Shown piece by piece: positions 1 to 64,000 of a stretch of DNA of 64,000 nucleotides (its first letter is position 1; each line of letters begins with the position of its first letter). The stretch comes from Elusimicrobiaceae bacterium (GTDB lineage Bacteria > Elusimicrobiota > Elusimicrobia > Elusimicrobiales > Elusimicrobiaceae). The notes beneath the pieces were generated by a model, which saw only the letters and a program-made list of their open reading frames with translations, made no database searches and was not told the origin of the DNA. The translations under genes and the position numbers were made by a program. The DNA is taken from positions 5,087-69,086 of the forward strand of contig JAZUSP010000047.1 in the NCBI GenBank assembly GCA_045606805.1. The letters run 5' to 3'.

Positions 1-242
1 TCAATTTCGGGCGGCAACAGGCGCGTTTGCGGCGGGACTTGGTCTTTGATTTTTTCATACGAGGCCGGATTAAGTACGGCGGCAAAGCGCGGCTTAAAGG
101 CGTGGAGTTGTTTTAAAAACAGGTCTGTATTATTGTTGGCCGACAGCCCCAGCACGCGGTAGTTTTCGCCCAGGTGGGCAACTACATCTAATGCCGAGGT
201 GCCGATAGAACCCGTGGAACCTAAAATGACAATGTTTTTCAT
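1..242 (-). CDS. dxr: 1-deoxy-D-xylulose 5-phosphate reductoisomerase, N-terminal part (runs off window)
   Basis: Hand translation gives MKNIVILGSTGSIGTSALDVV, the DXR NADPH-binding motif. The ATG overlaps the cdsA stop (ATGA). Not in the ORF track because it is truncated. Confidence 0.93.
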   Translation of the reverse strand, partial: MKNIVILGSTGSIGTSALDVVAHLGENYRVLGLSANNNTDLFLKQLHAFKPRFAAVLNPASYEKIKDQVPPQTRLLPPEI

Positions 243-1069
243 AATTGTACCGGCAGTGCAAACAGCACGACGTAATAGAAAATCGGCGCTAAGAGTAAGT
301 ACGAGTCAAACCTATCCAAAAATCCGCCGTGGCCCGGCAGTAAGTTGGAAGAATCTTTGACCCCGGTCGAGCGTTTTAACACCGATTCTGCCAGGTCGGA
401 CATTTGCCCCACTACGGCCACCAGTAGCCCCAACCACACGGCCGCCTGCACCGTCAGTAGCGTGCTTAAAAACAGGTTGCGCATGACCACCGCACCGCCC
501 ACAGCAAGGAGCGTGCCGCCAATGGCGCCTTCCCAGGTTTTCTTGGGGGAAACCTCTTGGTTGAGTTTATGCCGCCCGAAAAACCGGCCCGAAAAATACG
601 CCCCCGTGTCACTTACCCACACGGTGATAATCATAAATAGCGTCAAATATTCGCCGTACTGCGGGATGTCGCGTAAATTAATGAGGTGTGCCAGTGACCA
701 CGGAATTAAAAACACCCCGGTAAACGTGTTGCACACGCGCTCCCAACTGCGTTTGGGGGTCAGCACTTCAAAAAACAAAACGCCCACCAGCACGAGGCTA
801 ATGGCCATGGGGTAGAGGTTGTTGGGCAAAGTCAAACTTTCGGGATGTGCCCGGCCTAAGAGGGCCACGGCGCCCATTAAAATGCCCCACAACATAAGCG
901 AAATTGTGTGTACGGGGCGGCGCCCGGCCGTCAGCACCAGGCTGTATTCGTACAGGCACAGCATAATGACACAGCCGACAAACGCCATATAGGCGATGCC
1001 GCCGAAGTGGATGGCGGCGATGATTAAAGGGATGCCCACGAGGGCGGTGAGTATTCTGGGTAATAGCAT
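239..1069 (-). CDS. cdsA: Phosphatidate cytidylyltransferase
   Basis: Hydrophobic protein with SPKKTWEG and GVKDSSNLLPGHGGFLDRFDS motifs. Start placed at MLLPRIL (1069), 6 nt after a TATAAT. Confidence 0.95.
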   Translation of the reverse strand: MLLPRILTALVGIPLIIAAIHFGGIAYMAFVGCVIMLCLYEYSLVLTAGRRPVHTISLMLWGILMGAVALLGRAHPESLTLPNNLYPMAISLVLVGVLFFEVLTPKRSWERVCNTFTGVFLIPWSLAHLINLRDIPQYGEYLTLFMIITVWVSDTGAYFSGRFFGRHKLNQEVSPKKTWEGAIGGTLLAVGGAVVMRNLFLSTLLTVQAAVWLGLLVAVVGQMSDLAESVLKRSTGVKDSSNLLPGHGGFLDRFDSYLLLAPIFYYVVLFALPVQL

Positions 1070-1183
1070 GATAACATTATACCATTTTAACGGCGGGCGC
1101 GATGCCTGTTTATACTCCGGCACCATTTTCCAAAACCGGGCCATTTTGCCAAAACTTGGGCCCAAAATAGGTCCTTTTTATAC

Positions 1184-1212
1184 TTGACAATACTAACATA
1201 TCTTGCTAAACT
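1184..1212 (+). promoter_or_regulatory. sigma70 promoter (TTGACA-17 bp-TAAACT, extended TG) with no downstream CDS
   Basis: TTGACA at 1184-1189, TAAACT at 1207-1212, TGC immediately upstream of the -10. Confidence 0.7.
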
Positions 1213-1218
1213 ATACCC

Positions 1219-1413
1219 GTAGTGCCTGCGCAAGACCTTTGCGCGGGTTTCCCAACCAATTTGCCGTACCGACACCCCAACAGTGCGTGCCCCTACCTCA
1301 CACACTTTAAACCAGCAAAAGGAGTAAAACCCAACGGGTGTTAGAACCGGTGCCGAGTTAAGCTATCAAGGGAAGCAGCTCTGCTGCCCGTGCAACTGCG
1401 AACACAGGCATAC
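1219..1413 (+). ncRNA. ssrS: Candidate 6S RNA (rod-shaped ~195 nt RNA with central bubble)
   Basis: Manual fold: GUAGUGCCUG/CAGGCAUAC closing stem, CGCA/UGCG, UUGCGCGGG/CCCGUGCAA, UUUCCC/GGGAAG, asymmetric bubble, GUACCG/CGGUGC, ACACCC/GGGUGU. GAACC and UCAAGGG on the 3' strand recall 6S RNAs. Not checked with a covariance model. Confidence 0.5.
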
Positions 1414-1709
1414 CCGTTTGCGCAAGCAAGTGGGGGAACTTTGATAGCCCAGTAACTGTAATAACCCCGTTTTAAGGGGCCCGTACGTTGCGCGCTTTTT
1501 TGCGCCCGTGCGCGCCAAGTAAGTATTTTCTTTACTTACATACTTAGAACGGATAAATGCCGCAGTTGGCTCCGCAGAAGCAGATAGAAATCTTGCCGGC
1601 TCTTTCTTTACTATATCTGTCTTACAGGAACATGATTGCTAGTTAGCCCTACTACTTACTATCTAGTTAAATGCCTAGGGATACGGGTGCGCCCGCGCGG
1701 GCCCCGCAT

Positions 1710-1933
1710 TTTCCCCAGCACCGGGAAAAACTGACAGTAAGCCGATTAAAAGAGCACCGCTGTAAACGCAAGTGAACTCCTGTTTCCCCACGCACCGGAC
1801 AAAACTGACAGTAAGCTGATTAAAAGAGCACCGGTGTAAACGCAAGGGAACTCCTGTTTCCCCACGCACCGGACAAAACTGACAGTAGGCTGATTAAAAG
1901 AGCACCGCTGTAAACGCAAGTGAACTCCTGTTT
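1710..1933. repeat. Three tandem copies of a 74-bp unit
   Basis: CTGACAGTA recurs at 1731, 1805 and 1879 (period 74); the copies differ at only a few positions. Confidence 0.95.
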
Positions 1934-2053
1934 TCAGATTCGAGGCAGATTCGCACCGTATGTTGCCCCGTGGCGTACGTCTGCAAGACAATGCGTCAGC
2001 ATTGCAGGTACGCGAGGTGGGCAAATCGGTGCGAAGGTGCCCGAATGTGGAAA
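1931..2053. repeat. ~125-bp palindromic element (GTAC-core family), copy 1
   Basis: Nested inverted arms TTCGCACCG/CGGTGCGAA, TTGCCC/GGGCAA, GCGTAC/GTACGC, CTGCAA/TTGCAG. A near-identical copy lies at 7573-7696. Confidence 0.9.
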
Positions 2054-2175
2054 CCGCTACTTTCCATCCCTAACCATCCCATTTGACAAACTGCCTGGGT
2101 AACTTATATAATATATACGTTCTTAACCGAACGGCTTGGTAGTTCACAAGCCGTTCTTTGTATATAGGAGGGCAC

Positions 2176-2634
2176 ATGAAAGACCCTAAACTCATAGAAG
2201 AAACCGTAGCCAAAGCCCTGGCCGCACAACAGGTAGAGCTGGTGGACCTGGTCATCCAGCACCAGGGGCGCAAGGCGGTGCTGCAGTTTTTTGTGGACAA
2301 AGTTGGCGGCATTACGCTGGACGATTGTGGCGAGCTGACCGATAAAATAGACGCCATTTTAGAAATGGAAAACCTCATAGACGGCGCGTACGTGCTGGAA
2401 GTATCTTCCCCCGGCGTGCAGCGCGTGCTCAAAAAGCCGGAGCATTTCAAACGCTTTACCGGCGAGCGCGTGAAAGTCGTCCTAAAAGTGCCCCTTAACG
2501 GGCGCGGCAGTTTTACCGGGGTTATCGCACAAGCCGATGACCACGCCTTTGTACTTGAGGACGCAACGAACCAGTTTCGCTTTGAATACAACAACCTCAA
2601 AAAAGCGCACCTGGACCCGGTGCTTGAATTTTAA
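2176..2634 (+). CDS. rimP: Ribosome maturation factor RimP
   Basis: GITLDDC and YVLEVSSPGVQRVL motifs; lies upstream of nusA; AGGAGG RBS. Confidence 0.96.
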   Translation: MKDPKLIEETVAKALAAQQVELVDLVIQHQGRKAVLQFFVDKVGGITLDDCGELTDKIDAILEMENLIDGAYVLEVSSPGVQRVLKKPEHFKRFTGERVKVVLKVPLNGRGSFTGVIAQADDHAFVLEDATNQFRFEYNNLKKAHLDPVLEF

Positions 2635-2655
2635 CACGATAGGAGAACAAACCCC

Positions 2656-4062
2656 ATGGAAATGAATACCAAAGAACTCTTAGCCGCCCTAGAAGGGTTG
2701 GAGCGGGAAAAAAACATCAAACGCGACGATATTTTAAAAACGATTGAAGATTCGCTCGTGTCGGCCCTGCGCAAAAATTTGGGCAAAACCGCCCAAGTGG
2801 TGGCCAAAATTAACATCAAAACGGGCACCATTGACGCGTTGCACCAGTTAAACGTGGTGGAAGCAGTTTCCAACCCGGAAATGGAAATTGACCTTGAAAG
2901 TGCCCAAAAAATAGATAAAAAACTCAAAGTGGGCGACGTGCTTTCCCGCCCGTTACAAGTGACGGATTTCTCACGCATTGCCGCGCAAATTGCCAAGCAG
3001 GTGCTCATTCAAAAAGTACGCGGCATTGAACGCGACAATTTCTACAAAGAATATAAACTGCGCGAGGGCGAAGTGGTGATGGGCTCGGTGCGGCGCATGT
3101 CCGAGCGGGACATCATTGTGGACCTGGGCAAAATTGAAGCCATTTTGCCGTATTGCGAACAAATCCGCAAAGAGCATTATTCCAACGGCTCGCGCATTAA
3201 AGCCATGATTACCAAAGTGATGAACGCTACGGACTTTGCCGACATCGGCGACGACCCGATTCTCGGCCGCTACAAATCCGCCGCTTTTAAGCTGGACAAA
3301 GGCCAACGTGGGCCGTATGTGTTTTTATCCCGCGCTAACGGAGCCTTCTTAGAAGGACTCTTTAAAGTGGAAGTGCCCGAAATCAACGAAGGCATTGTGG
3401 AAATTAAAGGCATTGAGCGCGACCCGGGCTTCCGTTCCAAAGTGCTAGTTTCCAGCATGGACAGTAAAATTGACCCTATCGGCACGTGCGTAGGCATGCG
3501 CGGCATTCGCATCCGGGCGATTCAAAACGAACTGTCCGGCGAGCGCATTGATTTAATTAACTACTCGGCCGACGTCAGCACGTTACTGATGAACGCGCTT
3601 GCCCCGGCCAAAGCCAACTTTGTGCAAATTACCAGCGTGCGCGACAAAAAAGCCCTGATTATCGTGCCCGACGACCAACTGGCCATTGCTATCGGCAAAG
3701 ATTGGCAGAATATTCGCCTGGCTTCGCGCCTGACGGGTTGGGACTTAGACGTCAAGAGCGAAACCCAAAAAGCCCAAGAAGGCAAAGCGGCGACGGAGTC
3801 TATCCAAAACATTTTGGCCAGCATTGACGGGGTCGGCCCCAAAACAGCCGAATGGTTGCAAAAAGCCGGGTTTAACAGTGTGGAAAAATTGGCCAATGTG
3901 GAAATAGAACACCTTTGCACCGTGCAAGGTATTGGCGATAAGACCGCCTCTAAAATTATTGAAGGCGCTAAAAAATACATAGCCGAGCACGCCGCCCCGC
4001 AAGCGGCCCAAACACCCGCGCAGGAGACCGCCCATGACGACGACAACCCAGAAAACAACTAA
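2656..4062 (+). CDS. nusA: Transcription termination/antitermination factor NusA
   Basis: SRIAAQIAKQVLIQK, S1 and KH domains (CVGMRGIRI, AIGKDWQNIRLASRLTGW) and C-terminal HhH repeats. Confidence 0.97.
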   Translation: MEMNTKELLAALEGLEREKNIKRDDILKTIEDSLVSALRKNLGKTAQVVAKINIKTGTIDALHQLNVVEAVSNPEMEIDLESAQKIDKKLKVGDVLSRPLQVTDFSRIAAQIAKQVLIQKVRGIERDNFYKEYKLREGEVVMGSVRRMSERDIIVDLGKIEAILPYCEQIRKEHYSNGSRIKAMITKVMNATDFADIGDDPILGRYKSAAFKLDKGQRGPYVFLSRANGAFLEGLFKVEVPEINEGIVEIKGIERDPGFRSKVLVSSMDSKIDPIGTCVGMRGIRIRAIQNELSGERIDLINYSADVSTLLMNALAPAKANFVQITSVRDKKALIIVPDDQLAIAIGKDWQNIRLASRLTGWDLDVKSETQKAQEGKAATESIQNILASIDGVGPKTAEWLQKAGFNSVEKLANVEIEHLCTVQGIGDKTASKIIEGAKKYIAEHAAPQAAQTPAQETAHDDDNPENN

Positions 4063-6454
4063 AGAGGACAAAACCCCTAAAAAGAAAGCGGTAGCCAAAA
4101 AACCGGCGGCTAAAAAACCGGCTGATAAAAAAACAGCGCCTAAAAAAGAAACCGCCGCCAAGGCTCCGGCTAAAAAACCGGCGGCCAAAAAAACGGCTAA
4201 ACCCGCGGCCAAAAAAACAGTTGCCAAAAAAGAAACGGACACCAAGGCTCCGGCTAAAAAAACCGTTAAAAAAGCGCCCCCGAAAACGGCTACTAAGGCC
4301 GACGTAAAAGCGGGCGTAAAACCCGCCGTAAAGCCCGCGCCCGCGCTGGCAGAAAAACCGGCCACGTATGCGGGGGGGCAAACCGCCGCGCCTAAGCCGG
4401 GTGTAAAACCCGCGCCCGTGCAAGCGCCCAAGCCGCACGTGCAAAAACCTGCGGCGGCTCAGCCCAAACCGCAAGTAGTTGCGGCCCCTACGCCGCAAGC
4501 CGCACCTAAACCGCAATTTGTACAACCCAAGCCGGCGCCTGTGGCTCAACCTAAGCCGGCCCCGGCACAACCCCGGCCGCAAGTTCAAACGCCCAAGCCG
4601 CAACCTGCGCAACGGCCGCAACCGCAAGCGCAGAAACCGGCCCCGGTACCGTCCAAGCCGCAGGCCGCGCAAGCGAGCGCAAAACCGTCTGCCAAAACGG
4701 TCCGCATTGTCGGCCAGCCGACGGTCAAAGAGCTGGCGGAAAAGATGAATTTCAAAGTCAATGATTTCATCAAAAAACTCATGATGATGGGCATTTTCGC
4801 CACCATTAACCAACGGTTAGAAAAAGATATGATTGAGCTTGTGGTGGCGGAGTGCGGCTTTGAAGCCGAAATGGTGCAGGAAGATTTGAAAGAGGCCGCC
4901 GCCGTCATACAGTTGGAAGACGACCCGGCCAGCCTTAAACCGCGCAGCCCGGTGATCACCATTATGGGCCACGTGGACCACGGTAAAACGAGCTTGTTGG
5001 ACGCTATCCGCAAATCCAACGTCGTCGCGGGCGAAGCGGGCGCCATTACCCAGCACATTGGCGCGTACCGCGTGACCACGCCGCGCGGCGTGCTCACGTT
5101 TTTAGATACGCCCGGCCACGAGGCGTTTACTGCCATGCGTGCGCGCGGGGCGCAAGCGACGGATATTGTGGTGCTTGTGGTGTCCGCCACCGACGGCATT
5201 ATGCCGCAGACCATTGAGGCTATGGAACACGCCAAAGCTGCCGGCGCGCCGATTATTGTGGCGGTCAACAAAATTGACCTCCCTGGTGCCAACCCGGACC
5301 GCGTCCGCCAGGACTTAGCCGCCCGCGGCCTGGTGCCCGAAGAATGGCAAGGCTCCACGATTTTTGTGGACATTTCCGCCAAAAAGCATTTAAACATTGA
5401 TAAGCTCTTGGAGATGATTGCGCTGCAAGCGGAAATGATGGAACTTAAAGCCAACCCGGACCGCCCGGGCGTGGGTGTTATTTTGGAAAGTAAGCGCGAC
5501 AACAAACGCGGCGTAGTAGCCACCGTTTTGGTGCAAAAAGGTACCATGAAGGTGGGGGACCCCTTTTTGGTGGGCACGAACTACGGCCGCATCCGCGCGC
5601 TTATTGACGAAAACGCGCAACGCTACCAAAAAATCGGCCCCAGCGTGCCCGCCGAAGTCCTCGGTATTAACGGCGAGCCGCCGCAAGTGGGCGACACGCT
5701 CTATATTATGGAGAGCGAAAAAGAAGCCCGCTACGCCGCCGAAAAACGCAAGCTGGCGCAGAAGGAAGATTCGCAAGCGCACCGCAAGCAAATGTCCTTA
5801 ATGGCCCTAGGCAAAGCCGACGAAGAAGGCAACAAAGTCAAAAAACTGAGTTTGATTTTAAAGGCCGACGTGCAAGGCTCCATTGAAGCCATTAAAGATG
5901 CTTTGCTCCGCATCCCGTCCGACGAGGTGGAGCTGGATATTGTCCTGTCCGCCCCCGGCAACATTAACGAGAGCGATATCTTGCTCGCCAAGGCCAGCAA
6001 CGCGGTGGTCATCGGTTTTCACGTGTCCACCGAGCACAAAGCGCAAGCCGAGGCCGAGCGCGAGGGCATTGAAATCCGCAACTACACGATTATCTTTGAA
6101 CTGCTAGAAGACATCAAAGCCGCGATGGAAGGGCTGTTAGAGCCCGACGTAGTGGAAACCGTCGTGGGCACGGCTACCATTAAAAAAGTGATGAAGTTAA
6201 GCAGTGGCTTAATTTCAGGCTCTTTGGTAGAATCGGGCACCGTGATTCGCAACTATGAAGTGCGCATCAAACGTAACGGCGAAGAAGTGGGCCGCGGCAA
6301 AATCGGTGGCCTCAAACGCTTCAAGGATGACGTCAAAGAAGTGGAGAAAGGTTATGAGTGCGGCATCTTAATTGAGGGCTTCAAAGGCGTGCAAGAAGGC
6401 GACCTGATTGAGTGCTTCAAAAAAGAAACTGTCACCCGCAGAATTAAGATGTAA
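4034..6454 (+). CDS. infB: Translation initiation factor IF-2
   Basis: GHVDHGKT, DTPGHEAF and NKID G-domain motifs and the IF2 C-terminus; low-complexity K/A/P/Q N-terminus. Confidence 0.98.
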   Translation: MTTTTQKTTKEDKTPKKKAVAKKPAAKKPADKKTAPKKETAAKAPAKKPAAKKTAKPAAKKTVAKKETDTKAPAKKTVKKAPPKTATKADVKAGVKPAVKPAPALAEKPATYAGGQTAAPKPGVKPAPVQAPKPHVQKPAAAQPKPQVVAAPTPQAAPKPQFVQPKPAPVAQPKPAPAQPRPQVQTPKPQPAQRPQPQAQKPAPVPSKPQAAQASAKPSAKTVRIVGQPTVKELAEKMNFKVNDFIKKLMMMGIFATINQRLEKDMIELVVAECGFEAEMVQEDLKEAAAVIQLEDDPASLKPRSPVITIMGHVDHGKTSLLDAIRKSNVVAGEAGAITQHIGAYRVTTPRGVLTFLDTPGHEAFTAMRARGAQATDIVVLVVSATDGIMPQTIEAMEHAKAAGAPIIVAVNKIDLPGANPDRVRQDLAARGLVPEEWQGSTIFVDISAKKHLNIDKLLEMIALQAEMMELKANPDRPGVGVILESKRDNKRGVVATVLVQKGTMKVGDPFLVGTNYGRIRALIDENAQRYQKIGPSVPAEVLGINGEPPQVGDTLYIMESEKEARYAAEKRKLAQKEDSQAHRKQMSLMALGKADEEGNKVKKLSLILKADVQGSIEAIKDALLRIPSDEVELDIVLSAPGNINESDILLAKASNAVVIGFHVSTEHKAQAEAEREGIEIRNYTIIFELLEDIKAAMEGLLEPDVVETVVGTATIKKVMKLSSGLISGSLVESGTVIRNYEVRIKRNGEEVGRGKIGGLKRFKDDVKEVEKGYECGILIEGFKGVQEGDLIECFKKETVTRRIKM

Positions 6455-6480
6455 CAGTTGGTTTACGAATGCAAAATAGT

Positions 6481-6506
6481 ACCGCCCCTCGGTTACGAGG
6501 GGCGGT
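6481..6506. terminator. Intrinsic terminator hairpin between infB and pilin 1
   Basis: ACCGCCCCTCG-GTTA-CGAGGGGCGGT. Confidence 0.8.
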
Positions 6507-6518
6507 TGTGCGTATATT

Positions 6519-7175
6519 TTAATCTACTGCTACTATATTATCACTCCAAGGGGAAGGAAGTGTCTTACAAAAAGCCTCTCCTTCTGGACTAAAATAGTCA
6601 CACTCATAGGACACTGAACCGCTAGCATTGATTCCAAATTGTAATGCCATGGATGGTAAATGTTCTCTGGCAATACTTTGTGCCATACACTTTCTAGTAT
6701 CACATCGGGCTGCATATTCCCAATACTTGGTAAAGCAAGAAGCATCCTGTTCTCTTAGACAAGATATGTTCATATCAAGAACGTCAGATTTTACTTCTCC
6801 CGTGAATGAAATACGGTCGTCCTCATTGGCAGGAATGCCGTTACGCAATATATATAAATGCATGGCTTTTTTAAAAGAATCCAGTGTGGTAATGGCCTCA
6901 ACTGCCCGTGTCTTTAGTACAGCTTTTTGGTATTGTGGCACGGCCACAGCGGCCAAAATACCGATAATGAGCACGACGACCAAGAGTTCAATGAGCGTAA
7001 AGCCGTGGGTCGTTGTCAATAAAGGTGTCATCCCCGAGGATTGTAATCGGGGATCTTCCACGCATTTATTAAATAAGGCTTGTTCCCTTTTGTTACAACG
7101 ACAAGCGTTGTAGATTCCCAACAGAGACTCTTGGGAATGACAGACTTTTTTACAAACGTCTTTTTGGTTTTTCAT
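6519..7175 (-). CDS. Type IV pilin-like protein 1 (PilE/PilA-like) with extended leader
   Basis: G|[25 protein letters not shown]-methylation motif after a 58-aa leader; Cys pairs in the C-terminal domain. Confidence 0.92.
   Translation of the reverse strand: MKNQKDVCKKVCHSQESLLGIYNACRCNKREQALFNKCVEDPRLQSSGMTPLLTTTHGFTLIELLVVVLIIGILAAVAVPQYQKAVLKTRAVEAITTLDSFKKAMHLYILRNGIPANEDDRISFTGEVKSDVLDMNISCLREQDASCFTKYWEYAARCDTRKCMAQSIAREHLPSMALQFGINASGSVSYECDYFSPEGEAFCKTLPSPWSDNIVAVD
7027..7141. repeat. GTCATCC-type double-hairpin REP/REPIN-like element inside the pilin 1 leader peptide
   Basis: GTCATCCCCGAG..TCGGGGATCTTCCACGC, then a spacer, then CAAGCGTTGTAGATTCCCAA..TTGGGAATGAC. Confidence 0.85.
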
Positions 7176-7455
7176 AAGTTTTGCTCCTGTTTATTTAATT
7201 TGCAATTTACCCACTTATGAAACCCCACGGAAAACGGCTACTATACCGGAGTTTCTTGCAGTAACCCATATACAACAGCCGTAGTTTACCATTGAAAATG
7301 ATAAACATTCGGTACAACTTCGCAGGTTTGCAATTCCGTTGTCGTTGTACCTTATAATTGGCTGTATTTTGGACTGCAAGAATGCCTTTAAAGGCTTCCC
7401 GTTTCTTAAACGGTTCCAAAAACAGATAAAATTGTACCTATAGTATAATAAAAAA
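7176..7455 (-). ncRNA. Conserved structured 5' leader of pilin cassette, copy L1
   Basis: TATACT -10, UCUGUUUUUGGAACCGUUUAAGAAACGG block, stems CUUGCAGU/ACUGCAAG, ACAGCC/GGCUGU, GGUACAAC/GUUGUACC, conserved GAAUGUUU and downstream AGCCGUUUU. Confidence 0.8.
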
Positions 7456-7572
7456 GGTTGGATTTTAGCAACCTTTTTTAGGGGAAAAGTTTTACGTAAT
7501 GAATATTTACGTCCGCCAAGCATCGGGTAGAATGTTCAAAATAGCGCGGTGCAAACGAAAGGGATGGACGTG

Positions 7573-7696
7573 TTTTCAGATTTGAGGCAGATTCGCACCG
7601 TATGTTGCCCCGCAGCGTACGTCTGCAAGACAACGCGTCAGCGTTGCAGGTACGCAAGGTGGGCAAATCGGTGCGAAGGTGCCCGAATGTGAAAAC
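7573..7696. repeat. ~125-bp palindromic element (GTAC-core family), copy 2
   Basis: Near-identical to 1931-2053, with compensatory changes in the apical stem (AACGCGTCAGCGTT vs AATGCGTCAGCATT). Confidence 0.9.
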
Positions 7697-7711
7697 TGTT
7701 AGTTCGTGGTG

Positions 7712-8323
7712 TTATTGTGAAATCGGTACATTAAGTAAGGGCTTATCTTTCCACCCTTTCTTATCAAAATGCCACCACTCCGTGCGCGTATAGCTAAACC
7801 CGGCGGCCGTCATAATTTGTTTAAGCGTCTCGCGCCGGGCCAATATATCGGCGGGCAAGTCATAAAAATCCATGTGGGCTTGCTTGGTGAAAGAGTCAAA
7901 ATCCGTCGGCATTTTGAGGGGGTTGCCGTTCAAATCGCACGGCGTCAAATCTACCGCCATCCCGCGGCTATGGCGCGAGCCGCGCTTAGGCATGGCCACG
8001 TAACTTGGGTTTGGAAATGCTTGCCACAGCTTGCGGTGCTCGTCCTGCGGGCGATAGCAATCCCACAAGCAAAATGTAAACGGCTCTTTGGCTTGCGCCG
8101 CCAGCGCAACGGCTTTTTTCAGGCCGTCCACCACATCTTTATGCAAGTAACATTTGGCAGAAGCATAGATTTTTTTCCCCGTAAAATTGTTGTCCGTGGC
8201 ATAGCGCAAGCGCACAAACACGGGCAAATTTTCCACGGTTTGCACGTCCACAAGCCCGGCATCCTCTAAGGGTCCGGCCGTCGCGGGCCAGGCACATAAC
8301 AACAGCAAAAGTACGCGTTTCAT
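7712..8323 (-). CDS. ddpX: D-Ala-D-Ala dipeptidase (M15D, VanX/DdpX family), with signal peptide
   Basis: RYATDNNFTG, WDCYRP, SRHSRGMAVDLT and EWWHFD motifs; start MKRVLLLLLC at 8323. Confidence 0.9.
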   Translation of the reverse strand: MKRVLLLLLCAWPATAGPLEDAGLVDVQTVENLPVFVRLRYATDNNFTGKKIYASAKCYLHKDVVDGLKKAVALAAQAKEPFTFCLWDCYRPQDEHRKLWQAFPNPSYVAMPKRGSRHSRGMAVDLTPCDLNGNPLKMPTDFDSFTKQAHMDFYDLPADILARRETLKQIMTAAGFSYTRTEWWHFDKKGWKDKPLLNVPISQ

Positions 8324-8345
8324 ACTTTTATTATATAATAAAGGT

Positions 8346-9263
8346 ATGGACGAAAAACACTTCAAAAGCGGTTTTGCCGTACTGGCCGGGCTGCCCAATG
8401 CGGGTAAGTCCACGCTGCTCAATCAAGTGGCGGGCGGGTTACTCAGTGCTGTTACGCACAAGCCCCAAACCACGCGCCAAAACATTTTGGCAATTAGCGA
8501 GGGGGAAAACTACCAAATTGTGTTTGTGGACACCCCCGGATTCTTAACGCCTAAGTATAAGCTGCAGCAAACCATGGCCGATTGTGTGGACCGCGCCGTG
8601 CAGGAAGAAGCCGACGTGGTGCTTTTTTTGGTGGACATTACCGCGGATTACGAAGAAAACGCCAAGCTGGTGGCTAAGCTTAAAAAAGTGTTCTGCCCCA
8701 TTTTCCTCGTCTTGACCAAGTTGGATTTACTCAAAGACCGCGCGGCCATGGACGCGCTGGAAGAACGCGTTAAAAAAGACTTGCCCATTGCACAGGTAAT
8801 TCACGTTTCGGCTACCAAGGGTATTGGCATTGGAAAACTCAAAAACGCGGTGGCGGACGTGTTGCCGCTGAGCCCGGCGTATTTTCCGGCCGGCCAGTGG
8901 ACGGACCGTTGGGAACGCTTTTACGCGGCCGAGTTTATCCGTGAGCAAGTTTTCCTGTTGTACGAGCAGGAAATCCCGTACAGCACGTACGTGGAAGTGG
9001 AAAAATTTACCGAGAATTTGGGCCCCAAAAACTTTATCCGTGCCATCATCCACGTGGAGCGCGAGAGCCAAAAGCCCATCATCATCGGCAAGGACGGTAG
9101 TATGATTAGACAGTTGCGCGAGCGTAGCCAAAAGCGCGTGGAAGAATTTTTGGGCCGCCCGTGCCGCGTGGAACTGGGGGTCGTGGTATCGCCGGATTGG
9201 CGCAACAACAAGGCCAAGTTAGAGCAGTTTGGCTACCTGGACAAAGACCCGCGCGACATGTAA
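8346..9263 (+). CDS. era: GTPase Era
   Basis: GLPNAGKSTLLN, KPQTTR, DTPG motifs and C-terminal KH domain (EIPY, IIIGKDG). Confidence 0.97.
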   Translation: MDEKHFKSGFAVLAGLPNAGKSTLLNQVAGGLLSAVTHKPQTTRQNILAISEGENYQIVFVDTPGFLTPKYKLQQTMADCVDRAVQEEADVVLFLVDITADYEENAKLVAKLKKVFCPIFLVLTKLDLLKDRAAMDALEERVKKDLPIAQVIHVSATKGIGIGKLKNAVADVLPLSPAYFPAGQWTDRWERFYAAEFIREQVFLLYEQEIPYSTYVEVEKFTENLGPKNFIRAIIHVERESQKPIIIGKDGSMIRQLRERSQKRVEEFLGRPCRVELGVVVSPDWRNNKAKLEQFGYLDKDPRDM

Positions 9264-9267
9264 CTTT

Positions 9268-10424
9268 TTATTTTCCCGCCGATAACCGCTGTGCGATTTT
9301 AGTAAGCATAGCGGTTAATTTTTTATACTGTTCCACGCCGTCGGGGTCCACAAACGGGAAACACGCAATGCGCAAGGAATTTTGCGCTACCGTGCGGTAT
9401 TTTTTCAGGCCGTCAGCCAGGTTTTGTTTGCCGGTAGTGCGTAGAATTTGCGCAATTTGTTCGCCGGTAATTTGCGGGTGTGTAATGGCTAGCGTAAACG
9501 TGGTGAACGAGCGGTATTTTTCGTCGGAAATCAGGGGTTTAAAATACGGGGATTGTTGCGCCCAGTTACCCAAATAATCGGCGTGAGCGCGGCACAGTTT
9601 TTCCATAGCACTTATGCCGCCGCGCGCTAGCATCCATTTGGCGGCTTCATTGGCCATCCATATATTGATGGTGCTGGGGGTATTTAGCGTTTGGAATTGG
9701 TCCGCGTACGCAAGCGCGTTACGCAAATCTAAAAAGAAGGGTAAGTTTCGCGCAGGGTGCTTTGCACGCTCTACAGCGCGCGGGCTAAGCACCATGGCAC
9801 ACGTGCCGCCGCCGGCCCCCAAACATTTTTGCAAGCCGAAAATTTGGATATCGTACGCGCCTTTGGGCAAACGCCGCCCGCCCGCACACGACGTAGTATC
9901 CCACGCCACCAGCGTATGGGGTCCGCGGTTTTGCCAAATGTGAAGCAAATACTCGTCGGGTAATTGAACGCCGGTAGCGGTTTCGTTTGGGGTCAGCAAA
10001 ACTAAACTGGCGTTGGCGTCGGGCAAACCTTGCGGCAAAAAGTGTTCGTCCGCCGTTACAAACGAACGTTTGATGTGGGGCACGCGCGCGGCTAAATCAG
10101 CACACCATAAGTGGCTAAACGCGCCGATATCCACGCCGGAAATGGTATCTTTGGCTAGGCTCCACAGTACGGCGTCCATAGCCGGGGTCACGCCGCCGGG
10201 GAAGAACAAAACGGTGTAATCTGGCGGAATTTCCAACAGCGTGCGCAGATTTTCCACGCACTCTTTGTAAAGACCGTCAAAGGTAATGTCGGCCGCGCGG
10301 TGGCTGCGCTCAAAAAAAGTCTCGTACAGGCGCGCGTTGCGCACAGAAGGCAACCCTTGCCCCGGCCCGCACGAAAAACTGGCAGTGGGGAGTTCTTCCT
10401 CGGTAAAAATCAAATCGTTGGTGT

Positions 10425-10428
<4 letters not shown>
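9268..10428 (-). CDS. serC: Class V PLP aminotransferase, probable phosphoserine aminotransferase
   Basis: FSCGPGQ N-terminus, NETATGV, WDTTSCAGG, FGLQKCLG (PLP lysine) and NTPS motif. Confidence 0.78.
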
Positions 10429-13304
<2,876 letters not shown>

Positions 13305-13384
13305 GGAAAACCTCACACGGGGTTTTTGCCCCGCTAACTTAAATATATTATATAATTTATTTAACTTACACCGGGAGTTTGCGT

Positions 13385-14434
13385 GTGAAAAAACCGCTTA
13401 AATACTTATTATATGGGCTGGGGATGGTGTTATCTATCGGCATTTTGGCCGTGATGATTTACCACGCCAAGGACAGCTTTATCAAAATTTGGCAGGGCGT
13501 TAAAACAAAATACCTGTTTTTGTCGTTATTATCGTCGGTACTGATTTACATTGCCATGGGCATGAGCCTCTACGAAATGCTGCGTATCATGGGCCGGCGC
13601 ATCAGCAAAAGTGCCGCTGTGGGCATTGCCTTAGTTTCCACGACGGTAAACTATTTGGTGTCCTCGCTCGGGGCCAGCGGGTTTGCCTTGCGTGCGCATC
13701 TGCTCAACCGCCGCCGCATCCCGTTTGGCATGTGCGTCACGGCCAGCATTGTAATAACCGTACTCTTATATTTTGTACTGGCCATTATCATTTTGCAAGG
13801 GTCTATTTTGATGCTGTTTAACTCGTCCACGACGCCGTGGCAGCTCTTGGAAAATTTCGGTCTGATTGCCGGGATGTGCATCGTATGTGTGCTGATTACG
13901 GCGTTTCTATTTAATGACGAGTGGCGCTCCAAATGGTTGCGCAAAGCCTTCCGTCTGCTTAACAAAGTGTTGTTCCACGGGTTTGGGGCGCTCATTTCCA
14001 AGGGCCGCTATGACGATTTTGCCGCGCAGTTGGACGAAGGCATTGACCTCATCCACCAAAAACGTCACAAATTGACCAAAGCAATTGTGTACGTCTGCGC
14101 CGATTGGTTTTTTACCATTATGGTGCTTTATTTTGCGTTCCGTGCGGTGGGGGTGATGATTTCGCCCGGCGTGTTGGTGGCGGGGTTTGCCGTGGGCATG
14201 GTGACGACGCTCATCCCCATTTTGCCCAGCGGCCTAGGCGCCATGGAGCTTGCCATGACGGCCGTTTTTAACCAAATGGGTATTGATTGGGATGCCGCTT
14301 TAATGGCTACGCTCATCTACCGCGTAGTCTATTACGTTATCCCCGGCATTGTGAGTATTTTTATTTACTGGGGGCTGCAGTTATCTTCCCCGAGTGATGA
14401 GCCCAAACGTAAACGCAAAGGGGCGCACGTATGA
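13385..14434 (+). CDS. Lysylphosphatidylglycerol-synthase TM domain / UPF0104 flippase-like membrane protein
   Basis: Multi-pass membrane protein with [14 protein letters not shown] and LIYRVVYY motifs; GTG start after GGGAG. Confidence 0.75.
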
Positions 14435-14946
14435 TTGAAAAATTAGTCCACTTAACGCCGCAAATAGACGTAAGCGCATTTGTGCACAAAACGGCGGTGG
14501 TCGTCGGGCAAGTGACGCTGGGGGAAAATGTGTCCGTGTTCCCGTGTGCCGTTTTGCGCGGTGATATTGCCGCCATAACCGTGGGGGAAAACTCCAACAT
14601 TCAAGATAACGCCTGCCTGCACGTCAACTACAATGCGCCGTGCCAAATTGGACGCGGGGTCAGCGTGGGGCACGGGGCCGTGGTGCACGGCAGTAAAGTG
14701 GGCGATAACGTGATTATCGGCATGAACGCGGTCATTATGGAAAGCGAAATCGGCCCCAACTGCATTATTGGCGCCGGGGCGGTGGTACCGGCAGGGAAAA
14801 ATATCCCGGCGGGGTCCCTAGTCATGGGCGTGCCGGCCAAGGTCGTGCGGCCTCTCGACGAGGACGAAGTAAACGGCATTTTGCAAAACGCACACGAGTA
14901 CGTAAAAGCCATCCCGTTATATAAAGAGCAAACGCAAGAATTATGA
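14431..14946 (+). CDS. Gamma-carbonic anhydrase family hexapeptide-repeat protein (YrdA-like)
   Basis: VLRGD, NIQDNACLH, VGHGAVVHG and LVMGVPAKVVR motifs. Confidence 0.92.
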   Translation: MIEKLVHLTPQIDVSAFVHKTAVVVGQVTLGENVSVFPCAVLRGDIAAITVGENSNIQDNACLHVNYNAPCQIGRGVSVGHGAVVHGSKVGDNVIIGMNAVIMESEIGPNCIIGAGAVVPAGKNIPAGSLVMGVPAKVVRPLDEDEVNGILQNAHEYVKAIPLYKEQTQEL

Positions 14947-15308
14947 AGAAAATTGTTTTAATTGAAGATTCCAAAGTGTTGGGCACAGCCCTTGTGGGTG
15001 CGCTCAAAGTAGAAGGCATTGAGGCGCACTGGGCGCAAAACGGCGCGGCGGGGGTTTCCCTGGCCAAAGCGCAAAAGCCCGATTTGATTTTGCTGGATTT
15101 GATGCTGCCTAAACTAAGCGGATTTGACGTCTGTAAAATGCTTAAAACGGACAACGCCACCTGGCGCATCCCCATTGTGATTATGTCCACGCTGACGGAC
15201 CCGCAGTCGCGCGAGCGCGCCACCGAGGCCGGGGCCGATTATTTTATCCCCAAGCCCTACGACTTGGCGGCCACGCTGACGGAAATTAAAAAGATTTTGA
15301 AAATATAG
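14943..15308 (+). CDS. Single-domain response regulator (receiver)
   Basis: IEDS, PDLILLDLMLP and FIPKP receiver motifs, with no output domain. Confidence 0.93.
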   Translation: MKKIVLIEDSKVLGTALVGALKVEGIEAHWAQNGAAGVSLAKAQKPDLILLDLMLPKLSGFDVCKMLKTDNATWRIPIVIMSTLTDPQSRERATEAGADYFIPKPYDLAATLTEIKKILKI

Positions 15309-15316
15309 GAGAGAAT

Positions 15317-16375
15317 ATGGCTTTTGAAATAGATTACGTGTTTGAAATGCTTGAAATGAACGAGCCCGCGCAAGCACTCGCCGCGCTTAAAAAAGCGCGC
15401 AAAAAAGATGCGCAACTTTTGTTTTTGGAAGGCGAAGCGCACCGCCAGCTGGGCAGTTTTGAAACGGCGTTAAAAACGTACGCCAAGGCACTCAATGTGG
15501 CGGACGTGGCCGAAGAGCGCATGGACATTTTGCTTGCCATGTCGGCCTGTTACCGCACGTTGGGGCACGCCGCGCTTGCGTATGAATTGGCGTTGGAAAC
15601 CCTGGAAATGGCCAAAGAACTGGAAATGGATGATTACGGAATTCGCGCCATGCAGGAAATGGGGATGTCCTTGCGCGCCTGGGGAAAACTGGATGAGGCG
15701 CTTGAGCTTTTAGATGCCGTGTTAGCCGCCTATGTGCAACTTAAAGATTATGCCGGGCAAAGTTTTATCCACTGGGCCAAGGGGGGAATTTTCCGTCTGC
15801 AAGGCCATTTTGAAGAAGGCATTTTTCAGTTTAAAAAATCGGTGGCGTTGGCGCGCAAAGTGGGCGATAAAATTAGCGAGGCCTACGGCTACTGCGGCCT
15901 GGCGGGCATCAGCCGCATCTGCGGAAAAATTGACGCGTGCGTGAAAAATTATCAGCTGGCGGACCAAATTTTCAAAAATTCGCAAGACGTGTTTGGCAAA
16001 GCATACACCAACTGCGGCATGGCAAACGGACTACGCCAACAAGGCAAGTACGACGAGGCCCTGCGCCGCTATAACGTGGCCGATAAGCTCTACTGCGCCA
16101 TTGGCGATAAGGTGGATTTAGGCTTTGTAAAATGGGGCCGTGCCGACGTACTGCGCCGCAAAAACAAATTGGACCTGGCACTTAAAGACTTGCAAGAAGC
16201 ACGCGTGCTGTTTGATAACTCGGATGAGAAACGCGGGCAGATTTTAACAAAGTTGTCTTTGGCGCAAGTGTTGTATGCGCTGGGCCGCACCGACGAGGCC
16301 GAAGAACTTTACGACTTGGGGGTCAAGCAAGCCCGCGCCGAAAAACTCCACACGTATTTGGAAAGTTATACGTAA
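15317..16375 (+). CDS. Tetratricopeptide-repeat protein
   Basis: Repeated helical A/G-rich motifs (e.g. AYTNCGMANGLRQQGKYDEALRRY). Confidence 0.85.
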   Translation: MAFEIDYVFEMLEMNEPAQALAALKKARKKDAQLLFLEGEAHRQLGSFETALKTYAKALNVADVAEERMDILLAMSACYRTLGHAALAYELALETLEMAKELEMDDYGIRAMQEMGMSLRAWGKLDEALELLDAVLAAYVQLKDYAGQSFIHWAKGGIFRLQGHFEEGIFQFKKSVALARKVGDKISEAYGYCGLAGISRICGKIDACVKNYQLADQIFKNSQDVFGKAYTNCGMANGLRQQGKYDEALRRYNVADKLYCAIGDKVDLGFVKWGRADVLRRKNKLDLALKDLQEARVLFDNSDEKRGQILTKLSLAQVLYALGRTDEAEELYDLGVKQARAEKLHTYLESYT

Positions 16376-16405
16376 GCCAATATCAAGCAAGGAGCTATTT
16401 GTCAC

Positions 16406-16432
16406 ACACCCCCGCTTAAACCGCGGGGGTGT
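16406..16432. terminator. Terminator hairpin between the TPR gene and pilin 2
   Basis: ACACCCCCGC..GCGGGGGTGT. Confidence 0.75.
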
Positions 16433-16437
16433 AATTT

Positions 16438-17133
16438 TTAGTAATTGTATCGTATATTTTCTATAGGAGTGCTTTGTTCGGTTTCAGCTTGGCATATTTT
16501 ATGTTGTAGGGTTGTTGTATCGTTTCCATAGGCATAACAAGCTGTTTGTCCGGCATTTTTGTTGTTGTGATTAAGATTAATGAGGTAGCCTATTTGTCTG
16601 TTTCCGGCGGAATCATTTCGGATACAATAAACAGCTGTTTGTTCTTCTCTAATTTCCAAGATACATAATCCCCACGGGTAATAATGGACGCCGTAAATAT
16701 CATTTAACGTGGAAGACGTGGGAGTGGGAACATCTATGTCTAATTTGCTGATATCCGGGGTGTAGCTGTTGTTGGCTAAGTAATATACTTCCTCGGCATT
16801 GGCTAACGTTTTTACGAGGTTTTTAACGGTAGCAAAGCGGCTTTTGAGTACCGCTTTTTGGTACTGCGGCACCGCCACCGTGGCCAATATACCGATAATA
16901 AGTACCACGACTAACAACTCAATAAGAGTGAAAGCGCCGCTATTATATAAAGACGTCATTCCAAACCGGGGCATTGCTGTTGGCCCCGCCCCGTAGTGTC
17001 TTAATACGGGGTCTTGGAATCTTCCACGCATGTTGTTTATTAACGACAACGGCAAGCGTTGAAGATCCTGAATCGAGTTCAGGATGACTTGATTTTTTTG
17101 CGTTTGTCCCCGCCGGGTGTGTTTGTGTGTCAT
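16438..17133 (-). CDS. Type IV pilin-like protein 2 with repeat-derived leader
   Basis: A|[24 protein letters not shown] after a 67-aa leader. Confidence 0.92.
   Translation of the reverse strand: MTHKHTRRGQTQKNQVILNSIQDLQRLPLSLINNMRGRFQDPVLRHYGAGPTAMPRFGMTSLYNSGAFTLIELLVVVLIIGILATVAVPQYQKAVLKSRFATVKNLVKTLANAEEVYYLANNSYTPDISKLDIDVPTPTSSTLNDIYGVHYYPWGLCILEIREEQTAVYCIRNDSAGNRQIGYLINLNHNNKNAGQTACYAYGNDTTTLQHKICQAETEQSTPIENIRYNY
16955..17088. repeat. GTCATCC-type double-hairpin element with nested CCCCG..CGGGG insert, in the pilin 2 leader peptide
   Basis: GTCATTCCAAAC-[CGGGGCATT..CCCCGTAGTGTCTTAATACGGGGTC]-TTGGAATCTTCCACGC..GAAGATCCTGAATCGAGTTCAGGATGAC. Confidence 0.88.
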
Positions 17134-17410
17134 GTGTGTTCTCCTGTTATTTATTTATTTATCTGTTTAGGAACACACATAAAACGGCTGCTTTACTTGA
17201 GGCCTTGCAACGGAACTCATATAAAACAACCGCGGCATACCGCTTTTAAGGGCGGTAAACACTCGGCATAAAACGACGGGGTTATAAGGCCCGTTATCCT
17301 ATACCTGACACAGTTGTTTTTGGAGTTGCAAGGCACCGCGTGCGCAGTTCCCCGTTTCTTAAACGGTTCCAAAAACAGATAAAATTTACTACGTCTTTAT
17401 TATAACAAAA
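17134..17410 (-). ncRNA. Conserved structured 5' leader of pilin cassette, copy L2
   Basis: TATAAT -10, same 5' block, stems CCUUGCAAC/GUUGCAAGG and AAAACAACUG/CGGUUGUUUU, GAGUGUUU, downstream CAGCCGUUUU. Confidence 0.78.
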
Positions 17411-17436
17411 AACGCCCGCAAGTAGCGGGCGTTTTT
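17407..17436 (-). terminator. Terminator of the ispA-dxs-LOG operon, directly upstream of the pilin 2 promoter
   Basis: AAAAAACGCCCGC-AAGTA-GCGGGCGTTTTT. Confidence 0.8.
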
Positions 17437-17459
17437 AACATCTAACCAATCAGCCAAAC

Positions 17460-18275
17460 TTATTTCAAATCATAGAATTTGGCAATGATGTTCCACGCCT
17501 CTTTGGCGGTGTCCACAATCGGGCAGAGGTGTTTGTCGTCCATAGAAATTACGCCGTATTTGGCCAGCGCATCCACGTTGAATACGGTTGTCCAAAACTC
17601 TTTGCCCACCAAAATCACCGGGATGTTCTTCTTTTTTCCCGTTTGAATGAGGGTCAAAATTTCAAACAGTTCATCAAACGTGCCAAACCCGCCCGGGAAC
17701 ACCACAAACGCACGCGCACGTAGCACAAAGTGCAATTTGCGGATAGCAAAGTAGTGGAACAAAAAAGCCAGGTTTTGGGTAATATACGGGTTAGGTTCTT
17801 GCTCGTGCGGTAAGGTAATGTTAAGCCCAATGCTGCGCCCTCCGTTTTCGTACGCGCCGCGGTTGGCGGCTTCCATAATGCCGGGGCCGCCGCCGGTTAC
17901 AATGGAAAAACGGTCGCCGGCGTTGTCCACCACCAGTTTGGCAAATTGGCGGGCCTCGTCGTAGTATTTGCTAAGCGAGAGGAGCCCTTGCGCGGCTTTT
18001 ACTTTGTGTTGCAGGGTAATATCTTTGGGTTTTTTAGCTAACTTTTTTTGCGCGTCGGCCAGTTTGGCTTTGGCCTCGTCCTCTTCGGCAATGCGGGCAC
18101 TGCCAAAGCACACAATGGTTTCGGTTACGCCTTTTTTGCGGAAGTAAATTTCCGGCTTTAAGGTTTCCAGTTCCATGCGTACGGGGCGCAGGTCGTCGTT
18201 CTTCAAAAGCTCAACGTCTTCATAGGCTTTAATATACGAAGAAGTGTGTTTATTTGCTATCGCTGTTTTTTTCAT
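17460..18275 (-). CDS. LOG family nucleotide monophosphate phosphoribohydrolase
   Basis: FGSAR, TGGGPGIMEAANRGA and PGGFGTFDELFE motifs. Confidence 0.92.
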   Translation of the reverse strand: MKKTAIANKHTSSYIKAYEDVELLKNDDLRPVRMELETLKPEIYFRKKGVTETIVCFGSARIAEEDEAKAKLADAQKKLAKKPKDITLQHKVKAAQGLLSLSKYYDEARQFAKLVVDNAGDRFSIVTGGGPGIMEAANRGAYENGGRSIGLNITLPHEQEPNPYITQNLAFLFHYFAIRKLHFVLRARAFVVFPGGFGTFDELFEILTLIQTGKKKNIPVILVGKEFWTTVFNVDALAKYGVISMDDKHLCPIVDTAKEAWNIIAKFYDLK

Positions 18276-18283
18276 AAGTTCCC

Positions 18284-20140
18284 TCACTTAATTTTCCACT
18301 GCAAAATGTGTTTAACGAGCGCGGCCTCGCTAATGCCTACTTGGTCGTAAAGCAGCGCGGGTTTGCCGTGTGGCACAAATTCGTCGCCAATCCCCAGGCG
18401 CAGTAAGCGCGCGTTTTTGTGTGTGTCGGCCAGGTATTCGGCCACGGCCGAGCCAAAACCCCCGGCCAGCATATTATCTTCCACCGTGACCAGTTTGCCC
18501 GTGCGTTTGACGGCCTCGTCAATAAGAGCAGTGTCTAGCGGCTTAATAAAACGCATGTTGATGACCCCGGCGTCCACGCCTTTATCACGCAACATTTCGG
18601 CGGCTTTTAAGGCGGGGTGCACGCGACTACCGATAGCCAAAATCGTCACGTCTTTGCCTTTCGTGAGCCAGGTGCCTTTGCCGATATCCAGGGTTTTAAG
18701 TTCTTTGTCTATCGGCACGCCAAACCCGGCGCCGCGCGGATAGCGCAGCACAAAGGGCGCGTTGGCGGCAAAAGCGGTTTTTAACAGGTGGCCCATTTCG
18801 TTTTCGTCGGCGGGGGCGGCCATTATTAAATTAGGGATACTGCGCAAAAAGCTGATGTCAAATACGCCGTGGTGCGTGGGGCCGTCCTCGCCGACGAGCC
18901 CGGCGCGGTCCAGCGCAAAAACTACGGGCAGTTTTTGCAAGCAAATATCGTGCAAAATTTGGTCGTAGCAACGCTGGGCAAACGTGGAGTAAAGGGCAAC
19001 TAGCGGCTTTTGTCCGCCTGCGGCTAACCCGGCGGCAAACGTGGCGGCATGTTCCTCGGCAATGCCCACGTCAAAGTAGCGTGCGGGGAACTGGTCGCGG
19101 AATTTGTCGAGCCCGGTACCTTCGGGCATGGCGGCGGTAATGGCGCAAATTTTTTCGTCTTGTTCGGCCAGTTTGACTAGCGCGTTTGAAAACGCTTTGG
19201 TAAACGTAACCGCGCCCGATTTGCCTAAACTATCCCCGGTGTCCACGTCAAAAATACCTACGCCGTGAAATTTGGTCGGATTTTTTTCGGCGGGCTCGTA
19301 GCCCTTGCCTTTTTTGGTGACTACGTGGAGCATGACGGGCCCTTTGACGGTTTTTAACGTTTCCAATACTTCTAAAAGCGCGTTAATGTCGTTACCGTCC
19401 ACGGGGCCGAAGTACCGAAATCCCATTTCTTCAAAGAGAGTCCCCGGGAATAAAATGGAGCGCGCACGCTTAGCCAGTTTGGCGGCATTGTTGCCCAGCT
19501 CGTCAAAACGTTTTAAAAAGTTGGTGGCTTTTTCTTCGGCCAGTTGCACGTATTTGGTGGTTAAAAGTTTGGTTAAGGCCGTGCCAAGCGCACCCACACG
19601 CTGGGAGATAAACATCTGGTTGTCGTTTAAAATGACCAGCATATCCGTGCGCAAAAGCCCCGCGTTTTGCATGGCTTCATAGGCCATGCCGCCCGTCAAA
19701 CAACCGTCGCCCACTACGGCAATCACGCGGTGATTTTGGTGTTGTTGGTCGCGCGCGATAGCCAGGCCCAATGCGGCCGAAACTGCCGTAGAGGCGTGCC
19801 CCGCGCCAAATGCGTCAAATTCACTTTCACTACGTTTTGGAAACCCGCTTAAACCGCCTTTGGTGCGAATGGTGGAAAATTCTTTTTGCCGCCCGGTGAG
19901 GAGCTTGTGCGCATAGGCCTGGTGGCCGGTATCAAACACAATTTTATCGTCGGGCGTATTATAGACGTAGTGCAAGGCCGTAATGATTTCCACCGCCCCT
20001 AAGCTGGACCCCAAATGCCCGCCGTTTTTACTGGCAGTTTTGATGATAACGTCGCGCAGTTCCTGGCACAGCGTGGGCAGGTGTTCTTTTTTAATCAGGC
20101 GTAAATCGTGCGGGGTTTGGATGCTGGGCAGAACTTTCAT
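18284..20140 (-). CDS. dxs: 1-deoxy-D-xylulose-5-phosphate synthase
   Basis: GGHLGSSLG, DTGHQAYAHK, GDGCLTGGMAYEA, GIAEEHA and DRAGLVGEDGPTHHG motifs. Confidence 0.98.
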   Translation of the reverse strand: MKVLPSIQTPHDLRLIKKEHLPTLCQELRDVIIKTASKNGGHLGSSLGAVEIITALHYVYNTPDDKIVFDTGHQAYAHKLLTGRQKEFSTIRTKGGLSGFPKRSESEFDAFGAGHASTAVSAALGLAIARDQQHQNHRVIAVVGDGCLTGGMAYEAMQNAGLLRTDMLVILNDNQMFISQRVGALGTALTKLLTTKYVQLAEEKATNFLKRFDELGNNAAKLAKRARSILFPGTLFEEMGFRYFGPVDGNDINALLEVLETLKTVKGPVMLHVVTKKGKGYEPAEKNPTKFHGVGIFDVDTGDSLGKSGAVTFTKAFSNALVKLAEQDEKICAITAAMPEGTGLDKFRDQFPARYFDVGIAEEHAATFAAGLAAGGQKPLVALYSTFAQRCYDQILHDICLQKLPVVFALDRAGLVGEDGPTHHGVFDISFLRSIPNLIMAAPADENEMGHLLKTAFAANAPFVLRYPRGAGFGVPIDKELKTLDIGKGTWLTKGKDVTILAIGSRVHPALKAAEMLRDKGVDAGVINMRFIKPLDTALIDEAVKRTGKLVTVEDNMLAGGFGSAVAEYLADTHKNARLLRLGIGDEFVPHGKPALLYDQVGISEAALVKHILQWKIK

Positions 20141-20149
20141 ACGCACTCC

Positions 20150-21160
20150 TTAATACGTTCTTGTCTTAAAAAACTCGGCCATTTCATAAAGCGGCCACAG
20201 GTTTTTTTGTTTGGCGGTTTTGAGTTTGCTAAGCGCTTTTTGGGCGTTGGCAATTAAAAGCTGGGCATGTTTGCGGCTGCCCTCTAAGCCAAACAGGCTG
20301 ACGAACGTGAGCTTGCCGTTTGCTTTATCACTATTAGATTTACCGAGCTGTTTGGCACTGGCCGTGACGTCTAAAATATCGTCCACAATTTGGAACACCA
20401 GCCCAATGCAGTTGGCGTAGGTTTTAATGTATTTTAAATCGGCCCCTTTGGCCCCGGCCAGTAGCGCGCCGGTTTCCACACTGCCGCGGATGAGCGCGCC
20501 CGTTTTGTTGGCGTGAATGTAGCGCAAAATAGTTTCGGGTGTCGTTTCGGCCGCGGTGGGGGGGAGCATAAAGTAACGTAGTGACTTATCGGCCAGTAAC
20601 TTGGACGACTTTTTGAGCTTTTCCGCGCGCACGCTTTTGGCCTCTTGCGTGCCCATGCCTTCGGCATACAAGTCGGCGGTTTGGCCGCCTACCATGCCCG
20701 CGGCGCCGGCACAGTTTGCAAAATTTTGAAGGGCGTTTAAGGTGTTTTCGGCGCCAATCGTTTTTACTTTGCCGTTTTGCGCAAACACTTCAAAGACGTA
20801 TGTGAGTAGCGCGTCGCCCGCCAACAAGGCCAAATCCTCGCCGAACACTTTGTGGTTGGTGGGTTTGCCGCGGCGCAAGTCGTCATTATCCATACAAGGC
20901 AAATCGTCATGGATTAAAGAATAAGTGTGCAGCATTTCCACGGCGCACGCGGCGGGCAGTACGTCGGCCGCTTTTTTGCCGAATGCCTCAGCGGTGGCCA
21001 TTAAAAGGATGGGCCGCACGCGTTTGCCGCCCGCTTGGAGCGAATAGTTCATAGCGTCGGTCAAAATCTTGGGCGAATTTTTAATTTTGGAAATGTATTT
21101 AGCCAAATTTTTCTCTACCAATTTGGCCCGTTCTTTTTGGTACGCATCAAATTTATTCAT
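20150..21160 (-). CDS. ispA: Polyprenyl diphosphate (farnesyl/geranylgeranyl) synthase
   Basis: GGKRVRP, SLIHDDLPCMDNDDLRRG and FQIVDDILD motifs; adjacent to dxs. Confidence 0.93.
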   Translation of the reverse strand: MNKFDAYQKERAKLVEKNLAKYISKIKNSPKILTDAMNYSLQAGGKRVRPILLMATAEAFGKKAADVLPAACAVEMLHTYSLIHDDLPCMDNDDLRRGKPTNHKVFGEDLALLAGDALLTYVFEVFAQNGKVKTIGAENTLNALQNFANCAGAAGMVGGQTADLYAEGMGTQEAKSVRAEKLKKSSKLLADKSLRYFMLPPTAAETTPETILRYIHANKTGALIRGSVETGALLAGAKGADLKYIKTYANCIGLVFQIVDDILDVTASAKQLGKSNSDKANGKLTFVSLFGLEGSRKHAQLLIANAQKALSKLKTAKQKNLWPLYEMAEFFKTRTY

Positions 21161-21233
21161 AAAAACCCTCTAGTTAGGTATATATAAGTATTATACCTAA
21201 TTATGGGTGTGAAAAGGCATTTTGCTTGATTGG

Positions 21234-21989
21234 CTAATAGGGCATTGTATAAGCGCGTAGCGTTGAATAATTTGTGTCTGTTTGGAGGGGTGCACCAAAA
21301 AGTTGGGTGCAATAACTACCCGGCGTTTTTTGATAAACAAAACCGTTAGAATTGGTCCTTTCTGCACAGATAATTTTGGGTTCTCTCATATCTACAAAGA
21401 AACCGGCCCCGGCATAAGTACCGGAAATGCGCCCTAATTTTATAAAATGCCCATCCATTTGCAGGGCCCAATCTTGGTTAGAACGTACTACAGTTGACGT
21501 AGCATAGGTATCCCATAAAGTGTTTCCCGTCCAGGCGGTTAGGTCAATATCCAGTTCTTCAAAAGTGGTTGCGTATTTTCCATTAGCTAAGTAATAGGCG
21601 GCCTGGGCTTGAACCATTGATTTTAGCAACGGTAATACTTGGGCGGCTTTGCTCTTTTCGACGGCTTTTTGATATTGCGGCACAGCCACTGCCGCCAAAA
21701 TACCAATGATGAGGACAACGACTAACAGCTCAATAAGCGTGAATGCGGCAAGATGCCCCTTAGCCGGGGCATTGTCAGAGCCCGCCCCGCAGGGTTGTAG
21801 TGCGGGGCTAGCCTGACCTACCCGTTTAATAAGGGTAAAACCGCCGTTGTTAAATAAAGACGTCATTCCAAACCTGATTTGGAATCTTCCACGCGTGCTG
21901 TTAATCCACGACAACGACAAGCGTTGTAGATCCTGAATCAAGTTCAGGATGACTTTATTTTGTACAACTAACTTTTTGTTTTGCATCAT
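21234..21989 (-). CDS. Type IV pilin-like protein 3 with doubly extended leader
   Basis: Two FTLI motifs 32 aa apart; the second continues as [20 protein letters not shown]. Confidence 0.9.
21862..21953. repeat. GTCATCC-type double-hairpin element in the pilin 3 leader peptide
   Basis: GTCATTCCAAACCTGATTTGGAATCTTCCACGC..GTAGATCCTGAATCAAGTTCAGGATGAC. Confidence 0.88.
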
Positions 21990-22270
21990 GTTATTTCTCC
22001 TTGTATTTTTTCAATTTATCCGTCTTGGAAAAACTCATGCAAAAACGGCTCATGCCAGTTAAGCGTTTCCCCACCCTTAACCAACAACAGCCGTAATTTA
22101 CCGTACAGAACGATAAACATTCAGCACAACTTTTATTTGGGATCGGCAAATAAATGTTGTGCCTAATTACGCGCTGTATTTTGGAGGGGAAACGATTGCT
22201 TTTTAAAGCAAAAGTCCGTTTCTTAAACGGTTCCAAAAACAGATGAAATTGTCGTTTTCCTACTCTCTCA
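21990..22270 (-). ncRNA. Conserved structured 5' leader of pilin cassette, copy L3
   Basis: TAGAAT -10, 5' block, stems CGUUUCCCC/GGGGAAACG, ACAGC..GUAAUU/AAUUACGGCUGU, GGCACAAC/GUUGUGCU, GAAUGUUU, AGCCGUUUU. Confidence 0.78.
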
Positions 22271-22568
22271 TTCTACATAATTTCTGCCTAATTTGCACCC
22301 TAACTTTGTTACGCGCTTGCTTCAATACCTCCGCCCTAAAGGGCGGTTTACGCAAGTATTCTGCGCAAACGCAAGCCGCGTTAGGGCACAAATTAGTTTG
22401 AAATTATCACGCTGTTTGGGTGTGGCTGCTTGTAAACGTATTTTGAAATGGTTGTTTTTTGATATGATTTTTGCTACCATGAACGGAGGAGAAATCTATC
22501 TCTCTATATAAAAACGCCATATAAAAGGTTTTAGCGAGTTTGAACGGATTATAAAGGAGAACATCAAA

Positions 22569-23624
22569 ATGAAAAACAATAAACGGGGTTTTACCCTGAT
22601 TGAACTGTTGGTAGTAGTGCTTATCATTGGTATATTGGCGGCGGTAGCGGTGCCGCAGTATAAAAGAGCGGTAGAAAAAAGCCGCTTTAGTGCGTTAATT
22701 CCGGTAGCTAAAGGGGTGGCAACGGGGAACGAAAGTTATTATTTGGAGTCAAACACGTATGCAAATGATATCAAGTATTTAAGTGTAGATGCCAATGCAC
22801 AAGGAATAGAAATAAGTGTGGTAAATGATGACTCAAACGGGCTTAGTTATGTAAAAGCATATAATGAAACCGAATTACCAAATCATGACTATGTTGTCTT
22901 TCAAGAACACAGTGGAAATTTTGGAGGAGTTACGATGTGTGAAGCGGCGGATGAAGAAGCCGGAAAACTGTGCGAAGCGATGGGAGGGAGTATTTTGGAC
23001 GGAGCCGTAACTAGCGGGTGGATTGCGTATGCTTTAAGCGGCGATACGGCCGGAAGCAGTTTCCCCAGTGCGGGTGGTTTTAATTTGGGTGATTTTGACC
23101 AAGCTGCCCTAAATGAGGTATTGGCGGGGTTACCTACTGGAAGCACTTATTCTTATAACTTTGACATATGTGAAGCAATGGACTCGGCGACTAGTTGCGC
23201 CAAATCTACATTTAAGAAAATGGGATATTGTAGGGCGGGGCGACAATATAGTTGTGCAGGTTCTACCTTTAGCAATGGTGGTACATGTACTACCTTCTCT
23301 AATTTAGACGCAGAATATGCGTGTGCGGGTTCTACCTTTGGAGCTAGCGCAAAATGTCAAGGATATAATGCATATGGTTGTGCAGGAAGTACCTTTAGCG
23401 GATATAATAGTTACTGCCAGGGGGGAGCTGCGTACGGATGTGTGGGCTCTACCTTTAGCGGAGAGAATAGTTACTGCCGGGGAGATGTGGAGGACGGATG
23501 TACAGGTACAACCATTCAATCTGGGGCATATTGTACGGGGCAAGGGTGTGCAAACGCCGCGTATGAAGGAACCGGATGTTGCAAAGGAGATTATTGCGGC
23601 AGTGCGCCGAAATGTGCCTCTTAA
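22569..23624 (+). CDS. Type IV pilin-like protein 4 with Cys/Gly-rich repeat C-terminus
   Basis: MKNNKRG|FTLIELL short leader; repeated CxGSTF..YC units in the last ~140 aa. Confidence 0.9.
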   Translation: MKNNKRGFTLIELLVVVLIIGILAAVAVPQYKRAVEKSRFSALIPVAKGVATGNESYYLESNTYANDIKYLSVDANAQGIEISVVNDDSNGLSYVKAYNETELPNHDYVVFQEHSGNFGGVTMCEAADEEAGKLCEAMGGSILDGAVTSGWIAYALSGDTAGSSFPSAGGFNLGDFDQAALNEVLAGLPTGSTYSYNFDICEAMDSATSCAKSTFKKMGYCRAGRQYSCAGSTFSNGGTCTTFSNLDAEYACAGSTFGASAKCQGYNAYGCAGSTFSGYNSYCQGGAAYGCVGSTFSGENSYCRGDVEDGCTGTTIQSGAYCTGQGCANAAYEGTGCCKGDYCGSAPKCAS

Positions 23625-23649
23625 TTTGTATCAAAAAATCTGATTAAAC

Positions 23650-23683
23650 AAAGAGCCCCGGCAATATAGCGGGGCTCTTTTTT
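23650..23683. terminator. Bidirectional terminator between pilin 4 and hydF
   Basis: AAAGAGCCCCG..CGGGGCTCTTTTTT. Confidence 0.8.
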
Positions 23684-24858
23684 CATCTTCCTTTTTTTCT
23701 AAAAATCTCCGTCACGCGCTCAAAAATGCCATTGCACCACGCAATCGTGAGGCCGTAGTTGCTTACGGGGACGCCGGCCTCTTTTAACACCGTTAGGCGG
23801 CGCAAAATTTGCGTGCGCGTTACCATGCATCCGCCGCACTGGATAGCCAATTTAAAGGGACTTAAGTTTTCAGGCAGCGGGTCCAAATTATTGACGGTCG
23901 TAAAAAAGAGTTGTTTGCCGGTAAATTCTTGCAGCCAGCGCGGGATTTTCACGCGGCCGATGTCGTCGCATTTATTTACGGTATGCGTGCAGGACTCCAG
24001 CACCAAAATGTGGTCGCCGTCTTGCAGTTTATCAATGGCGGGTGTGCCTTTTAAGTAGGCGTCAAAATCGCCTTTAAGGCGCGAAAATAAAATGCTAAAG
24101 CTCGTCAGCGGGATATGCGCGGGCACGACGGAGCTAACATATTTAAACACTTGCGAATCGGTCACCACCAGCTTAGGCGTGTGGTTGGCCATGTAACCCC
24201 GCAGTTCGGTATCCTTGACGCACACGGCCGTGGCACCGATATCCAGCAAATTGCGAATCGTCTGCACTTGCGGTAAAATAAGCCGCCCTTGCGGGGCCGA
24301 ACTGTCCACGGGAATAACTAAAACAATCTCATCTCCGGCGCGCACGTAATCGTCCAAAATCACGTCGGGCGCGTAGGAACTTTTGGGCAGGTGCTCACGG
24401 ATGGTACGCAACAATAAATCCACGTTCGGTTTTTTGCACGTAAACGCAACGACGTCCGCGCCTTTAATTTCCACATTAGTGGTAGGCAAATCGGTCTTGT
24501 TCTGCACGAAGAAAAACGGCACTTTGCGTGCTTTGCACGTTTCCATTAACGTTTGGTCGTACGCGTCAAAATTTCCGGCAAATACGAGGACCGCCAAATC
24601 CACTTGGTCCAGCGCGTCATTGGTGCGCGCGACGCGTTGCTGCCCCAGGTTGCTGGGGTCGTCCACGCCGGCGGTGTCAATGAGTTCCACCGGCCCGATA
24701 CCGACGAGTTCAATGACTTTTTTAACCGGGTCCGTAGTGGTGCCGGGTTCGTCCGCCACAACGGAAACCTGCTGGCCTGTTAAGGCGTTGACGAGGGAGC
24801 TTTTCCCCACGTTCATTTTGCCAAAAAATCCAATCCGGGGTTTATTGAGTTGTACCAT
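23683..24858 (-). CDS. hydF: [FeFe]-hydrogenase maturation GTPase HydF
   Basis: GKMNVGKSS, GTTTDPV, DTAG, PQGRLILPQVQT, ESCTH..DDIGRVKIP and CGGCM motifs. Confidence 0.88.
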   Translation of the reverse strand: MVQLNKPRIGFFGKMNVGKSSLVNALTGQQVSVVADEPGTTTDPVKKVIELVGIGPVELIDTAGVDDPSNLGQQRVARTNDALDQVDLAVLVFAGNFDAYDQTLMETCKARKVPFFFVQNKTDLPTTNVEIKGADVVAFTCKKPNVDLLLRTIREHLPKSSYAPDVILDDYVRAGDEIVLVIPVDSSAPQGRLILPQVQTIRNLLDIGATAVCVKDTELRGYMANHTPKLVVTDSQVFKYVSSVVPAHIPLTSFSILFSRLKGDFDAYLKGTPAIDKLQDGDHILVLESCTHTVNKCDDIGRVKIPRWLQEFTGKQLFFTTVNNLDPLPENLSPFKLAIQCGGCMVTRTQILRRLTVLKEAGVPVSNYGLTIAWCNGIFERVTEIFRKKGR

Positions 24859-24900
24859 AATCTCATTATACTAAACTTGCGCAAGAGGTAATTTCTGAGC

Positions 24901-25083
24901 CAAATTACGAAGAAAAAATCTTGAACAGGCGGTAAAACACAAGCCTCCGGTTTTTCAAAGGAATTTGTGTTAGAACGCGACGCGGACTTGCGAAGTATAC
25001 TGTGCGCAGCCGCCCGGAGGGCGGAGGTATTCGAGCAAGGACGCAACAAAGTTCTAGCGCAAATTACGAAGAAAAAATCTTGA
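24901..25083. repeat. Palindromic insert flanked by identical 24-bp direct repeats
   Basis: CAAATTACGAAGAAAAAATCTTGA at 24901-24924 and 25060-25083; inverted arms AATTTGTGTTAGAAC/GTTCTAGCGCAAATT between them. Confidence 0.85.
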
Positions 25084-25108
25084 CAAATGCTTTTTGTTCC
25101 ACTATACT
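25080..25108 (+). promoter_or_regulatory. sigma70 promoter for the 25137 operon
   Basis: TTGACA-17 bp-TATACT. Confidence 0.8.
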
Positions 25109-25136
25109 ATAAATACCGTTTTACGAGGGGGATTTT

Positions 25137-25691
25137 ATGAAAACCGTACTTGTAGTATTCACTTTGTTAGGGGCCGCTTTGAGCGCCGCCGCGTATCAGG
25201 CGGGGCCGCAAAACCGTTCCAATTTCGGCTCCAACCAAGCGGCGCAAGCGGGCCAGCAAAATTACCGTTCGTTTAGCACTTACAAACAGCGCAATTGGAG
25301 CCAAGGTGTGCAAACCCAGCGCGTGCAGACCGAAACGGCCGGTAAGTCGGCTACGGATTTTGAGAAAAAGGCCCAAAAACCCGTCGGTAAAACGCAAGCC
25401 GTTGCGCCGAAAGCAGTCAAACCCGCCCCGCAAGCGGTGGCGACAAAGCCGTCGTCAACCACGGCCAATATGCCCGCCAATGCGGACCCGGCCGCTATGA
25501 TGCAACAAGTGCAAAATATGATGAGCGCCATGGGCAACATGAGCGGTGCGCAACCGAGCCAACCCGGCGTATCGGGCCAAGCGCAAGTTGGCCAAAATGC
25601 GGCGGCCATGCCCGCAGGTACGCCGGATCTCTCGGCCTTAATGGGGGGAGCGATGCCCGCGGCCCCGGCGGCAACCCCGGCTAAAAAATAA
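25137..25691 (+). CDS. Secreted low-complexity (Q/A/M/P-rich) hypothetical protein
   Basis: Signal peptide MKTVLVVFTLLGAALSAAA; GGGGG RBS. Confidence 0.75.
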   Translation: MKTVLVVFTLLGAALSAAAYQAGPQNRSNFGSNQAAQAGQQNYRSFSTYKQRNWSQGVQTQRVQTETAGKSATDFEKKAQKPVGKTQAVAPKAVKPAPQAVATKPSSTTANMPANADPAAMMQQVQNMMSAMGNMSGAQPSQPGVSGQAQVGQNAAAMPAGTPDLSALMGGAMPAAPAATPAKK

Positions 25692-25692
25692 T

Positions 25693-26382
25693 ATGAAACA
25701 TCTTTTAGTAAGTGTATTTTTAATCAGTATGCTCAGTGTGTGGAGTGTGGCGCAGCGCCCCCAAACCGAGGTGGAAATGCGCCGCCCGGGCATGTCTGTT
25801 GAAGTTACTCGCCCGCAAACCCTTACGGGTGCCGAGCGTCCGGATACGACGGCAGAAATAAACCGCCCCACCACGCAAACCGGGGCCGTGCGCGCGCAAA
25901 CAACTGTTTCCACACAACGCCCGCAGACGGAGGCAAGTGCCGTATATCCGGCTACTACCGTGGAAACGGTGAAACCCATGACGACGGTAGAAGTGATGCG
26001 CCCTCAAACCACGGTAGAGCTTTCCCGTCCGCAAACGGCGGAATTTTCCGTGGCACAAAGCGGCAGCGTTGCCGGGCAAAAAGGGGGGAAAAGTGCAGCG
26101 GTTACGTCGGCACAGGCCACTACTTCTATGAGTAATTTTACCCCCAAGCAAGCCAAAGATTTTTCGTCCGCGCAAAAAGCCGCACCGCTGGGCGGGGGGG
26201 AGAATAAACTGGGTAACGAAACTAACGCCGCCGAGAAAGATGCCGCTAATAAAGCCAGTATGCTAGGCAAACAAAGCAATCAAAATATGGATGTGGACCC
26301 GAATTTAAAGACAGGCAACCTGGCGGCTTTAGGCGCGTCGGTGGAGAAGAAAGTAGAAGAAACTAAGAAGAAGAAAAAATAA
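25693..26382 (+). CDS. Secreted protein with 11 tandem 9-aa RPxT repeats
   Basis: Signal peptide; RPQTEVEMR/RPGMSVEVT/RPQTLTGAE... with period 9; Lys-rich tail. Confidence 0.8.
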   Translation: MKHLLVSVFLISMLSVWSVAQRPQTEVEMRRPGMSVEVTRPQTLTGAERPDTTAEINRPTTQTGAVRAQTTVSTQRPQTEASAVYPATTVETVKPMTTVEVMRPQTTVELSRPQTAEFSVAQSGSVAGQKGGKSAAVTSAQATTSMSNFTPKQAKDFSSAQKAAPLGGGENKLGNETNAAEKDAANKASMLGKQSNQNMDVDPNLKTGNLAALGASVEKKVEETKKKKK

Positions 26383-26395
26383 AATTTCTGCTTGG

Positions 26396-26446
26396 AAAAG
26401 GGGGGAGAAACGGTCTATTGGTGGCTGTTTCTCCCCCTCTTTTTTC
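26396..26446 (+). terminator. Terminator after the 25137-26382 operon
   Basis: AAAAGGGGGGAGAAAC..GTTTCTCCCCCTCTTTTTT. Confidence 0.75.
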
Positions 26447-26548
26447 TAACTATTTTTTCCTGACGCGGGAGCGGATATTTGGGCTCAATAGGCGTTTTTT
26501 TCGGTGACAGCGCCTAATTTTAACGTTCCAATAAGCAGTTATAAAATG

Positions 26549-26640
26549 GATAATCCCTGAACTCGTTTCAGGGTCTTTGATGCTTGTAGTTGTTTTTAAC
26601 AACCTACGTGGAAGATCCCGAAACAAGTTCGGGAATAATC
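26549..26640. repeat. Intergenic GTCATCC-type double-hairpin element (degenerate)
   Basis: CCCTGAACTCGTTTCAGGG..ACGTGGAAGATCCCGAAACAAGTTCGGGA. Confidence 0.75.
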
Positions 26641-26675
26641 TTTATGCATATTATTAGGTCGATTTTTGGGTTTAC

Positions 26676-26965
26676 CTAAAACGTTCGGAGCACAAATGCC
26701 CGTACACGGCACAGTACCCCCAAAATGTTTTGGGGCAAATGGGAACCTGGCGCGGGTGCATATGTTTGGGCTTGTCTAAAACGTTTGGCGCACAAATGCC
26801 CGTACGGCAAGTATCCCCAAAATGTTTTGGAGCATTTGGCTTTAAATCGGGTTTTTGTTTGGGGGTATATCCTAGTACCCCTCATTTCGTTTTAGGGCAT
26901 TGGCTTAAAACGCGTTTTTGTTTTGCCCCATATCCCAGGTACCCTATTTTTGTTATAGGGCATTT
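26676..26965. repeat. Two pairs of imperfect direct repeats (~65-bp units)
   Basis: CTAAAACGTT(C/T)GG(A/C)GCACAAATGCCCGTAC..CCCCAAAATGTTTTGG at 26676 and 26776; GCATT(T)GGCTT..GTTTTTGTTT..GTACCC at 26832 and 26897. Confidence 0.75.
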
Positions 26966-27256
26966 TAGCAAAATGCAAAATTAAGCTAATTTTTGCAAAA
27001 TGTGGTGGGGGGAGTAAAAACCAAAAAAACAGTTCAATTTTACCGTATGGGGGTATATCAGTATACCCCCAATTTTGTTTTAGCCCGTTTAAAATAAGAC
27101 ATGATTTTTAACCCAACTTTGTGAACTTGTATTGCTAACAAAAAATAACTATAAACTAAGTTAGAATTAACATAAAAATATTTATAAATTAAGTAGAAAA
27201 TATAAAAATATAATAATAGTTAGAGCAGTGGTAAAAATCGCTTTTAAATCCTAATT

Positions 27257-27284
27257 ACTTAACATAATACTTATTCTCGTTAGT
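27257..27284 (-). other. Candidate dif (XerCD) site
   Basis: Minus strand reads ACTAACGAGAA-TAAGTA-TTATGTTAAGT, an 11-6-11 layout. The right arm is close to E. coli TTATGTTAAAT and the left arm to B. subtilis ACTTCCTAGAA. Confidence 0.6.
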
Positions 27285-27355
27285 TAAATAAACGCTGACA
27301 AATACCCCCTTTCACGCCATTTTGTCCCCATGATTTTGCACGATTTGAAAATAGT

Positions 27356-27364
27356 TGTGGATAA
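27356..27364 (-). promoter_or_regulatory. Perfect DnaA box (TTATCCACA)
   Basis: TGTGGATAA on the plus strand, in an AT-rich intergenic region. Confidence 0.45.
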
Positions 27365-27488
27365 CAGTTGTGAATTTTATAAAATAATTTGAGAAAATGG
27401 GGAAAACTATAAAAAAATAGTAAAAAATAAAAGTACTTAAAAAATAAGTACTTTTTATATTGCGTACAAAAACCTACAAAATGATGTT

Positions 27489-28034
27489 TTACATCTGTTT
27501 TAGTAAATTTTCGGCCAGAGCAAAGGCTTTGGCAAAGCCCTCATTGGTTAGCTGATAAGTGCGGCTGCGTTTAGTTCCCTCCCCCACCATGCGCCCGGCC
27601 TGGATTTCCCCAGCCAGCAAACGGTCCAGCCGGCCCGCATCTATCCCGCAGGCTTTTAAAGAATGGGCCAAGTCCAGGGCCGGGTAAGCAGGTTTTTTTA
27701 AGAGTACACGGGCCCCAGCCAAGAGTATAAGGGCCACCTCTTGCGCAGATAACTTGGTTTTGCGGCGCAGGGTCAGCAGGTTGCCGTCCTCTTTGAGCAG
27801 TTTTTCCCATAAATAAAGTTCGGTATGCGGGGTATTGACGGGCGTAACAACCGCTAATTGCGGGGCTTGATGAGCCATGGCCGGAGTAGCCGGGGGAGCG
27901 GCCTTAGCCGCCCCAATGAGGGTCAAAAAATAGTTGCGTTCGCGCTCAATAAATTCACGCGGGCCCTGGGCCTCAAACTCCTCGCCGTTAGGCAGCCGGA
28001 AGCGTATTTTTAAGACGTTTTCCCCATTGTTCAT
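27489..28034 (-). CDS. Hypothetical protein with probable C-terminal winged helix-turn-helix
   Basis: C-terminal pattern of helices plus wing (GRLDRLLAGEIQAGRMVGEGTKRSRTYQLTNEG); strong upstream promoter and GAGG RBS. Confidence 0.65.
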   Translation of the reverse strand: MNNGENVLKIRFRLPNGEEFEAQGPREFIERERNYFLTLIGAAKAAPPATPAMAHQAPQLAVVTPVNTPHTELYLWEKLLKEDGNLLTLRRKTKLSAQEVALILLAGARVLLKKPAYPALDLAHSLKACGIDAGRLDRLLAGEIQAGRMVGEGTKRSRTYQLTNEGFAKAFALAENLLKQM

Positions 28035-28097
28035 AAGCTGTTTATAACCTCATTTTTTAGCACGTTTTCCACGGGAGTTATCCCCCGCCACAGACAT

Positions 28098-28126
28098 ATA
28101 ATAGCTATTTTGTTATTTTATGTCAA
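28098..28126 (-). promoter_or_regulatory. sigma70 promoter of the wHTH gene
   Basis: TTGACA-17 bp-TATTAT on the minus strand. Confidence 0.75.
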
Positions 28127-28432
28127 GCGATATGTTATTTATGTCAGTTTTATGTCATCCCCGGTGGATAAGTTTTATTGTAGGAAGAAGGCGCAACGCA
28201 AAATTTTGCCCGGTTTTGTAAAAAATTGAGCGGTAGTGTTAGATTTTTTGTCCATACCAAGCCCCCAAAATATGACACATAAAATGAAGTGGATTTTTTC
28301 TCCCCCCACCCCTTAAAATTAACCCAATTTTTGCGTGGGGTGGGCGGATGCCTCAAAATCAGTAAAAACAGGGGCAGAAACCTTAAAAAACAAAAACCGC
28401 AAAATCGGGTATGATTTTGCGGTAAAAAAAAA

Positions 28433-29137
28433 CTAAACCATCCGGTAGAGAAACTGTGAAAATAATTTTTGACAATAATCACCCGGTTGCTTAGAAAATA
28501 GAATTTTACTATTATTAAACCGTTCCATACACATCAATTGTTTTGCGGGATAGGAAGGTGTGGTGCTATTAAGTAAATATACAAAACCCGCTCCGGCATA
28601 AGGTCCGGAGATGCGCCCTATGGCAAGACCCTTTCCAACGGCTTGGTCATAAAATTCTAAACTCCAGTCTTTATTGGATATAGCGCCTGCGGTGTTTAGC
28701 CAACTTTCATGTTTATTCCAAGACATATTTACATCCAAATCTGCAAAAGAATTTGCGTATGTTCCATTTGCCAAATAGTAGGCTTCCTGTGCGGCTGCTA
28801 TGGACCGAATGATTGCAAATGCTTGGGTAGCTTTGCTTTTTTCTACTGCTTTTTGGTATTGTGGAACGGCCACGGCCGCCAATATACCAATGATAAGAAC
28901 AACGACTAGTAGTTCAATGAGAGTAAAGGCCGTGTTGGTATATAAATTTGTCATTCCAAACCGGGGTATTACCGTTGGCCCCGCCCCGTAGTGTCTTAAT
29001 ACGGGGTCTTGGAATCTTCCACGCAGGTCGTTTCGTAACGAAAACAGCAAGCGTTGAAGATCCTGAGTCAAGCTCAGGATGACTTTATTGTTTACAGTCG
29101 GTTGCGTGAAACCCCACCGGGTGTATAGCTGATTCAT
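28433..29137 (-). CDS. Type IV pilin-like protein 5 with repeat-derived leader
   Basis: A|[24 protein letters not shown] after a 70-aa leader. Confidence 0.9.
   Translation of the reverse strand: MNQLYTRWGFTQPTVNNKVILSLTQDLQRLLFSLRNDLRGRFQDPVLRHYGAGPTVIPRFGMTNLYTNTAFTLIELLVVVLIIGILAAVAVPQYQKAVEKSKATQAFAIIRSIAAAQEAYYLANGTYANSFADLDVNMSWNKHESWLNTAGAISNKDWSLEFYDQAVGKGLAIGRISGPYAGAGFVYLLNSTTPSYPAKQLMCMERFNNSKILFSKQPGDYCQKLFSQFLYRMV
28950..29083. repeat. GTCATCC-type double-hairpin element with nested insert, in the pilin 5 leader peptide
   Basis: Same layout as 16955-17088, including CCCCGTAGTGTCTTAATACGGGG. Confidence 0.88.
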
Positions 29138-29390
29138 GTTTTCTCCTTTCTGTTTGGGAAAGAAACGGCTCTTTTGCCGGGCCAGCTATACACAACCCAC
29201 CAAAACAGCCGTGGCCCACCGTCAAAACGGCAAGCACTCGGCACAACCCCAACGGGCTCTAGATTTCCCGTCAAAGTTGTGCCTTAAAACGACTGTTCTT
29301 GGGTGTATAACTGTATCTATCCCATTCACAGTTTAAATTGTATTTACTGCTCTTTCATTCTACATAATTTTTGCCTAAATTAGTAAAATA
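29138..29390 (-). ncRNA. Structured 5' leader of pilin cassette, copy L5 (lacks the 5' GGAACC block)
   Basis: TAGAAT -10; stems UAUACA/UGUAUA, AACAGUCGU/ACGGCUGUU, GGCACAAC/GUUGUGCC, GAGUGCUU, AGCCGUUU. Confidence 0.72.
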
Positions 29391-29395
29391 ATCTT

Positions 29396-30418
29396 ATGAA
29401 ATCGCTTTCTTCCCCCCTCCTTGCGTGGTACCACAAAAACAAGCGCGACTTGCCTTGGCGGCATACCAAGGACCCTTACAAAATTTGGCTGTGTGAAATT
29501 ATTATGCAGCAAACCCGCGTCGCCCAGGGGCTTAGCTATTATAATCGGTTTGTGGAAACATTCCCTACCCCGGCCGCGTTGGCGGGGGCGTCGCAAGATG
29601 AAGTATTAAAACTGTGGCAGGGGCTTGGCTATTATAGCCGCGCGCGCAATTTGCACGAAGCCGCTAAAAGTATGCACGGCAAATTTCCCCCCACTTACGA
29701 CGGGGTGCGCGCCTTAAAAGGCGTGGGCGATTACACGGCCGCGGCGATTTGCTCGATAGCCTATAATATGCCCTACGCCGTGGTAGACGGGAATGTGTAC
29801 CGGGTGCTCTCGCGCGTGTTTGGCATTACTACGCCCATAGACTCCACGGGCGGAAAAAAACAATTTACCGCCCTGGCGCAAAAGCTACTCAATAAAAAAA
29901 ATCCCGGTGATTATAACCAGGCGATTATGGATTTCGGGGCTATGGTCTGCACGCCGCAAGCGCCCGCTTGTTTGACGTGTCCGCTTGCCAAAATGTGTGT
30001 GGCCCGCAAAGACGGTGCGCAGGAAAAACTGCCCGTTAAGGCGCAAAAGACGAAAGTTTCCACGCGCTACTTCCACTATATATATGTAGAACAAGGGAAG
30101 TTTACGTGGATTCATCAGCGCGGGCCCGGTGACGTGTGGCAAAATCTCTACGAACTGCCGCTTGTGGAAACGCACGACGGAAATTTGACGGCCGCGTACC
30201 CGCAACTTAAAAAATGGTTTGGCCCGGCGCAAGTGGCGGCAGTCAGCCAAACGCCGCTCAAGCACGTACTTTCGCACCAAATTATTTACGCATATATATA
30301 TAAGGTAAATGTACCCGCCGCGCGCAAGGTACCCGCAGGGTTTATCAAAATTTCCACAAACGACCTGCCGAAGTACGCCGTTTCCCGCCTGGTGCAAAAG
30401 TTACTGGAAAAAGTATAA
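29396..30418 (+). CDS. mutY: A/G-specific adenine DNA glycosylase
   Basis: RDLPWR, EIIMQQTRV, WQGLGYYSRARNL, VDGNVYRV and Fe-S motif CTPQAPACLTCPLAKMC. Confidence 0.97.
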   Translation: MKSLSSPLLAWYHKNKRDLPWRHTKDPYKIWLCEIIMQQTRVAQGLSYYNRFVETFPTPAALAGASQDEVLKLWQGLGYYSRARNLHEAAKSMHGKFPPTYDGVRALKGVGDYTAAAICSIAYNMPYAVVDGNVYRVLSRVFGITTPIDSTGGKKQFTALAQKLLNKKNPGDYNQAIMDFGAMVCTPQAPACLTCPLAKMCVARKDGAQEKLPVKAQKTKVSTRYFHYIYVEQGKFTWIHQRGPGDVWQNLYELPLVETHDGNLTAAYPQLKKWFGPAQVAAVSQTPLKHVLSHQIIYAYIYKVNVPAARKVPAGFIKISTNDLPKYAVSRLVQKLLEKV

Positions 30419-30423
30419 CAATC

Positions 30424-30453
30424 AAAACCCCCGGCTTAACACCGGGGGTTTTT
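30424..30453. terminator. Bidirectional terminator between mutY and fadL
   Basis: AAAACCCCCGG..CCGGGGGTTTTT. Confidence 0.8.
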
Positions 30454-30466
30454 AGAATGGTACTAT

Positions 30467-31687
30467 TTAGAATTTATAACCCACGGTCAACGCAAACATA
30501 TCACTGCGCCCGCCGGAGTATTTCATGGGTGCACCTGCGGGTGCTATGGGGGACGGGGCACTTTTGCCGGACAAGTCGCGCCCGAAGATGTGCGCGTAGG
30601 CAAAGTCAGCACTCCAGGTTTGGCCTTTGTAGCCAAAACCCATGCTAACAATATGGCGGTCGTCCACGGGCACCAGCGTATCCATGGCATTCTTGTTAAT
30701 CGGCGATTTGTCAAACACGTATCCGCCACGCACCGCCCATACGGGGGTCAGCATATATTCGGTACCGAAGTTCAAACGGAAGGTATCTTTGTATAATTTT
30801 TGTGGGTTGATAAACGGAACGGAAGACGCATCTTTGTACTGGATAATGATTTGGTCGTACGAGCTCCAAAACGTTCCAATAATTCCAGCTTCCATGACCC
30901 ATTTGTCGGTAGCTTGGAACGAAAGCCCGGCGGAAATGCTGTCAGGCAAGTTGATGGCCCCTTCGGCGGGAGAATCGTGAATATTGATAATCCCAAAGGT
31001 ACCGTTTGAATTAACGGAACCATTCAAATTTTGTTTGATCTTACTGCGGTACATAGCCCCCAAGGACCATTTTTCAGCCCATTGCGGACGGTACAATAAT
31101 GAGAAGTTTCCCCCCCAGCTAACCCCGGTACCGTGAATGTCATATTGGCCATTCATAGGTTGAAAGGTAGAGTTTTGCGTGAAATCAATGGTCATGGCTT
31201 CCAGGCCCATGGCAATAGATAGTTCATCATTGGCTTTGATAGCAATCGTCGGTGTGAAAGAGAAAGTTTCCAGTTTTACTTTATAGGCCAAATTGCTACC
31301 GGGCCACGTTTGCCAGTTGCGGTACGTACCGCCCAGGCCATAGCGCGAAAATGCACCTAAACCCAAGCTGATATCATCACTCCATTTATGAGTAATGTAG
31401 AAGTTGGGTAACGTCCATACATCACGTTGTAAACTGCGGGTAGAGCCATTGACCGTCGTGCGCGCGTGCGCAGTTACCAAAGTAGCACCTAATTGAATGT
31501 TGGTGCCTTCCAGTTCGGTAATCAAGGCCGGGTTGGTGGCCAAAGAGGCGGCCTCGGCTTTGTTTGCCATCACGGCGCCGCCCATAGCGGTAGAGCGTCC
31601 GCTAAATTCATATAATGCAAACCCCGCCCCATAAGAAAGGTCCGTCAGTAAGCCGCACAGCACGGCTGCAATCAATAATTTCTTCAT
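30467..31687 (-). CDS. fadL: FadL/OmpP1 family outer-membrane beta-barrel transporter
   Basis: Signal peptide, AGFALYEFSGRSTAMGGA, NPA motif and terminal YKF. Confidence 0.85.
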   Translation of the reverse strand: MKKLLIAAVLCGLLTDLSYGAGFALYEFSGRSTAMGGAVMANKAEAASLATNPALITELEGTNIQLGATLVTAHARTTVNGSTRSLQRDVWTLPNFYITHKWSDDISLGLGAFSRYGLGGTYRNWQTWPGSNLAYKVKLETFSFTPTIAIKANDELSIAMGLEAMTIDFTQNSTFQPMNGQYDIHGTGVSWGGNFSLLYRPQWAEKWSLGAMYRSKIKQNLNGSVNSNGTFGIINIHDSPAEGAINLPDSISAGLSFQATDKWVMEAGIIGTFWSSYDQIIIQYKDASSVPFINPQKLYKDTFRLNFGTEYMLTPVWAVRGGYVFDKSPINKNAMDTLVPVDDRHIVSMGFGYKGQTWSADFAYAHIFGRDLSGKSAPSPIAPAGAPMKYSGGRSDMFALTVGYKF

Positions 31688-31743
31688 AATTCTCCTACAA
31701 GTTACACAAAAATCCCCGCCCTATGTGACGGGCGGGGCACTGC

Positions 31744-32400
31744 TTATTTATTTAAAGCGGCCAGTTTATCCTTGGCTACACTGCCAAAATAGGTCTTGGT
31801 GTAGTTGGCCAAAATTTGCTGGTAGGTTTCCACCGCTTGCGCTTTTTGGCCGGCCAGTTCCTGGCTTAGCGCCAACGTAAAATACGCTTGCGGCAAAGCA
31901 AAACTTTTGGGATTATCCTGGATAAATTTTGTGAGCAGTTTGATAGAGCCGTCGTAATCTTTGGTGGCCTGTTTGGCGGCGGCTAAACTCAAAATAGCCA
32001 CGGTGCGCAACGTTTCATTATGCGCAGTGGTCAGCGGCTCATACGCGCTGGCGGCCTGGGCGTAGTTTTCGCCGTCGTAGAGGATATCGCCTTTTAGGAG
32101 CTGGGCATACTGCGCGGCGGGCGTACCCGGGAATTGGATAGCTACGCCGTCAAGTTGTGTGAGTGCGGATGGGTCACTCATCACGGCCAGTTGGGCATTG
32201 TAGTAAGCGGCCCAAGATTGTTCTTGCACTTTTTTTACGTGGGTGGCATACGCGTAACCCAGTACGGCGGCCAATACCAAAATAACGGCACCCGTAATGA
32301 CGCGTCTTTTGTGGTCTTTTACGTATTTTTTAGTGCCGGCTAAAAGAGAAATAATTGCTTCTTGTTCTTGCTTTACAGTAGGTTGTTGTTTTTTGTTCAT
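31744..32400 (-). CDS. Membrane-anchored TPR protein (YfgM-like)
   Basis: N-terminal TM helix followed by TPR-like helices. Confidence 0.72.
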   Translation of the reverse strand: MNKKQQPTVKQEQEAIISLLAGTKKYVKDHKRRVITGAVILVLAAVLGYAYATHVKKVQEQSWAAYYNAQLAVMSDPSALTQLDGVAIQFPGTPAAQYAQLLKGDILYDGENYAQAASAYEPLTTAHNETLRTVAILSLAAAKQATKDYDGSIKLLTKFIQDNPKSFALPQAYFTLALSQELAGQKAQAVETYQQILANYTKTYFGSVAKDKLAALNK

Positions 32401-32459
32401 ATACCTTATTATAGTAAAATTGCGGGACGTTTGGAAACGCAGTTTACTATAATATAGGT

Positions 32460-33239
32460 ATGCAAAATAAATCTTCTAACTGCGTAGCACTTTGGTTTAT
32501 CCCGCTGGTGGCGGTGTTATTGGCGGCATTTTTTACATTCGTTTTTTTAGTGGGCAAGGCATTATATAAGAGGATGAATACGCCTTCCGCGCCGCCCGTG
32601 CAAACGGCGCAAGCCCCGCAACAACCTGCTCCACTGGCGGCGCCGGTAGTGCCGTTTGTAGAGTTGGAAGAAACGGACGAAACTGCCTTGCCGCCCGAAG
32701 TGGAAATTCCGGCGGAAGATGCCGATATCCCCCCCGTGCCCGAGGTCTGCCCGGCTACGGCCGTGCCGCTTAAACTGGAAAAACCCAAACGCCGTCGCCC
32801 AGTTACGCCATTTGAACAAGGCCTCAAAGCGTGTGCGGCGGGCGGCACGTTCCCGTGTGCGTGGGAAGATGATTCTGGCGTTATCGTTAAACAATATTGG
32901 CTGATGAGTGCCGCTGGCCCCGTCCAACGCGGCATTTACGATAGGGACGGCAATTTAATCAATGAAACCATTGCCACGCTTAGCGGCACGGTAACGTCGT
33001 ACACAGAGCAAGATAAAACGTACTTTTTTGAAGGAGGCGTTCTCACAAAAATCCGCACCAGCCCGTATGAAAATTGTAATTTTCACGATTGGTTTTTTAT
33101 TGATGCGGCTGGAAAGTTGGATGTATGCCAATGTGCGCGCACGACGGGCAGTGCTTGTTGCGAACGTTCCCCCTATCATGAGGGCGCCCCGCGCGGTTAT
33201 TGCGACTTAAACCCGCTGGACAAAGACTTTTGCAAGTAG
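32460..33239 (+). CDS. Hypothetical membrane-anchored protein with Pro/Glu-rich linker and Cys-rich C-terminus
   Basis: N-terminal TM helix; about 9 Cys in the C-terminal domain; TATAAT 6 nt upstream. Confidence 0.7.
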   Translation: MQNKSSNCVALWFIPLVAVLLAAFFTFVFLVGKALYKRMNTPSAPPVQTAQAPQQPAPLAAPVVPFVELEETDETALPPEVEIPAEDADIPPVPEVCPATAVPLKLEKPKRRRPVTPFEQGLKACAAGGTFPCAWEDDSGVIVKQYWLMSAAGPVQRGIYDRDGNLINETIATLSGTVTSYTEQDKTYFFEGGVLTKIRTSPYENCNFHDWFFIDAAGKLDVCQCARTTGSACCERSPYHEGAPRGYCDLNPLDKDFCK

Positions 33240-33255
33240 TGCTTTTCCTTTCGCT

Positions 33256-33359
33256 CGTCATCCCGCAGTGTTTCTGTGCGGGATATGGCGCGGGCACGCT
33301 GTCTTATCATCTTCCCCTCTTGTGGGGGAAGTACCGCCGTTAGGCGGGGTAGGAGGGTT
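33256..33359. repeat. Free intergenic REP-like hairpins of two families
   Basis: GTCATCCCGCAG..TGCGGGATA resembles the pilin 7 leader insert; CTTCCCCTCTTGTGGGGGAAGT..GGAGGG resembles the pilin 9 leader insert. Confidence 0.7.
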
Positions 33360-33370
33360 GTAAAATAGGG

Positions 33371-33703
33371 CTACCACTTTTTAAACACAAAAAATACCGC
33401 TAGCACCAAACACAAAAAGCCGACGAGGTGATTCCACTTAAACCGCTCGCCAAAGTAAAGCATACTAAACCCGGCAAACACAGCTAGTGTGATGACTTCT
33501 TGCATTACTTTTAGTTGCGTGACGCTAAAATAGTTGCTGCCAATACGGTTAGCGGGCACTTGCAAACAATACTCAAAAAACGCAATGCCCCAGCTGACCA
33601 AGATGACCGCCCACAGGGCGCGGGATTTGAATTTGAGGTGCCCGTACCAGGCGATGGTCATAAATAGGTTTGAGGCACATAATAATATAATCGGTTTCCA
33701 CAT
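33371..33703 (-). CDS. DMT-superfamily small membrane protein (DUF486)
   Basis: SNLFMTIAWYGHLK, EYCLQVPANRIG and QLKVMQEVITL motifs. Confidence 0.9.
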   Translation of the reverse strand: MWKPIILLCASNLFMTIAWYGHLKFKSRALWAVILVSWGIAFFEYCLQVPANRIGSNYFSVTQLKVMQEVITLAVFAGFSMLYFGERFKWNHLVGFLCLVLAVFFVFKKW

Positions 33704-33780
33704 AGTTACATTGTAGGAAATTTTGACGACCGACGCGACGTTACGTCATACGTGGACCAACAATTTGCCAAAATCTTTCC

Positions 33781-34128
33781 ATTTCGCACCGACTTTCACT
33801 CGCGTACTTGCCGCACTCCGTGCGGTCCGGCAGACGTACTAGGGTTGGCAAGAAGTTCTAATTGCTCTTTGCGTTTAGTCGTTTTTGTGCCGTGAGGCGC
33901 GGCAAAAAAGTGCAGGCAATGTACTCATTGGCAAACTTTTTTAACAAAGCCGAGCTCAAAAACGGCTAAACCCTACGGGCCGCGTCCTTTTGGTCTATTA
34001 CATTCTTTTTTTGCTTGGCATAGTTACTTTGCCTGCGCAAAACAAAGTGCGTACTAACCGCAAAAGTCCAGCGGCGCAAAGGCAAAGAGAGCTCCTTGCC
34101 AACCCTGGCTCAACTTACGGTGCGAAAT
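33781..34128. repeat. ~350-bp nested palindromic composite (MITE-like)
   Basis: Outer arms ATTTCGCACCG/CGGTGCGAAAT, inner arms AGGGTTGGCAAG/CTTGCCAACCCT, internal hairpins. Confidence 0.75.
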
Positions 34129-34387
34129 GCTTTGATTTTGACAAATCAGGGTACTGACTATTTTACCCGGTGTTTGTTTTCCCTCACTTGCGTTTGTACG
34201 GTCCGCTTGCGTTTATATTTGGCGGGCGCGATTTTGAAAAATCATCTTATATTTTATTTAACTTTGTATTTGGGGAAAAAACTGGCCCAAGTTATAGGCC
34301 GGCCTTACCTAAGCCTAAATCTGAAAAACTAAACGGCGTTTTTGTTTCGCAAAACTATCCTCCAGTTAATAACTAGGGGAAAGCTAT

Positions 34388-34864
34388 TTACCATGTTGTT
34401 ATTTTGTATAGATTTTCAAGACCGCCTACATATTTTCCAAGTGTGGCGCATAATTTTTTTTGTGTTTCGTTATTCCATTGACAATATTTATTATTACTTT
34501 CTGATTGATAGTCACTATATTGATGATTGTAATAAAAAACAATTGTTATATCAGGTAATCGTGTATCTTTTACCCGAACAGCATTGGCAGATTTTGGGTT
34601 GTTTGCTGCTAAAGTAACTTGTATTTCTTGTAAGGTAGGCGGATTAATATCTAAATCAGCCAAAGTCTGTGTATAGGAACCATTGGCAAGATAATATACC
34701 TCTTGCGCTTTTTGAATAGCATCCGCCACTGTGACTAATTGCATTAACTGAGCTTTATTAACGGCAAACTTATATTGCGGGACGGCCACCGCCGCTAAAA
34801 TGCCGATAATTAAAACAACTACTAACAACTCAATGAGGGTAAACCCCTGGTTTTCTTTTTTCAT
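34388..34864 (-). CDS. Type IV pilin-like protein 6 (short leader)
   Basis: MKKENQG|[24 protein letters not shown]; C-terminal Cys pair. Confidence 0.93.
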   Translation of the reverse strand: MKKENQGFTLIELLVVVLIIGILAAVAVPQYKFAVNKAQLMQLVTVADAIQKAQEVYYLANGSYTQTLADLDINPPTLQEIQVTLAANNPKSANAVRVKDTRLPDITIVFYYNHQYSDYQSESNNKYCQWNNETQKKLCATLGKYVGGLENLYKITTW

Positions 34865-35150
34865 ATGCTTTTTCTCCTAACTATAATTTCAATTTACCTG
34901 CTTTGGAAAAACGCATACAAAAACGGCTATGATGCCTGAGTACTCAGCAAAGAACCCAATACAAAACAGCCGTAGTTTTCCGTCGAAACGAAAAACATTC
35001 GGCACAAGAAAACGGGTTTCGAAGGTCCGTTCCCTTGTGCCTTAAATGGCTGCTCTTGGCTTGCTGAGTGCTTTTGTTGGCAAAAGCTCTGCGTTTCCCA
35101 AACGCTTCCAAAAACAGGATAAATTGTACCTACATTATAACATAAAAAAA
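34865..35150 (-). ncRNA. Conserved structured 5' leader of pilin cassette, copy L6
   Basis: TATAAT -10; stems ACUCAGCAA/UUGCUGAGU, CAGCC/GGCUG, GGCACAAG/CUUGUGCC, GAAUGUUU, UAGCCGUUUU. Confidence 0.8.
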
Positions 35151-35252
35151 GGATTATTCCCGAACTTGTTTCGGGATCTTCCACGCCTGTTGTTGGTTGT
35201 TGCTATGTGCAAACGGCAAGCGTCGAAGATCCTGAGTCAAGCTCAGGATGAC
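35151..35252. repeat. Intergenic GTCATCC-type double-hairpin element
   Basis: TTCCCGAACTTGTTTCGGGATCTTCCACGC..CAAGCGTCGAAGATCCTGAGTCAAGCTCAGGATGAC. Confidence 0.85.
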
Positions 35253-35340
35253 AAATTAAAGAAATGGCTCACTTACGTTGCAATAAACTAGTTAAAATTT
35301 GCGTTATAAATTGTAACTTAATTCTTGGTACAATATACTT

Positions 35341-36693
35341 ATGAAAAAACTGACACTTTTCTTACTAGGGTTTATATTATTGGGCACGCGCCCGGCAATG
35401 GGCGAAATCATCTCGCCCGAAAAACCGGCGCCGGAGACGGACGAAGTGCACAAGGTCCACGGTTTGACCGTCACCACCCGGGCCGACGGCACGCCATTGC
35501 CGGACATTCACGCCACGCTTTCCTTGCAAGATTGTATTGATTTGGCCTTGGCCAACTCCCCCACCATGATTGCCGCTAACCTGGCGGCGCAAAATGCGCG
35601 GGTCAATTTGAATTTGGCCAAATCACAATTTTTGCCGACGGCCTCGGCCGGGTTTAACAGCAGTTATAATATGGGCACGCCCATGCACGATTACGGTGCA
35701 CAAAACACGTCCGCGTCGGCCAATTTAACGCTAAGTGGCATTACGGACCTGGTCCGTAACGTTAAAATGAAACAGTCCGCCGTGGAACAGGCCGATTTAA
35801 AAGTGCAAAGCGTGCAAAATGATATCATCCGCAACGTGCGCAAAGGGTATTATGTGCTACTTGCCGCCCAACGTGCCGTCAATATCCGCACCCAATCCAA
35901 AGCCGTCTACCAGGACCAGTACGAACGCACCAGCGAATACTACCGCTTGGGCCTGCGCCCTAAAGTGGACGTAACAACGGCCGAAGTCAATTTAAATAAC
36001 GAGTCCTTGCGCCTCATCCGCGCTACCAACTCCGTCAAAAACGCCTCGGCCGCGTTGGCTAACATTTTGGGGGTTACCACGCCTGACGTGCTCACGGTAG
36101 AAATGATGGAAGATTTTGATGCGTTTGATATCACGCTAGACGACGCCATTAAAGCCGCGTACGAAAACCGCCCGGATGTGGCGTCCTCGCGCTTGGACGT
36201 AAGCATCAGCCAAATGCAGCTCAGCCAAGCCAAAGCGGGTTTGTTTCCGACCATGACTTTATCGGCCGGCTACACCAAAAGCGGCGAGAGTTTGTACTTA
36301 GATACTGAGGCCGCACACGTCGGCGTGGCAATTGAAATTCCGCTGTTCAACGCGTTTAAAACCTATAACGGTATTAAGCAAGCTAAAATTGCGCTGGAAA
36401 ACACGCACAACAACACGCGCAGTCTCTTAAACAACGTTTTTTTAGAAGTACAAAAAGCCTACATTGCGCTAAACGAAGCGGCCGAAAGTATTCCGCTTGC
36501 CAAGCTTAATGTGGACAAAGCCAAGGAAAATATGGAGCTGGCCCGCGGCCGCTACAACGAAGGAATTGGCGATATGATTTCACTTAAAGATGCCGAAGTG
36601 GCGTACACGGATGCCGAGCTTAGTTTGCTTAGCGCCCGGTATGATTACGCCTCGGCAGTGGCTGATTTAAAACAAGCCATGGGAACTTATTAG
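35341..36693 (+). CDS. tolC: TolC-family outer-membrane efflux protein
   Basis: Signal peptide, two OEP-like repeats (SQFLPT, AGLFPT), first gene of an efflux operon. Confidence 0.9.
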   Translation: MKKLTLFLLGFILLGTRPAMGEIISPEKPAPETDEVHKVHGLTVTTRADGTPLPDIHATLSLQDCIDLALANSPTMIAANLAAQNARVNLNLAKSQFLPTASAGFNSSYNMGTPMHDYGAQNTSASANLTLSGITDLVRNVKMKQSAVEQADLKVQSVQNDIIRNVRKGYYVLLAAQRAVNIRTQSKAVYQDQYERTSEYYRLGLRPKVDVTTAEVNLNNESLRLIRATNSVKNASAALANILGVTTPDVLTVEMMEDFDAFDITLDDAIKAAYENRPDVASSRLDVSISQMQLSQAKAGLFPTMTLSAGYTKSGESLYLDTEAAHVGVAIEIPLFNAFKTYNGIKQAKIALENTHNNTRSLLNNVFLEVQKAYIALNEAAESIPLAKLNVDKAKENMELARGRYNEGIGDMISLKDAEVAYTDAELSLLSARYDYASAVADLKQAMGTY

Positions 36694-36702
36694 GGAGCAT
36701 TT

Positions 36703-37932
36703 ATGAAAACAATACTTAGTAAAATTTGGCACATGCCGTGGTGGTTAAAGTTGATTATTTTGGCGCTGCTTATCGGCGCCGGGTGGTGGGTGAAACAAAA
36801 GTATTTTACAAAGCCCGCCCTGCCGCCTTTCCGTGTGGCAAAAGTAGAACGGGGCGACATTGCCGACCAAGTGGAAGCCTCGGGCCCGATTAACCCGGTA
36901 AACACCACACAAGTGGGTGCGCTGGTGTCCGGCGAGATTTTGAAAATTTACGTCGATTACAACAGCGAAGTGAAAAAAGGCGACCTGATGGCTGTAATTG
37001 ACCAAACGCAAATTTTAGCGTCGCTGGAAGAAGCCCGCGCCAGTTTATCCTCGGCTAAAGAGAGCCTTTCCTCGTCCAAAAAAGCCTATGAACTGGCCAA
37101 ACGCAACTACGAGCGCTACAAAGTGCTCTACGATAAAAACTATGTGTCCAAGGTGGATTTGGAAAGTTATGAACTTGCTTACGTCAATGCCAAAAGCGCG
37201 CTAAACGCCGCTAAGGCCAGCGTTGTGCGCGCCCAAGCTAATGTGGACTCTGCCGAGAAAAATCTCTCCAACACCAAAATTGTTTCCCCCATTGACGGCG
37301 TTGTTTTAACGCGCAAAGTGAGTGAGGGCCAAACCATTACGGCCGGGTTTTCCACGCCGGAGCTATTTGTGGTGGCGCAAGATTTAACCAAAATGCAAAT
37401 TGAAGCTAAAGTCAGCGAGGCCGACATTGTTAAAATCAAACCCGGCCAACACGCCACGTTTACGTTAGACGGCTATATGGGCGAAAAATTTAACGGTACC
37501 GTGCGCCAGGTGCGTACCAATTATGTGGATACTTCGTCGTCGGCGTCCAGTTCCGGCACGTCTTACACCGTGATTGTGGATGTGGATAATGCGGACCTGC
37601 GCCTCAAACCCGGTATGACGGCCACCATGACCATTTTCACGCAAGAGAAAAAGGATGTGCTTATGGTGCCCAACGAAGCCTTGCGCTTTACCCCCTCCAC
37701 CAACAAAAAAACGTATGATAAAACCGGGGTGTGGAAAGTGCAAAAAGGCGAGCCGCCTGTACGTGTGGATGTGGAAATCGGCATTATTGCCACGAAAAAT
37801 ACCGAAATTGTTTCGGGCGACGTGCAAGAAGGCGACCGCATTATCGTGGGTGAAAATAATTTAAAATCGTCGGGCACGATGCCTATGATGGGCGGCGGCC
37901 CGCGGATGGGTGGCGGTATGCGCCGCCGTTAA
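36703..37932 (+). CDS. macA: MacA-like periplasmic adaptor (membrane fusion protein)
   Basis: VERGDI, GALVSGEI, IVSPIDGVVL and LKPGMTA motifs. Confidence 0.88.
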   Translation: MKTILSKIWHMPWWLKLIILALLIGAGWWVKQKYFTKPALPPFRVAKVERGDIADQVEASGPINPVNTTQVGALVSGEILKIYVDYNSEVKKGDLMAVIDQTQILASLEEARASLSSAKESLSSSKKAYELAKRNYERYKVLYDKNYVSKVDLESYELAYVNAKSALNAAKASVVRAQANVDSAEKNLSNTKIVSPIDGVVLTRKVSEGQTITAGFSTPELFVVAQDLTKMQIEAKVSEADIVKIKPGQHATFTLDGYMGEKFNGTVRQVRTNYVDTSSSASSSGTSYTVIVDVDNADLRLKPGMTATMTIFTQEKKDVLMVPNEALRFTPSTNKKTYDKTGVWKVQKGEPPVRVDVEIGIIATKNTEIVSGDVQEGDRIIVGENNLKSSGTMPMMGGGPRMGGGMRRR

Positions 37933-37945
37933 AACAGGGGGCCTT

Positions 37946-38668
37946 ATGGCGTTAATTGACACGCGCGATTTATACAAAATTTACCAAGTGGGCGACGTGG
38001 AAGTGCGCGCCTTAAACGGCGTAAGCGTTTCTATTGACCCCGGCGAATTTGTGGCTGTGATGGGGCCGTCCGGCTCGGGCAAAAGTACCTTTATGAACAT
38101 TTTAGGGTGTTTGGATAAGCCCACGCACGGCACGTATATTTTAGACGGAATAGATGTGACCGCAACGGACCTTTCTAAACTGGCCGGGGTGCGTAATCGC
38201 AAAATCGGCTTTGTGTTCCAGGGGTTTAACTTAATTAAACGCACCACGGCACTTGAGAATGTGGAACTGCCCATGATTTACAACTACACCCCCGCCGCCC
38301 AGCGCCGCAAAAAAGCCATGGAAGCGTTAGAGGCCGTTGGCCTAGCGCAGCGGGCGGACCACTTGCCTAATCAACTCTCCGGCGGGCAGCAACAGCGCGT
38401 AGCCATTGCGCGCAGTTTAGTGTGCGACGCACCTATTATCTTTGCCGACGAGCCCACCGGCAACTTAGACACCAAAATGAGTATTGAGGTCATGGACCTG
38501 TTCACGCGACTTAATAAAGAAATGGGCAAAACCATTATTTTAATCACGCACGAGCCCGATATTGCCCGGTACGCCACGCGCCTTATTAAATTTAAAGACG
38601 GGCAGAAAATCAGCGACGAAAAACAAACCCCTTGTGGGGCTATTTGCGCGCCCAAGGAGCAGTTATGA
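37946..38668 (+). CDS. MacB/LolD-family ABC ATP-binding protein
   Basis: GPSGSGKST, LSGGQQQRVAIAR and ADEPTGNLD motifs. Confidence 0.95.
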   Translation: MALIDTRDLYKIYQVGDVEVRALNGVSVSIDPGEFVAVMGPSGSGKSTFMNILGCLDKPTHGTYILDGIDVTATDLSKLAGVRNRKIGFVFQGFNLIKRTTALENVELPMIYNYTPAAQRRKKAMEALEAVGLAQRADHLPNQLSGGQQQRVAIARSLVCDAPIIFADEPTGNLDTKMSIEVMDLFTRLNKEMGKTIILITHEPDIARYATRLIKFKDGQKISDEKQTPCGAICAPKEQL

Positions 38669-39891
38669 TAGACGCATTTTTATCGGTATTTAAGATTTCC
38701 CTAAAGTCCATTTTTGCCAACAAAATGCGTGCCGCGCTGACGAGCTTGGGCATTATTATTGCCGTGGCCGCCGTTATTACTGTGCTGGCTGTGGGTAATG
38801 CCACCAAAAAAAGTATGCTAGACCGTATTTCCAACATGGGCACGAACATCCTTTTTCTGCGCCAGCCGTGGGATTTAGATTCGTCTATTTCCTCGCCCAA
38901 AGACGTAACGATGGATGATGTGCTGGCCATTCGCCAAACGGAGGGTGTAGCCGGGGCCGCACCGTATATCCAAACCAGTTTTAATGTCAAATACAAAAAC
39001 ACGAGTGTTAGTTTAAGCGCACTGGCGACCGATACGGACATTTTTAACGTGTACGATTGGACCGTGGAAAAGGGCCGCCCATTTACCGAAAAAGAGATAG
39101 ATGAGTATGCGCAAGTCATGGTCATTGGTGCCAATTCCGCACAGACCATTTTTGGTGACGTGGACCCGCTGGGCAAAACGGTGGTACTGGATAACATCCC
39201 GTTTACGGTAGTCGGTATTACCAAAAAAACCGGGTCTAGCGGCTTTGGGTTTAATATCGACGAAGGCGTGCTAATTCCCTATACTACGGGCAAGGTAAAA
39301 TTAAATTCCGGTTGGAAAACCACGAGCCGCCGCGCACTGGACCGCGTGGTTATCCGCGTGGCCGACTTTAACAAAATTGAAAACACGAAAGTAGATATTT
39401 CCAACGCCGTGCGCAACGTGCACCGCATCCACCCCTTAGGCAAGGACGATTTTCAGCTGGATGATATGGCCTCTATGGTGGAGCAAGCCAAAAGTATGGG
39501 CACTATGATTAGCCTGTTTTTGGGCGTCATCGGCATTGTGTCTTTGATTGTAGGCGGCATTGGGGTGATGAACATTATGCTTGTATCCGTGACCGAGCGC
39601 ACGCGCGAAATTGGCATCCGTATGGCCATTGGCGCGACAAGCTGGAATATCCGCCTGCAGTTTTTAGTAGAATCCATGACGCTTTGTTGTATGGGAGGCG
39701 CTGTGGGAATTCTGCTGGGCGTGGGGTGTTCCCTTATCGTTTCCAAATATATGGCGTTAGCCGCGCATGTGAGTGTGTGGGCGATATTACTCGCGGCCGG
39801 ATTTTCGGCGGCGACGGGAGTTTTCTTTGGGTATTATCCGGCGTATAAGGCCTCTAAGCTAACACCCATTGACGCTTTGAGATACGAGTAA
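38665..39891 (+). CDS. MacB-family ABC permease
   Basis: NKMRAALTSLGIIIAVAAV and GGIGVMNIMLVSVTERTREIGIRMAIGA motifs. Confidence 0.95.
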   Translation: MIDAFLSVFKISLKSIFANKMRAALTSLGIIIAVAAVITVLAVGNATKKSMLDRISNMGTNILFLRQPWDLDSSISSPKDVTMDDVLAIRQTEGVAGAAPYIQTSFNVKYKNTSVSLSALATDTDIFNVYDWTVEKGRPFTEKEIDEYAQVMVIGANSAQTIFGDVDPLGKTVVLDNIPFTVVGITKKTGSSGFGFNIDEGVLIPYTTGKVKLNSGWKTTSRRALDRVVIRVADFNKIENTKVDISNAVRNVHRIHPLGKDDFQLDDMASMVEQAKSMGTMISLFLGVIGIVSLIVGGIGVMNIMLVSVTERTREIGIRMAIGATSWNIRLQFLVESMTLCCMGGAVGILLGVGCSLIVSKYMALAAHVSVWAILLAAGFSAATGVFFGYYPAYKASKLTPIDALRYE

Positions 39892-39935
39892 TTTCTTCCT
39901 AATTTGGCGCAAAAAAGCCAATCATAAAAAGCACC

Positions 39936-40083
39936 GTCATCCTGAGTCGCGGCATTATCACTAGCCGCGCCCCGCATAGTGTCTTAATACGGGGTCCCAG
40001 GATCTTCAACGCTTGCTGTTTTGCTGTAACAGCGACAACCACAACAACATGCGTGGAAGATCCCAAATCAAGTTTGAGATGAC
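39936..40083. repeat. Intergenic GTCATCC-type double-hairpin element with the same nested insert as in pilins 2 and 5
   Basis: GTCATCCTGAG-[..CCCCGCATAGTGTCTTAATACGGGGTC]-CCAGGATCTTCAACGCTTGC..GCGTGGAAGATCCCAAATCAAGTTTGAGATGAC. Confidence 0.85.
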
Positions 40084-40174
40084 TATATGATTTCGAAAAA
40101 TCAGCTTATCGTAAATTTTACCCTGTGTTTGGGGAAGTACTGACAAGTTCTACAGGCCCAAAGAATTTTTCATA

Positions 40175-40771
40175 CTAATTGGCAAAGGCGAGCGTTTGGC
40201 ATAATTTTTTACCATAATCTGTACGCCCGTCACAAACGATTTTATTGGGTGCTGTGGAATGATGCGCAAAATAATATATTATAAGTAAATCTGGATTGGA
40301 TGCAGGATAAGAAAGTGTTACCATCCAAGCCTTGGGATCTGCCTGTCTTCCTGAGATGTTATCAATCTCGCTAGAAGGACATTCGATGATGGACGCATCC
40401 TCTGTACTCATTTTGCAATTTCCCGGAATATCAAAGTCTAACTTCGAGATGTTGGATGCATATCCTCCGTTTGCCAAATAATATACTTCTTGTGCTTTGC
40501 GAACGTTGTCAACTATGGGTAGCAAAGTGCTTACACGGCTTTTATCTACAGTTAACTTGTATTGCGGCACGGCCACTGCCGCTAAAATGCCGATAATAAG
40601 CACAACGACTAACAACCCAGGGAGCGTCAAACCTCGGGCCACACACTTCGCCATCCCGCAGGCCTGTAGCGCGGGATATAAGTGTGGGCCCGCCCCTATA
40701 CCCCGCACAGTTACACTGCGGGGTGACGAGGGGCAGAAATTGATTACTTCGATAGATTTTTCTTTTTTCAT
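40175..40771 (-). CDS. Type IV pilin-like protein 7 with degenerate methylation motif
   Basis: G|[24 protein letters not shown] instead of FTLIELL; 47-aa repeat-derived leader. Confidence 0.82.
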   Translation of the reverse strand: MKKEKSIEVINFCPSSPRSVTVRGIGAGPHLYPALQACGMAKCVARGLTLPGLLVVVLIIGILAAVAVPQYKLTVDKSRVSTLLPIVDNVRKAQEVYYLANGGYASNISKLDFDIPGNCKMSTEDASIIECPSSEIDNISGRQADPKAWMVTLSYPASNPDLLIIYYFAHHSTAPNKIVCDGRTDYGKKLCQTLAFAN

Positions 40772-41066
40772 ACATGTTCTCCTAAGTTAATTTGCAATTT
40801 AACCTGCTTGGAACACGTATAAGAACGGCCGACACACTTGAGCTACTCGACTAACCCAAATATAACAGCCGTAGTTTACTGATATTACACAAGGTAATAC
40901 CAGCAAACATTCAGCACATTGCTTTCAAGGGATCAGCAAGAAAACAATGTGCCTTAAACGACTGTTCTTGGAGTCGAGTAAGCTAATCTTTATAATTAGC
41001 GTTCCGTATTCCACATACGGTTCCAAAAACAGAGTAGAAATTGTACCTATAGTATAATAAAAAAAT
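40772..41066 (-). ncRNA. Conserved structured 5' leader of pilin cassette, copy L7
   Basis: TATACT -10; stems UACUCGACU/AGUCGAGUA, AACAGUCGU/ACGGCUGUU, GGCACAUU/AAUGUGCU, GAAUGUUU, GGCCGUU. Confidence 0.8.
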
Positions 41067-41133
41067 GGTAGAAATTCAAACCTCCGGTTTTGTTTTTAAA
41101 ACCGGGGGTTGCTCAGTTCGTAAAGCAGAAAAC

Positions 41134-43653
41134 TTATTTGCGTTTAAAGAACTGTTTAACTCTGTCCGTCAAGTTTTGGGCGCTGGCTTTTAAACCGGGA
41201 ATGGTTTTATTTTCCATACGTCTAAATAACTTAGCCGAAATCAAGGCCAAGACGGACGGAATCCCGATCAGCGTGGCAATCGTCGCATCCCCTTCGCCCA
41301 AAATACCGGCATTCATGAGGGTTTGGGCTACTTCGGTCAGCAAGTACGGCCCTACCGCACAGGAAATCGCCGTGGCCATGATGAGCGAAGTCACGCGGTC
41401 CTGCGTGGCATGGTTGTGCGCGGTGCGCGCAAACGCCAACGAGAATCCGGTCGAAATCCCTAACTCAGCCGTAAACAAAGCCGCGGTTAAGGCGTACGGG
41501 TCGTGCGTAGCGAACAGTGAGGTAATCCCCCCCGTTGCAGCCAATAACGTGGCAATGCTCACGTTGCGTTTGGGAAACCATTTTAAAAAGAACGGCGCCA
41601 GCATACGCCCGGCCAAGAACGCCACGGCGTATTGGGCCATCCCAAACAAGTATTGGTCCGATTCGTTTGCTGTTAATTGCGGAATCATAAACAGAAATCC
41701 GCTTTGGTACGCTACTTCAACTGCGTTCATTAAAAATAACGCGCTGATAAAGCTACCCACGCCCGGCTCTTCGCGCAAAAGGCGCACATAGCTGTTGTTT
41801 AAAATGGAATCTTTCCATTTCATCGCTTTGCGGGGTTTAATGCCTTGCATAACGGGCGATTGGGCCACTTTCAGGTTTGCCGCCTTTTGTACAACGGGTT
41901 TGGTGTTGGGCAGCTTGGCTAAATTGAGTGCAATCGCCGAACCGCCGACAATCGGCAACGCCAAGAGGAACGGTGCGCTCCAATCCATGCCTAACATTTT
42001 GGTAGCAATAAACGGAAATGCAAACGACGCCATCATGCCAATTGAGCGGCTCAGCTCCACATACGCCCCGCGCGATTGACGCACCAGCGCGTCGGCATGT
42101 TTACTAATTTCCGTCATTACCGGGCCAACTGCATTGTGAATAAATACACACCCTGTGCTGGCTGCCGTTAATGCGGCTAACAGCCAACCGTACTGGGCCA
42201 TGGGGTCTTCCCACGCGGTAAAAGAACCGTCAAAACCTAAGGCCGTAGCACCTAAAGTAAAACTCCCCCCGGCCAAGGCGAGGCCGGCGTTAATGGTGCC
42301 TTTGCGGCCGATTTTAGTTTTGAGCCAGTTCGCAATAAACGAGCCGAACAAATACGGCGAGAACGTGGCCGCTGTCACTAAAATAGCTGAGGTAAGCGGC
42401 AAATTTAAAGCCGTTTTAATGCTGGCCATAATCGGCGTGCCGATTTCCAACCCGATGGAAAACGCCGTCAAATACAACGCCGCGCGTTGGGCAAAGTTGG
42501 CGGGCTGTGTCGGGTCAAACGGTTTAGGAGCTACTTTTTTTAAAGCTGCTTTCAATTGTGCCAAGGCCTTGTTGTTGGCAACGCTGTCGGCTGCTTTGTT
42601 CGCCATGGCAAGCGCGGCGGTTTGGGTCGGGGCGACCACTAATTTTTCCGCAACCGGGGCCCGGAGTTCAGGCTCATTTTGCCCGCGGTTTTTGGTTGGA
42701 TTAAGGGGCGCATTTTCATCCGTTTCTAGCTTAATTTCTTTTGTGGCAATGGCAGCTGGTTTTAAGGTAGGATTTACGGCTAACGGCCCGCGCCCGGCGT
42801 TCATATATAAGTAGGTGGCCTGTGCCGACGGGTTTACCGCCACTTGGTTGAGCGGGCCAAGTTTGGCTAAATCAGCTTGCACGGCGCCCACATCCACGGG
42901 GTTGCGGATGCCGTTTTCACTACCAAAGATATAGGTAAGTAATTTATGTTCTTGGGCGTATTGTGCCAGGCCGTCCCACAATTCGGGCTGGACACGGCTG
43001 GAGCGGGAGAGCTCTTCTAATTGGCTATAAGCTTCCAAACGTAGCAAGGCGCGCGCAGCGGCGGCCGTTACAATAGCCTCTTGCGCGGTACCTTGCGTTT
43101 TAAGGGCGGTTCGGTAAATCAGTTCCCCGTCAGCTTTGTTACCCAGTAACCCTAACGACGCAATATCCGCCACCGTACCTATGGCCGGTAATACCATGCC
43201 TTCAAACAATACTTTTTGTTCTGCTTGTAAATTGGTACGGTAGAAATTAGTGGCCGTTTCAATATCCTGGGGGCTGGCTTTGCCGTTTAAGGCTAAGGCC
43301 ACAAAGTCCGAGCGTAACAAAAGCGCGCGTTCTTTGGCGTTGTTATGCATCAGGATTTGGCGGGCAGGCGGCAACAGCGGGTTGCGGTTGCCCAAGAGTG
43401 CCGCATAATTTTGCGTCAGCGGCAGACGCATGCCGTTTAAGGCAGCTTGTTCAATGCGTTTGCCGAAGGCAAGGCTGGCCGCAGTATTTTTGACACCTGC
43501 GGGTAAGTTTGCAGCGGGTAATTTAACAGACGGTGCTTTAAACGCTTTTCCGGCACCTTGGACCAGTTTTCTGGGGGCAACTTGCGCCAAGACCGGGCTT
43601 GCGTTGAGCACCAGTAAGTTAACACTTAACAGTACAGCTATTATTTTTTTCAT
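41134..43653 (-). CDS. Signal peptide + ~380-aa soluble region fused to an MFS-type 12-TM transporter (FucP-like)
   Basis: The C-terminal ~450 aa has alternating TM helices, KTKIGRKGTINAG and GRMLAPFFLKWFPKR loop motifs, and two 6-TM halves. Confidence 0.72.
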   Translation of the reverse strand: MKKIIAVLLSVNLLVLNASPVLAQVAPRKLVQGAGKAFKAPSVKLPAANLPAGVKNTAASLAFGKRIEQAALNGMRLPLTQNYAALLGNRNPLLPPARQILMHNNAKERALLLRSDFVALALNGKASPQDIETATNFYRTNLQAEQKVLFEGMVLPAIGTVADIASLGLLGNKADGELIYRTALKTQGTAQEAIVTAAAARALLRLEAYSQLEELSRSSRVQPELWDGLAQYAQEHKLLTYIFGSENGIRNPVDVGAVQADLAKLGPLNQVAVNPSAQATYLYMNAGRGPLAVNPTLKPAAIATKEIKLETDENAPLNPTKNRGQNEPELRAPVAEKLVVAPTQTAALAMANKAADSVANNKALAQLKAALKKVAPKPFDPTQPANFAQRAALYLTAFSIGLEIGTPIMASIKTALNLPLTSAILVTAATFSPYLFGSFIANWLKTKIGRKGTINAGLALAGGSFTLGATALGFDGSFTAWEDPMAQYGWLLAALTAASTGCVFIHNAVGPVMTEISKHADALVRQSRGAYVELSRSIGMMASFAFPFIATKMLGMDWSAPFLLALPIVGGSAIALNLAKLPNTKPVVQKAANLKVAQSPVMQGIKPRKAMKWKDSILNNSYVRLLREEPGVGSFISALFLMNAVEVAYQSGFLFMIPQLTANESDQYLFGMAQYAVAFLAGRMLAPFFLKWFPKRNVSIATLLAATGGITSLFATHDPYALTAALFTAELGISTGFSLAFARTAHNHATQDRVTSLIMATAISCAVGPYLLTEVAQTLMNAGILGEGDATIATLIGIPSVLALISAKLFRRMENKTIPGLKASAQNLTDRVKQFFKRK

Positions 43654-43697
43654 TTTTCCTCATTACTAATCTGAGCATTCTACTAATCGTTTAACTA

Positions 43698-43733
43698 AAA
43701 ACCCGCCCTTTTCTTTGTTTAGGGCGGGTTTGT
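43698..43733 (-). terminator. Intrinsic terminator located upstream of the MFS-fusion start codon
   Basis: On the minus strand AAACCCGCCC..GGGCGGGTTTTT, about 45 nt before the ATG at 43653. Confidence 0.7.
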
Positions 43734-43754
43734 ATTTCTAAATCGGTTTCATTC

Positions 43755-43865
43755 TTATTTACAAACACTCCCTGTCATACGTTCACGCATAATAGATAAT
43801 ACCGGGCTAAAGGACTCTAGCACGGACCAGTTATTATAAATAGTATGACAGCAAATGTTCATCAT
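43755..43865 (-). CDS. Possible 36-aa leader/small peptide
   Basis: MMNICCHTIYNNWSVLESFSPVLSIMRERMTGSVCK*, preceded by AAGGG and TATAAT; it could be a chance ORF. Confidence 0.3.
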   Translation of the reverse strand: MMNICCHTIYNNWSVLESFSPVLSIMRERMTGSVCK

Positions 43866-44009
43866 TTTAAATTACCCTTTTACTGCAACAACATAATTAT
43901 ACCAAAAAACAAAACGTGCGTACAACTATATTTTTGCTTACCTAATATATTATACAATAATTTTAAAATAGGGATGCAATAAAATAAAAAGGAATTGTGT
44001 TATTAAACT

Positions 44010-44585
44010 ATGACAAACTTGAGCGCGCAAAATGATGATGAGTTGATACAAACTTTTGTTTCCGGGCAGCCGCAGGCTTTTGAAGAGCTGGTATTGCGTT
44101 ACAAAAACAGTTTGTACCAATATATTATGAGCCTGGTGCACGATGAAGGAGCCGCCGGGGATTTATTCCAGGACGTGTTTTTGGCCCTTTATAAGCACGC
44201 GGCGGACTTTAAGGCTCAGGGCAAAGTGAAAGCGTGGCTGTTTTTAACGGCGCGCAACAAAACGCTCAATTATTTTCGGGACCGCAAAGAACACATTTCT
44301 TTGGACGAACCCGACGAAGAAGGAAACGAATTTTGGCACGAAGTATTGCCGGACGGCGAGGCAGACCACCTGGAGCAGTTAACCAGCCGGGAAGGGTTAG
44401 AAAGGCTCAAAAAAGCCATTGACAGTTTGCCCCCCCGCCAAAAGGAAGCGATTTATTTGCGGCAGTATTTATCGTTTGCGGAAATGGCGCAAGTGCAACA
44501 CCGTCCGTTGGGTACGGTACTGGCCGATTGTCACCGCGCAGTGGCGAAAGTGCGCCACTTATTAGCAAGTGAGGAGTTTTTATGA
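44010..44585 (+). CDS. ECF RNA polymerase sigma factor
   Basis: Region 2 (AGDLFQDVFL, KAWLFLTARNKTLNYFR) and region 4 (LPPRQKEAIYLR..SFAEMA..GTV). Confidence 0.92.
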   Translation: MTNLSAQNDDELIQTFVSGQPQAFEELVLRYKNSLYQYIMSLVHDEGAAGDLFQDVFLALYKHAADFKAQGKVKAWLFLTARNKTLNYFRDRKEHISLDEPDEEGNEFWHEVLPDGEADHLEQLTSREGLERLKKAIDSLPPRQKEAIYLRQYLSFAEMAQVQHRPLGTVLADCHRAVAKVRHLLASEEFL

Positions 44586-44887
44586 AACGCGAAATGTTTG
44601 AAGATGTCATTAGCCAAGCTCTAGCCGCCCCGGCCGCTCCGGCCGAGTTGGTGGATAAAGTATTTGCCAAAACTACGCGCCGCCAAAGCTGGTTTGCCCG
44701 CTATAAAATGGCGTTAGTCGGCGGGGTAGCGGCAGTAGTAGTGGGGGTGTGCGTGGGCGTGGGGCATTATGTGCATACAACGCCGTCGTACGATAAGGCC
44801 CAACTGGTGGTATATATGAGCCAAACAGCGCAAGACGAATATGCCACTTTTTTAAGTGATTTGGAGTTGTTTGAACAAGAATTCTAG
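44582..44887 (+). CDS. Putative membrane anti-sigma factor
   Basis: Overlaps the sigma gene stop; single TM helix. Confidence 0.7.
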   Translation: MKREMFEDVISQALAAPAAPAELVDKVFAKTTRRQSWFARYKMALVGGVAAVVVGVCVGVGHYVHTTPSYDKAQLVVYMSQTAQDEYATFLSDLELFEQEF

Positions 44888-44897
44888 GAGGTTAAGT

Positions 44898-45530
44898 ATG
44901 AAGAAACTTATGTTCGCGTTAGTCGTGGCGGCGGTAGCCATGCCCGCGTTAGCGCAAGAAGTAAAAGCCCCGGTGGGCAAAGACGCCCCCGCCATATCCC
45001 GCACAGAAGCTATGCGGGATGACATGCGGGACCACGAAGCCTTTAAAAAAGCCCGTGAAGAACACAAAGCTCAACTAAAGGCGACGGAAGAAAAAATGGA
45101 AAAACTTGTGAAAGAATATAACAAGTTAAAACCCGGCAAGAAAAAAGACGCCAAACGCGCCGAAATTGCACAGGAACTGCGCGCCATGCACGAGAAACAA
45201 CTGGAGTTCAAAAAAGACCAGTTAGTGAAATTTGAGGAACGCCTCTCGCGCATGAAAGCGGAATTTGCAAAAGAAAACTCCGCCGAAGGCCGGGCCGAAT
45301 GGGTCAACCAAAAAACGGACGCTTTGATTGCCGCCGATGGCGACTTAAAAGCCGTTTTCGGCCACCCCGGTAAGCACCGCCCGCACATGGGTAAAGACGG
45401 TGAGTGCCCCTGCATGGGCGAGAAGAAAGATTGTCCGTGCAAAAAAGGGTTTATGGGCAAAGGCCCCAAAGGGTTTGGCCACAAAGGCCCGCGCGGTCCT
45501 CGCCCGGATGGGCCGGACTTTGACGACTAA
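44898..45530 (+). CDS. Secreted helical protein, Spy/CpxP-like, with His/Cys/Gly-rich tail
   Basis: Signal peptide MKKLMFALVVAAVAMPALA, charged coiled-coil core; cotranscribed with the ECF pair. Confidence 0.6.
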   Translation: MKKLMFALVVAAVAMPALAQEVKAPVGKDAPAISRTEAMRDDMRDHEAFKKAREEHKAQLKATEEKMEKLVKEYNKLKPGKKKDAKRAEIAQELRAMHEKQLEFKKDQLVKFEERLSRMKAEFAKENSAEGRAEWVNQKTDALIAADGDLKAVFGHPGKHRPHMGKDGECPCMGEKKDCPCKKGFMGKGPKGFGHKGPRGPRPDGPDFDD

Positions 45531-45558
45531 TTGCCTATAAAGAATTAGCCAAACTTAA

Positions 45559-45585
45559 ACGCCCCCGCAATCACTTGCGGGGGCT
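45559..45585. terminator. Terminator between the ECF operon and pilin 8
   Basis: GCCCCCGCAA-TCAC-TTGCGGGGGC. Confidence 0.78.
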
Positions 45586-45590
45586 AATTT

Positions 45591-46070
45591 TTATAAAGGG
45601 ACCCAACAAGTACGTGCATTATTACAGCTTGTGTTTAGTAACGATAAACATAGCTTTTTCTTATATGTATTGCCTCCATACCAACATATTACGTGATCTT
45701 GGTCATAATATTTTTCTAAGGTGGGAAGTTGGCCTTTTATATCTTCAATTTTTGTACTGTTATGGATTCCGCCTTCACGGTATAACTTATATTGCACGTC
45801 ACTATAAATTACCTGAGTTGCACTTGTATTAGTAGTTCCGGCAGGTAATTCTACATCTAACTTACTAAAATCGTCGGCATGATCTCCGTTTGCCAAATAA
45901 TAGACTTGTTGGGCAGTATCAATGGCTTTAATAACGGGTAGTACCCGCGATAGGCGTGCTTTATCTACAGCTATCTTATATTGCGGCAGGGCCACCGCGG
46001 CCAAAATGCCGATGATTAAAACAACTACTAACAACTCAATGAGGGTAAACCCCCGTTTTTTCCATTCCAT
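45591..46070 (-). CDS. Type IV pilin-like protein 8 (short leader)
   Basis: MEWKKRG|[24 protein letters not shown]; two C-terminal Cys pairs. Confidence 0.93.
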   Translation of the reverse strand: MEWKKRGFTLIELLVVVLIIGILAAVALPQYKIAVDKARLSRVLPVIKAIDTAQQVYYLANGDHADDFSKLDVELPAGTTNTSATQVIYSDVQYKLYREGGIHNSTKIEDIKGQLPTLEKYYDQDHVICWYGGNTYKKKLCLSLLNTSCNNARTCWVPL

Positions 46071-46356
46071 AAACATGCTCCTAATTTTTTAATTTCAATT
46101 TTCTTCTGTTTATGAAACGTAATAAAAACGACTGGACATAAACCAGGTCTCTACACAGACACCCATTCACACCAGTCGTGGCCTTTTGTCATAGACAAAA
46201 AACACTCAGCACTAAACAACAGGCTCATGACTTCCTGTCATCTAGTGCTTAAAAACGACTGTTCTTGACTGTGTAGAGAGTTCCTAACGGAACTGTCCCG
46301 TATTCCACATACGGTTCAAAAACAGATTAAATTGTACCTACAGTATAATAAAAAAG
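46071..46356 (-). ncRNA. Conserved structured 5' leader of pilin cassette, copy L8
   Basis: TATACT -10; stems CUCUACACAG/CUGUGUAGAG, CAGUCGU/ACGACUG, AGCACUA/UAGUGCU, GAGUGUUU, downstream CAGUCGUUUU. Confidence 0.8.
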
Positions 46357-46396
46357 CACGCATTTTTCAATGCGTGCTTAAAGAGAATGCGGCGTT

Positions 46397-46717
46397 TTAT
46401 TTCATAACATCTTTCCAAGCTTGCACTTCCGTGTTCACTTGGTTTTTGGTGTCATCAATTTTTTGTTTGACTTGCGTTTTTACCTGGCTGACTACGCCGT
46501 TGGTTTCGCTGCTTGCCTTGGCGGCTTCGCTGTTTTCGCGCGCGGCTTGGTAAGCCTGTTTGGCTTCTTGCAATTTTTGGCGCGTTTCGGCCGATTTTTG
46601 CAAGGCTTCGTCCAACGTGAGCGGCTGATTAGCCGTTGTCGCGGCGGTGTTACTGCCGGTAGAAGCACACCCCGCGGCTAAGGCAGCTAATACGCCTAAA
46701 ACAAATAATTTTTTCAT
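46397..46717 (-). CDS. Small lipoprotein
   Basis: Lipobox LAAGC followed by a coiled-coil. Confidence 0.8.
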   Translation of the reverse strand: MKKLFVLGVLAALAAGCASTGSNTAATTANQPLTLDEALQKSAETRQKLQEAKQAYQAARENSEAAKASSETNGVVSQVKTQVKQKIDDTKNQVNTEVQAWKDVMK

Positions 46718-46798
46718 GTGAATACTCCTTTATGTAAAATAACACTTATATTTTACAATTTCTATTTTAACCGTGCAAAGAATTGCTACAATAAAGGT

Positions 46799-47530
46799 AT
46801 GACAGAACTGCAAACTTTTATTTCTTGGCTCAAAAACGCACGCTATGCCACCGCGTTTACGGGGGCGGGTGTGAGCGTGGAAAGCGGCATTGCGCCGTTT
46901 ACCGGGGCGGGCGGACTTTGGAATCAGTACGACCCTCAGTTTATTGAAATCAATTTTTTCCTTTCCAATCCTACGCGCAGTTGGGAGGAAATGAAAAAGA
47001 TTTTCTTTACCGATATGGACGAAGCAAAACCCAACAAAGCTCACCAGGTGCTTGCCGCGCTGGAAACGCAAGGCTTACTAAAAGGTATTATCACGCAAAA
47101 CATTGACGGTTTGCACCAACGCGCGGGCAGTAAAAACGTGGCCGAATTTCACGGCACCATTCACACGCTCTCGTGTTTGTCGTGCGGGCGCAAATACCGC
47201 TTAGAAGACGTAAATTTAGACGACGTTCCCCCCGCCTGTATGTGCGGCCACGTCTTAAAACCCGATTTTGTTTTTTATGGCGAGGGCATCCCCCCGCGCG
47301 CCTACGAACACGCCGCCCAACTGTCGCAAGACACGGATTTAATGATTATTATCGGCACAGCGGGCCAGGTAATGCCGGCGTGCAGTTTGCCTTATGCGGC
47401 CAAAGAACACGGTGCCAAAATTGTGGAGATTAACCCGCAACCCTCAGCTTATACCGGGCAACTGACGGACTTATATTTCCCGTATAAAGCGGGCGAATTG
47501 TTTGCCCAGTTTGAAAAAGAGTTCCAATAA
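46799..47530 (+). CDS. cobB: NAD-dependent deacylase (sirtuin)
   Basis: FTGAGVSVESGI, TQNIDGLH, HG, CxxC..CxC zinc motif, KPDFVFYGE and IIIGT motifs. Confidence 0.95.
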   Translation: MTELQTFISWLKNARYATAFTGAGVSVESGIAPFTGAGGLWNQYDPQFIEINFFLSNPTRSWEEMKKIFFTDMDEAKPNKAHQVLAALETQGLLKGIITQNIDGLHQRAGSKNVAEFHGTIHTLSCLSCGRKYRLEDVNLDDVPPACMCGHVLKPDFVFYGEGIPPRAYEHAAQLSQDTDLMIIIGTAGQVMPACSLPYAAKEHGAKIVEINPQPSAYTGQLTDLYFPYKAGELFAQFEKEFQ

Positions 47531-47582
47531 ATAAAAATCCCCCGGCATATACCGGGGGATTTTCACGTCAAAACAAGGTTTC

Positions 47583-47912
47583 TTAGTTTTTGCTCGGCAT
47601 CAAATAGAGCACGAACAAGATGAGCCAGCCGATTACCGGCAGAATCAACAGAAGTAGTAACCACGGGGTAAACCCGCCGTCACGCAAACGGCGCGCGGCA
47701 ATCCCTAACGAAGGGAGCAAAATAGCCAGTTGGCACACAAAATACAAAATGTTGCCTGCCTTACCAAAAAAACTCAGTATCAAAGACAACACTAAAAATA
47801 CTAAGAAGCTAAACAGCACCCACAACCAAAAGTGTTTGCGGTCCGCTTTCCCGGCAAAATCAATGTAATGATTTTTAATCGGGTCAATAAAATACGTGCT
47901 AAATACTTTCAT
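47583..47912 (-). CDS. DUF805 (YhaH-like) membrane protein
   Basis: FAGKADRKHFW and LPSLGIAARRLRD motifs. Confidence 0.9.
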   Translation of the reverse strand: MKVFSTYFIDPIKNHYIDFAGKADRKHFWLWVLFSFLVFLVLSLILSFFGKAGNILYFVCQLAILLPSLGIAARRLRDGGFTPWLLLLLILPVIGWLILFVLYLMPSKN

Positions 47913-47982
47913 ACAACCTCCTTTAAGTTAAACTGCTACCTTTAGCATACAATAAAATACAAACTTTTTGCAAGACCAAAAA

Positions 47983-49770
47983 TTATTTATAAAACGCCGC
48001 AAACGATTCTAGTGCTTTTTTGATTTGGCCCGGGTCTGCTCCCGCCGACGGTTTAAACTGGGCATCATAATTTTCAATGCCGCCGTATTCGTCTAGCACG
48101 GTGAGCTGTTCCCCGGTGCGGATGGCTTTTTTGGTATAGCTGGAAAGGAGCGTAAACGGCCGCGGTGCGGGGTCAAATAAGTGTTGGCCCAGCGCATAAT
48201 CTTGCACCGGGTTTTGGCAACCCAGTACGTCTTGCATGAGCATTGGCACTACGTCGTAATGGGACGTGCGGTAATCCATACGTTGGCCCGGGCGGGACGA
48301 ATCCCACACCAAGAGAGGCACATGGGTTTGATAGTCGGCAAAGTTGCTGTTATGCCCCCAAAAGTTGTGGCGCGTGTCGTTGATTTCTTGCCCGTGGTCG
48401 CCCGTGATAATCACGACCGTGTTATCCAATAAATGTTGCTTTTGCAGGTCCGTTAAAATGCGCCCAAGCATGCGGTCTGTAAAGTGCAACGAATTTTTGT
48501 ACTGGTTCATATACGGCGTAGGGTCCGTGTTTTTATGCAGGAGTAAATAATTCATTTCCTCGGCCGGGGTAAAAATTTTGTCCTCGGGCGGATAGCTGTT
48601 TCCGTGCGGCGCGTCCAAGAAAATAAACCCAAAAAACGGCTTGTCTTTGGCGCGGGTTTGCAAAAACTTTTCAAAATCTTCCACCGCGTTTATATCGCGT
48701 TGCCATTTGGTTTCGCCTTGGGATTCCAAGCGTAAATCCGGCACAGTGGCAAAAATGTTTTGGTGAAACGTTGGGCTGTTTAATTTGCCGCTGGAATAAA
48801 TGGCCGGTGTGTATCCCGTTTCCAGCGCGCGCGACACGAGCACCGGCGACAGTTGGCGGCTGGTCACGTCATTCCAATATGCGTGCGGCAACGAATAAAA
48901 TAGCGAAAATACTCCCGCTTCCGTGGCGTTACCGCCGGAGAGGTGAGCGGTAAAATAGCTCATATTTTTTTGGTTGGCCCACGCGCTAAGCCGGGGCATC
49001 ACGGACGCATTAAAGCTGTCGGCCCGCCACGATTCCACCAGGATAATGAGCACATTTTTAGGCGTTGAGGGCGGCGTGCAAATAAGCGGGGTTTTAGGGT
49101 AGTCCAGGGTTCCGGTGGAGGCCGTTTCATAGAGGTTACGTTTGGGCTCAAAACCCATTTTGCGCAGGCGGCTGTTTAAGGAAACCGGGCTGGCAAACGG
49201 CAGTATTCCACGTTGGGACACAACAGCTGTTACCATGTTAAATTTCCCCCACGCATACAGTCCGTTGTACGTCAAAAAAATAAGCACCCACACGGCTAAA
49301 CATACTCCGATAATTTTAGGGCGAAAGACAACACGTTTAGCCAGTAATGTAAGACCAAATTCGGCGGCAAAAATAAGGGCAATCCCTGCCCACACCAGCG
49401 CCCACATTCCCGTGGAAAAGGCAAAAATTTCACGCCCGGCCGGGCCGAAAAAGAGTGCTAACATGGCCGGGCTGATGTGAAAACGGTATTGGGAATAGAC
49501 GATTAAATCTAAGACGAAAAATAAGCTAAAAAGCCCCCCCCAGCCTACGCACGCGGCTTGCAGGGCACGCGGCCCGATAAGCCGTCCCGGCGCACATAAC
49601 AGCCCGCACGCCCATGCAAATAAAAAAATATGCCCTAGCAGAAAGGTAACGGTAAACGTAATCCCCAACGGGCCGGGCACAAAGCCGTTTGTGTAAAAAT
49701 AACCCAGCGCGCCCAAACACCACAAAAGGCCGTTAAGCACAATAAAAGTAAAAAGTTGCCGCAGCTGCAT
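47983..49770 (-). CDS. YejM/PbgA-like membrane sulfatase-fold protein
   Basis: 5 N-terminal TM helices, then ILVESWRAD, SGGNATEAGVFSLFY and TGDHGQEIND motifs. Confidence 0.85.
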   Translation of the reverse strand: MQLRQLFTFIVLNGLLWCLGALGYFYTNGFVPGPLGITFTVTFLLGHIFLFAWACGLLCAPGRLIGPRALQAACVGWGGLFSLFFVLDLIVYSQYRFHISPAMLALFFGPAGREIFAFSTGMWALVWAGIALIFAAEFGLTLLAKRVVFRPKIIGVCLAVWVLIFLTYNGLYAWGKFNMVTAVVSQRGILPFASPVSLNSRLRKMGFEPKRNLYETASTGTLDYPKTPLICTPPSTPKNVLIILVESWRADSFNASVMPRLSAWANQKNMSYFTAHLSGGNATEAGVFSLFYSLPHAYWNDVTSRQLSPVLVSRALETGYTPAIYSSGKLNSPTFHQNIFATVPDLRLESQGETKWQRDINAVEDFEKFLQTRAKDKPFFGFIFLDAPHGNSYPPEDKIFTPAEEMNYLLLHKNTDPTPYMNQYKNSLHFTDRMLGRILTDLQKQHLLDNTVVIITGDHGQEINDTRHNFWGHNSNFADYQTHVPLLVWDSSRPGQRMDYRTSHYDVVPMLMQDVLGCQNPVQDYALGQHLFDPAPRPFTLLSSYTKKAIRTGEQLTVLDEYGGIENYDAQFKPSAGADPGQIKKALESFAAFYK

Positions 49771-49928
49771 ACGTATATTATAGCTTTTTGGACTGCACAA
49801 AAGAAAAACCCCTTATGCCCTTTGTAGGTCAAGCATTGCCTGACAAGGCCCTGTAAGGGCTTCTATGCAAAAAGATACAAAAACCCCCAGCTTAGCCGGG
49901 GGTTTTAGAGAATGATAAAAATGACTTA

Positions 49929-51716
49929 CTATTTATCAGCCATGCTGCGCAGGCGCGGTTGCACCGTGGGCATATCTTGGATAATGCCGCTGGCTTTCTT
50001 TTGCACCGTCTCCGTTTGTTGTTTGGCGGTATTTTTTGTGCGGACCGTGGTTTGATTCGCTTGGGTTAATTTTTTTTCTTGGGCGGCTTTGGCGGACTTT
50101 TCCCAAGCTTGTTTTTCAGCGGCTACTTGATTGCGCAAGGCTTGGGCATTGGCAGCCGCTTGTTGCTGGGCCTCGCTCATTTCTTCTTGCAAGACCGTAG
50201 GGGCTAGTTCCAGTTCTTGGACAGTTTGGCTGGACTTGGTTTGCAGCTCGTTTATAAACTCTTGCGCGTCGGCCTTGTGTTGGGCGCGCAGTTGTTCCAC
50301 CCGGGCTTCATCTTGCACTAGCTGAGCTTCCAACTCACGTACATGGGCTAAGCTGGCAGCCTCTTGTTGGAGTGCCTTTTGATAAGCCCGGTCCGTTTGC
50401 CCCGCAATTTTTTGTGTGGTGGTGGACTCGGGCATATATTGTTGGGCAACGGCTAACGTGTTGGCGCGTACGGTATCGGCCCCTTGTTCAATAAGGTAAT
50501 TGGCTACCACTTCATTTTTTAAAGCAAGCGCGGTGTTTAGCGCCGTGTTGCCGGTGTTATCGGTAGCATTGATGTTGGCACCTCTGCGTAAGAGTTGGGC
50601 CGTTACGTTGGCCGTCGGCGCATAAGCGGTGTAAATAAGGGCGGTCCTGCCTTGAGCGTCTTTTTGTTCAAGGTTGATGTCCGGCAGACGCGTTAAAGCG
50701 GCGGCACAATCGTCATTGCCTTTGGCGGCGGCACGCATGAGCGGGGTTACGCCGTTTAAATCTTGCACATTCGGGTTTGCTCCGACGGAAATTAACGCAC
50801 GTGCAGCACCCGCTTGATCCGTTTCAACGGCATAAGCCAGCGGAGCACGGCCTTGTGCGTCAGGCAAATTGACATCGGCTTTGTAGCGGGCGAGCGAGCG
50901 GATTATGTCGCTATGTCCTTCGGCCGCGGCTACAGATAGGGCACTGATGCCTGTGTCGGGGTTGCGGTAATTGGGGTTAGCGTCATGGGCCAGCAAGGCT
51001 TTGACGTTACGGCCATTCCCTTTTTGGGCCGCGTAAATTAGCGGTGTGTTGCCGACGGCATCAGGGATATTGACGGCTGCCGGGCTGGCCTTGGCAAGTG
51101 CGGTAATCAGTTTTTCGTTATCAAAATTAGCGGCATATAAGAGCGGGGTTTTACCCGTGTCATCTTTAACGGAAGCATTGGCGCCGCGGGTTAAAAGGTA
51201 TTCCACAATATCCGCATGGCCTTGCGAGCAAGCCGCCACTAACGGCGTTACCCCGTACGGGGACGAAGCGTTGACGTCAGCTTTTGCTTCTACTAGGTAT
51301 TTGACAATGGTTAAATTGCCTTTTTCGGCAGCCAGCGTAAGAGGCGTAATGTTGGCATAGTTACGCTCATTGACATCTACGTTGGCATAGATGAGCGTAC
51401 GTACGCGATCATCATCCCCCAGTTTAATGGCGCGGATGAGTGATGTGTCATACACATATTTTGTTTTTACCGGGGGGCGTTCGCCCAAAATAGTGCCCGC
51501 GTAGGTTTGTTGTTCCGCGCCGAACACTTTGCCACGGTAAATACCGTCGTCGTTTTGTCGTTGTTGTTCGGCGGCCTGGGCGGCTAAACGGGCTCTACGC
51601 GCGTTACGTTCGGCCAAGGATTCGCTCTCTTCGGCGGAACTAGAATAGTTGTACTGCTGGGCCGCTAGCGGCACCGCTACAACGCTCAAAGCTAGTAGTA
51701 AAGAAGTTTTTTTCAT
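49929..51716 (-). CDS. Secreted ankyrin-repeat protein with C-terminal coiled-coil
   Basis: Signal peptide; about 10 TPL..AA..G ankyrin units. Confidence 0.92.
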   Translation of the reverse strand: MKKTSLLLALSVVAVPLAAQQYNYSSSAEESESLAERNARRARLAAQAAEQQRQNDDGIYRGKVFGAEQQTYAGTILGERPPVKTKYVYDTSLIRAIKLGDDDRVRTLIYANVDVNERNYANITPLTLAAEKGNLTIVKYLVEAKADVNASSPYGVTPLVAACSQGHADIVEYLLTRGANASVKDDTGKTPLLYAANFDNEKLITALAKASPAAVNIPDAVGNTPLIYAAQKGNGRNVKALLAHDANPNYRNPDTGISALSVAAAEGHSDIIRSLARYKADVNLPDAQGRAPLAYAVETDQAGAARALISVGANPNVQDLNGVTPLMRAAAKGNDDCAAALTRLPDINLEQKDAQGRTALIYTAYAPTANVTAQLLRRGANINATDNTGNTALNTALALKNEVVANYLIEQGADTVRANTLAVAQQYMPESTTTQKIAGQTDRAYQKALQQEAASLAHVRELEAQLVQDEARVEQLRAQHKADAQEFINELQTKSSQTVQELELAPTVLQEEMSEAQQQAAANAQALRNQVAAEKQAWEKSAKAAQEKKLTQANQTTVRTKNTAKQQTETVQKKASGIIQDMPTVQPRLRSMADK

Positions 51717-51830
51717 TCTTATCATCCTCCAAGATACATTATAGCATAACTGGAAAAAAAGGGAAGCGAAAAATAACTATAAAAAACGCCCCAACAGGGG
51801 CGTAAATTTAGAAACTGCCGGTTGCGTAGG

Positions 51831-52001
51831 TTATAACGAAATAGCGCTGACCGGACAGGTGCCGGCACAAGAGCCACACTCAATGCATTTGGCGGCGTCA
51901 ATGTTTCTTTTGCCATTCACTTCGCTAATGGCACCTACCGGGCAGGAAGATTCACAAGCACCACAGTTGATGCAAACTTCGGGGTTTACTTTATAAGCCA
52001 T
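51831..52001 (-). CDS. 2[4Fe-4S] ferredoxin (56 aa; below the ORF-track length cutoff)
   Basis: Hand translation MAYKVNPEVCINCGACESSCPVGAI..CIECGSCAGTCPVSAISL shows two CxxCxxCxxxCP motifs; AGGAG RBS. Confidence 0.96.
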   Translation of the reverse strand: MAYKVNPEVCINCGACESSCPVGAISEVNGKRNIDAAKCIECGSCAGTCPVSAISL

Positions 52002-52115
52002 AATTTTCTCCTATATTTAGATTTCCTACTTATATTATACTAAAAAAAGCGAGTTTGCAAATTCTCAGGCGGTACTCCCCCCTTGTATGAGGAATACTCA
52101 ATGTGATACAATATA

Positions 52116-52135
52116 AAGTGAGGAAAACCTAACTT
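52116..52135 (+). promoter_or_regulatory. Palindromic operator (DtxR/IdeR-like) between the -10 box and the feoAB start
   Basis: AAGTGAGG-AAAA-CCTAACTT downstream of TGATACAAT. Confidence 0.5.
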
Positions 52136-52137
52136 TT

Positions 52138-54081
52138 ATGGAATCACAAACACTTCGCTCACTTTATGAGATTAAAGCCGGTAACACGGCTCAAATTACC
52201 GATATTCAAACCTCGGCCAAAATGGCCCAAAAATTAGCCGCCATGGGCATTGCCCGCGGCCAGTTTATCAAACGTAAAAAAGGCTCTTCCCCTGTGGTGG
52301 TGGAAGTATCCGGCACCGAGGTTGCCATCGGGCGTGAAACTGCCAAAAAGATTTTGGTTACCGCTAAAAAAAATACATTTTTGTTGGCGGGTAACCCTAA
52401 CGTGGGGAAAAGTTTAATTTTCTCGCGCCTTACGGGCATTGGAATTATTTCGTCCAACTTCCCGGGCACAACGGTGGGGCTTAATTACGGCACTACGCAA
52501 TTTAAAGGCGAAACGTACGATATTATTGATATTCCCGGCCTCTACCGCCTAGAAGAAGAATGGCTCATAGAAGGCAAAAAGCGCAATTTATTTAAAGAGC
52601 TGACGTATGATTTTATCGTGTGTGTGGCGGATGCGTCGCACTTGGAGCGCAATTTGTTTTTTGTGCTGGAAATTTTGCAACTGCAAAAGCCGCTTATTTT
52701 GATGCTCAATAAATTTGACGAGGCGCAGCGCAAAGGCATCACAATTGACGTCAAAAAGCTTTCCAAACTCTTGGGCATCCCCGTGATTGCCACCGTAGCC
52801 ACGACGGGTGAGGGCCTTAAAGAATTGGAACGCGAGGCTATGAAGCTGATTAATGACCCTGTGCAAACACCGTCCATTGCCATCCCCCCCACCGCCGAAG
52901 AAAAATGGCAAACCATTGGGCGGATTATTCATGAGGTGCAACAAGTCAAGCACAAACACCCGTCGTTTTGGGAACACTTACAGGGGTGGGCCACGGCGCC
53001 GGTGACCGGGCTGCCGATAGCGTTACTCACGCTGATTGTGTCGTTTTTCCTCGTGCGGTTTGTGGGAGAGAGTTTGATTGATTTGCTAGACCCGCTGTAC
53101 GAAAATTATTATTTTCCATTTTTGGAAAAACTGTTGGCCCCCATTAAAGATAATATGTTGGGGCTACTTTTGCTCGGCGACGGCGGCGATAATTATTTTG
53201 GCGTGCTGACCGACGGGCTACATATTGCCTTAGTGGACGTGATGCCTTACGTGTTTGCGTTTTATGCGTTACTCGGCTTTTTGGGCGAGCTGGGGTATCT
53301 GCCGCGCTTGGCGGTGCTGTTGGACGGCATTTTGCATAAAATCGGTTTGCACGGGTATGGGTCTTTGCCTATTATGCTTGGCTTTGGGTGCAAAGTGCCC
53401 GCCGTGATGGGCGTGCGCGTGCTGGAAACGCGGCGCGAGCGCGTGATTGCGCTGGCGCTTATTTTGGTGCTGGCACCGTGCATTTCGCAAACGGCCATGA
53501 TTATTTCTATTTTATCGCCGTACGGCGTGAAATATATGCTCATGGTATTTGGGGCACTCGTTATAAACGGGATTATTATCGGCACCTTATTAAACCGCTT
53601 GATGAAAGGCGAAACACCCGAGCTGTTTATGGAAATTCCGTCGTGGCAGATCCCGCAACTCCGCCCCTTGGCGCGCAAAATTTGGATCCGCATGAAAGAA
53701 TATTTTGCCGACGCGCTGCCGCTTATTTTAGCCGGGATTGTGTTTGTGGACATCATGCAACTGGCCGGTATTACGGGGTGGCTCACGAAAATTTTACGTG
53801 CGCCGATGGAGTGGGCCTTAGGTTTGCCCGCTGACGTTACCCCGCTGTTGCTCCTCGGGTTTTTGCGCAAAGATGTATCTATTGCTTTGTTAGAGCCGTT
53901 TAATTTAACCCCGCAAGCACTGGTGGTGGCGTGTGTGTTTATGAGTATGTACATGCCGTGCATCGCCACGTTTTTTGTGATGCTGCGCGAGAGCGGCTGG
54001 AAAGATACGTTGCGTGTGGTGGCGCTGACGCTGGTGTTTTCCACGGCGACGGCTATGCTACTGCGGGTGGTGCTGGGGTAA
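52138..54081 (+). CDS. feoB: FeoA-FeoB fusion ferrous iron transporter
   Basis: N-terminal FeoA-like SH3 domain (KLAAMGI..IAIGRETAKKI), GNPNVGKS, NFPGTTV, DIPG, NKFD and gate motif GFGCKVPA. Confidence 0.93.
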   Translation: MESQTLRSLYEIKAGNTAQITDIQTSAKMAQKLAAMGIARGQFIKRKKGSSPVVVEVSGTEVAIGRETAKKILVTAKKNTFLLAGNPNVGKSLIFSRLTGIGIISSNFPGTTVGLNYGTTQFKGETYDIIDIPGLYRLEEEWLIEGKKRNLFKELTYDFIVCVADASHLERNLFFVLEILQLQKPLILMLNKFDEAQRKGITIDVKKLSKLLGIPVIATVATTGEGLKELEREAMKLINDPVQTPSIAIPPTAEEKWQTIGRIIHEVQQVKHKHPSFWEHLQGWATAPVTGLPIALLTLIVSFFLVRFVGESLIDLLDPLYENYYFPFLEKLLAPIKDNMLGLLLLGDGGDNYFGVLTDGLHIALVDVMPYVFAFYALLGFLGELGYLPRLAVLLDGILHKIGLHGYGSLPIMLGFGCKVPAVMGVRVLETRRERVIALALILVLAPCISQTAMIISILSPYGVKYMLMVFGALVINGIIIGTLLNRLMKGETPELFMEIPSWQIPQLRPLARKIWIRMKEYFADALPLILAGIVFVDIMQLAGITGWLTKILRAPMEWALGLPADVTPLLLLGFLRKDVSIALLEPFNLTPQALVVACVFMSMYMPCIATFFVMLRESGWKDTLRVVALTLVFSTATAMLLRVVLG

Positions 54082-54091
54082 AAATAAACTT

Positions 54092-54709
54092 TTATTGTTC
54101 GCTATAACTAGAGGGCATATCGTAGTATGTCCAACCGTTTGGATTCTCTTTTGGATTTCCATCACTTAATGTGGCGCAGACTTTATTTTCTAAGTATTTT
54201 GTTGTTATTGCTTGGCATAGGTAGCGATTTGTTAAAGGATAAAAACTTAAGCGAAGAGATGAATTTAGCGTATAACTTATTTTTTTAAAATCTTCTTCAA
54301 ATATGTATTTATCTTTATTCGGGATATCAATATCAAGTCCTTCCCAAGAATATATATATTCTCCATTGGCTAGGTAATAGGATTGTTGTGCTTTGCGCCA
54401 AGCGTCCAAACCGACTAGCCCTTCCATGGCGCGGGATTTTAGAACTGCCACTTGATATTGCGGTACGGCCACGGCGGTTAAAATACCAATAATAAGCACG
54501 ACGACTAAAAGCTCGATGAGGGTAAAGCCCTTTCTTCCTCCCTTGCGGAGGAAGTGGTCCGCAGGACCGATGGAGGGGCTCATTAAGGAGAATGCCTTAT
54601 AGGCCCCCCTTTTTGTCGCTACCGCGACCCCCGACAAAAGCCCTCGGGGGCAGGCTCTTTCCCCGCAAGGGGGACAAGAAACGACATTTACATTTTTGTT
54701 GTTTTTCAT
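54092..54709 (-). CDS. Type IV pilin-like protein 9 with repeat-derived leader
   Basis: G|[24 protein letters not shown] after a 61-aa leader. Confidence 0.92.
   Translation of the reverse strand: MKNNKNVNVVSCPPCGERACPRGLLSGVAVATKRGAYKAFSLMSPSIGPADHFLRKGGRKGFTLIELLVVVLIIGILTAVAVPQYQVAVLKSRAMEGLVGLDAWRKAQQSYYLANGEYIYSWEGLDIDIPNKDKYIFEEDFKKISYTLNSSLRLSFYPLTNRYLCQAITTKYLENKVCATLSDGNPKENPNGWTYYDMPSSYSEQ
54534..54680. repeat. CCCC(T/G)CAAGGGG-type palindromic element in the pilin 9 leader peptide
   Basis: TTCCTCCCTTGCGGAGGAAG, GGTCCGCAGGACC and CCCCGCAAGGGG hairpins; related to 33311-33359. Confidence 0.72.
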
Positions 54710-54990
54710 AAATCTTTCTCCTTATTTTTATTTCTTCAATTTGTCTGTTTATGAAACCCAACAAAAACGGCTATTAAGCTCAAGCCTACATACTGACCCA
54801 AAAATAACAGCCGTGGTTTTTTGCGTGTGCAAAAAACACTCGGCACAAAACGAACGGGTAATTAGTCCGTTCATCTTGTACCTAAAAACGACTATTTTTG
54901 GCGTATGTATGGCCGGGATTGCTCCCGGCGATCCGTTTCTTAAACGGTTCCAAAAACAGGATAAAATTGTACCTATAGTATAATAAAAAA
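54710..54990 (-). ncRNA. Conserved structured 5' leader of pilin cassette, copy L9
   Basis: TATACT -10; 5' block; stems UACAUAC/GUAUGUA, AAUAGUCGU/ACGGCUGUU, GGUACAA/UUGUGCC, GAGUGUUU, UAGCCGUUUU. Confidence 0.8.
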
Positions 54991-55014
54991 AGACTGGGTT
55001 ATCCAGTCTTTTTT
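54983..55014 (-). terminator. Terminator hairpin upstream of the pilin 9 promoter
   Basis: AAAAAAAGACTGG-GTTAT-CCAGTCTTTTTTT. Confidence 0.78.
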
Positions 55015-55083
55015 TATGCATTGCAAGGAAAAATTATTTAGCAAACCCATTTTTCAAATTTGAGTTTAGTTTGCAGGGAAAAG

Positions 55084-55142
55084 TTGGGCCGTAGCGTACG
55101 TCCGCCGGACCGCGCGTAGCGCGGCAAGTACGTAAGGCCCAA
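55084..55142. repeat. Short member of the GTAC-core palindrome family
   Basis: TTGGGCC..GTACGTCCGCCGGACCGCGCGTAGCGCGGCAAGTACGT..GGCCCAA; matches the reverse complement of 33801-33840. Confidence 0.75.
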
Positions 55143-55194
55143 GTCACTGCAAAATAAACCAAATTTGGAAAAACATATCATTTGCAAGGTATAA

Positions 55195-56430
55195 TTATTT
55201 TACGGCATCTATGGCAATGCTTTCTAAAACGTGCAGCACTTTTTCGGCCCAGTTTAAACTGCACCACTCATACGGGCCGTGCGGGTTTTCGTACCCGGCA
55301 AAAATATTCGGGGTGGGTAAGCCCTTAAACGACATTTGCGAGCCGTCCGTTCCCCCCCGCGCTTGCGTGAGGCGGTAAGGTACGTTGTTTTCTTTAAGGG
55401 CTTTTTCCAATAACTCCATGGCTTGCGGGCGCGCTTTTAAAATCTCTCGCATGTTGCGATACTGCTCTTTAAATTCCAGCTCAATTTTGGCCGCTGGATA
55501 CTTGGCGCGTTTATCGTCTAAGAGTTTAAGTAAATTTTGTTTGAATTTGGAAAATTTCGTCAGGTCATGCTCGCGCACGATACCTTGCACTTCGGCTCTT
55601 TCCAGGCCGCCCGTAATATCTTTAAATAAGATAAATCCGTCCTCTTTATCAGTCGTTTCGGGCAGTTTATCTTCGGGCCAGGACGAAATGATATCGGCCG
55701 CAATGCGCACGGGGTTGGCCATAAATCCCTTGGCCGAGCCGGGGTGGCAGGATTTTCCTTCAATGCGAAGGACAAAACTGTCTGCATTAAAGTTGCCGCA
55801 ATCAATATCGCCCAAGTTGGCACCGTCAATGGTGTAGGCAAAATCCGCGGCAAACTTTTTGACGTCAAAATACGTAATGCCCGTGCCGGTTTCTTCGTCA
55901 ATTGTGAATGATACTTTGAGGGGGCCGTGCTGGATTTCGGGGTGTTTTAACAAGTGCTCGGCCAAGGTCATAATAATAGCAATGCCCAGCTTATCGTCGG
56001 CGCCTAAGAGTGTATTGCCGTCGGCCGTCACAATGTTATCCCCCACGCACTTAGCCAGGCGCGGGGCGTTTTGCTCGGTGAGCATCATATTTTTTTCTTG
56101 GCTGATAACCAGCGGGCCGCCGGCGTAATTTTCGTGCAGGACGGGGCGGATGTCGTGGCCGTTGTAGTCGCTTACCGTGTCCATGTGGGCAAACAGGCCG
56201 ATAACGGGGGCCTTTTTATCCGTCGTGGCCGGGATGAGGCCGGTGACAAAGCCGTATTCGTCAACTTCTACATCTTTGATACCGATTTTTTTCATCTCGG
56301 CCGCCATTTGATGGGCAAAGGAAATTTGGGAATCCGTCGTAGGAGTGACGGTACCGGCCGGGTCGCTGGTGGTATCAAACGCGACGTAGCGGCAAAGACG
56401 GTTATAAATTTTTTGCTGTAATTCGTTCAT
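55195..56430 (-). CDS. pepT: Peptidase T (M20B tripeptidase)
   Basis: AHMDT, LLGADDK, FTIDEETG, FAYTIDG, RGGTDG and PHGPYEW motifs. Confidence 0.96.
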   Translation of the reverse strand: MNELQQKIYNRLCRYVAFDTTSDPAGTVTPTTDSQISFAHQMAAEMKKIGIKDVEVDEYGFVTGLIPATTDKKAPVIGLFAHMDTVSDYNGHDIRPVLHENYAGGPLVISQEKNMMLTEQNAPRLAKCVGDNIVTADGNTLLGADDKLGIAIIMTLAEHLLKHPEIQHGPLKVSFTIDEETGTGITYFDVKKFAADFAYTIDGANLGDIDCGNFNADSFVLRIEGKSCHPGSAKGFMANPVRIAADIISSWPEDKLPETTDKEDGFILFKDITGGLERAEVQGIVREHDLTKFSKFKQNLLKLLDDKRAKYPAAKIELEFKEQYRNMREILKARPQAMELLEKALKENNVPYRLTQARGGTDGSQMSFKGLPTPNIFAGYENPHGPYEWCSLNWAEKVLHVLESIAIDAVK

Positions 56431-56494
56431 AAAAATCCCCCTAAAAATCTATTTTTATTATACAATTTATATATCTTACTCTTGGAGGGTTTTT

Positions 56495-56959
56495 ATGAAG
56501 AAAATACTGGTTTTGTTCACGTGCTTGGGCCTATTGGCCGGGTGCGCCACCGTTAAGCAAGCGGCTAACTTAAAAAATTGTACCTATGCTCTTAAAAGTG
56601 TGGAACTAAGCGATATGACGTTAAATGCGTTTAATTTTACGCTTACCATTGCCATCACCAACCCCAATAAAACTGAGCCGGCTAAATTAAAAAGGTTTGT
56701 GGGTGTGTTGGAAGCAAACGATACAAAAATTGCCGACGTGACACTTAAAGATATTGAAATTGCCCCCGGCGCTACGTATAACGCCAAAGCCAAAATCAAC
56801 GTGCCGACGGCCGCTTTGGGTAGCCAATTACTGGGGCTTTTGGCCATGGGCAGCGGTACCGTGGATTATCACTTGACCGGAACGATGTATTTTGAAGGGC
56901 CGATGGGTGTGGAAATCCCCCTCCCGGTGGACATGGGAAGATTGGGCAGCTACAATTAA
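56495..56959 (+). CDS. LEA type 2 (WHy-domain) lipoprotein
   Basis: Lipobox LAGC; ITNPN motif; beta-rich. Confidence 0.75.
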   Translation: MKKILVLFTCLGLLAGCATVKQAANLKNCTYALKSVELSDMTLNAFNFTLTIAITNPNKTEPAKLKRFVGVLEANDTKIADVTLKDIEIAPGATYNAKAKINVPTAALGSQLLGLLAMGSGTVDYHLTGTMYFEGPMGVEIPLPVDMGRLGSYN

Positions 56960-57088
56960 AACCGGTTCATATTGAATGAAAAACCCCCGGCTTGGCCCGG
57001 GGGTTTTTAGTCCCCTGTGTTGTGGTCCTTTGGGATCCACTTAAAAAGACCCCCGCTAGTTGCGGGGGTTTTACGGTAATAGTTTAGA

Positions 57089-59980
57089 CTAACTGCGTTT
57101 GCGGGAGGTACCCTTGCGCGCGGTAGTTTTTGCAGTAGCTTTTTTGGCCGGGGCCGGTTTGGCCGCAGCGGGTGCTTGTTGTTTAATGCCGTAGGCTTGG
57201 TCTAACAAGTTTTTGGCATCAGAAACGGTGGGGTCCAAAAGGCCGCTTACCATGTTATAGTTAAAGCGGTACACCGTTTTGAAATTTTGCGGATTTTCCG
57301 GCGGTACTTTGACGGTAACGGAGTAATTATCCGCTTCTACGGCCTCAGTGGTTTCCCACGTGATAAGTTCCGGCGAAATACCCGCATGTTTAGACTCAAT
57401 AAATGCTTTGAGCAAGAATCCGTTAGGCAACGGGAATTGCTGCACTTTTTCCTGAGCTTGCTGCGCTGGGGTAGGCCCTTGGGGAACTTCCGGCGCTGGG
57501 ACGGCTGGCAGTTGTTGCGGTTCAGCCAAGATTTCTTGCGTGGTTTGCTGGACGGCGGCTTGCGGTTTACCTGCAAACAAGTTGACAGATGCCGGCAACA
57601 CTTTTAAGAGCCCTAACAGCACATACAGGATAATCAGGAATAATATGCAAACTAAAGTCAAGATGATTGCTTTAGTGGATTTGGTAAGTCCACCGAAAGT
57701 TTTTAGGCCATGTTGTGCGGTTACGTCATTTAATTCGTTGACGTTTAAGCGTTCGGTTTCGGTCGGTTCGGGGACCATGGGAACTGTTTTGATGTCAAAG
57801 GCGGCACCGCGTTTGGCCTGGATGGTATTTTCCAAGTTGATTTGGGTAGCCGATATATCATCCGGCAAGCCTTCCGTACCTAATTCTGTAGTGGATTGGC
57901 TTTTGGTGACGGCTAACATATCCTGGAAAGTGGCGTCTTTTTCTTTTTTATTCTTTTCTTCTTCCTGTGCTTTCATGACTTCGGCCACATTATCCGTTAA
58001 TTGGGCCGGCGGTACAAAGTCGGAAATCAAATACGTGGACCCTTCTTTAAGTTCAATTTCTGTCAGTTCGTTCGGGTTGCTTTCGGGCAACGGTTCGTTA
58101 GATAAATTGACTGTGGCCGCTTGAACGACAGGTTGTTCTGTATCGTCGTTTCCAAAAGCATCTTGTAAATCTTTATCAGTAATCGTTCCCGGATCTGTTT
58201 TCGCAGTTTCTTCCTGCGCCGGGGTTTCTACCTGCGCCGGGGTTTCTTCCTGAACCGGGGTTTCTTCCTCTGCCGGGGCTTCTTCTTGCACCTCTGGTTC
58301 TTCTTTTATATAAAAGCCTTCCGGTTCTTCTTCTTTGGTGTGAGGTACTAACTCTTGGATAGCATCTTCTTCCGGCAAATCAGCCGGGGCCGGCGTTGCT
58401 GCTGCCTGCTCTTGGGCTTCTTTTTCAAAGGCGGCGCGGTCATCTAAGCCGGGTAAGTCGGCAACGGCCGGGGTTTGCGGTTCAACAACCGGTTGTTCCG
58501 CGACATCCGGCATTTGGGCTACCGGGATTTGCGGCGCAACTTCTTCTTGCAGTTCTTGCGCTTGCGGCAGTTCTTGCGCAGTGTCCGCTACCGGGATTTG
58601 ATCAAGATTAGAATTGGAGTCTTCATGAAAAAGGGTGGTAGCGGTGGGGGCTATGTCCACAGACGGTAAATCCGCCGGGGCAGGTTCGGGTTGAGGGTTA
58701 TCGGCGGGCATTTGCTTGGCCGGTAAAACTTCTTCTAATTTTTCCGGATTTTCTTTATCCGTAGCAATGGATAACGGAGCCGGTTCGGGTTTATCTTCAT
58801 TATTTACTAAAGAGACGACAGATGCAGCCGCGAGCCCCGCTGCGGCGGCCCCTAATGCTATTTCACCTACGGAAGATTTTTCTTCTTCGGTGGATGCGGG
58901 GGCTTGTTCGTGCTCGGCAATGATTTGGTCTAAAATATCTTCTTTTGGCGAGGCCGTCAATTCATTAATCAGTGCATCTTTTTGAGTTTCTTCCAAGCTG
59001 GGGGTAGTGATGACGGCTTCTTGCAGTTCAAGAGTGGGCTTTTCGTCGGCCGGTTCTTCTGTTTCGGCGGGCGCAGGTGCGGAATTTTCGTCGGGCGTAG
59101 ATGCGGGCTCTTTTATTTCCCCTAATGATAAAGAGGTCATTTCTTTTTCAATTTCATCAAGGGCGTCTGCCGGTAAAGGCATAGGTTCTTCGGTTACAAC
59201 AGGTTGTATTTGGGGTTGCGGGGCCGGTATATCCGCAGCCGGTTCAGTTTTGGGTTCCTCTTGCACTGGGATAAATTCAAGTTCGGGTTCAATGCTGTGT
59301 ACCGCTTGTTCTTCTTCGGCTTTTTTTCGAGCTTCCTGTTCAGCTGTTTTTTCGGGCATTAAATCCTGGAAAGTGTCTTCTATTTCAACGGGTTTTCCGC
59401 CGTACATTGAATCTAAGGCTGAGCGGATAATTACTTCCTCTTCTTCTGGGGCGGACTGCGTGGGGAACGGTGTATCCTCTTGGGATGTTTCTAGTTCATT
59501 CGCAGGCATATCATGCCGGGTCAGCGTAATGGTATTGGAATGAGGGTCATCCGTGGGCACACTTAACGGAATGTCTTGAGCCGCATCATTCGGGCGGGAT
59601 AATTGAGCGACTTGGTCGGATAATTTTTTGTTTTGTTCCAAAGCGTTATCCAAATTATGTTGCATAGAATCTAATTTGGATTGTAAGTTAGACATACCGC
59701 TTGTCAAGGCTTGTAACTGGGCAAGTAAAGCTTGGGTTTGCGCATCTTGTTGCGGTTGCTGGGCGGCCGATTGTTGCGGCATGGTTTGTGGGAGCGGTTC
59801 GCTAACCGGGATTTCGTCAAATTCAAAAATAGAAGAAGCTTTGACCCATTCTTGCCCGCCTTTAGAGGCCACTTCTTCCGAACAAATCAGCGTATCAGGG
59901 GTAAAGCCTTTCAGCGTTACCAAACTATTCTCATCATACGGTCCGTCAACTTTTTCGTTAATATATACCCAGTATCTCAT
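57089..59980 (-). CDS. GYF_2 (DUF4339)-like N-terminus + long acidic disordered linker + TM + extracytoplasmic domain
   Basis: YWVYINEKVDGPYD..W..A N-terminus; E/P/A/Q-rich middle; TM helix IILTLVCILFLIILYVLLGLL. Confidence 0.8.
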   Translation of the reverse strand: MRYWVYINEKVDGPYDENSLVTLKGFTPDTLICSEEVASKGGQEWVKASSIFEFDEIPVSEPLPQTMPQQSAAQQPQQDAQTQALLAQLQALTSGMSNLQSKLDSMQHNLDNALEQNKKLSDQVAQLSRPNDAAQDIPLSVPTDDPHSNTITLTRHDMPANELETSQEDTPFPTQSAPEEEEVIIRSALDSMYGGKPVEIEDTFQDLMPEKTAEQEARKKAEEEQAVHSIEPELEFIPVQEEPKTEPAADIPAPQPQIQPVVTEEPMPLPADALDEIEKEMTSLSLGEIKEPASTPDENSAPAPAETEEPADEKPTLELQEAVITTPSLEETQKDALINELTASPKEDILDQIIAEHEQAPASTEEEKSSVGEIALGAAAAGLAAASVVSLVNNEDKPEPAPLSIATDKENPEKLEEVLPAKQMPADNPQPEPAPADLPSVDIAPTATTLFHEDSNSNLDQIPVADTAQELPQAQELQEEVAPQIPVAQMPDVAEQPVVEPQTPAVADLPGLDDRAAFEKEAQEQAAATPAPADLPEEDAIQELVPHTKEEEPEGFYIKEEPEVQEEAPAEEETPVQEETPAQVETPAQEETAKTDPGTITDKDLQDAFGNDDTEQPVVQAATVNLSNEPLPESNPNELTEIELKEGSTYLISDFVPPAQLTDNVAEVMKAQEEEKNKKEKDATFQDMLAVTKSQSTTELGTEGLPDDISATQINLENTIQAKRGAAFDIKTVPMVPEPTETERLNVNELNDVTAQHGLKTFGGLTKSTKAIILTLVCILFLIILYVLLGLLKVLPASVNLFAGKPQAAVQQTTQEILAEPQQLPAVPAPEVPQGPTPAQQAQEKVQQFPLPNGFLLKAFIESKHAGISPELITWETTEAVEADNYSVTVKVPPENPQNFKTVYRFNYNMVSGLLDPTVSDAKNLLDQAYGIKQQAPAAAKPAPAKKATAKTTARKGTSRKRS

Positions 59981-60056
59981 AATTTCATCACCCTGTTTTT
60001 TAAAATATCATGGTATGATAACAGCATAGCAAATTATCACCTAGTTTTACAGCTTT

Positions 60057-61619
60057 TTATATAGATTTCGCTTGAGCCCGTGCTTGCCGGTAATGATTTA
60101 GCAAGGTTTCTAATTCTTGCGGGTCCTCTTTTTTCTGTTCGATTGCGGGCAGCATGTCCGTTAGAACGGATACCGAGGACCCGTTTTCCAACATTTCCAG
60201 TAAAAATTGGCAAATGGTGTGGTTATACTTACCATTTAATTCTTCCACCAAACTACGTAAGGCAAAAAGGTGTTTTTCCCGGTTCGCTTTCCAAAAGGTA
60301 TAAGGTGCTAAGGATTTATTGAAAAAAGTGACCAATTCTTTGGCCGATTTGGTACCCAGGTAATTTTTCATCACTTGCGGGGCTAACCCTTGCGTGAGTG
60401 AAATGGCTTTAATGCCCTGCATATAAGCCGCTTGTTTGCGGGCTTCTTCCTGGCTGAGCATCCCTAAGAGAACTTTGCAAGCCAGCTCTTTGTTTTCGTC
60501 TTGGTTCACACAATAAGGTAAGTTGGATAGTAGCTCATTTAGTTCCCGTTCCAATTGGGCGAATGTCTTTTTCCCCCCAAAGCGGTTTGCCATTTCATAT
60601 TCAAAGCCACTGTATAAGGCGTTTTTGGCTAATTGGCGGCGCAAGAGTTCAGTTTCGCGCTTTGAGGCGGCTGCTTGAGAGGCCCGCTCAAAACTTTCCG
60701 GCGTTCCGTCCAGCAGTACGCGCACCGCCAGGCCGAGGTTTTCTTCGGGATTATCCACATACGGCAAGCGTTTAAGTACCGCATCAAACGCAGCGGCAAT
60801 GTCCTGCGGGGTTTTGGCCTTTAAATAACGGCAGGCAATAATCAGTAAATCTTCTTCTAACAGTTCATCATTTAAAAGTTTGGAAGTGACGGCAATATCT
60901 TGCGCGTCTTTGGGGGTAATTTGCAACAAAAGTGTGCGGGCGGCCAAAGAAGCGCATAAATGTTCGCATGGGTTATGTATTAACAGTTCTTGAAATAATT
61001 GTTCAAACGGCTCTTTTACAGAAATACTGGCCGGCTGGGAATATAAGAGTTCCAGCTCTGCCGTTAGTTTAACAGACAAATGGTATTTATCGGCCAAGGT
61101 AAAAATGGTGTTACGGTTTTGGGCCGTAATTTCTTTAGAACGGGCATAAATTTCATCTGCTTGCGTAAGCAGATAAGAAAGTGCGGCGCGGGCTTGTTCT
61201 TCGTCGGATAAATTTTCTTTTTGTACGTGGGAAAGCGCGTCTTCAAAGGCGTCATCAAAATACCGGCGCGAAGAAAACGAGGCATATACTTCCAGTAATT
61301 TGCCCGTGTCTTGCGCGGAGATGTTCAACGCGGCGCACAACTCGTTAATAGAGGTGGAATTGTTGTAAATGCGTAGTTGCCGCAAAGCGGCGGCCAAGGT
61401 ACATTCATCCAAGAGCATTTTGGCAATAGTGGTGTCGGTCATGGGCGAGTCCGAGCTGAGTTGGGCGGCCAGGTCGGCAATGTCTTGCTGGAGTTGGGCG
61501 ACTGTTTTTTTATCTTCTAAGGTATAGACGAGTTTGGCGGCATAGTCGTTATCAATGCCGGGGAGCATATTATAAATGGTGCTTAACATACCACTGCGTT
61601 TGGTTTCGGTTTGGCTCAT
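60057..61619 (-). CDS. Hypothetical all-alpha protein with degenerate internal repeats
   Basis: Start MSQTETK overlaps the upstream stop (ATGA); LPY..N..EN..LA..VLL recurs. Confidence 0.75.
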   Translation of the reverse strand: MSQTETKRSGMLSTIYNMLPGIDNDYAAKLVYTLEDKKTVAQLQQDIADLAAQLSSDSPMTDTTIAKMLLDECTLAAALRQLRIYNNSTSINELCAALNISAQDTGKLLEVYASFSSRRYFDDAFEDALSHVQKENLSDEEQARAALSYLLTQADEIYARSKEITAQNRNTIFTLADKYHLSVKLTAELELLYSQPASISVKEPFEQLFQELLIHNPCEHLCASLAARTLLLQITPKDAQDIAVTSKLLNDELLEEDLLIIACRYLKAKTPQDIAAAFDAVLKRLPYVDNPEENLGLAVRVLLDGTPESFERASQAAASKRETELLRRQLAKNALYSGFEYEMANRFGGKKTFAQLERELNELLSNLPYCVNQDENKELACKVLLGMLSQEEARKQAAYMQGIKAISLTQGLAPQVMKNYLGTKSAKELVTFFNKSLAPYTFWKANREKHLFALRSLVEELNGKYNHTICQFLLEMLENGSSVSVLTDMLPAIEQKKEDPQELETLLNHYRQARAQAKSI

Positions 61620-62191
61620 AGGTGGTGCCCCTGTGAAAACGTGTTTATCCAGGTTTGTAATTGTGCTTGACGGGCGGTGTCTGTGATATAATCCGCATTG
61701 GCGCGGATATTTTCCACGCAGCAGGCCACGGCGCTTGTGAGTAAATGTTGTGCACAATGTGCGTCGGAAACAATGATGTGGGAAATGTAAGGACGGGCCT
61801 CTTTTAATAGGGCGGCAACTTGCAAACATACTTGCGCTGTTTGCGCCGGAACGGCGGCCGCTTGCCACAACGCTTCTTGCACGGCTTGCGCACGCGCGTG
61901 GTTTTCTTTGGGGAGTTTGGCGGCCGCTAAATAATCTTCATACGCGCAGGCATCTTGCGTGATTAAATTTTTTAGTTGTTCATACAACGTATTTAATTGT
62001 TGCAACGATTCTTTCAAACTAGGGTGGTATTCAGCCGGAGTGGCTTTGCGTTTAAGCGTAGTACCAACCGCCATCATGATAAGCGCACAACCCATGGCAC
62101 CCGCCATGGCGGCGGCCGCCCCCCCACCCGGGGTAGGGGCCGAAGAAGCTAAAGCATCCGTAAACGTTTGTGCGCTTTCGTTCCACGTCAT
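61616..62191 (-). CDS. Formiminotetrahydrofolate cyclodeaminase family protein
   Basis: LASSAPTPGGGAAAAMAGAMG, DACAYE, PAQTA and SDA motifs. Confidence 0.9.
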   Translation of the reverse strand: MTWNESAQTFTDALASSAPTPGGGAAAAMAGAMGCALIMMAVGTTLKRKATPAEYHPSLKESLQQLNTLYEQLKNLITQDACAYEDYLAAAKLPKENHARAQAVQEALWQAAAVPAQTAQVCLQVAALLKEARPYISHIIVSDAHCAQHLLTSAVACCVENIRANADYITDTARQAQLQTWINTFSQGHHL

Positions 62192-62199
62192 AAGGTTAC

Positions 62200-63051
62200 C
62201 TACATAATGGTGCCGGACGGAAGATCCGAATATTTTTTAATACGCAGCATTTTGAGGCGGTCCTCGACAATGTCGGTGCGGCTGAAAAACACGTGTTCTA
62301 TAGCGCTGGCCGGCATAATGTAACGGCCGCGTTTGACACCTTTGGGGTCGGTTTTTAAGCCGAGCCATACACTCCACAGCTTGACATCTTTAAAATCTTT
62401 TTCTTCCAGTTCCGCCGCGGCGCGCCGAATTTTTTTAAGGTCGCCCAGGCCGCTGGTAATGACGGCATTGTGAAAACCGCAATTTTTGGCGGCGCAGATA
62501 TCGCGGTGCGTGTCGCCGATTACATAGACTTGGTCGGGCGAAAATTTGGTTTTAAATTTTTTCTCGGCGCGTTTGACGGCGGCCCCAAGCATTTCTTCGC
62601 GCGTGTGCCCGTCCGTGCCCCACCCGCCGACGGTAAAGTAGTTGCCTAAGCCGCTGGGTTTTAATTTAATATAGGCGCCTTCTTCGGTATTTCCGGTACC
62701 TAAGGCCAGCACAATGTCTTTATCTTTGGAAATTTCTTTAAGCAGTTTTTCCACGCCGGGCAGTGCGTTGTATTTATGGGCGCGCACGAGGGCGTGAACT
62801 TCGTCCGGCAGTTGGTCCACATACGCTTTTTCCATTTTTTTAAGTTCCGCGGCCGACGGTTTTTTGCCTTTGTGGAGCATGCCGTAAATCAAGGTAAAAT
62901 TATCTAAATCGGTCCGGCCCGAAATTAACGCATGTTCAAACTTTGGCAGTTTGCCGTAGAGTTTTTCAGCCGCTTTGGCTAGGGCGCGGCACCCGGCGCC
63001 GCCAGTGGTCACTAAGGTGCCGTCTAAATCAAATAAAACGAGTTTTTTCAT
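62200..63051 (-). CDS. HAD-superfamily hydrolase (phosphoglycolate phosphatase-like)
   Basis: FDLDGTL, LGTGN and YVIGDTHRD motifs. Confidence 0.9.
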   Translation of the reverse strand: MKKLVLFDLDGTLVTTGGAGCRALAKAAEKLYGKLPKFEHALISGRTDLDNFTLIYGMLHKGKKPSAAELKKMEKAYVDQLPDEVHALVRAHKYNALPGVEKLLKEISKDKDIVLALGTGNTEEGAYIKLKPSGLGNYFTVGGWGTDGHTREEMLGAAVKRAEKKFKTKFSPDQVYVIGDTHRDICAAKNCGFHNAVITSGLGDLKKIRRAAAELEEKDFKDVKLWSVWLGLKTDPKGVKRGRYIMPASAIEHVFFSRTDIVEDRLKMLRIKKYSDLPSGTIM

Positions 63052-63944
63052 TTGCTTTCTCCTTTGGGTTTTACAATTCCGGTAACAATGTACGCCCCGC
63101 CTACCGCTAATACCATGCCGATAATTTTGGGCAGTGTTACGCGGTCCTGCCCGAAGGCCATGGACAAAATATACGTGCCCACGGGGTAAGATAAAATAAT
63201 AGCGGTAGCTTTGCTTAAATCCATATTACGGATGGCTTGATACCAGTACACATTGCCTAAAAAATAGTTGATGACGGCGCTAAGCACCAGGATAATCCAC
63301 AGCGCGGGGGCTGTGGCGTTTAGCATAATAGGTCCGTCTAACAGCGGCCAACAAAGCACCAGTAAACCCAGCGCCGGAAGTGCATACAACGCACGTGCGG
63401 CGGCAATAGATTGCGGGGACAAATCCTTGGGGAGTTTTTTAGCAAAAATGTGGCTAACTTGGTACATCCACACATAGCCGATTACCAACAGGTCGCCCTT
63501 GGCTTGGATGGAAGTTCCCCCTTCAAGTACAATTAAAATAACGCCCATTAAAATAAGCACCGAGCCGCCGATTTGTTTAAGTGTGGGGCGTTCTTTGAGT
63601 AAAATGGCCGCCAAAATAAGCGAGTAAATCATTTCCACCTGGTTGGCGATAGACGCATTGACGGGTGTAGTGTATTTGAGAGCAATCATAAACATCGTCA
63701 TAGGTAGCGCAGTGCCGAAAGTCCCCATGCCCAGCGCTTTGGGCCAGACGTCTTTGCGGAACAGGTTTTTCCACTCTACCGAATTGCCGAAATACAAACG
63801 GAAACACAGCACGGCAAACGCGCAAGTAAAAAACAAAAACAGGGCTGACGTAGCATACGGCACAGCCAGTTTGGAAATGACTACGTTAACAGACGTGGCC
63901 AACCACGCGAGCCAAATCGCGTAAATGGGTAAAACATTAAACAT
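63048..63944 (-). CDS. EamA/DMT-family transporter
   Basis: 10 TM helices in two EamA repeats (ALKYTTPVNAS, ILLKERPT). Confidence 0.9.
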   Translation of the reverse strand: MFNVLPIYAIWLAWLATSVNVVISKLAVPYATSALFLFFTCAFAVLCFRLYFGNSVEWKNLFRKDVWPKALGMGTFGTALPMTMFMIALKYTTPVNASIANQVEMIYSLILAAILLKERPTLKQIGGSVLILMGVILIVLEGGTSIQAKGDLLVIGYVWMYQVSHIFAKKLPKDLSPQSIAAARALYALPALGLLVLCWPLLDGPIMLNATAPALWIILVLSAVINYFLGNVYWYQAIRNMDLSKATAIILSYPVGTYILSMAFGQDRVTLPKIIGMVLAVGGAYIVTGIVKPKGESK

Positions 63945-64000
63945 ACTTATATTATACTTTATTAGGAGGGGTTAGTGCCCCTGTTGTTTGACGGTCAGGC

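Follow-up and report, generated by a model that had tools for sequence, protein, structure and literature searches.

Type IV pilin genes of gut Elusimicrobiales share a structured leader RNA with two predicted, mutually exclusive folds

Analysis of a 64,000-nucleotide stretch of DNA from an Elusimicrobiaceae bacterium (contig JAZUSP010000047.1; the window) indicated nine type IV pilin genes with a prepilin motif, eight on the minus strand and one on the plus strand. The closest relatives are uncultured Elusimicrobiaceae MAGs, and at about 49% GC the window is, by composition, not E. minutum. On the minus strand lie p1 (6519-7175, 218 aa, with its G/FTLIE motif starting at 7004), p2 (16438-17133, 231 aa, motif starting at 16935), p3 (21234-21989, 251 aa), p4 (28433-29137, 234 aa), p5 (34388-34864, 158 aa, with the short leader peptide MKKENQ/G), p6 (40175-40771, 198 aa), p7 (45591-46076, with the short leader peptide MEWKKR/G) and p8 (54092-54709, 205 aa). 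The p6 frame is pilin-like and may be inactive, because its motif, GLTLPGLL, is degenerate and has lost Glu5. The plus-strand gene, p9 (22569-23624), encodes 351 aa with Cys-rich C-terminal repeats and is missing from the syntenic site of L020, a locus of another species. PF07963 matched all nine pilins, seven of them above the cut-off of 21.2 bits (p3 scored 20.5 and p6 16.2), and TIGR02532 scored above its cut-off for p2, p5, p7 and p9, the four pilins tested. The pilin bodies are both AT-richer (33-44% GC vs 49% for the window) and highly divergent (17-39% amino acid identity to each other), as had been described.

A common upstream leader of about 210 nt is present in exactly eight copies, all on the minus strand and none of them belonging to p9; a degenerate pattern gave eight matches in the window where none was expected, and a profile HMM gave eight with E values of 1e-27 to 1e-49. 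The claim that the window holds nine pilins, with all eight leader-bearing ones on the minus strand and the plus-strand one lacking the leader, was thus borne out by motif, pattern and HMM. The copies are 54-74% identical to one another and follow -10 boxes that read TATACT, TATAAT or TAGAAT. They lie at 7229-7436 for p1 (P4 loop AAUUGCAAA; TATACT at 7442-7447), 17179-17392 for p2 (P4 loop CCUUAUAAC; TATAAT at 17399-17404), 22040-22262 for p3 (P4 loop GCCGAUCCC), 29158-29350 for p4 (a shortened variant without P1a and P1b, with UCUAGA in the P4 loop; TAGAAT at 29357-29362), 34918-35128 for p5 (P4 loop CCUUCGAAA; TATAAT at 35134-35139), 40820-41045 for p6 (P4 loop GCUGAUCCC; TATACT at 41051-41056), 46123-46336 for p7 (P4 loop AGUCAUGAG; TATACT at 46342-46347) and 54762-54971 for p8 (P4 loop ACUAAUUAC; TATACT at 54977-54982).

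Most of the cassettes had been said to start at a terminator-like hairpin or a repeat. This holds for p1, p2, p7 and p8, where 25-29 nt separate the end of a hairpin with a T-run from the start of the leader (7450-7481, a bidirectional A-run, GGTTG..CAACC and T-run structure adjoining the p1 promoter; 17407-17436; 46352-46380; 54983-55014), and for p5, whose promoter lies directly downstream of an intergenic palindromic repeat (GTCATCCTGAGC..; 35151-35260). The hairpin upstream of p6 (41081-41108) lacks the classical tail, and p3 and p4 have no upstream hairpin; both share an extra TGTAGAAT promoter segment, which in p3 forms an alternative upstream promoter with its -10 at 22270-22275. The description of cassette ends at terminators or convergent stops also stood: an 11-bp GC-rich hairpin (6481-6506) separates the infB stop (6454) from the p1 stop (6519), a 10-bp hairpin (16406-16432) lies between a convergent TPR gene and the p2 stop, a terminator hairpin (45561-45584) lies 3' of the p7 stop, and the convergent feoB stop (54081) is 10 nt from the p8 stop (54092). 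An AT-rich hairpin with a T-run (21165-21208) separates the p3 stop from the start of ispA, and a bidirectional terminator-like hairpin (28396-28423) lies directly 3' of the p4 stop. Terminator adjacency is a trait of this window and not a rule, as in relatives an upstream terminator-like hairpin was found at 23 of 123 leaders vs 8.8% of random positions.

In six window cassettes the encoded prepilin is long, with the motif at residues 46-87, and the extra sequence is, judging from its repeats and reading frames, translated repeat-element DNA. The extensions, all on the minus strand, comprise 57 codons of a palindromic-repeat element in p1 (7005-7175); 66 codons of a composite repeat in p2 (16936-17133), which contains a nested insert and has the inverted ends GTCATCC..GGAATGAC; 81 codons in p3 (21747-21989), where a duplicated GFTLI stretch flanks a further insert; 69 codons in p4 (28931-29137), opening with the degenerate prepilin motif MNQLYTRWGFTQ; 46 codons in p6; and 60 codons in p8 (54530-54709). 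The composite element of p2 and p4 also has an intergenic copy at 39972-40083. Among leader-linked pilins generally, such insertions have lengthened the prepilin leader peptide to 20-114 aa in 43%, and peptide lengths show a bimodal distribution (3-16 aa or 20-114 aa). The upstream open frame has a median of 64.5 codons in the pilin frame vs 5.5 and 9 in the other two (42 cases), suggesting that palindromic repeats inserted into the part of many pilin genes that encodes the leader peptide and were kept in frame and translated. Cells presumably tolerate them because this part is cut off by the prepilin peptidase, if processing occurs as we assume. We know of no precedent for prepilin leader peptides of 45-114 aa.

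Genomes and metagenomes of gut Elusimicrobiales yielded more than 200 copies of the leader. Among the matches listed, more than 113 genome loci carry it, nearly all of them in Elusimicrobiaceae or Elusimicrobiales, and a metagenome scan anchored on segments A and B only added 67 further loci. A search of Rfam with the leader gave no match, even at E<=0.1. The leader copies make up a so far undescribed family of structured RNAs in gut Elusimicrobiales. Pattern matches in viral contigs were attributed to chance. Pilins lie downstream of about 80% of leaders; the genes behind the other 23 of 121 (about 20%) are lipoprotein, glycosyltransferase, DUF805 and zinc-ribbon membrane genes, which argues that the module is a regulatory RNA rather than a pilin-specific mobile cassette.

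The leader is predicted to have two mutually exclusive global folds. In fold I, A (CUGUUUUUGG) pairs with B (CCAAAAACAG) as a 5' helix and C (ACGGCUGUU..GGG) pairs with D (CUC..AACAGCCGU) as a long hairpin, which, with a U-run directly 3' of D in 103 of 106 copies, has the shape of an intrinsic terminator. In fold II, B pairs with C, and this helix is continued coaxially by X:X', a hypervariable helix of 10 bp that occupies the 5' half of the terminator. On the minus strand of p1 the segments are A 7416-7425, X 7373-7382, B 7359-7372, P4 7311-7351, P5 7284-7306, C 7265-7282, X' 7253-7262 and D 7234-7252, followed by the U-run; in p5 they are A 35108-35117, X 35060-35069, B 35047-35059, P4 35001-35041, P5 34975-34996, C 34955-34973, X' 34943-34952, D 34923-34941 and the U-run 34918-34922. 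Across 106 copies, standard pairs fill 89.6% of cells vs 74.4% in shuffles and 40-49% with slid partners, both sides have changed in 1169 cells vs 376 in shuffles, and the covariation score is 0.481 vs 0.216. Helices P1a, P4 and P5 covary, as do the inner pairs of C:D; B:C is 96.6% paired, and in the p7 leader B, C and D have changed together (CAGUCG / CGACUG / CAGUCG). At every position of X:X' all four Watson-Crick pair types occur, and the longest complementary stretch has a mean length of 10.07 nt with the own partner vs 5.35 nt with permuted partners (9.67 vs 5.06 in an independent metagenome set). It should be noted that covariation is thin and conservation strong in A:B (2 of 10 pairs changed on both sides) and outer C:D (2 of 9), a conservation that the search pattern itself imposed in part. 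Fold I is the minimum free energy structure or close to it (mean -84.7 vs -86.1 kcal/mol) and fold II is weaker by a mean of 7 kcal/mol; for the 218 nt of the p8 leader stretch (54755-54972), the minimum (-83.9 kcal/mol, z -6.7) is fold I. X:X' could alternatively be a tertiary or intermolecular contact outside fold II.

A palindrome of at least 6 nt is present in 74 of 106 P4 loops vs 4.3% of shuffled loops, in none of 106 copies for the three other hairpin loops of the leader, and in 26 of 33 P4 loops of the independent metagenome set. The loop most often has the layout 2 nt + 6 nt + 1 nt and is built like the HIV-1 dimerisation loop. The hexamer is self-complementary and lies in about 9 nt of loop, so that two leader RNAs probably kiss or dimerise through P4. 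The variety of palindromes within a genome showed no excess over random sampling.

If the leader did not switch, it could be a stand-alone small RNA of about 210 nt ending at the U-run; alternatively, it could be a static 5' structure by which the mRNAs of highly expressed surface genes are stabilised and insulated. Promoter, compact fold and terminator would indeed make a complete small-RNA gene, A:B, as a 5'-terminal helix, resembles a typical stabilising 5' stem-loop, and most of the predicted stability comes from fold I alone. We nevertheless regard this as unlikely: a static fold I leaves the strongly covarying X:X' without a function, X:X' would be sterically awkward as a 10-bp contact to the C:D loop of about 15 nt, and the leader keeps a constant orientation, with its Shine-Dalgarno site and start codon 40-70 nt further on and no sign of a second promoter. 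Moreover, having segments that must pair with two partners explains why the sequences of A, B, C and D are unusually conserved. An element acting in DNA, either as an attC-like or cruciform site of recombination or integration or as a MITE-like mobile promoter whose short inverted ends are CAATTT..AAATTG, would account for the many inverted repeats and palindromic hexamers, for the joint presence of CAATTT and AAATTG at the two ends (36/77 vs 1/33) and for the position upstream of unrelated genes. It is scarcely credible given the fixed, strand-specific place between -10 box and Shine-Dalgarno site, the G-U pairs tolerated throughout the helices, which fit RNA and not duplex or cruciform DNA, and the lack of an integrase or transposase nearby; whereas active MITEs are near-identical, the leader copies are old, diverged and kept by compensatory change.

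The original prediction held that promoter-leader-pilin cassettes spread as mobile units, copied by gene conversion or through ssDNA or RNA intermediates, to form a dispersed antigenic-variation library. Five of the eight sites carry cassettes in other species (p1 in L113 and L007, p3 in L020, p4 in L026 and L110, p5 in L098 and, roughly, p7 in L095). These same-site cassettes are no more similar than paralogues (bodies 17-29% amino acid and leaders 61-70% nucleotide identity, against 75-97% for flanking proteins), homology to relatives ends at the flanking gene ends, and in L007 and L020 rearrangement end points coincide with the borders of cassettes. Recombination could be anchored by the conserved leader and N-terminal helix, and the duplicated GFTLI stretches of p3 and p4 show recombination or insertion at that conserved sequence. 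Synonymous sites between these genomes are saturated and so do not distinguish replacement of cassettes at unchanged positions from divergence in place; the dissimilarity is compatible with both, and divergence in place can account for it. We consider mobility quite improbable, since the window holds no recent pair (leaders at most 74% and bodies at most 39% identical), distances between leaders do not correlate with those between bodies (rho -0.07), sites are kept across species, vertical inheritance seems to link p4 to its counterpart in L026 (85% nucleotide identity over the BLAST segment from leader to mutY, 49% amino acid identity in the body), phage copies, a G4 motif and silent copies were not found, and the leader also serves non-pilin genes. 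As described, recombinase, transposase and reverse-transcriptase domains were absent from the 44 larger non-pilin ORFs scanned with Pfam and/or NCBIfam, about 10 of which lacked any family match. The strand bias is not general (14 co-oriented vs 9 mixed among 8-kb blocks with at least two leaders), and the proposed dif site fell away: no dif-like site was found in the window, and cumulative GC skew rises monotonically across it, indicating no replichore switch.

Of the original prediction, the cassettes and their leaders therefore stand, while the dif site and orientation and terminator adjacency as rules do not; it had overlooked the covarying structured RNA, its non-pilin targets and the translated repeat DNA in six cassettes. 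Its view of modular, autonomous units unlike the pilS copies, which are silent, was upheld, as each has its own promoter, leader, Shine-Dalgarno site and complete N-terminus; recent mobility was not, and the data argue only weakly for antigenic variation.

We favour, as the more probable account, that the cassettes are independent single-gene units of an old, fast-diverging pilin family sharing a leader-RNA switch module that is regulatory and not mobile. The leader would act as a transcription attenuator or riboswitch-like switch, with transcript ends, termination and read-through deduced from sequence and fold. Helix A:B would form first, leaving X single-stranded as a toehold for X'; formation of B:C, led by X', would then race formation of C:D, and the outcome would set termination. 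The input signal could be a small molecule, a protein or an RNA. Hence, the leader is most likely a new attenuator-type regulatory RNA for surface genes, which would set RNA polymerase read-through into a pilin or other envelope gene.

Nine genes of the window carry a prepilin signature, the number originally counted, and all nine match the Pfam N_methyl family (PF07963). Eight are on the minus strand, namely p1 (6519-7175), p2 (16438-17133), p3 (21234-21989), p4 (28433-29137), p5 (34388-34864), p6 (40175-40771), p7 (45591-46076) and p8 (54092-54709), and one, p9 (22569-23624), is on the plus strand. They are marked as pilins by a class III signal motif, G/A(-1)-F(+1)-T-L-I-E(+5), together with a hydrophobic alpha-1 helix, and similarity to PilA and PilE in the PDB is confined to the first ~60 residues, i.e. 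to that helix. The PF07963 cut-off was exceeded by seven of the nine, with p3 slightly under (20.5 vs 21.2 bits) and p6 far under (16.2 bits), and that of TIGR02532 by p2, p5, p7 and p9, the four tested. The motif of p6 reads GLTLPGLL, so that F1 and E5 are gone while frame and leader are intact; by its sequence, this gene may be an inactive, decaying or repurposed copy. The pilin bodies proved AT-richer (33-44% GC in a window of ~49% GC) and as divergent as described, with at most 39% amino-acid identity. At 351 AA, p9 has double length, with Cys-rich C-terminal repeats of ~20 AA and a 60-nt tandem repeat at 23369-23488.

The pilins are scattered among housekeeping genes (cdsA, nusA, infB, ddpX, era, serC, uvrA, dxs, ispA, hydF and mutY) and further neighbours comprising tolC-macAB, an ECF sigma factor gene, cobB, feoB and pepT. 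Among the 44 larger non-pilin ORFs searched with Pfam and/or NCBIfam, none showed a recombinase, transposase or reverse transcriptase domain, in agreement with the sequence-only reading, and about 10 of these ORFs have no family match at all. Likewise, the 64-kb window holds no prepilin peptidase and no pilus or T2SS assembly genes, and an exact-protein look-up of one of its genes returned no record. Two candidate regulators, with nothing tying either to the leaders, are interspersed with the cassettes: a stand-alone response-regulator receiver gene (14943-15308) and an ECF sigma factor gene followed by two small ORFs, possibly including an anti-sigma factor (44010-45530).

A shared leader, a folded RNA of ~210 nt, precedes all eight minus-strand pilins and no other gene of the window, as had been noticed: a degenerate pattern derived from the alignment gave eight matches where none was expected, and a profile HMM found exactly eight copies (E 1e-27 to 1e-49). 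From 5' to 3', the element consists of a -10 box, the motif ACAAUUU, segment A (CUGUUUUUGG), hairpin P1a with a GNRGA loop, the variable hairpin P1b, a hypervariable segment X of ~10 nt, segment B (CCAAAAACAGCCG), the 16-bp hairpin P4, GARU, hairpin P5, segment C (ACGGCUGUUnUnUUUGGG), segment X', segment D (CUCAAAUAUAACAGCCGU), a U-run, a stretch of ~20-35 nt that frequently contains AAAUUG and, finally, the Shine-Dalgarno site and AUG. In the eight-copy alignment the hairpins continue to pair despite sequence change. Across 106 copies, standard pairs occupy 89.6% of cells, compared to 74.4% when partners are shuffled and 40-49% when they are slid; changes on both sides number 1169 cells against 376 in partner shuffles, and the covariation score is 0.481 against 0.216. 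The bulk of this signal comes from P4, P5 and the helix X:X', in which all four Watson-Crick pairs occur at every position and the longest complementary run has a mean of 10.07 nt when X is set against its own X' and of 5.35 nt when partners are permuted (9.67 vs 5.06 in an independent metagenome set). The p8 leader folds at -83.9 kcal/mol (z -6.7).

Segments A and C are U-rich, B and D are A-rich, and the four are mutually complementary, allowing two folds. Fold I pairs A with B and C with D, the latter as a long hairpin with covarying inner pairs, and in 103 of the 106 copies a U-run directly follows C:D, which then looks like an intrinsic terminator. Fold II combines X:X' with B:C, which is 96.6% paired; X directly precedes B and X' directly follows C, so that the two helices are coaxially continuous. 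In this fold P4 and P5 are enclosed by a three-way junction, and the terminator loses its 5' half to the alternative pairing. That each of A, B, C and D needs two partners accounts for their conservation in sequence, with single-partner helices being free to drift, and in p7 a G to A change in C is matched in both B and D. The modelled pairings are thus mutually exclusive, one predicted to form a terminator and the other an antiterminator. RNAalifold on the eight copies had also proposed an outer helix, A:E, which at 106 copies was no better than composition-matched shuffles (8.3 vs 8.0 nt) and was therefore dropped in favor of A:B. A 5' CAAUUU located ~8 nt upstream of A and a 3' AAAUUG located 20-34 nt after the U-run co-occur (36/77 vs 1/33, Fisher p 2e-6), and in read-through transcripts these motifs may pair as an outer helix, closing off the entire leader just before the Shine-Dalgarno site.

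Leader RNAs that control pilus and surface genes have precedent: attenuators of the trp type are built from 1:2, 2:3 and 3:4 pairings, and a c-di-GMP-II riboswitch lies upstream of pilA1 in Clostridioides difficile. The leader described here resembles both in having mutually exclusive 5' helices, one of them a hairpin with a U-run just upstream of the gene. It differs from them in having no Rfam match and no leader-peptide ORF inside the switch, in being present in dozens of copies per genome, and in carrying a hypervariable, gene-specific helix, X:X', built into the switch itself.

Conserved structure, covariation and a fixed orientation upstream of an ORF, as in attenuators and riboswitches, extend well beyond the window. 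A scan of species-representative genomes yielded more than 113 loci among the matches listed, nearly all of them in uncultured Elusimicrobiaceae or Elusimicrobiales from rumen, human, horse, bird and termite guts, with about 10 of the listed matches falling by chance in other phyla; a further 67 loci came from scanning metagenomes with an anchor in another portion of the element, and profile HMM and patterns together recovered all copies. Rfam 15 gave no gathering-score match, nor any at E<=0.1 over the window, with only noise (E>1) for the p5 leader, and a full-text literature search found no description of any Elusimicrobia leader RNA. As far as we found, the shared structured leader, its non-pilin targets and the long translated leader peptides considered below are undescribed.

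Pilins follow 98 of the 121 assessable leaders, the other 23 being followed by genes for lipoproteins or secreted proteins, GT2 and GT8 glycosyltransferases, a zinc-ribbon membrane protein, a DUF805 protein and others; conversely, 21 of the 109 pilin genes in the sequence blocks that hold these leaders are leaderless, like p9. The module is thus a regulatory RNA for envelope genes rather than a pilin-specific cassette. Its regulon differs between lineages, since the DUF805 gene of the window (47583-47912) has no leader while in a termite-gut relative (L067:3351-3601) a leader lies directly upstream of DUF805.

A further property of the leader resides in the apical loop of P4, where 74 of the 106 copies have a palindrome of 6 nt or more and 97 have one of 4 nt or more, the former compared to 4.3% for composition-matched shuffled loops and 0/106 for the loops of P5, P1a and P1b; in the independent set it was found in 26 of 33. 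More than 12 palindromes occur, among them UAAUUA, UCAUGA, UUAUAA, UUCGAA, UUGCAA, CUCGAG, UCUAGA, GUGCAC and GAUC, and the eight window leaders carry seven different ones. Self-complementary loops are known to dimerize RNA in the HIV-1 DIS and in oskar mRNA. As in the DIS kissing loop, a long hairpin bears a loop of ~9 nt, most commonly laid out as 2 nt, a centered self-complementary hexamer and 1 nt, with many alternative palindromes; unlike the DIS, the leader belongs to a bacterial mRNA, its palindromes are mostly AU-rich (UAAUUA, UUAUAA, UCAUGA) and a role in packaging is not conceivable. A self-complementary hairpin loop is meaningful chiefly where two copies of the RNA pair, and from the loop sequences RNA-RNA kissing via P4 appears likely. 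Two related ideas were discarded: palindrome diversity within a genome equals that of random sampling, with no avoidance of shared palindromes, and a second copy of the palindrome in cis, found in 14% of leaders (7% in the control), is not a general feature. One might speculate that the leader is a gene-specific device for RNA self-recognition, in which transcripts of the same gene would meet via the kissing loop and the private X/X' barcode, and leaders that have accumulated or been terminated would influence, in trans, copies of that transcript still being made, blocking or triggering the switch from fold I to fold II; we put this forward tentatively and consider it unlikely.

With respect to the surroundings of the cassettes (promoter, leader and pilin), the claim that they abut terminator-like hairpins holds in the window for p1, p2, p7 and p8, where a hairpin with T-run ends 25-29 nt before the leader, but it is not a rule elsewhere: an upstream terminator accompanies 19% of relatives' leaders and 8.8% of random positions, although where such a hairpin is present it keeps the same spacing of 24-31 nt. 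The hairpin upstream of p6 has no classical tail, p5 adjoins a palindromic repeat, and p3 and p4 have in common an upstream promoter segment (TGTAGAAT) unlike that of the other cassettes. Pilin 3' ends are marked by strong hairpins, including one between p3 and ispA, or by convergent stops, which makes the statement that these genes never occur within an operon reasonable. The single orientation of the eight leader cassettes was likewise borne out in the window but not elsewhere, with 14 co-oriented and 9 mixed blocks among those with at least two leaders; on these counts and on the sign of the GC skew (51 vs 34, p ~0.08), a strand or replichore rule was rejected. No dif-like site was found in the window, for which a candidate had been proposed, and the cumulative GC skew is monotonic across it. 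Just upstream of the p1 cassette lies a 134-nt segment (7571-7704), 93% identical to a copy at 1929-2062, 5.6 kb off, which itself sits beside three tandem copies of a 74-nt unit with 90-91% identity (1709-1933); neither repeat has an Rfam match or an obvious ORF.

The original prediction was that the cassettes spread as units and form a dispersed library for antigenic variation. Such mobile cassettes would find a model in Neisseria pilE/pilS, where many divergent pilins with a common N-terminal coding stretch are likewise scattered amid housekeeping genes and small repeats, and Elusimicrobium minutum, reportedly endowed with an expanded family of PilE-like genes, provides a large set of dispersed prepilin-type genes in an Elusimicrobia genome, although the organism of the window, at ~49% GC, is a different one. 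Unlike in Neisseria, however, all eight cassettes have a leader, a Shine-Dalgarno site, a start codon, a full N-terminus and their own promoter-like -10 box, a promoter for each copy being what the prediction itself had stressed; none is a promoterless, 5'-truncated silent copy, no expression locus can be distinguished, the bodies are too diverged for gene conversion and a G4 motif is absent from the window. Nor is there any sign of recent copying, with leaders 54-74% and N-terminal coding stretches 71-89% identical and bodies at noise level; distances of leaders and bodies are uncorrelated and saturated, making their comparison uninformative as to shuffling. Related genomes present cassettes at the same positions: next to infB for p1 (L113 and L007), upstream of ispA-dxs for p3 (L020), next to mutY for p4 (L026 and L110), between the same neighbors for p5 (L098) and near cobB for p7 (L095). 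Same-site cassettes are mostly related at the level of paralogues (bodies 17-29% AA, leaders 61-70% nt) within flanks of 75-97% AA identity, the exception being p4 and L026, with a body identity of 49% AA and a BLAST segment of 85% nt identity spanning leader and mutY. Coding identity among these genomes is only 76-86% nt, so that neutral sites are saturated and the dissimilarity could reflect either replacement at fixed sites or fast divergence in place. Rearrangement end points coincide with cassette borders in L007 and L020. In L007 (1-8000, compared to window 4034-7481 and 35341-41065), tolC-macAB directly abuts the infB-facing cassette, 33 kb apart in the window, indicating an inversion with end points at cassette or repeat-element borders; at the L020 site p9 is missing and hydF is inverted too. 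These end points, and the absence of p9, indicate that the intergenic spots are prone to recombination. Directly downstream of p5, ~680 nt of an otherwise compact region (33704-34387) hold no convincing ORF and have no counterpart in L098. Carriage by phages was discarded, six pattern matches to viral contigs being due to chance. So was an integron cassette, in which a promoterless ORF is followed on its 3' side by attC and an IntI integrase is involved, whereas here the structured element lies 5' of the gene and brings its own promoter, and no integrase is encoded among the ORFs scanned.

We therefore consider mobile antigenic-variation cassettes quite improbable. The best-supported reading is instead an ancient, dispersed pilin family whose members are individually transcribed and each probably gated by a leader RNA of a new attenuator type, under which other envelope genes would come as well; the mechanistic steps beyond the pairing potential we infer. 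The leader could alternatively be a small RNA or a stabilizer that does not switch. In constrained folding, fold I (-84.7 kcal/mol) comes close to the minimum free energy (-86.1 kcal/mol) and fold II is ~7 kcal/mol higher on average, being the more stable fold in 18 of the 106 copies; next to the conserved double pairing, we regard a non-switching role as doubtful. An element that acts at the level of DNA is, alongside compensatory changes in the helices of the leader, very improbable. As to expression, at most 6% of window words were present in any public sequencing run, and a sheep metatranscriptome compared to a rumen relative covered only flanking genes.

The preferred reading, a leader-gated family of individually transcribed pilins, leaves the coding parts with a peculiarity of their own. 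A short basic leader peptide of about 5-30 AA before the cleavage site is a hallmark of prepilins, and those of p5, p7 and p9 have 6-8 AA, whereas p1-p4, p6 and p8 have 46-81 in-frame codons from the Shine-Dalgarno-proximal AUG to the G/F cleavage motif. The inserts are built of palindromic elements nested in one another, their ends inverted (GTCATCC-hairpin-GGATCTTCAACGC ... GCGTGGAAGATCC-hairpin-GGATGAC). Besides the copies inside p1-p4, such elements recur between genes (35151-35260, 39972-40083 and 26597-26638) and in a second genome (L084); they are thus REP/MITE-like, being multicopy, with inverted ends, and both intergenic and in frame within ORFs. An ORF-poor region of 1.1 kb (26383-27488) holds a copy of the palindromic repeat and a segment tandemly repeated in L110. 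Over all data, leader-peptide length is bimodal (3-16 AA, n=49; 20-114 AA, n=41), and in 42 long-spacing cases the pilin frame is open upstream for a median of 64.5 codons compared to 5.5 and 9 in the other frames, with the frame preserved in ~90% of long cases, from which it follows that the insertions are read through. The p4 extension (28931-29137) opens with a degenerate prepilin motif (..TRWGFTQ..), the type M..TRRG/FT.. also being found in L028 and L106, and that of p3 (21747-21989) reads GGFTLIKR.., with GFTLI present twice around an insert. This arrangement indicates that insertion or recombination took place inside the conserved GFTLIE coding stretch, and it suggests that repeat elements or recombination events may target that stretch. 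Rickettsia palindromic elements (RPE) and Neisseria Correia elements are similarly small palindromic repeats with inverted ends, found between genes and in frame within protein-coding genes, translated or co-transcribed, the in-frame RPE being the nearest parallel; in contrast to these, the insertions described here concentrate in the prepilin leader peptide, before the peptidase cleavage site, and are nested and flanked by duplicated pieces of the GFTLIE motif. A leader peptide that is cleaved off could plausibly be a safe harbor for selfish DNA. From the insertions, prepilins with leader peptides as long as 45-114 AA are expected, and these would put the tolerance of prepilin peptidase to the test.

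These results shift attention from the mobility of the cassettes to their regulation. The leader constitutes a large, multicopy and strongly covarying RNA family with no Rfam counterpart, from a little-studied gut phylum, and it would link pilins, lipoproteins and glycosyltransferases in one circuit of post-initiation control. Its combination of a two-fold design, a hypervariable helix and a DIS-like loop is unusual among bacterial leaders and makes the family a tractable model in which to study how RNA-RNA self-association may serve gene control. If self-recognition should prove true, each member of the surface family would have its own dosage feedback at the RNA level, or winner-takes-all expression, with no need for a protein regulator.

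Follow-up and report, generated by a model that had tools for sequence, protein, structure and literature searches.

Rickettsia palindromic elements (RPEs; Ogata et al. 2000) are ~100-150 bp palindromes of several families that lie in frame in protein-coding genes (PMC10969869), while described prepilin leaders measure <10 aa in type IVa and ~15-30 aa in type IVb pilins (PMC3927602). In an Elusimicrobiaceae genome and ~20 related gut and rumen species, palindromic repeats occur within the leaders of type IV pilins. Leader lengths across these loci span 7-190 aa, with short leaders of 7-9 and long leaders of 44-190 residues, the latter far exceeding every described prepilin leader. We consider it probable that these are in-frame mobile repeats resembling RPEs, which are tolerated through removal by prepilin peptidase and have spread among pilin paralogues. 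The RPE precedent invoked in the original prediction is an apt analogy. The leaders have apparently been stretched because they are to be removed from the pilin in any case.

An nhmmer profile made from the originally reported copies was used to find elements within the window (the whole 64-kb stretch of DNA analysed). This revealed exactly seven copies of a double-hairpin repeat, element A, ~92 nt long or 134 nt with a nested element, at the positions first proposed: four in the ORFs of pilins 1, 2, 3 and 5, all with the minus strand as best strand, and three intergenic, two of which are inverted (Table 1). Element A comprises two inverted hairpin units of the form GTCATYC-stem/loop-GGATCTTCMACGC with A/T-rich outer arms, and its half-site GATCTTCMACGC has 24 matches in the window at ≤2 mismatches versus 6.5 ± 2.6 in shuffles, 14/14 half-sites of the seven elements being included. 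RNA folding of the repeats gave z = -3.5 to -7.4. Across 40 copies of element A, 94.7% of cells pair, compared with 28-45% when the partners are slid, and compensatory changes are present in 11/12 pairs of its two local hairpins. Three different readings of the element are found across copies, one of them being CHSRxSLSG..; given these changes of frame and the covarying hairpins, it is the DNA or RNA of the element that is conserved, not its peptide. The VILN..-like text originally ascribed to the leaders is confined to pilins 2, 3 and 5, as pilin 1 is read in another frame. A second, 48-nt two-hairpin element, B, is nested in a hairpin loop of element A in pilins 2 and 5, and families B to G, which are related to element A, are built on GTCAYCC or other hairpins.

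Table 1. Repeats, pilin genes and leaders in the window (↓, cleavage site).
Feature	Position	Strand	Remarks
Element A, pilin 1 leader	7027..7141	-	Read as CHSQESLLGIYNACRC..CVEDPRLQSSGMT; nhmmer 47 bits, ORF translation, fold z -3.45
Element A + nested B, pilin 2 leader	16955..17088	-	Read as VILNSIQDLQRL..RGRFQ[DPVLRHYGAGPTAMPR]FGMT; nhmmer, translation, folding
Element A, pilin 3 leader	21862..21953	-	Simplest copy (92 nt); nhmmer; fold -36.2 kcal/mol, z -5.06
Element A + nested B, pilin 5 leader	28950..29083	-	nhmmer, translation, folding
Element A, intergenic	26550..26640	+	Variant ends ATAATCC..GGAATAAT; nhmmer
Element A, intergenic	35153..35252	-	Just upstream of promoter of short-leader pilin 34388-34864; nhmmer; fold z -7.39
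Element A + nested B, intergenic	39936..40083	+	Downstream of pilin 40175-40771; nhmmer
Nested element B, pilin 2	16966-17013		Within element A copy
Nested element B, pilin 5	28961-29008		Within element A copy
B-like two-hairpin insert, pilin 3	21744..21827	-	84 nt; cleavage-site codons duplicated; sequence and translation
REP-like unit GTCATCCCGCA..TGCGGGATAT	44985..45028	-	Related; in frame in non-pilin gene
Intergenic twin of REP-like unit	33252..33295	+	
Pilin 1 ORF	6519-7175	-	Open from SD-ATG through element to G/A↓FTLIELL
Pilin 2 ORF	16438-17133	-	Open from SD-ATG through element to G/A↓FTLIELL
Pilin 3 ORF	21234-21989	-	Open from SD-ATG through element to G/A↓FTLIELL
Pilin 5 ORF	28433-29137	-	Open from SD-ATG through element to G/A↓FTLIELL
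Pilin 1 leader	7002..7175	-	58 codons, SD-ATG to G↓F
Pilin 2 leader	16933..17133	-	67 codons
Pilin 3 leader	21744..21989	-	82 codons
Pilin 5 leader	28928..29137	-	70 codons
Leader of pilin 40175-40771	40631..40771	-	47 codons; GTCAYCCCGCA-type hairpin units (B family); fold z -5.48
Leader of pilin 54092-54709	54527..54709	-	61 codons; F module (SCPPCGE..)
Short-leader pilin	34388..34864	-	MKKENQG↓F, uninserted state
Short-leader pilin	45591..46076	-	MEWKKRG↓F from SD-aligned ATG
Short-leader pilin-like gene	22569..23624	+	MKNNKRG↓F; Pfam N_methyl at residues 2-27

A homologous promoter, 5'UTR (~270 nt, structured) and strong SD-ATG are common to all pilins of the window, whether their leaders are short or long, and the same UTR lies upstream of pilins in >50 related loci. 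The element A copies in the long leaders of pilins 1, 2, 3 and 5 and the 7-aa leaders of three other pilins were confirmed, and two further pilins of the window were found to have long, repeat-built leaders, one of them with an F module that is also present in pilin leaders of other MAGs. In pilin 1 the Pfam N_methyl match covers residues 57-78, past the long leader. The processing site is retained: of 138 pilins with long leaders, 102 have G and 36 have A at position -1, and all have F at position +1. The long leaders carry a net charge of +2 to +15 (positive in 35/35) with a TM-like segment in 0/35, a Pfam search of the leaders returned no domain, and AF2 pLDDT is 42-54 for leaders versus 83-95 for the mature pilin.

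Reading frame was assessed in ~75 related Elusimicrobiaceae loci, for which starts were picked by UTR homology and SD only, blind to frame. Long leaders were in frame and free of stops in 37/39 cases, versus 1/39 open in frame +1 and 0/39 in frame +2, bearing out the claim of in-frame insertion into leaders. In line with the original prediction, the start is best placed upstream of the repeats, at the conserved SD-ATG, and on these sequence grounds we infer translation from the upstream ATG. The frame is clearly broken only in L099, where an A7 run lacks 1 nt that is present in the open orthologue L087. Between positional orthologues (P2/L089, P5/L004 and P1/L003) module content differs while the frame is always kept.

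The syntenic orthologue of pilin 2 (L106/P0005; TPR gene) represents the empty site. It has the 9-aa leader MTQKHTRRG↓FTLIELL where the window reads MTHKHTRRG-QTQ-[element]-..A↓FTLIELL, which supports the proposal that short leaders are ancestral; the pilin 2 leader retains the ancestral leader and GFT(L) as its first 9 codons and QTQ. The corresponding DNA is ATG..CGGCGGGGTTTCACGCTCATTGAG in L106 and ..CGGCGGGGACAAACGC↓AAAAAAATCAA-[A+B]-..GGCGCT↓TTCACTCTTATTGAG in the window. Gains are lineage-specific: among orthologues of the pilin 2 mature domain (73-81% identity), P0002, P0004-P0007 and P0013 have leaders of 7-9 aa, and P0003, P0008-P0011 and P0019 have quite different long leaders. Duplicated remnants of the cleavage site were observed as GGTTTYACNC twice (L011, L041), GGTTTCACGCTAAT twice (L078) and FTLI twice in pilin 3, in which the 84-nt insert splits the FTLI codons, leaving a first FTLI, the insert and then the functional A↓FTLIELL.

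In the reading we favour, small non-autonomous palindromic repeats would insert at the 5' end of Elusimicrobiaceae type IV pilin genes, either within the short leader or among the G-F-T-L-I codons at the cleavage site, where insertions duplicate ~10-14 nt and so would rebuild the cleavage site downstream. Translation would begin at the original conserved SD-ATG and continue across the repeats, giving the prepilin a predicted N-terminal extension of 44-190 residues that is basic, non-hydrophobic, unstructured and on the cytoplasmic side of the TM helix. Prepilin peptidase would presumably cleave the retained, distal G/A↓F site and discard the repeat-encoded peptide, so that the insertion is erased at the protein level. 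Survival would be limited to in-frame, stop-free insertions whose peptide is basic and non-membrane. Leaders may grow by nested and tandem additions, and spread among paralogues may involve repeated insertion and/or gene conversion between the conserved 5'UTR and helix-alpha1 coding sequence. The repeats would be actively transposing and presumably have no host function.

Of 110 copies of element A, 55-59 lie in pilin leaders, and modules B-G are almost never found elsewhere, although leaders make up <<1% of the DNA sampled. A search of 1.84 billion protein representatives with the element peptide gave 168 matches, and 138 of the best 150 have it at pilin N-termini. Recombinational spread or site-specific targeting suits the near-restriction of modules B-G to leaders better than does random transposition with tolerance. 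It is possible, if on the unlikely side, that an enzyme recognises prepilin cleavage-site or leader DNA (GGN TTY ACN CTN ATH GAR), the pilin family serving as a safe harbour. Left junctions fall within ~15 nt, past GGNTTYACC, GGNTTYACNC, ..CTC, ..CTNAT or ..CTTATT, with 10-14-nt duplications, 41/42 leader copies of element A share one orientation, and leader copies are younger than their host genes. However, junction positions vary, pilins 1 and 3 have insertions earlier in the leader, after MKNxK, 38/110 copies of element A are intergenic with no pilin nearby, and surviving junctions would likewise cluster if insertions that regenerate G↓F were selected. A search of the window and ~500 kb of related loci, a weak test, turned up no such enzyme, RAYT or other transposase.

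Leader DNA of the window is 97.5% identical to that of L109, versus 89% for the neighbouring TPR gene and 82% for the pilin N-terminus, and three paralogues of one MAG have 100% identical leaders and N-termini at 89-93%. This excess conservation of the leaders over the surrounding DNA argues against a purely neutral passenger, making the suggested neutral landing pad doubtful, unless the leaders are homogenised by conversion or recently mobile. In L109 the locus, UTR and leader match those of the window but the C-terminal pilin domain is unrelated, lending some support to the earlier idea of recombination handles. A function selected by the host, be it RNA structure tuning translation or mRNA stability, homology blocks for pilin cassette exchange, or on/off switching by indels in hairpins and A-runs, would fit these identities, the leader shared with L109, the compensated hairpins, the near leader-specificity of modules B-G and the position of the sole frameshift. 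We nonetheless regard it as doubtful: orthologues with plain 7-9-aa leaders persist, module content is haphazard among orthologues, one element is read in several frames, and covariation and copy identity are equally expected from mobile-element selection or gene conversion.

That the leaders arose without transposition, through local duplication, hairpin slippage and unequal recombination between paralogues, with intergenic copies as decayed pilin 5' ends, appears improbable. Pilin-gene recombination is evident, and the scarcity of modules B-G outside leaders and the failure to find a transposase would suit such an origin, but intergenic copies of element A have the terminal inverted repeats and A/T-rich arms without any pilin or UTR remnant, element B is nested in A hairpin loops in leaders and in one intergenic copy, and some copies are flanked by target duplications. 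A related unit also sits outside the pilins, in a gene for a secreted protein (44898-45530, + strand), to which it adds 7 residues directly past the signal peptide; the original statement that no other CDS carries such an insertion consequently fails for the wider superfamily and, judging by the protein matches above, stands for element A.

Initiation past the repeats, at the GGAATGAC ATG or a module-borne SD-ATG, would make them 5'UTR or an upstream ORF. An in-frame internal ATG yielding a 3-30-aa leader occurs in 32/35 long leaders, as G-M-T is the reading of the element end GGAATGAC, an SD-like motif precedes an internal start in 14, and module F terminates with GGGAGGGAAATG just 4 codons ahead of F, where GGGAGGGAA-ATG-NNN-NNN-GGN↓TTY gives a normal-looking 4-aa leader. 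Dual initiation alongside the upstream ATG may thus occur, judging from these motifs. As the sole start, however, we find it very improbable, since an irrelevant frame predicts ~1/3 of leaders in frame, most with stops, against the 37/39 observed, the four window copies lack an SD ahead of the internal ATG, copies of element A in one of its readings end without an in-frame ATG, and short- and long-leader genes share a homologous, strong SD-ATG where the UTR ends. Finally, although MAG contigs frequently end at the element and pilin 40175-40771 has a degenerate N-terminus (LTLPGLL) past its leader, gene-calling or assembly artefacts or dead pilins are a negligible explanation given a pattern that recurs in a contiguous window and ~20 independent assemblies, conserved, confidently folded mature domains of ~163 aa, and the -1 and +1 residues of 138/138 pilins.

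Like type IVb prepilins, the long-leader pilins have a class III signal, with a leader, G↓F and a hydrophobic helix with E5, and would be processed by prepilin peptidase, but their leaders are made of repeats and heterogeneous among orthologues. As in Neisseria pilE/pilS (PMC13321361), the pilin 5' region is conserved and variable C-terminal cassettes are exchanged at one locus (window versus L109); here, however, no silent promoterless cassettes were seen, each pilin comes with a promoter, UTR and start codon of its own, and exchange is seen only between strains. REPINs and REPs, which are mobilised by RAYTs, share the two inverted hairpin units with a spacer, a short conserved motif beside a covarying stem, the many copies and the lineage-restricted distribution (PMC3116915, PMC3337134). 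REPINs, however, are extragenic by definition, the weak test above found no RAYT, and some copies of the present repeats have 10-14-nt target duplications. Such duplications are not an expected product of RAYT/IS200-type single-strand transposition. Bacterial MITEs (ERIC, BOX, Anabaena) are likewise short, have terminal inverted repeats, are sometimes flanked by target duplications and form some in-frame fusions with host ORFs, but such fusions are sporadic, and none in a prepilin or signal leader is reported in a review in which 'pilin', 'leader' and 'signal peptide' do not appear (PMC10969869). Inteins and self-splicing introns are a conceptual parallel, as selfish coding inserts whose product is removed with the host protein unharmed; they remove themselves, whereas removal here would depend on a host protease already cutting at that place. 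RPEs share the several families of in-frame palindromic repeats translated as extra peptide and the lineage-specific insertions, albeit with unrelated sequence and in another phylum. RPEs are scattered among unrelated metabolic genes and stay in the mature protein, whereas the Elusimicrobiaceae repeats are concentrated in one gene family and a presumably cleaved segment, in chains of up to 190 residues.

Translation and the Pfam N_methyl family identified a type IV pilin N-terminus in nine genes of the window, and a Pfam scan of the ORFs places these singly, dispersed between housekeeping genes. The window pilins carry the class III signal (G or A at -1, F at +1, E at +5 and a hydrophobic helix; PF07963), and three of them retain leaders, the segments before the G/A|F cleavage site, of only 7 aa. 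One long-leader pilin (40175-40771) has a degenerate N-terminus, RG|LTLPGLLVVV, lacking Phe1 and Glu5; such a sequence might belong to a paralogue that is decaying or does not assemble. The PilD gene is absent from the window, and exact-protein look-ups of pilin 3 and one short pilin returned no match.

A profile built from the copies in the original prediction recovered exactly seven copies of the ~92-nt double-hairpin repeat, element A, in the window, with four in pilin ORFs and three intergenic, each where it had been placed and with two of the intergenic copies inverted as had been described. The element ends in GTCATYC and GRATGAC (also given as GTCATYC..GGATCTTCMACGC) and contains two local hairpins around a variable central spacer, with a near-invariant, mutually pairable pair of arms, ATCTTCMACGC and GCGTGGAAGAT. 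The A/T-rich outer arms (..TTATAAARA and NCTTTATKTTA..) are part of the element and are found in the intergenic copies too. In an alignment of 40 copies drawn from many genomes, the proportion of paired cells was 94.7%, versus 28-45% with slid partners, and compensatory double changes occurred at 11 of the 12 pairs of the two local hairpins; predicted RNA folds of the element gave z-scores of -3.5 to -7.4. The shared 'VILN..' peptide text ascribed to all four leaders holds for pilins 2, 3, and 5 but not for pilin 1, which uses another frame of the element. As element A is read in at least three ways, one of which yields CHSRxSLSG..CVEDPRLQxSGMT, the conserved entity is a nucleic-acid element and not a peptide. 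Each end of the element closes one frame through a TGA in the terminal repeat, and the intergenic copies mostly have stops in several frames, so an open frame is not intrinsic to element A.

Coordinates of pilin genes, repeats and compared loci (window positions unless a locus is named)
Feature	Position	Strand	Element A copy	5'UTR
Pilin 1	6519-7175	minus	7027-7141	7176-7440
Pilin 2	16438-17133	minus	16955-17088	17134-17395
Pilin 3	21234-21989	minus	21862-21953	21990-22255
Pilin 5	28433-29137	minus	28950-29083	29138-29419
Further pilin		minus		34865-35130
Pilin with other hairpin modules	40175-40771	minus		40772-41045
Further pilin		minus		46077-46340
Pilin with other hairpin modules	54092-54709	minus		54710-54975
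F-type leader	54527-54709	minus
Element A, intergenic			26549-26640
Element A, intergenic			35151-35252
Element A, intergenic			39936-40083
Terminator-like site	17065-17085	plus
Terminator-like site	21930-21950	plus
Terminator-like site	29060-29080	plus
74-nt unit, three tandem copies	1709-1933
134-nt segment	1929-2062
134-nt segment, recurrence	7571-7704
Secreted-protein ORF	44898-45530	plus
REP-like unit in that ORF	44985-45028
Intergenic twin of that unit	33252-33295
Frameshifted leader	L099:6572-6769
Open orthologue	L087:5893-6080
Pilin 2 locus, relative	L109:739-1440
JAZNWD shared leader	L023:26-137
JAZNWD shared leader	L025:26-137
JAZNWD shared leader	L048:3470-3583

To assess the reading frame, starts in the window and related loci were set by UTR homology and the Shine-Dalgarno sequence alone, ignoring frame. 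This revealed that 37 of 39 long leaders are in frame and stop-free, against 1 and 0 that stay open in the other two frames, which bears out the predicted in-frame writing of the elements into leaders. The lone clear exception, L099, has a 1-base deletion in an A7 run relative to its open orthologue L087, explicable either as an error of assembly or as an off switch of the slippage type; the A7/A6 difference lies inside the element's A-rich outer arm. Leaders range from 7 aa to the 190 aa of L100 across the window and loci and measure 44-190 aa in most genes sampled. When the 50-aa leader of pilin 3 was searched against 1.84 billion protein representatives using index-free phmmer, 168 matches were obtained, and 138 of the best 150 are pilins matched at their N-terminus, with median leader and mature lengths of 52 and 163 aa; apart from two unrelated repeat proteins, the others among the best 150 are fragments. 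The cleavage site lies 44-157 residues from the N-terminus, with G (102) or A (36) at -1 and F at +1 in 138/138. A 41-aa leader peptide had no match in a word-indexed protein search, a limit of that method given the 168 phmmer matches.

The long leaders are positively charged (net +2 to +15 in 35/35), and none of the 35 has a membrane-like stretch. A folded or known domain is ruled out by the lack of any Pfam family match to the long leaders and by AlphaFold2 pLDDT values of 42-54, versus 83-95 for the mature part, which was modelled with a pilin fold comprising a helix at 70-121 plus a beta-sheet. These sequence properties fit a cytoplasmic extension that precedes the transmembrane helix and would be removed by prepilin peptidase; we infer this removal from the established cleavage of class III signal peptides (PMC3927602). 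Some genes could instead, with low probability, initiate internally, downstream of the repeats; those at L010, L029, and L094 might also do so because hairpin module F brings an SD-like motif plus an ATG there. Internal initiation leaves the conserved frame unexplained. At these three loci the module ends GGGAGGGAA-ATG-NNN-NNN-GGN, placing the ATG four codons before Phe1; the F-type leader of the window ends ..KGGRKG, without this ATG.

Comparison with relatives indicates that the repeats of the long leaders were inserted. Relatives of pilin 2 with mature domains 73-81% identical have either plain leaders (MKNLQKRG, MTQKHTRRG, MTKRNTRRG, or MKLTTRG) or long leaders that are unrelated and assembled from other modules. 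The contig of one of them, L106 (MTQKHTRRG|FTLIELL), is syntenic with the window, having the same TPR gene downstream, and DNA homology between the two extends from the ATG to ..GGNTTYACGC and then again from TTCACTCTTATTGAG. Pilin 2 therefore retains the old leader and decayed G-F-T codons that now read G-Q-T-Q, followed by the insert and a regenerated site. The cleavage-site DNA flanking inserts is duplicated over 10 nt in pilin 2, L011, and L041, over 14 nt in L078, and over ~15 nt in pilin 3, where FTLI occurs twice; duplications were found only at cleavage-site insertions, with no clear one at other element copies. In MAGs whose flanks are 75-86% identical, the positional orthologues of pilins 1, 2, and 5 hold different modules, yet every one of them stays in frame. 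Modules are also nested: a 48-nt two-hairpin element resides in a hairpin loop of three element A copies, those of pilins 2 and 5 plus an intergenic one, and a relative of it interrupts the FTLI codons of pilin 3. Two further window pilins derive long leaders from other hairpin modules, and six non-A module families are nearly confined to leader ORFs in the ~500 kb sampled.

All eight minus-strand window pilins share an alignable promoter-like box (TTATACTATAGGTACAATTT) and a ~270-nt structured 5'UTR, with a strong Shine-Dalgarno sequence before the ATG, and box and UTR recur in more than 50 related loci. RNAalifold analysis of 18 copies of the UTR gave 47 pairs, 28 with compensatory changes. 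The whole window had no Rfam match at gathering thresholds, one pilin UTR had none at E<=1, and ARAGORN found no tRNA in the window. The UTR is a candidate for a new cis-regulatory RNA of pilin genes. A 74-nt unit, present three times in tandem at 90-91% identity, is followed by a segment of 134 nt, and a second copy of that segment, 93% identical, lies shortly before the promoter region of pilin 1; neither repeat is a tRNA or matches Rfam. A simple terminator scan flagged no sense-strand site inside the leaders; it flagged weak intrinsic-terminator-like sites, formed by the element hairpin plus a T-rich outer arm, only antisense to the pilin mRNA, and sense-direction attenuation is therefore unsupported.

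The leader DNA is more conserved than its flanks. Between the window and L109, identity at the locus of pilin 2 is 97.5% in the leader and 94.5% in the 5'UTR, versus 89% in the neighbouring TPR gene and 82% in the pilin N-terminus, while their C-terminal pilin domains are unrelated. This pattern suggests that a cassette was replaced, the breakpoint being at the leader or shortly behind it. Similarly, one MAG (JAZNWD) carries a 117-nt leader that is 100% identical in three pilin genes whose N-terminal coding sequences are 89-93% identical and whose C-termini are unrelated. On these alignments we regard recombination at these pilin loci as real. That k141 contigs break at the element shows that the repeats fragment MAG assemblies. 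The original prediction had offered the leader as a neutral landing pad, and in-frame inserts are apparently tolerated there, but with leader DNA more conserved than the flanks pure neutrality appears doubtful. The high leader identity would fit equally with recent movement of the element into a favoured site, with gene conversion restricted to the leader, or with selection on structured DNA or RNA.

The repeat-unit pattern occurs in ~75 stretches from ~20 Elusimicrobiaceae, Elusimicrobium, and Avelusimicrobium MAGs obtained from ruminant and other gut samples, with single chance matches only outside them. The window and loci hold 110 copies of element A; a strict motif places 55 of these in pilin leaders and variant motifs ~4 more, while 38 are intergenic or elsewhere and 9 are at contig ends. 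Leader copies have a uniform orientation (41/42), which together with clustered junctions gives a hint of targeting to pilin leaders, although junctions would likewise cluster if only inserts with a rebuilt G|F site survived selection. A related single REP-like unit (GTCATCCCGCA..TGCGGGATAT) with an intergenic twin lies in frame in a secreted protein that is not a pilin. Placed just past the signal peptide, it contributes 7 residues that none of 15 homologues has, one of them 93% identical, and in-frame tolerance is therefore not limited to pilins. As a weak negative, Pfam detected no transposase in 20 window ORFs, and no multi-copy transposase-like ORF was found among 582 ORFs in ~500 kb of loci, a search that a single-copy RAYT (the Y1 HUH transposase of REP/REPIN systems, whose gene REPs typically border) would escape. 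Searches for sequencing runs found only metagenomes sharing <=22% of words, and no RNA runs; contigs from four metagenome runs covered only repeated parts and yielded no usable presence/absence polymorphism.

Taken together, our analysis supports a model in which the repeats would be translated in frame and their insertion tolerated because the leader is discarded. A bolder proposal, which we consider possible but rather unlikely, is that a family of mobile palindromic elements has specialised on the prepilin leader and the codons of its cleavage site, a safe harbour where it inserts preferentially and where the host prepilin peptidase removes its product. Repeat-rich leaders might secondarily supply homology for exchanging pilin cassettes, or work as switches. 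If correct, this would be a third route, beside introns and inteins, by which selfish DNA is harmless inside coding sequence. The supported model, for its part, offers a clear reason for tolerance, which makes it testable why some coding sites admit selfish DNA. Under it the known range of prepilin leaders would widen about six-fold, from a maximum of ~30 aa to 190 aa, and prepilin peptidase is predicted to process very long, arbitrary cytoplasmic extensions, which is relevant to pilin biology and to the engineering of cleavable N-terminal tags. Annotation is affected as well: pilin N-termini look odd to gene callers and domain models, and assemblies of these bacteria from gut and rumen metagenomes break at the leaders. 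With its conserved 5'UTR and a cassette swap at one and the same locus, this poorly studied phylum seems to have an unexplored system for regulating and varying its pilins.

Described prepilins share the methylation motif with these pilins but have short leaders, of <10 aa in type IVa and 15-30 aa in type IVb (PMC3927602), and literature searches found no account of prepilin leaders that contain repeats or reach such lengths. Element A resembles MITEs in its small size (92-150 nt, where MITEs stay below ~300 bp), terminal inverted repeats, and lack of transposase coding capacity. It shares with REPINs of REP-RAYT systems the anatomy of two inverted REP hairpin units with a short spacer that could form one long hairpin, but not their extragenic location, as 55-59 of 110 copies, and four of seven in the window, lie inside pilin ORFs. 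The similar class is that of the Rickettsia palindromic elements (PMC10969869), likewise palindromic repeats that are in frame and open in genes, a likeness that extends here to the non-pilin case; as the host phylum, here Elusimicrobiota, differs, they are an analogue and not a class to which these repeats belong. The Elusimicrobiota repeats would be a second independent case, far more focused in that they concentrate on a cleavable segment. In-frame repeats are themselves known, and we rate as new their occurrence here with a distinctive, testable reason for tolerance.

Follow-up and report, generated by a model that had tools for sequence, protein, structure and literature searches.

Eight pilin genes in one 64,000-nt stretch of DNA from a gut Elusimicrobiaceae bacterium (GCA_045606805.1, JAZUSP010000047.1, positions 5,087-69,086, forward strand; hereafter the window) begin directly behind copies of the same leader, which raises the question of what this leader is and how it may act on the genes behind it. 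An earlier note had placed eight structured leader copies immediately 5′ of pilin start codons. A covariance model (CM) built on the leader core, which we used for the window and for related genomes, found exactly eight, all full-length, at those places and on the minus strand, at 79.7-142.7 bits (E-values from 2e-17 to 1e-32); the next best CM match in the window scored 15.5 bits. Of the 8 copies, 7 also fitted a three-block DNA pattern, for which 100 shuffles gave no match. Where each copy ends, the ATG of an ORF with an N_methyl prepilin motif begins, so the described position before pilin genes held as well. The copies and their genes are:

7176-7447, minus strand: leader L1 (core 7226-7387; 106.9 bits), running from the TATACT box up to the last base ahead of the ATG (at 7175); P1 strands UUCUUGCAG/CUGCAAGAA; P3 loop palindrome UUGCAA; pilin ORF 6519-7175, minus strand, N_methyl motif at residues 57-78
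17134-17404, minus strand: leader L2 (core 17176-17338; 142.7 bits); P1 strands GCCUUGCAAC/GUUGCAAGGC; P3 loop palindrome UUAUAA; pilin ORF 16438-17133, minus strand
21990-22275, minus strand: leader L3 (core 22037-22199; 79.7 bits); P1 strands CGUUUCCCC/GGGGAAACG; GAUC inside the P3 loop; pilin ORF 21234-21989, minus strand
29138-29362, minus strand: leader L4, a shortened form (core 29157-29317; 100.9 bits) in which the canonical S1 block, Pa and Pb are all missing; weak U-tract UUUCUUUC; P3 loop palindrome UCUAGA; pilin ORF 28433-29137, minus strand
34865-35139, minus strand: leader L5 (core 34915-35074; 120.9 bits); P1 strands ACUCAGCAAG/UUUGCUGAGU; P3 loop palindrome UUCGAA; pilin ORF 34388-34864, minus strand, with a canonical short prepilin leader (MKKENQG/FTLIELL)
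40772-41056, minus strand: leader L6 (core 40817-40985; 100.1 bits); long P4; weak U-tract UUCUUAUA; GAUC inside the P3 loop; pilin ORF 40175-40771, minus strand, N_methyl motif degenerate (16.2 bits, below cut-off)
46077-46347, minus strand: leader L7 (core 46120-46283; 113.7 bits); S3 ACGACUGG and S4 CCAGUCGU, with a G-to-A/C-to-U compensatory change; P3 loop palindrome UCAUGA; pilin ORF 45591-46076, minus strand
54710-54982, minus strand: leader L8, the exemplar copy (core 54759-54916; 135.5 bits); pilin ORF 54092-54709, minus strand

In 6 of these 8 genes, repeat elements follow the ATG in frame, so that the prepilin motif begins only 47-82 codons into the ORF. All the P1 and P3 pairs quoted in the earlier note are present; the absence of a conserved block had been assigned to the wrong copy, since the leader without UCUGUUUUUGGAAC and both small hairpins is not L5 but the fourth (29138-29390 in that account). 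This shortened leader is 85.6% identical to its ortholog in L025, and it shares a degenerate U-tract with L6 (2 of the 8 window copies).

Family-wide, the leader measures ~260 nt and always runs in the same direction as the gene behind it, with a −10-like box on its 5′ side and the RBS and ATG on its 3′ side. Read 5′ to 3′, its first half holds the promoter box or boxes, S1 (CUGUUUUUGG), Pa, Pb, the hypervariable 5′ strand of P1 and S2 (CCAARAACAGYCG); the middle holds P3, GA-R-U, P4, Y-A, S3 (CGGCUGUU..UUGGG) and the 3′ strand of P1; and the end holds S4 (CUCAA..AACAGCCG), a run of 5-7 U, S5 (GUUUCAUAAACAG, found in about two thirds of copies), an A/U-rich spacer, the RBS and the ATG. Segments S1 to S5 interlock, with S1:S2, S2:S3 (P2), S3:S4 (the putative terminator) and S1:S5 (P0) as alternative pairings. 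The exemplar L8 is laid out as follows:

54966-54982, minus strand: two −10-like boxes, TATACT (54982-54977) and TACAAT (54971-54966)
54950-54959, minus strand: S1, CUGUUUUUGG, complementary to S2 and to S5
54933-54947, minus strand: Pa hairpin, CCGUUUAAGAAACGG
54912-54929, minus strand: variable hairpin Pb, GCCGGGAGCAAUCCCGGC
54903-54909, minus strand: P1 5′ strand, UACAUAC, hypervariable between copies
54889-54901, minus strand: S2, the 5′ strand of P2, CCAAAAAUAGUCG
54842-54882, minus strand: P3 hairpin, GGUACAAG...UUUGUGCC, with a 9-nt apical loop ACUAAUUAC that contains the palindrome UAAUUA
54838-54841, minus strand: J3/4, GAGU; G 54839 pairs with C 54815, and U 54838 is an invariant bulge
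54816-54837, minus strand: P4 hairpin, GUUUUUUGC-ACAC-GCAAAAAAC
54794-54814, minus strand: S3, the shared switching strand, ACGGCUGUUAUUUUUGGGUCA, with S2 (P2) or S4 (terminator) as partner
54787-54793, minus strand: P1 3′ strand, GUAUGUA, within the apical loop of the putative terminator hairpin
54763-54785, minus strand: S4, the predicted terminator 3′ strand, GCUUGAGCUUAAUAGCCG, followed by the U-run UUUUU (54767-54763)
54745-54759, minus strand: S5, the 3′ strand of P0, GGGUUUCAUAAACAG
54718-54723, minus strand: ribosome-binding site AAGGAG; ATG at 54709-54707

Elsewhere in the family Pa reads CCGUAU-GNRGA-AUACGG, with the loop variants GAAGA, GUGGA, GCAGA, GUAGA and GCGGA, and the Pb loop is mostly GNRA; in P3 the base GGCAC/GUGCC is conserved and the apical loop almost always holds a palindrome of 4-6 nt. 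The −10 box described at the start of the leader is present, accompanied in 75 of 94 leaders by a second such box, TAYAAT, 5-6 nt before the 5′ block, which makes the transcription start ambiguous. The stretch read earlier as an unpaired GA(A/G)UGYUU proved only partly unpaired, given that GYUU forms the base of P4 and that the R pairs with the Y after P4 across the invariant bulged U. This R:Y pair covaries (G:C 59, A:U 56, G:U 11, A:C 2).

To evaluate covariation we used 128 family members in the CM alignment, with 500 shuffles and with partners slid by 1-3 columns as controls. Cells of P1, P3 and P4 were paired in 96.2% of cases against 73.2% in shuffles, and 1232 were compensatory against 337, a level of covariation that none of the 500 shuffles reached; slid partners paired in only 34-45%, and 33 of the 41 pairs changed on both sides. 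On the sense strand G.U/U.G cells outnumbered A.C/C.A cells by 526 to 63, and therefore the structure sits on the sense RNA. P1 8-mers are almost private to each leader (109 distinct among 116), and the P1 duplex reached −14.1 kcal/mol with its own partner and −3.6 with the partners of other leaders. The S3:S4 duplex behaved likewise (−23.7 kcal/mol against −19.1), and the terminator stem, when aligned structure-blind with MAFFT, was paired in 90.7% of cells against 82.7% in shuffles, with 114 compensatory cells against 44 and 33-59% pairing in slid controls; even with the alignment fitted to the ON structure, the columns of S3 and S4 showed mutual information. The covariation proposed earlier is strong in both alignments. 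For S1:S2 the mean duplex energy was −12.7 kcal/mol, a final GA in S1, seen in 8 leaders, always goes with an S2 that begins with UC, and position 3 of S1 is A only where a U faces it. Partner-specific covariation is nearly absent in P2 (−14.06 with its own partner, −13.85 with others) and in S1:S2 (mean rank 0.44) because P2 and S1 are so conserved, so that the evidence for S1:S2 rests on ~8 leaders, perhaps 3-4 independent events. Throughout the family, S4 mimics S2 and S1 mimics S3.

Beyond the window, the CM found 136 further copies in Elusimicrobiaceae/Elusimicrobiales gut MAGs, at least 144 in total and at least 22 in one MAG. The family's range is one bacterial family: none of 4 pattern matches outside Elusimicrobia and no part of the single viral match was a member. 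No Rfam 15 family matched the leader at gathering score or at E ≤ 1, and no published description was found in the literature. Judged from its sequence, the leader is a member of an undescribed RNA family, and the Rfam result together with the covariation supports the earlier proposal of an undescribed, presumably cis-regulatory leader RNA, an orphan riboswitch or a leader bound by a protein, for a pilin repertoire. Family-wide, the leader does not stand before pilins only. Pilins make up ~87% of the downstream genes; the other ~13% of evaluable copies are found ahead of different envelope genes, which makes the regulon broader than the pilins.

How might such a leader act? S3 and S4 can form a hairpin of ~50 nt and about −22 kcal/mol with a U-run directly 3′ of it; in 78 of 94 leaders GCCG is followed by 5 or more U, a figure biased upward because the search pattern itself required RYCGUUU. 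The apical loop is large (about 12-14 nt) and holds the P1 3′ strand, and a standard terminator scan, which considers loops of 3-8 nt only, did not call the hairpin. Terminators with large apical loops can be inefficient. When leaders were cut at the U-run, the minimum free energy (MFE) fold combined S1:S2 with the terminator in 72 of 94; when extended to the RBS, 43 of 94 switched to P0 with P1/P2. For L8 the two folds reached −82.7 kcal/mol (z −8.06) and −94.6 kcal/mol (z −8.08), respectively. In a metatranscriptome, one 375-nt contig covers one leader in L078 and ends 9 nt past the U-run, a weak in vivo hint of termination from a contig of low depth (4.6) that starts upstream of the presumed promoter and may partly be DNA; no contig specific to the gene body of the pilin behind it was found in that metatranscriptome.

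We consider it probable that the leader is a cis-acting transcription-attenuation switch of riboswitch type, cotranscribed with the pilin gene. The terminator-like hairpin, the sharing of S3 with P2 and the possible sequestering of S2 by S1, none of which the earlier note describes, make the mechanism concrete. In the OFF state, S1 would act as an anti-antiterminator by pairing with S2, freeing S3 for S4, and the S3:S4 hairpin with its U-run would form an intrinsic terminator at which RNA polymerase stops before the pilin gene. In the ON state, S2 would pair with S3 as P2, locked by P1, with P3 and P4 radiating from a three-way junction with conserved nucleotides; S5 would take up S1 as P0, the terminator would not form and the gene would be transcribed. 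From these models we infer both termination itself and an effector that chooses between the folds, most likely a small molecule or second messenger that would bind at the P2/P3/P4 junction and stabilise the ON fold. Confinement to one bacterial family is unusual for sensors of universal metabolites and counts against a riboswitch-type reading, and a crude motif scan of the 850 kb sampled found no GGDEF/EAL proteins, which speaks weakly against c-di-GMP. Since both folds are possible, the leader probably acts as an on/off switch for pilin and other cell-surface genes, and if this reading is true the family is the shared leader of an Elusimicrobiaceae regulon made up of pilins and further envelope genes. 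That it selects among pilins is speculation.

The same attenuator could possibly be set by a protein, a lineage-specific RNA-binding antiterminator or terminator factor that decides between S1:S2 and S2:S3 from S1 and Pa, with its GNRGA loop, or from the three-way junction. No other part of the leader is as conserved in sequence as S1 with Pa (AUCUGUUUUUGGAACCGUAUGNRGAAUACGG), which varies little across species, the Pa loops are consistent with the GNRNA pentaloops recognised by phage N proteins, and both the narrow range, expected for a dedicated protein partner, and the many copies per genome are in line with such a factor. However, no candidate protein was identified or linked to the leader loci, whose neighbours are unrelated housekeeping genes, and the GNRA-type loops of Pa and Pb with the conserved junction would be explained just as well by tertiary docking within the molecule.

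An unlikely trigger, suggested by the P3 loops, is a kissing dimer between leaders with self-complementary loops of the same class, for instance with an accumulated terminated leader as partner, which would give paralog-class-specific feedback or choice among pilin genes. Among 128 apical loops, palindromes of 6 nt or longer occur in 81 and palindromes of 4 nt in another 34, leaving 13 with none, and there are 11 different palindromic hexamers; a 6-nt palindrome occurs in the distal P3 of 89 of 128 leaders against a shuffle mean of 23.7 (maximum 36). The loop hexamer does not recur elsewhere in its own leader, where it could act as an intramolecular partner, and the 22 leaders of one MAG have 11 different palindromes that are 4 nt or longer. 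Such loops, differing between paralogs, suggest kissing-loop self-association. Nevertheless, P3 is present in both ON and OFF folds, leaving no obvious link from kissing to the switch, most palindromes are AU-only and would form weak duplexes, and the loops could serve RNA localisation or packing without being a regulatory input.

Still more doubtful is a constitutive structured 5′ UTR with the single fold P0-P1-P2-P3-P4, serving mRNA 5′-end protection or translation tuning, in which the S3:S4 hairpin would be an alternative or decay-intermediate structure without a regulatory role. Pilins are typically very highly expressed, as would suit such a UTR; in about two thirds of leaders the 5′ end would lie buried in P0, and the ON fold is the MFE fold of many full-length leaders. 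Against it stand the mimicry among S1 to S4 noted above and the terminator stem's own compensatory changes with a conserved U-run, which would not be expected if the ON fold alone mattered. A DNA-level element (a mobile promoter cassette, an attC-like recombination site folded as a single strand or an operator palindrome) would suit the many dispersed copies before unrelated genes and the long inverted repeat of P3, but is hardly credible given the 8 to 1 excess of G.U over A.C pairs on the sense strand, the constant gene orientation between −10 box and RBS, the lack of bounding target-site duplications or terminal repeats, and loop palindromes that vary too freely for a single DNA-binding protein.

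Compared with known systems, the P3 loop, typically 9 nt with 2 nt, a 6-nt palindrome and 1 nt, resembles the HIV-1 DIS loop in layout. The GNRGA loop of Pa resembles boxB, and the many copies per genome recall PyrR, LicT or T-box-like regulons. For the riboswitch-type attenuator that we favour, the GNRA-type loops and the junction would be compatible with docking as in large riboswitches.

The ~270 nt upstream of the eight pilin ATGs in the window could be aligned to one another with a mean column identity of 63%. A CM of the 164-nt core of this leader, trained on 18 members of the family (P0, Pa and Pb were analysed outside any CM), found exactly eight places in the 64 kb, scoring 79.7–142.7 bits, with the runner-up at 15.5 bits. 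These are the copies L1 to L8, all on the minus strand, whose positions and order of elements the earlier note had given correctly. The ORFs that follow them all carry a prepilin N-terminal methylation motif; seven of the eight score above the cut-off of Pfam N_methyl, the other lying slightly under it.

Pilin ORFs preceded by the leader in the window
6519–7175, minus strand, pilin ORF of L1, N_methyl motif
16438–17133, minus strand, pilin ORF of L2, N_methyl motif
21234–21989, minus strand, pilin ORF of L3, N_methyl motif
28433–29137, minus strand, pilin ORF of L4, N_methyl motif
34388–34864, minus strand, pilin ORF of L5, N_methyl motif
40175–40771, minus strand, pilin ORF of L6, N_methyl motif
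45591–46076, minus strand, pilin ORF of L7, N_methyl motif
54092–54709, minus strand, pilin ORF of L8, N_methyl motif

These pilin genes are dispersed amid housekeeping genes on both strands (neighbours include nusA, infB, era, uvrA, dxs, hydF, mutY, a fadL-like gene, a tolC/hlyD/macB pump, feoB and others), and the housekeeping stretches are syntenic with Elusimicrobiaceae gut MAG loci at 75–87% nucleotide identity, which places the source in the Elusimicrobiaceae but outside the species representatives. Divergent from L3 lies another pilin-like ORF (22569–23624, plus strand, 351 aa, canonical N_methyl motif at residues 2–27) at which the core CM search of the window found no leader, so that some pilin-like genes would stand outside its control. 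Six of the eight ORFs also contain MITE-like in-frame repeats of 100–170 nt, free of stops, between the ATG and the G/FTLIELL cleavage motif (minus strand, 16930–17133, 21744–21989 and 28928–29137, and also 7002–7175, 40631–40771 and 54527–54709), and one copy is intergenic (~35150–35260). One type of repeat reads GTCATCCTGAnCTnGAnTCAGGATC...TTTGGAATGAC, with a nested GC-rich insert in some cases. The inserts produce ‘prepilin leader peptides’ of 47–82 residues and, in the ORFs of L3 and L4, are flanked by a truncated GFT(LI) duplicate; because prepilin peptidase cuts away all residues ahead of the G/F bond, insertions before the cleavage site may be tolerated.

To search beyond the window we used a degenerate three-block pattern written from the window copies, which matched seven of the eight and none of 100 shuffles. 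In a collection of species-representative genomes it matched more than 111 loci, and nearly all of the matches listed belong to Elusimicrobiaceae, Elusimicrobiales or ‘Elusimicrobiota’ MAGs from rumen, human, horse, bird and termite guts. The CM confirmed at least 128 full-length copies in the window and loci L001–L099 (three digits denote pattern-matched loci outside the window) and at least 16 further copies in L100–L111; a single MAG holds at least 22. Four matches outside the Elusimicrobia (L020, L031, L087 and L097) are chance hits, all rejected by the CM, and the sole viral match (L112) was not confirmed by it either.

The search of the whole window against Rfam 15, whose families include c-di-GMP-I/II, c-di-AMP, 2'-3'-cGAMP, T-box, ykkC and raiA, returned nothing at all at the gathering score and no match to the leader at E ≤ 1, and the L5 region at E ≤ 10 returned noise only. 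In the literature searched, including the full text of some large Breaker/Weinberg motif-discovery papers, no motif was tied to pilins or Elusimicrobia. The family, which had been put forward as an undescribed cis-regulatory RNA, is apparently just that as far as Rfam 15 and the literature searched reach, and our results strongly support a real, Elusimicrobiaceae-specific family of large leader RNAs. The sole Rfam match in the window at E ≤ 1, to the gammaproteobacterial rimP leader (23633–23710, minus strand), has 30.4 bits where the gathering score is 47 (E = 0.63); it overlaps the start of a hydF-like ORF (23683–24858, minus strand) and is almost certainly due to chance.

A pilin-type N-terminus lies within 900 nt downstream of 97 of the 111 evaluable pattern-defined leaders (87%), but not of the other 14, so the leader is not confined to pilins as had been proposed. 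Among the targets at ten of these 14 loci, covered by a Pfam scan, were three membrane proteins (one of the sulfatase family, one DUF805 and one zinc-ribbon), a GT2 glycosyltransferase, a polysaccharide pyruvyl transferase, an OMP beta-barrel, secreted proteins without a known family and one PLD-SNF2 helicase. The theme common to the non-pilin targets is the cell envelope.

Next, we studied the structure of the leader. From 5′ to 3′ it consists of S1, the hairpins Pa and Pb, the 5′ strand of P1, S2, P3, J3/4, P4, S3, the 3′ strand of P1, S4, a U-run, S5, the RBS and the ATG. In the ON fold S1 pairs with S5 (P0) and S2 with S3 (P2), with P1 formed; in the OFF fold S1 pairs with S2, and S3 with S4 to give, together with the U-run, a terminator. 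In an alignment of 128 members, the 41 modelled pairs of the ON fold were paired in 96.2% of the cases compared with 73.2% when partners were shuffled and 34–45% when they were slid by 1–3 columns. Changes on both sides were seen in 33 of the 41 pairs, with 1232 compensatory cells against 337 expected, and none of 500 shuffles equalled the observed values. The covariation that the earlier note had read from a few P1 and P3 pairs, all quoted correctly, is thereby borne out.

P1 shows all four Watson-Crick pair types at each of its 10 positions, and 109 distinct P1 8-mers occur among 116 leaders. Independently of any alignment, the mean number of contiguous pairs that the 12 nt ahead of the CCAA anchor can make is 9.3 with the 3′ region of the same leader and 5.5 with that of other leaders, and the P1 duplex reaches −14.1 kcal/mol with its own partner and −3.6 kcal/mol with those of others. 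In P3 the base (GGCAC/GUGCC) is conserved and the distal part covaries; the base of P4 (GUUU/AAAC) is conserved and its top variable. P2, P3 and P4 meet in a three-way junction whose conserved nucleotides are UUUnA, GA-R-U and Y-A. Here a pair that belongs to none of the helices described earlier joins the GARUG purine R to the Y after P4 across an invariant bulged U (G:C 59, A:U 56, G:U 11 and A:C 2 in the 128 leaders). The pair occupies columns 107 and 157 of alignment A3 and the U column 108, which in L8 are positions 54839, 54815 and 54838 of the minus strand. The GARUGYUU stretch, formerly described as unpaired, is mostly paired, this junction pair included. G.U wobbles are found 526 times in the modelled structure and A.C 63 times, an excess that points to sense-strand RNA and not to antisense RNA or duplex DNA.

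Of the two hairpins located 5′ of P1, Pa is highly conserved, with a loop of the GNRGA type (GAAGA, GUGGA, GCAGA, etc.) or the variant UUUAAGAAA, and Pb has a stem of free sequence and mostly GNRA loops. In large RNAs, loops of this type commonly engage in tertiary contacts. The leader has one of the marks of a riboswitch-type RNA, a conserved multi-helix domain with covarying stems and conserved junction nucleotides. At the other end, between P0 and the Shine-Dalgarno, most window copies conserve an A/U-rich block, AAAUUGAAA or at times AAAUUGCAAAUU (for example 54731–54744, 34885–34900 and 46095–46110, minus strand), perhaps to enhance translation or as an S1-binding site.

A closer examination of the 3′ half revealed a second fold. 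Downstream of S3 (ACGGCUGUU..UUGGG, the 3′ half of P2) lies S4 (CUCAA..AACAGCCG), which is complementary to S3 as S2 is and has the U-run directly 3′ of it. The S3:S4 hairpin spans ~50 nt (−22.4 ± 3.5 kcal/mol) with an apical loop of 12–14 nt; the U-run varies from 4 to 9 nt, 78 of 94 leaders having 5 nt or more (UUU was forced by the search pattern itself), and the RBS follows ~41 nt beyond it. With its own partner the S3:S4 duplex has about −23.7 kcal/mol (−23.3 to −23.7), compared with −19.1 kcal/mol with those of other leaders. In a plain, structure-blind MAFFT alignment of 102 hairpins the terminator stem was 90.7% paired against 82.7% when shuffled and 33–59% in slid controls, and compensatory cells numbered 114 as opposed to 44. 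By mutual information two S3–S4 column pairs were prominent even though the alignment used had been fitted to the ON fold. Since the 3′ strand of P1 lies within the apical loop of the terminator, P1 plus P2 and the terminator are mutually exclusive. The earlier description, sound in its order of elements, had left out this terminator and the alternative pairings. A promoter/terminator scan with loops limited to 3–8 nt could not detect the terminator; its promoter part returned TTGAAA-17-TATACT at L7 and TTGAAT-17-TATACT at L6. The −10 box described before is present, but as one of two candidates rather than a single box.

S1, a near-invariant 5′ block (CUGUUUUUGG), is the perfect complement of S2 (CCAAAAACAG, the 5′ strand of P2), with a mean duplex energy of −12.7 kcal/mol; that of S2:S3 is −11.9 to −14.1 kcal/mol. 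All eight leaders in which S1 ends in GA have an S2 starting with UC opposite, and an A at position 3 of S1 occurs only where the opposite base is U. S5 (GUUUCAUAAACAG), just 5′ of the RBS, complements S1 to form P0; of 94 leaders, 62 have this pairing in strong form, and in 19 it is weak or missing. Chimeric duplex energies gave no signal of partner-specific covariation for P2, S1:S2 or S1:S5; as these strands are nearly invariant, the test says little about them and only position-wise tables are informative. In MFE folds the pairing of S3 splits 89 to 27 in the core and 72 to 20 in the transcript up to the U-run. When the transcript is cut at the U-run, S1:S2 and the terminator form in 72 of 94 leaders; when it is extended to the RBS, P0 with P1/P2 forms in 43 of 94 and the terminator fold still in 36. 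Both folds of L8 are clean (−82.7 kcal/mol, z = −8.06, to the U-run; −94.6 kcal/mol, z = −8.08, extended).

The leader therefore shows exclusive helices that share a strand, a stem with a U-tract 5′ of the start codon and covariation of both folds, and its anatomy, in sequence, covariation and predicted bistability, is that of a transcription-attenuation leader. Three layers would be at work: S1:S2 as anti-antiterminator, P1–P2 as antiterminator closing the P3/P4 three-way junction, and S3:S4 with the U-run as terminator. That polymerase actually terminates here, and that something decides between the folds, we infer from this anatomy. No RNA run was found to contain the window, and DNA runs shared at most 19% of its words. 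The one in-vivo hint comes from L078, a rumen MAG locus, where a 375-nt metatranscriptome contig from run X25 (7405–7781) spans the leader and breaks off 9 nt beyond the U-run, at a depth of only 4.6 and reaching 5′ of the presumed promoter; no contig specific to the downstream pilin body accompanied this shallow one. This would fit premature termination but is weak evidence for it.

Several copies depart from the common plan. L4 (29138–29362), and not L5 as had been stated, is the copy without the 5′ block: it lacks S1, Pa and Pb, carries a single ACUGU...ACAGU hairpin instead and has a weak U-tract (UUUCUUUC), and S1 is still present in the L4 ortholog of locus L025. L6 also has a weak U-tract (UUCUUAUA, within 40772–40830), and both copies are perhaps decaying or constitutively active. 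Where the S5/P0 strand is missing, leaders often have a GC-rich palindrome in its place (e.g., CCGGGCCCGG), just 3′ of the U-run, as in L005, L008 (4665–4814), L032, L037 and L078 (7395–7412), which may be an alternative 3′ module. In a subgroup preceding non-pilin genes, a second S1-like block (CCUGUUUUUGAUUC / CCCGAUUUUGCUUC) lies past the terminator (L038, L042 in the leader 3′ tail, L012 and L028), which suggests that alternative pairing may have one more layer.

Of the 128 leaders, 115 have a self-complementary apical loop in P3, with a palindrome of at least 6 nt in 81 and of 4 nt (GAUC, GUAC, AGCU and others) in 34; 13 have none. Eleven hexamers were found: UAAUUA, UUAUAA, UUCGAA, UCAUGA, UUGCAA, UCUAGA, CUAUAG, CUCGAG, GUGCAC, UAGCUA and ACGCGU. 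The loop is typically of 9 nt, arranged as 2 + 6 + 1. A 6-nt palindrome in distal P3 is present in 89 leaders, compared with a mean of 24 and a maximum of 36 in shuffles, and its axis is offset from that of the stem, which makes it more than a stem extension. The palindrome varies between paralogs within a genome, and one MAG with 22 leaders has 11 different ones. No second copy of the palindrome was consistently found in the same leader as an intramolecular partner.

P3 in the window leaders (alignment A3, columns 54–90), with the palindrome of its loop
7303–7360, minus strand, P3 of L1, loop UUGCAA
17257–17311, minus strand, P3 of L2, loop UUAUAA
22115–22172, minus strand, P3 of L3, loop GAUC
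29232–29290, minus strand, P3 of L4, loop UCUAGA
34993–35046, minus strand, P3 of L5, loop UUCGAA
40905–40959, minus strand, P3 of L6, loop GAUC
46200–46255, minus strand, P3 of L7, loop UCAUGA
54834–54888, minus strand, P3 of L8, loop UAAUUA

As to what could set the balance between the folds, we rank first a small ligand that would stabilise the junction, a possibility favoured by the junction nucleotides that are conserved though unpaired, by the GNRA-type loops and by a complexity like that of aptamers. A crude six-frame scan of the window and L001–L111 (850,475 bases) found no GGDEF (R/K-x-GG[DE]EF) or EAL/DDFGTG motif in ORFs, which is a weak argument against c-di-GMP as this ligand; these genomes may have little c-di-GMP signalling. 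In second place, a dedicated RNA-binding protein could act on S1–Pa or on the junction, in agreement with the near-invariant 5′ module and with a leader confined to one bacterial family.

RNA self-association, also possible, ranks third. The HIV-1 DIS forms a kissing loop-loop homodimer and retains its self-complementarity across sequence variants; by analogy, the self-complementarity kept in P3 despite sequence change suggests selection for a kissing-loop homodimer. P3 likewise has a central self-complementary 6-mer with unpaired flanks. Same-class leader RNAs, for example accumulated terminated ones, would then dimerise with nascent leaders and bias termination. We consider it improbable that the leaders form a new class of attenuators in which paralog-specific RNA self-recognition sets termination, with the hypervariable P1 and a P3 kissing loop taken from at least 11 palindromes as the ‘address’ of each pilin leader; if so, it would amount to RNA-level dosage feedback or a mutually exclusive choice among dozens of pilin genes.

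Gut Elusimicrobiaceae have dozens of type IV pilin genes dispersed over small genomes and, to our knowledge, nothing is known of how this repertoire is controlled. The leader family offers a single control element, shared by most of these genes and by other envelope genes, whose mechanism can be put to the test, and the predictions are open to testing because Elusimicrobium minutum is cultivable. It is a large RNA candidate with very strong covariation, the size of a T-box leader and missing from Rfam, in which a five-segment terminator switch is combined with an aptamer-like three-way junction and with a palindromic loop that is programmable. A ligand, if there is one, would define a new riboswitch class and the signal behind surface architecture in a poorly studied phylum; if the loops dimerise, this would be one of the few examples in bacteria of an mRNA leader associating with itself by sequence address.

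Finally, we compared the leader with known systems. It shares with the 1:2/2:3/3:4 attenuators of trp, his and pyrBI the pairing of neighbouring segments (S1:S2, S2:S3, S3:S4 plus U-run), but its antiterminator is a large covarying multi-helix, aptamer-like domain with GNRA-type loops. A leader-peptide attenuator of the trp/his type is rejected because no short ORF is conserved over segment 1: any ATG ORF between S1 and S2 is present in only 36 of 94 leaders, ORFs from the RUG of J3/4 range from 4 to more than 99 codons, and the lengths of P4 and the segments lack a 3-nt periodicity. T-box leaders (RF00230) are similar in length (200–300 nt), in their many copies per genome, in the contest of terminator and antiterminator for a shared strand and in having a gene-specific part, which in the T-box is the specifier codon and here a paired helix (P1) plus a palindromic loop. 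However, the leader has no T-box match in Rfam, and while T-boxes target aminoacyl-tRNA synthetase and amino-acid genes, the genes identified downstream of the leader are pilin and envelope genes, not aminoacyl-tRNA synthetase, amino-acid biosynthesis or transport genes, which rejects a T-box identity.

A class II c-di-GMP riboswitch controls the type IV pilus cluster of Clostridioides difficile (PMC11477304). Like it (RF01786) and the c-di-GMP-I/GEMM-I class (RF01051), our leader is a structured 5′ leader before type IV pilin or surface genes, with a predicted terminator-based expression platform as output and presumably one signal for a surface-gene regulon. In contrast, the CMs of both classes give no match to the leader even at E ≤ 1, their GEMM hairpin pair or class II pseudoknot differs from its five-segment switch with a three-way junction, and its copy number (at least 22 in one genome) is far above theirs.

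Small RNA elements offer two partial likenesses. Pa resembles the small GNRNA-type pentaloop hairpin of nut boxB, where N antitermination acts in phage lambda: the loop is of that type (GAAGA in both), the hairpin is near the 5′ end and termination is at stake, but the loop type is the sole resemblance, as the leader has no boxA, N-like protein or phage context. Palindromic kissing loops are known from the HIV-1 DIS and the oskar and bicoid mRNAs. P3 is like the DIS in its predicted 9-nt loop (two unpaired, six self-complementary and one unpaired nucleotide) and in varying its sequence while staying self-complementary; the leader differs in being bacterial and in having many loop classes per genome. 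The leader belongs to a kind already known, the attenuator or riboswitch-type leader; its fold, its five-segment logic, its copy number and its palindromic ‘address’ loop are new.
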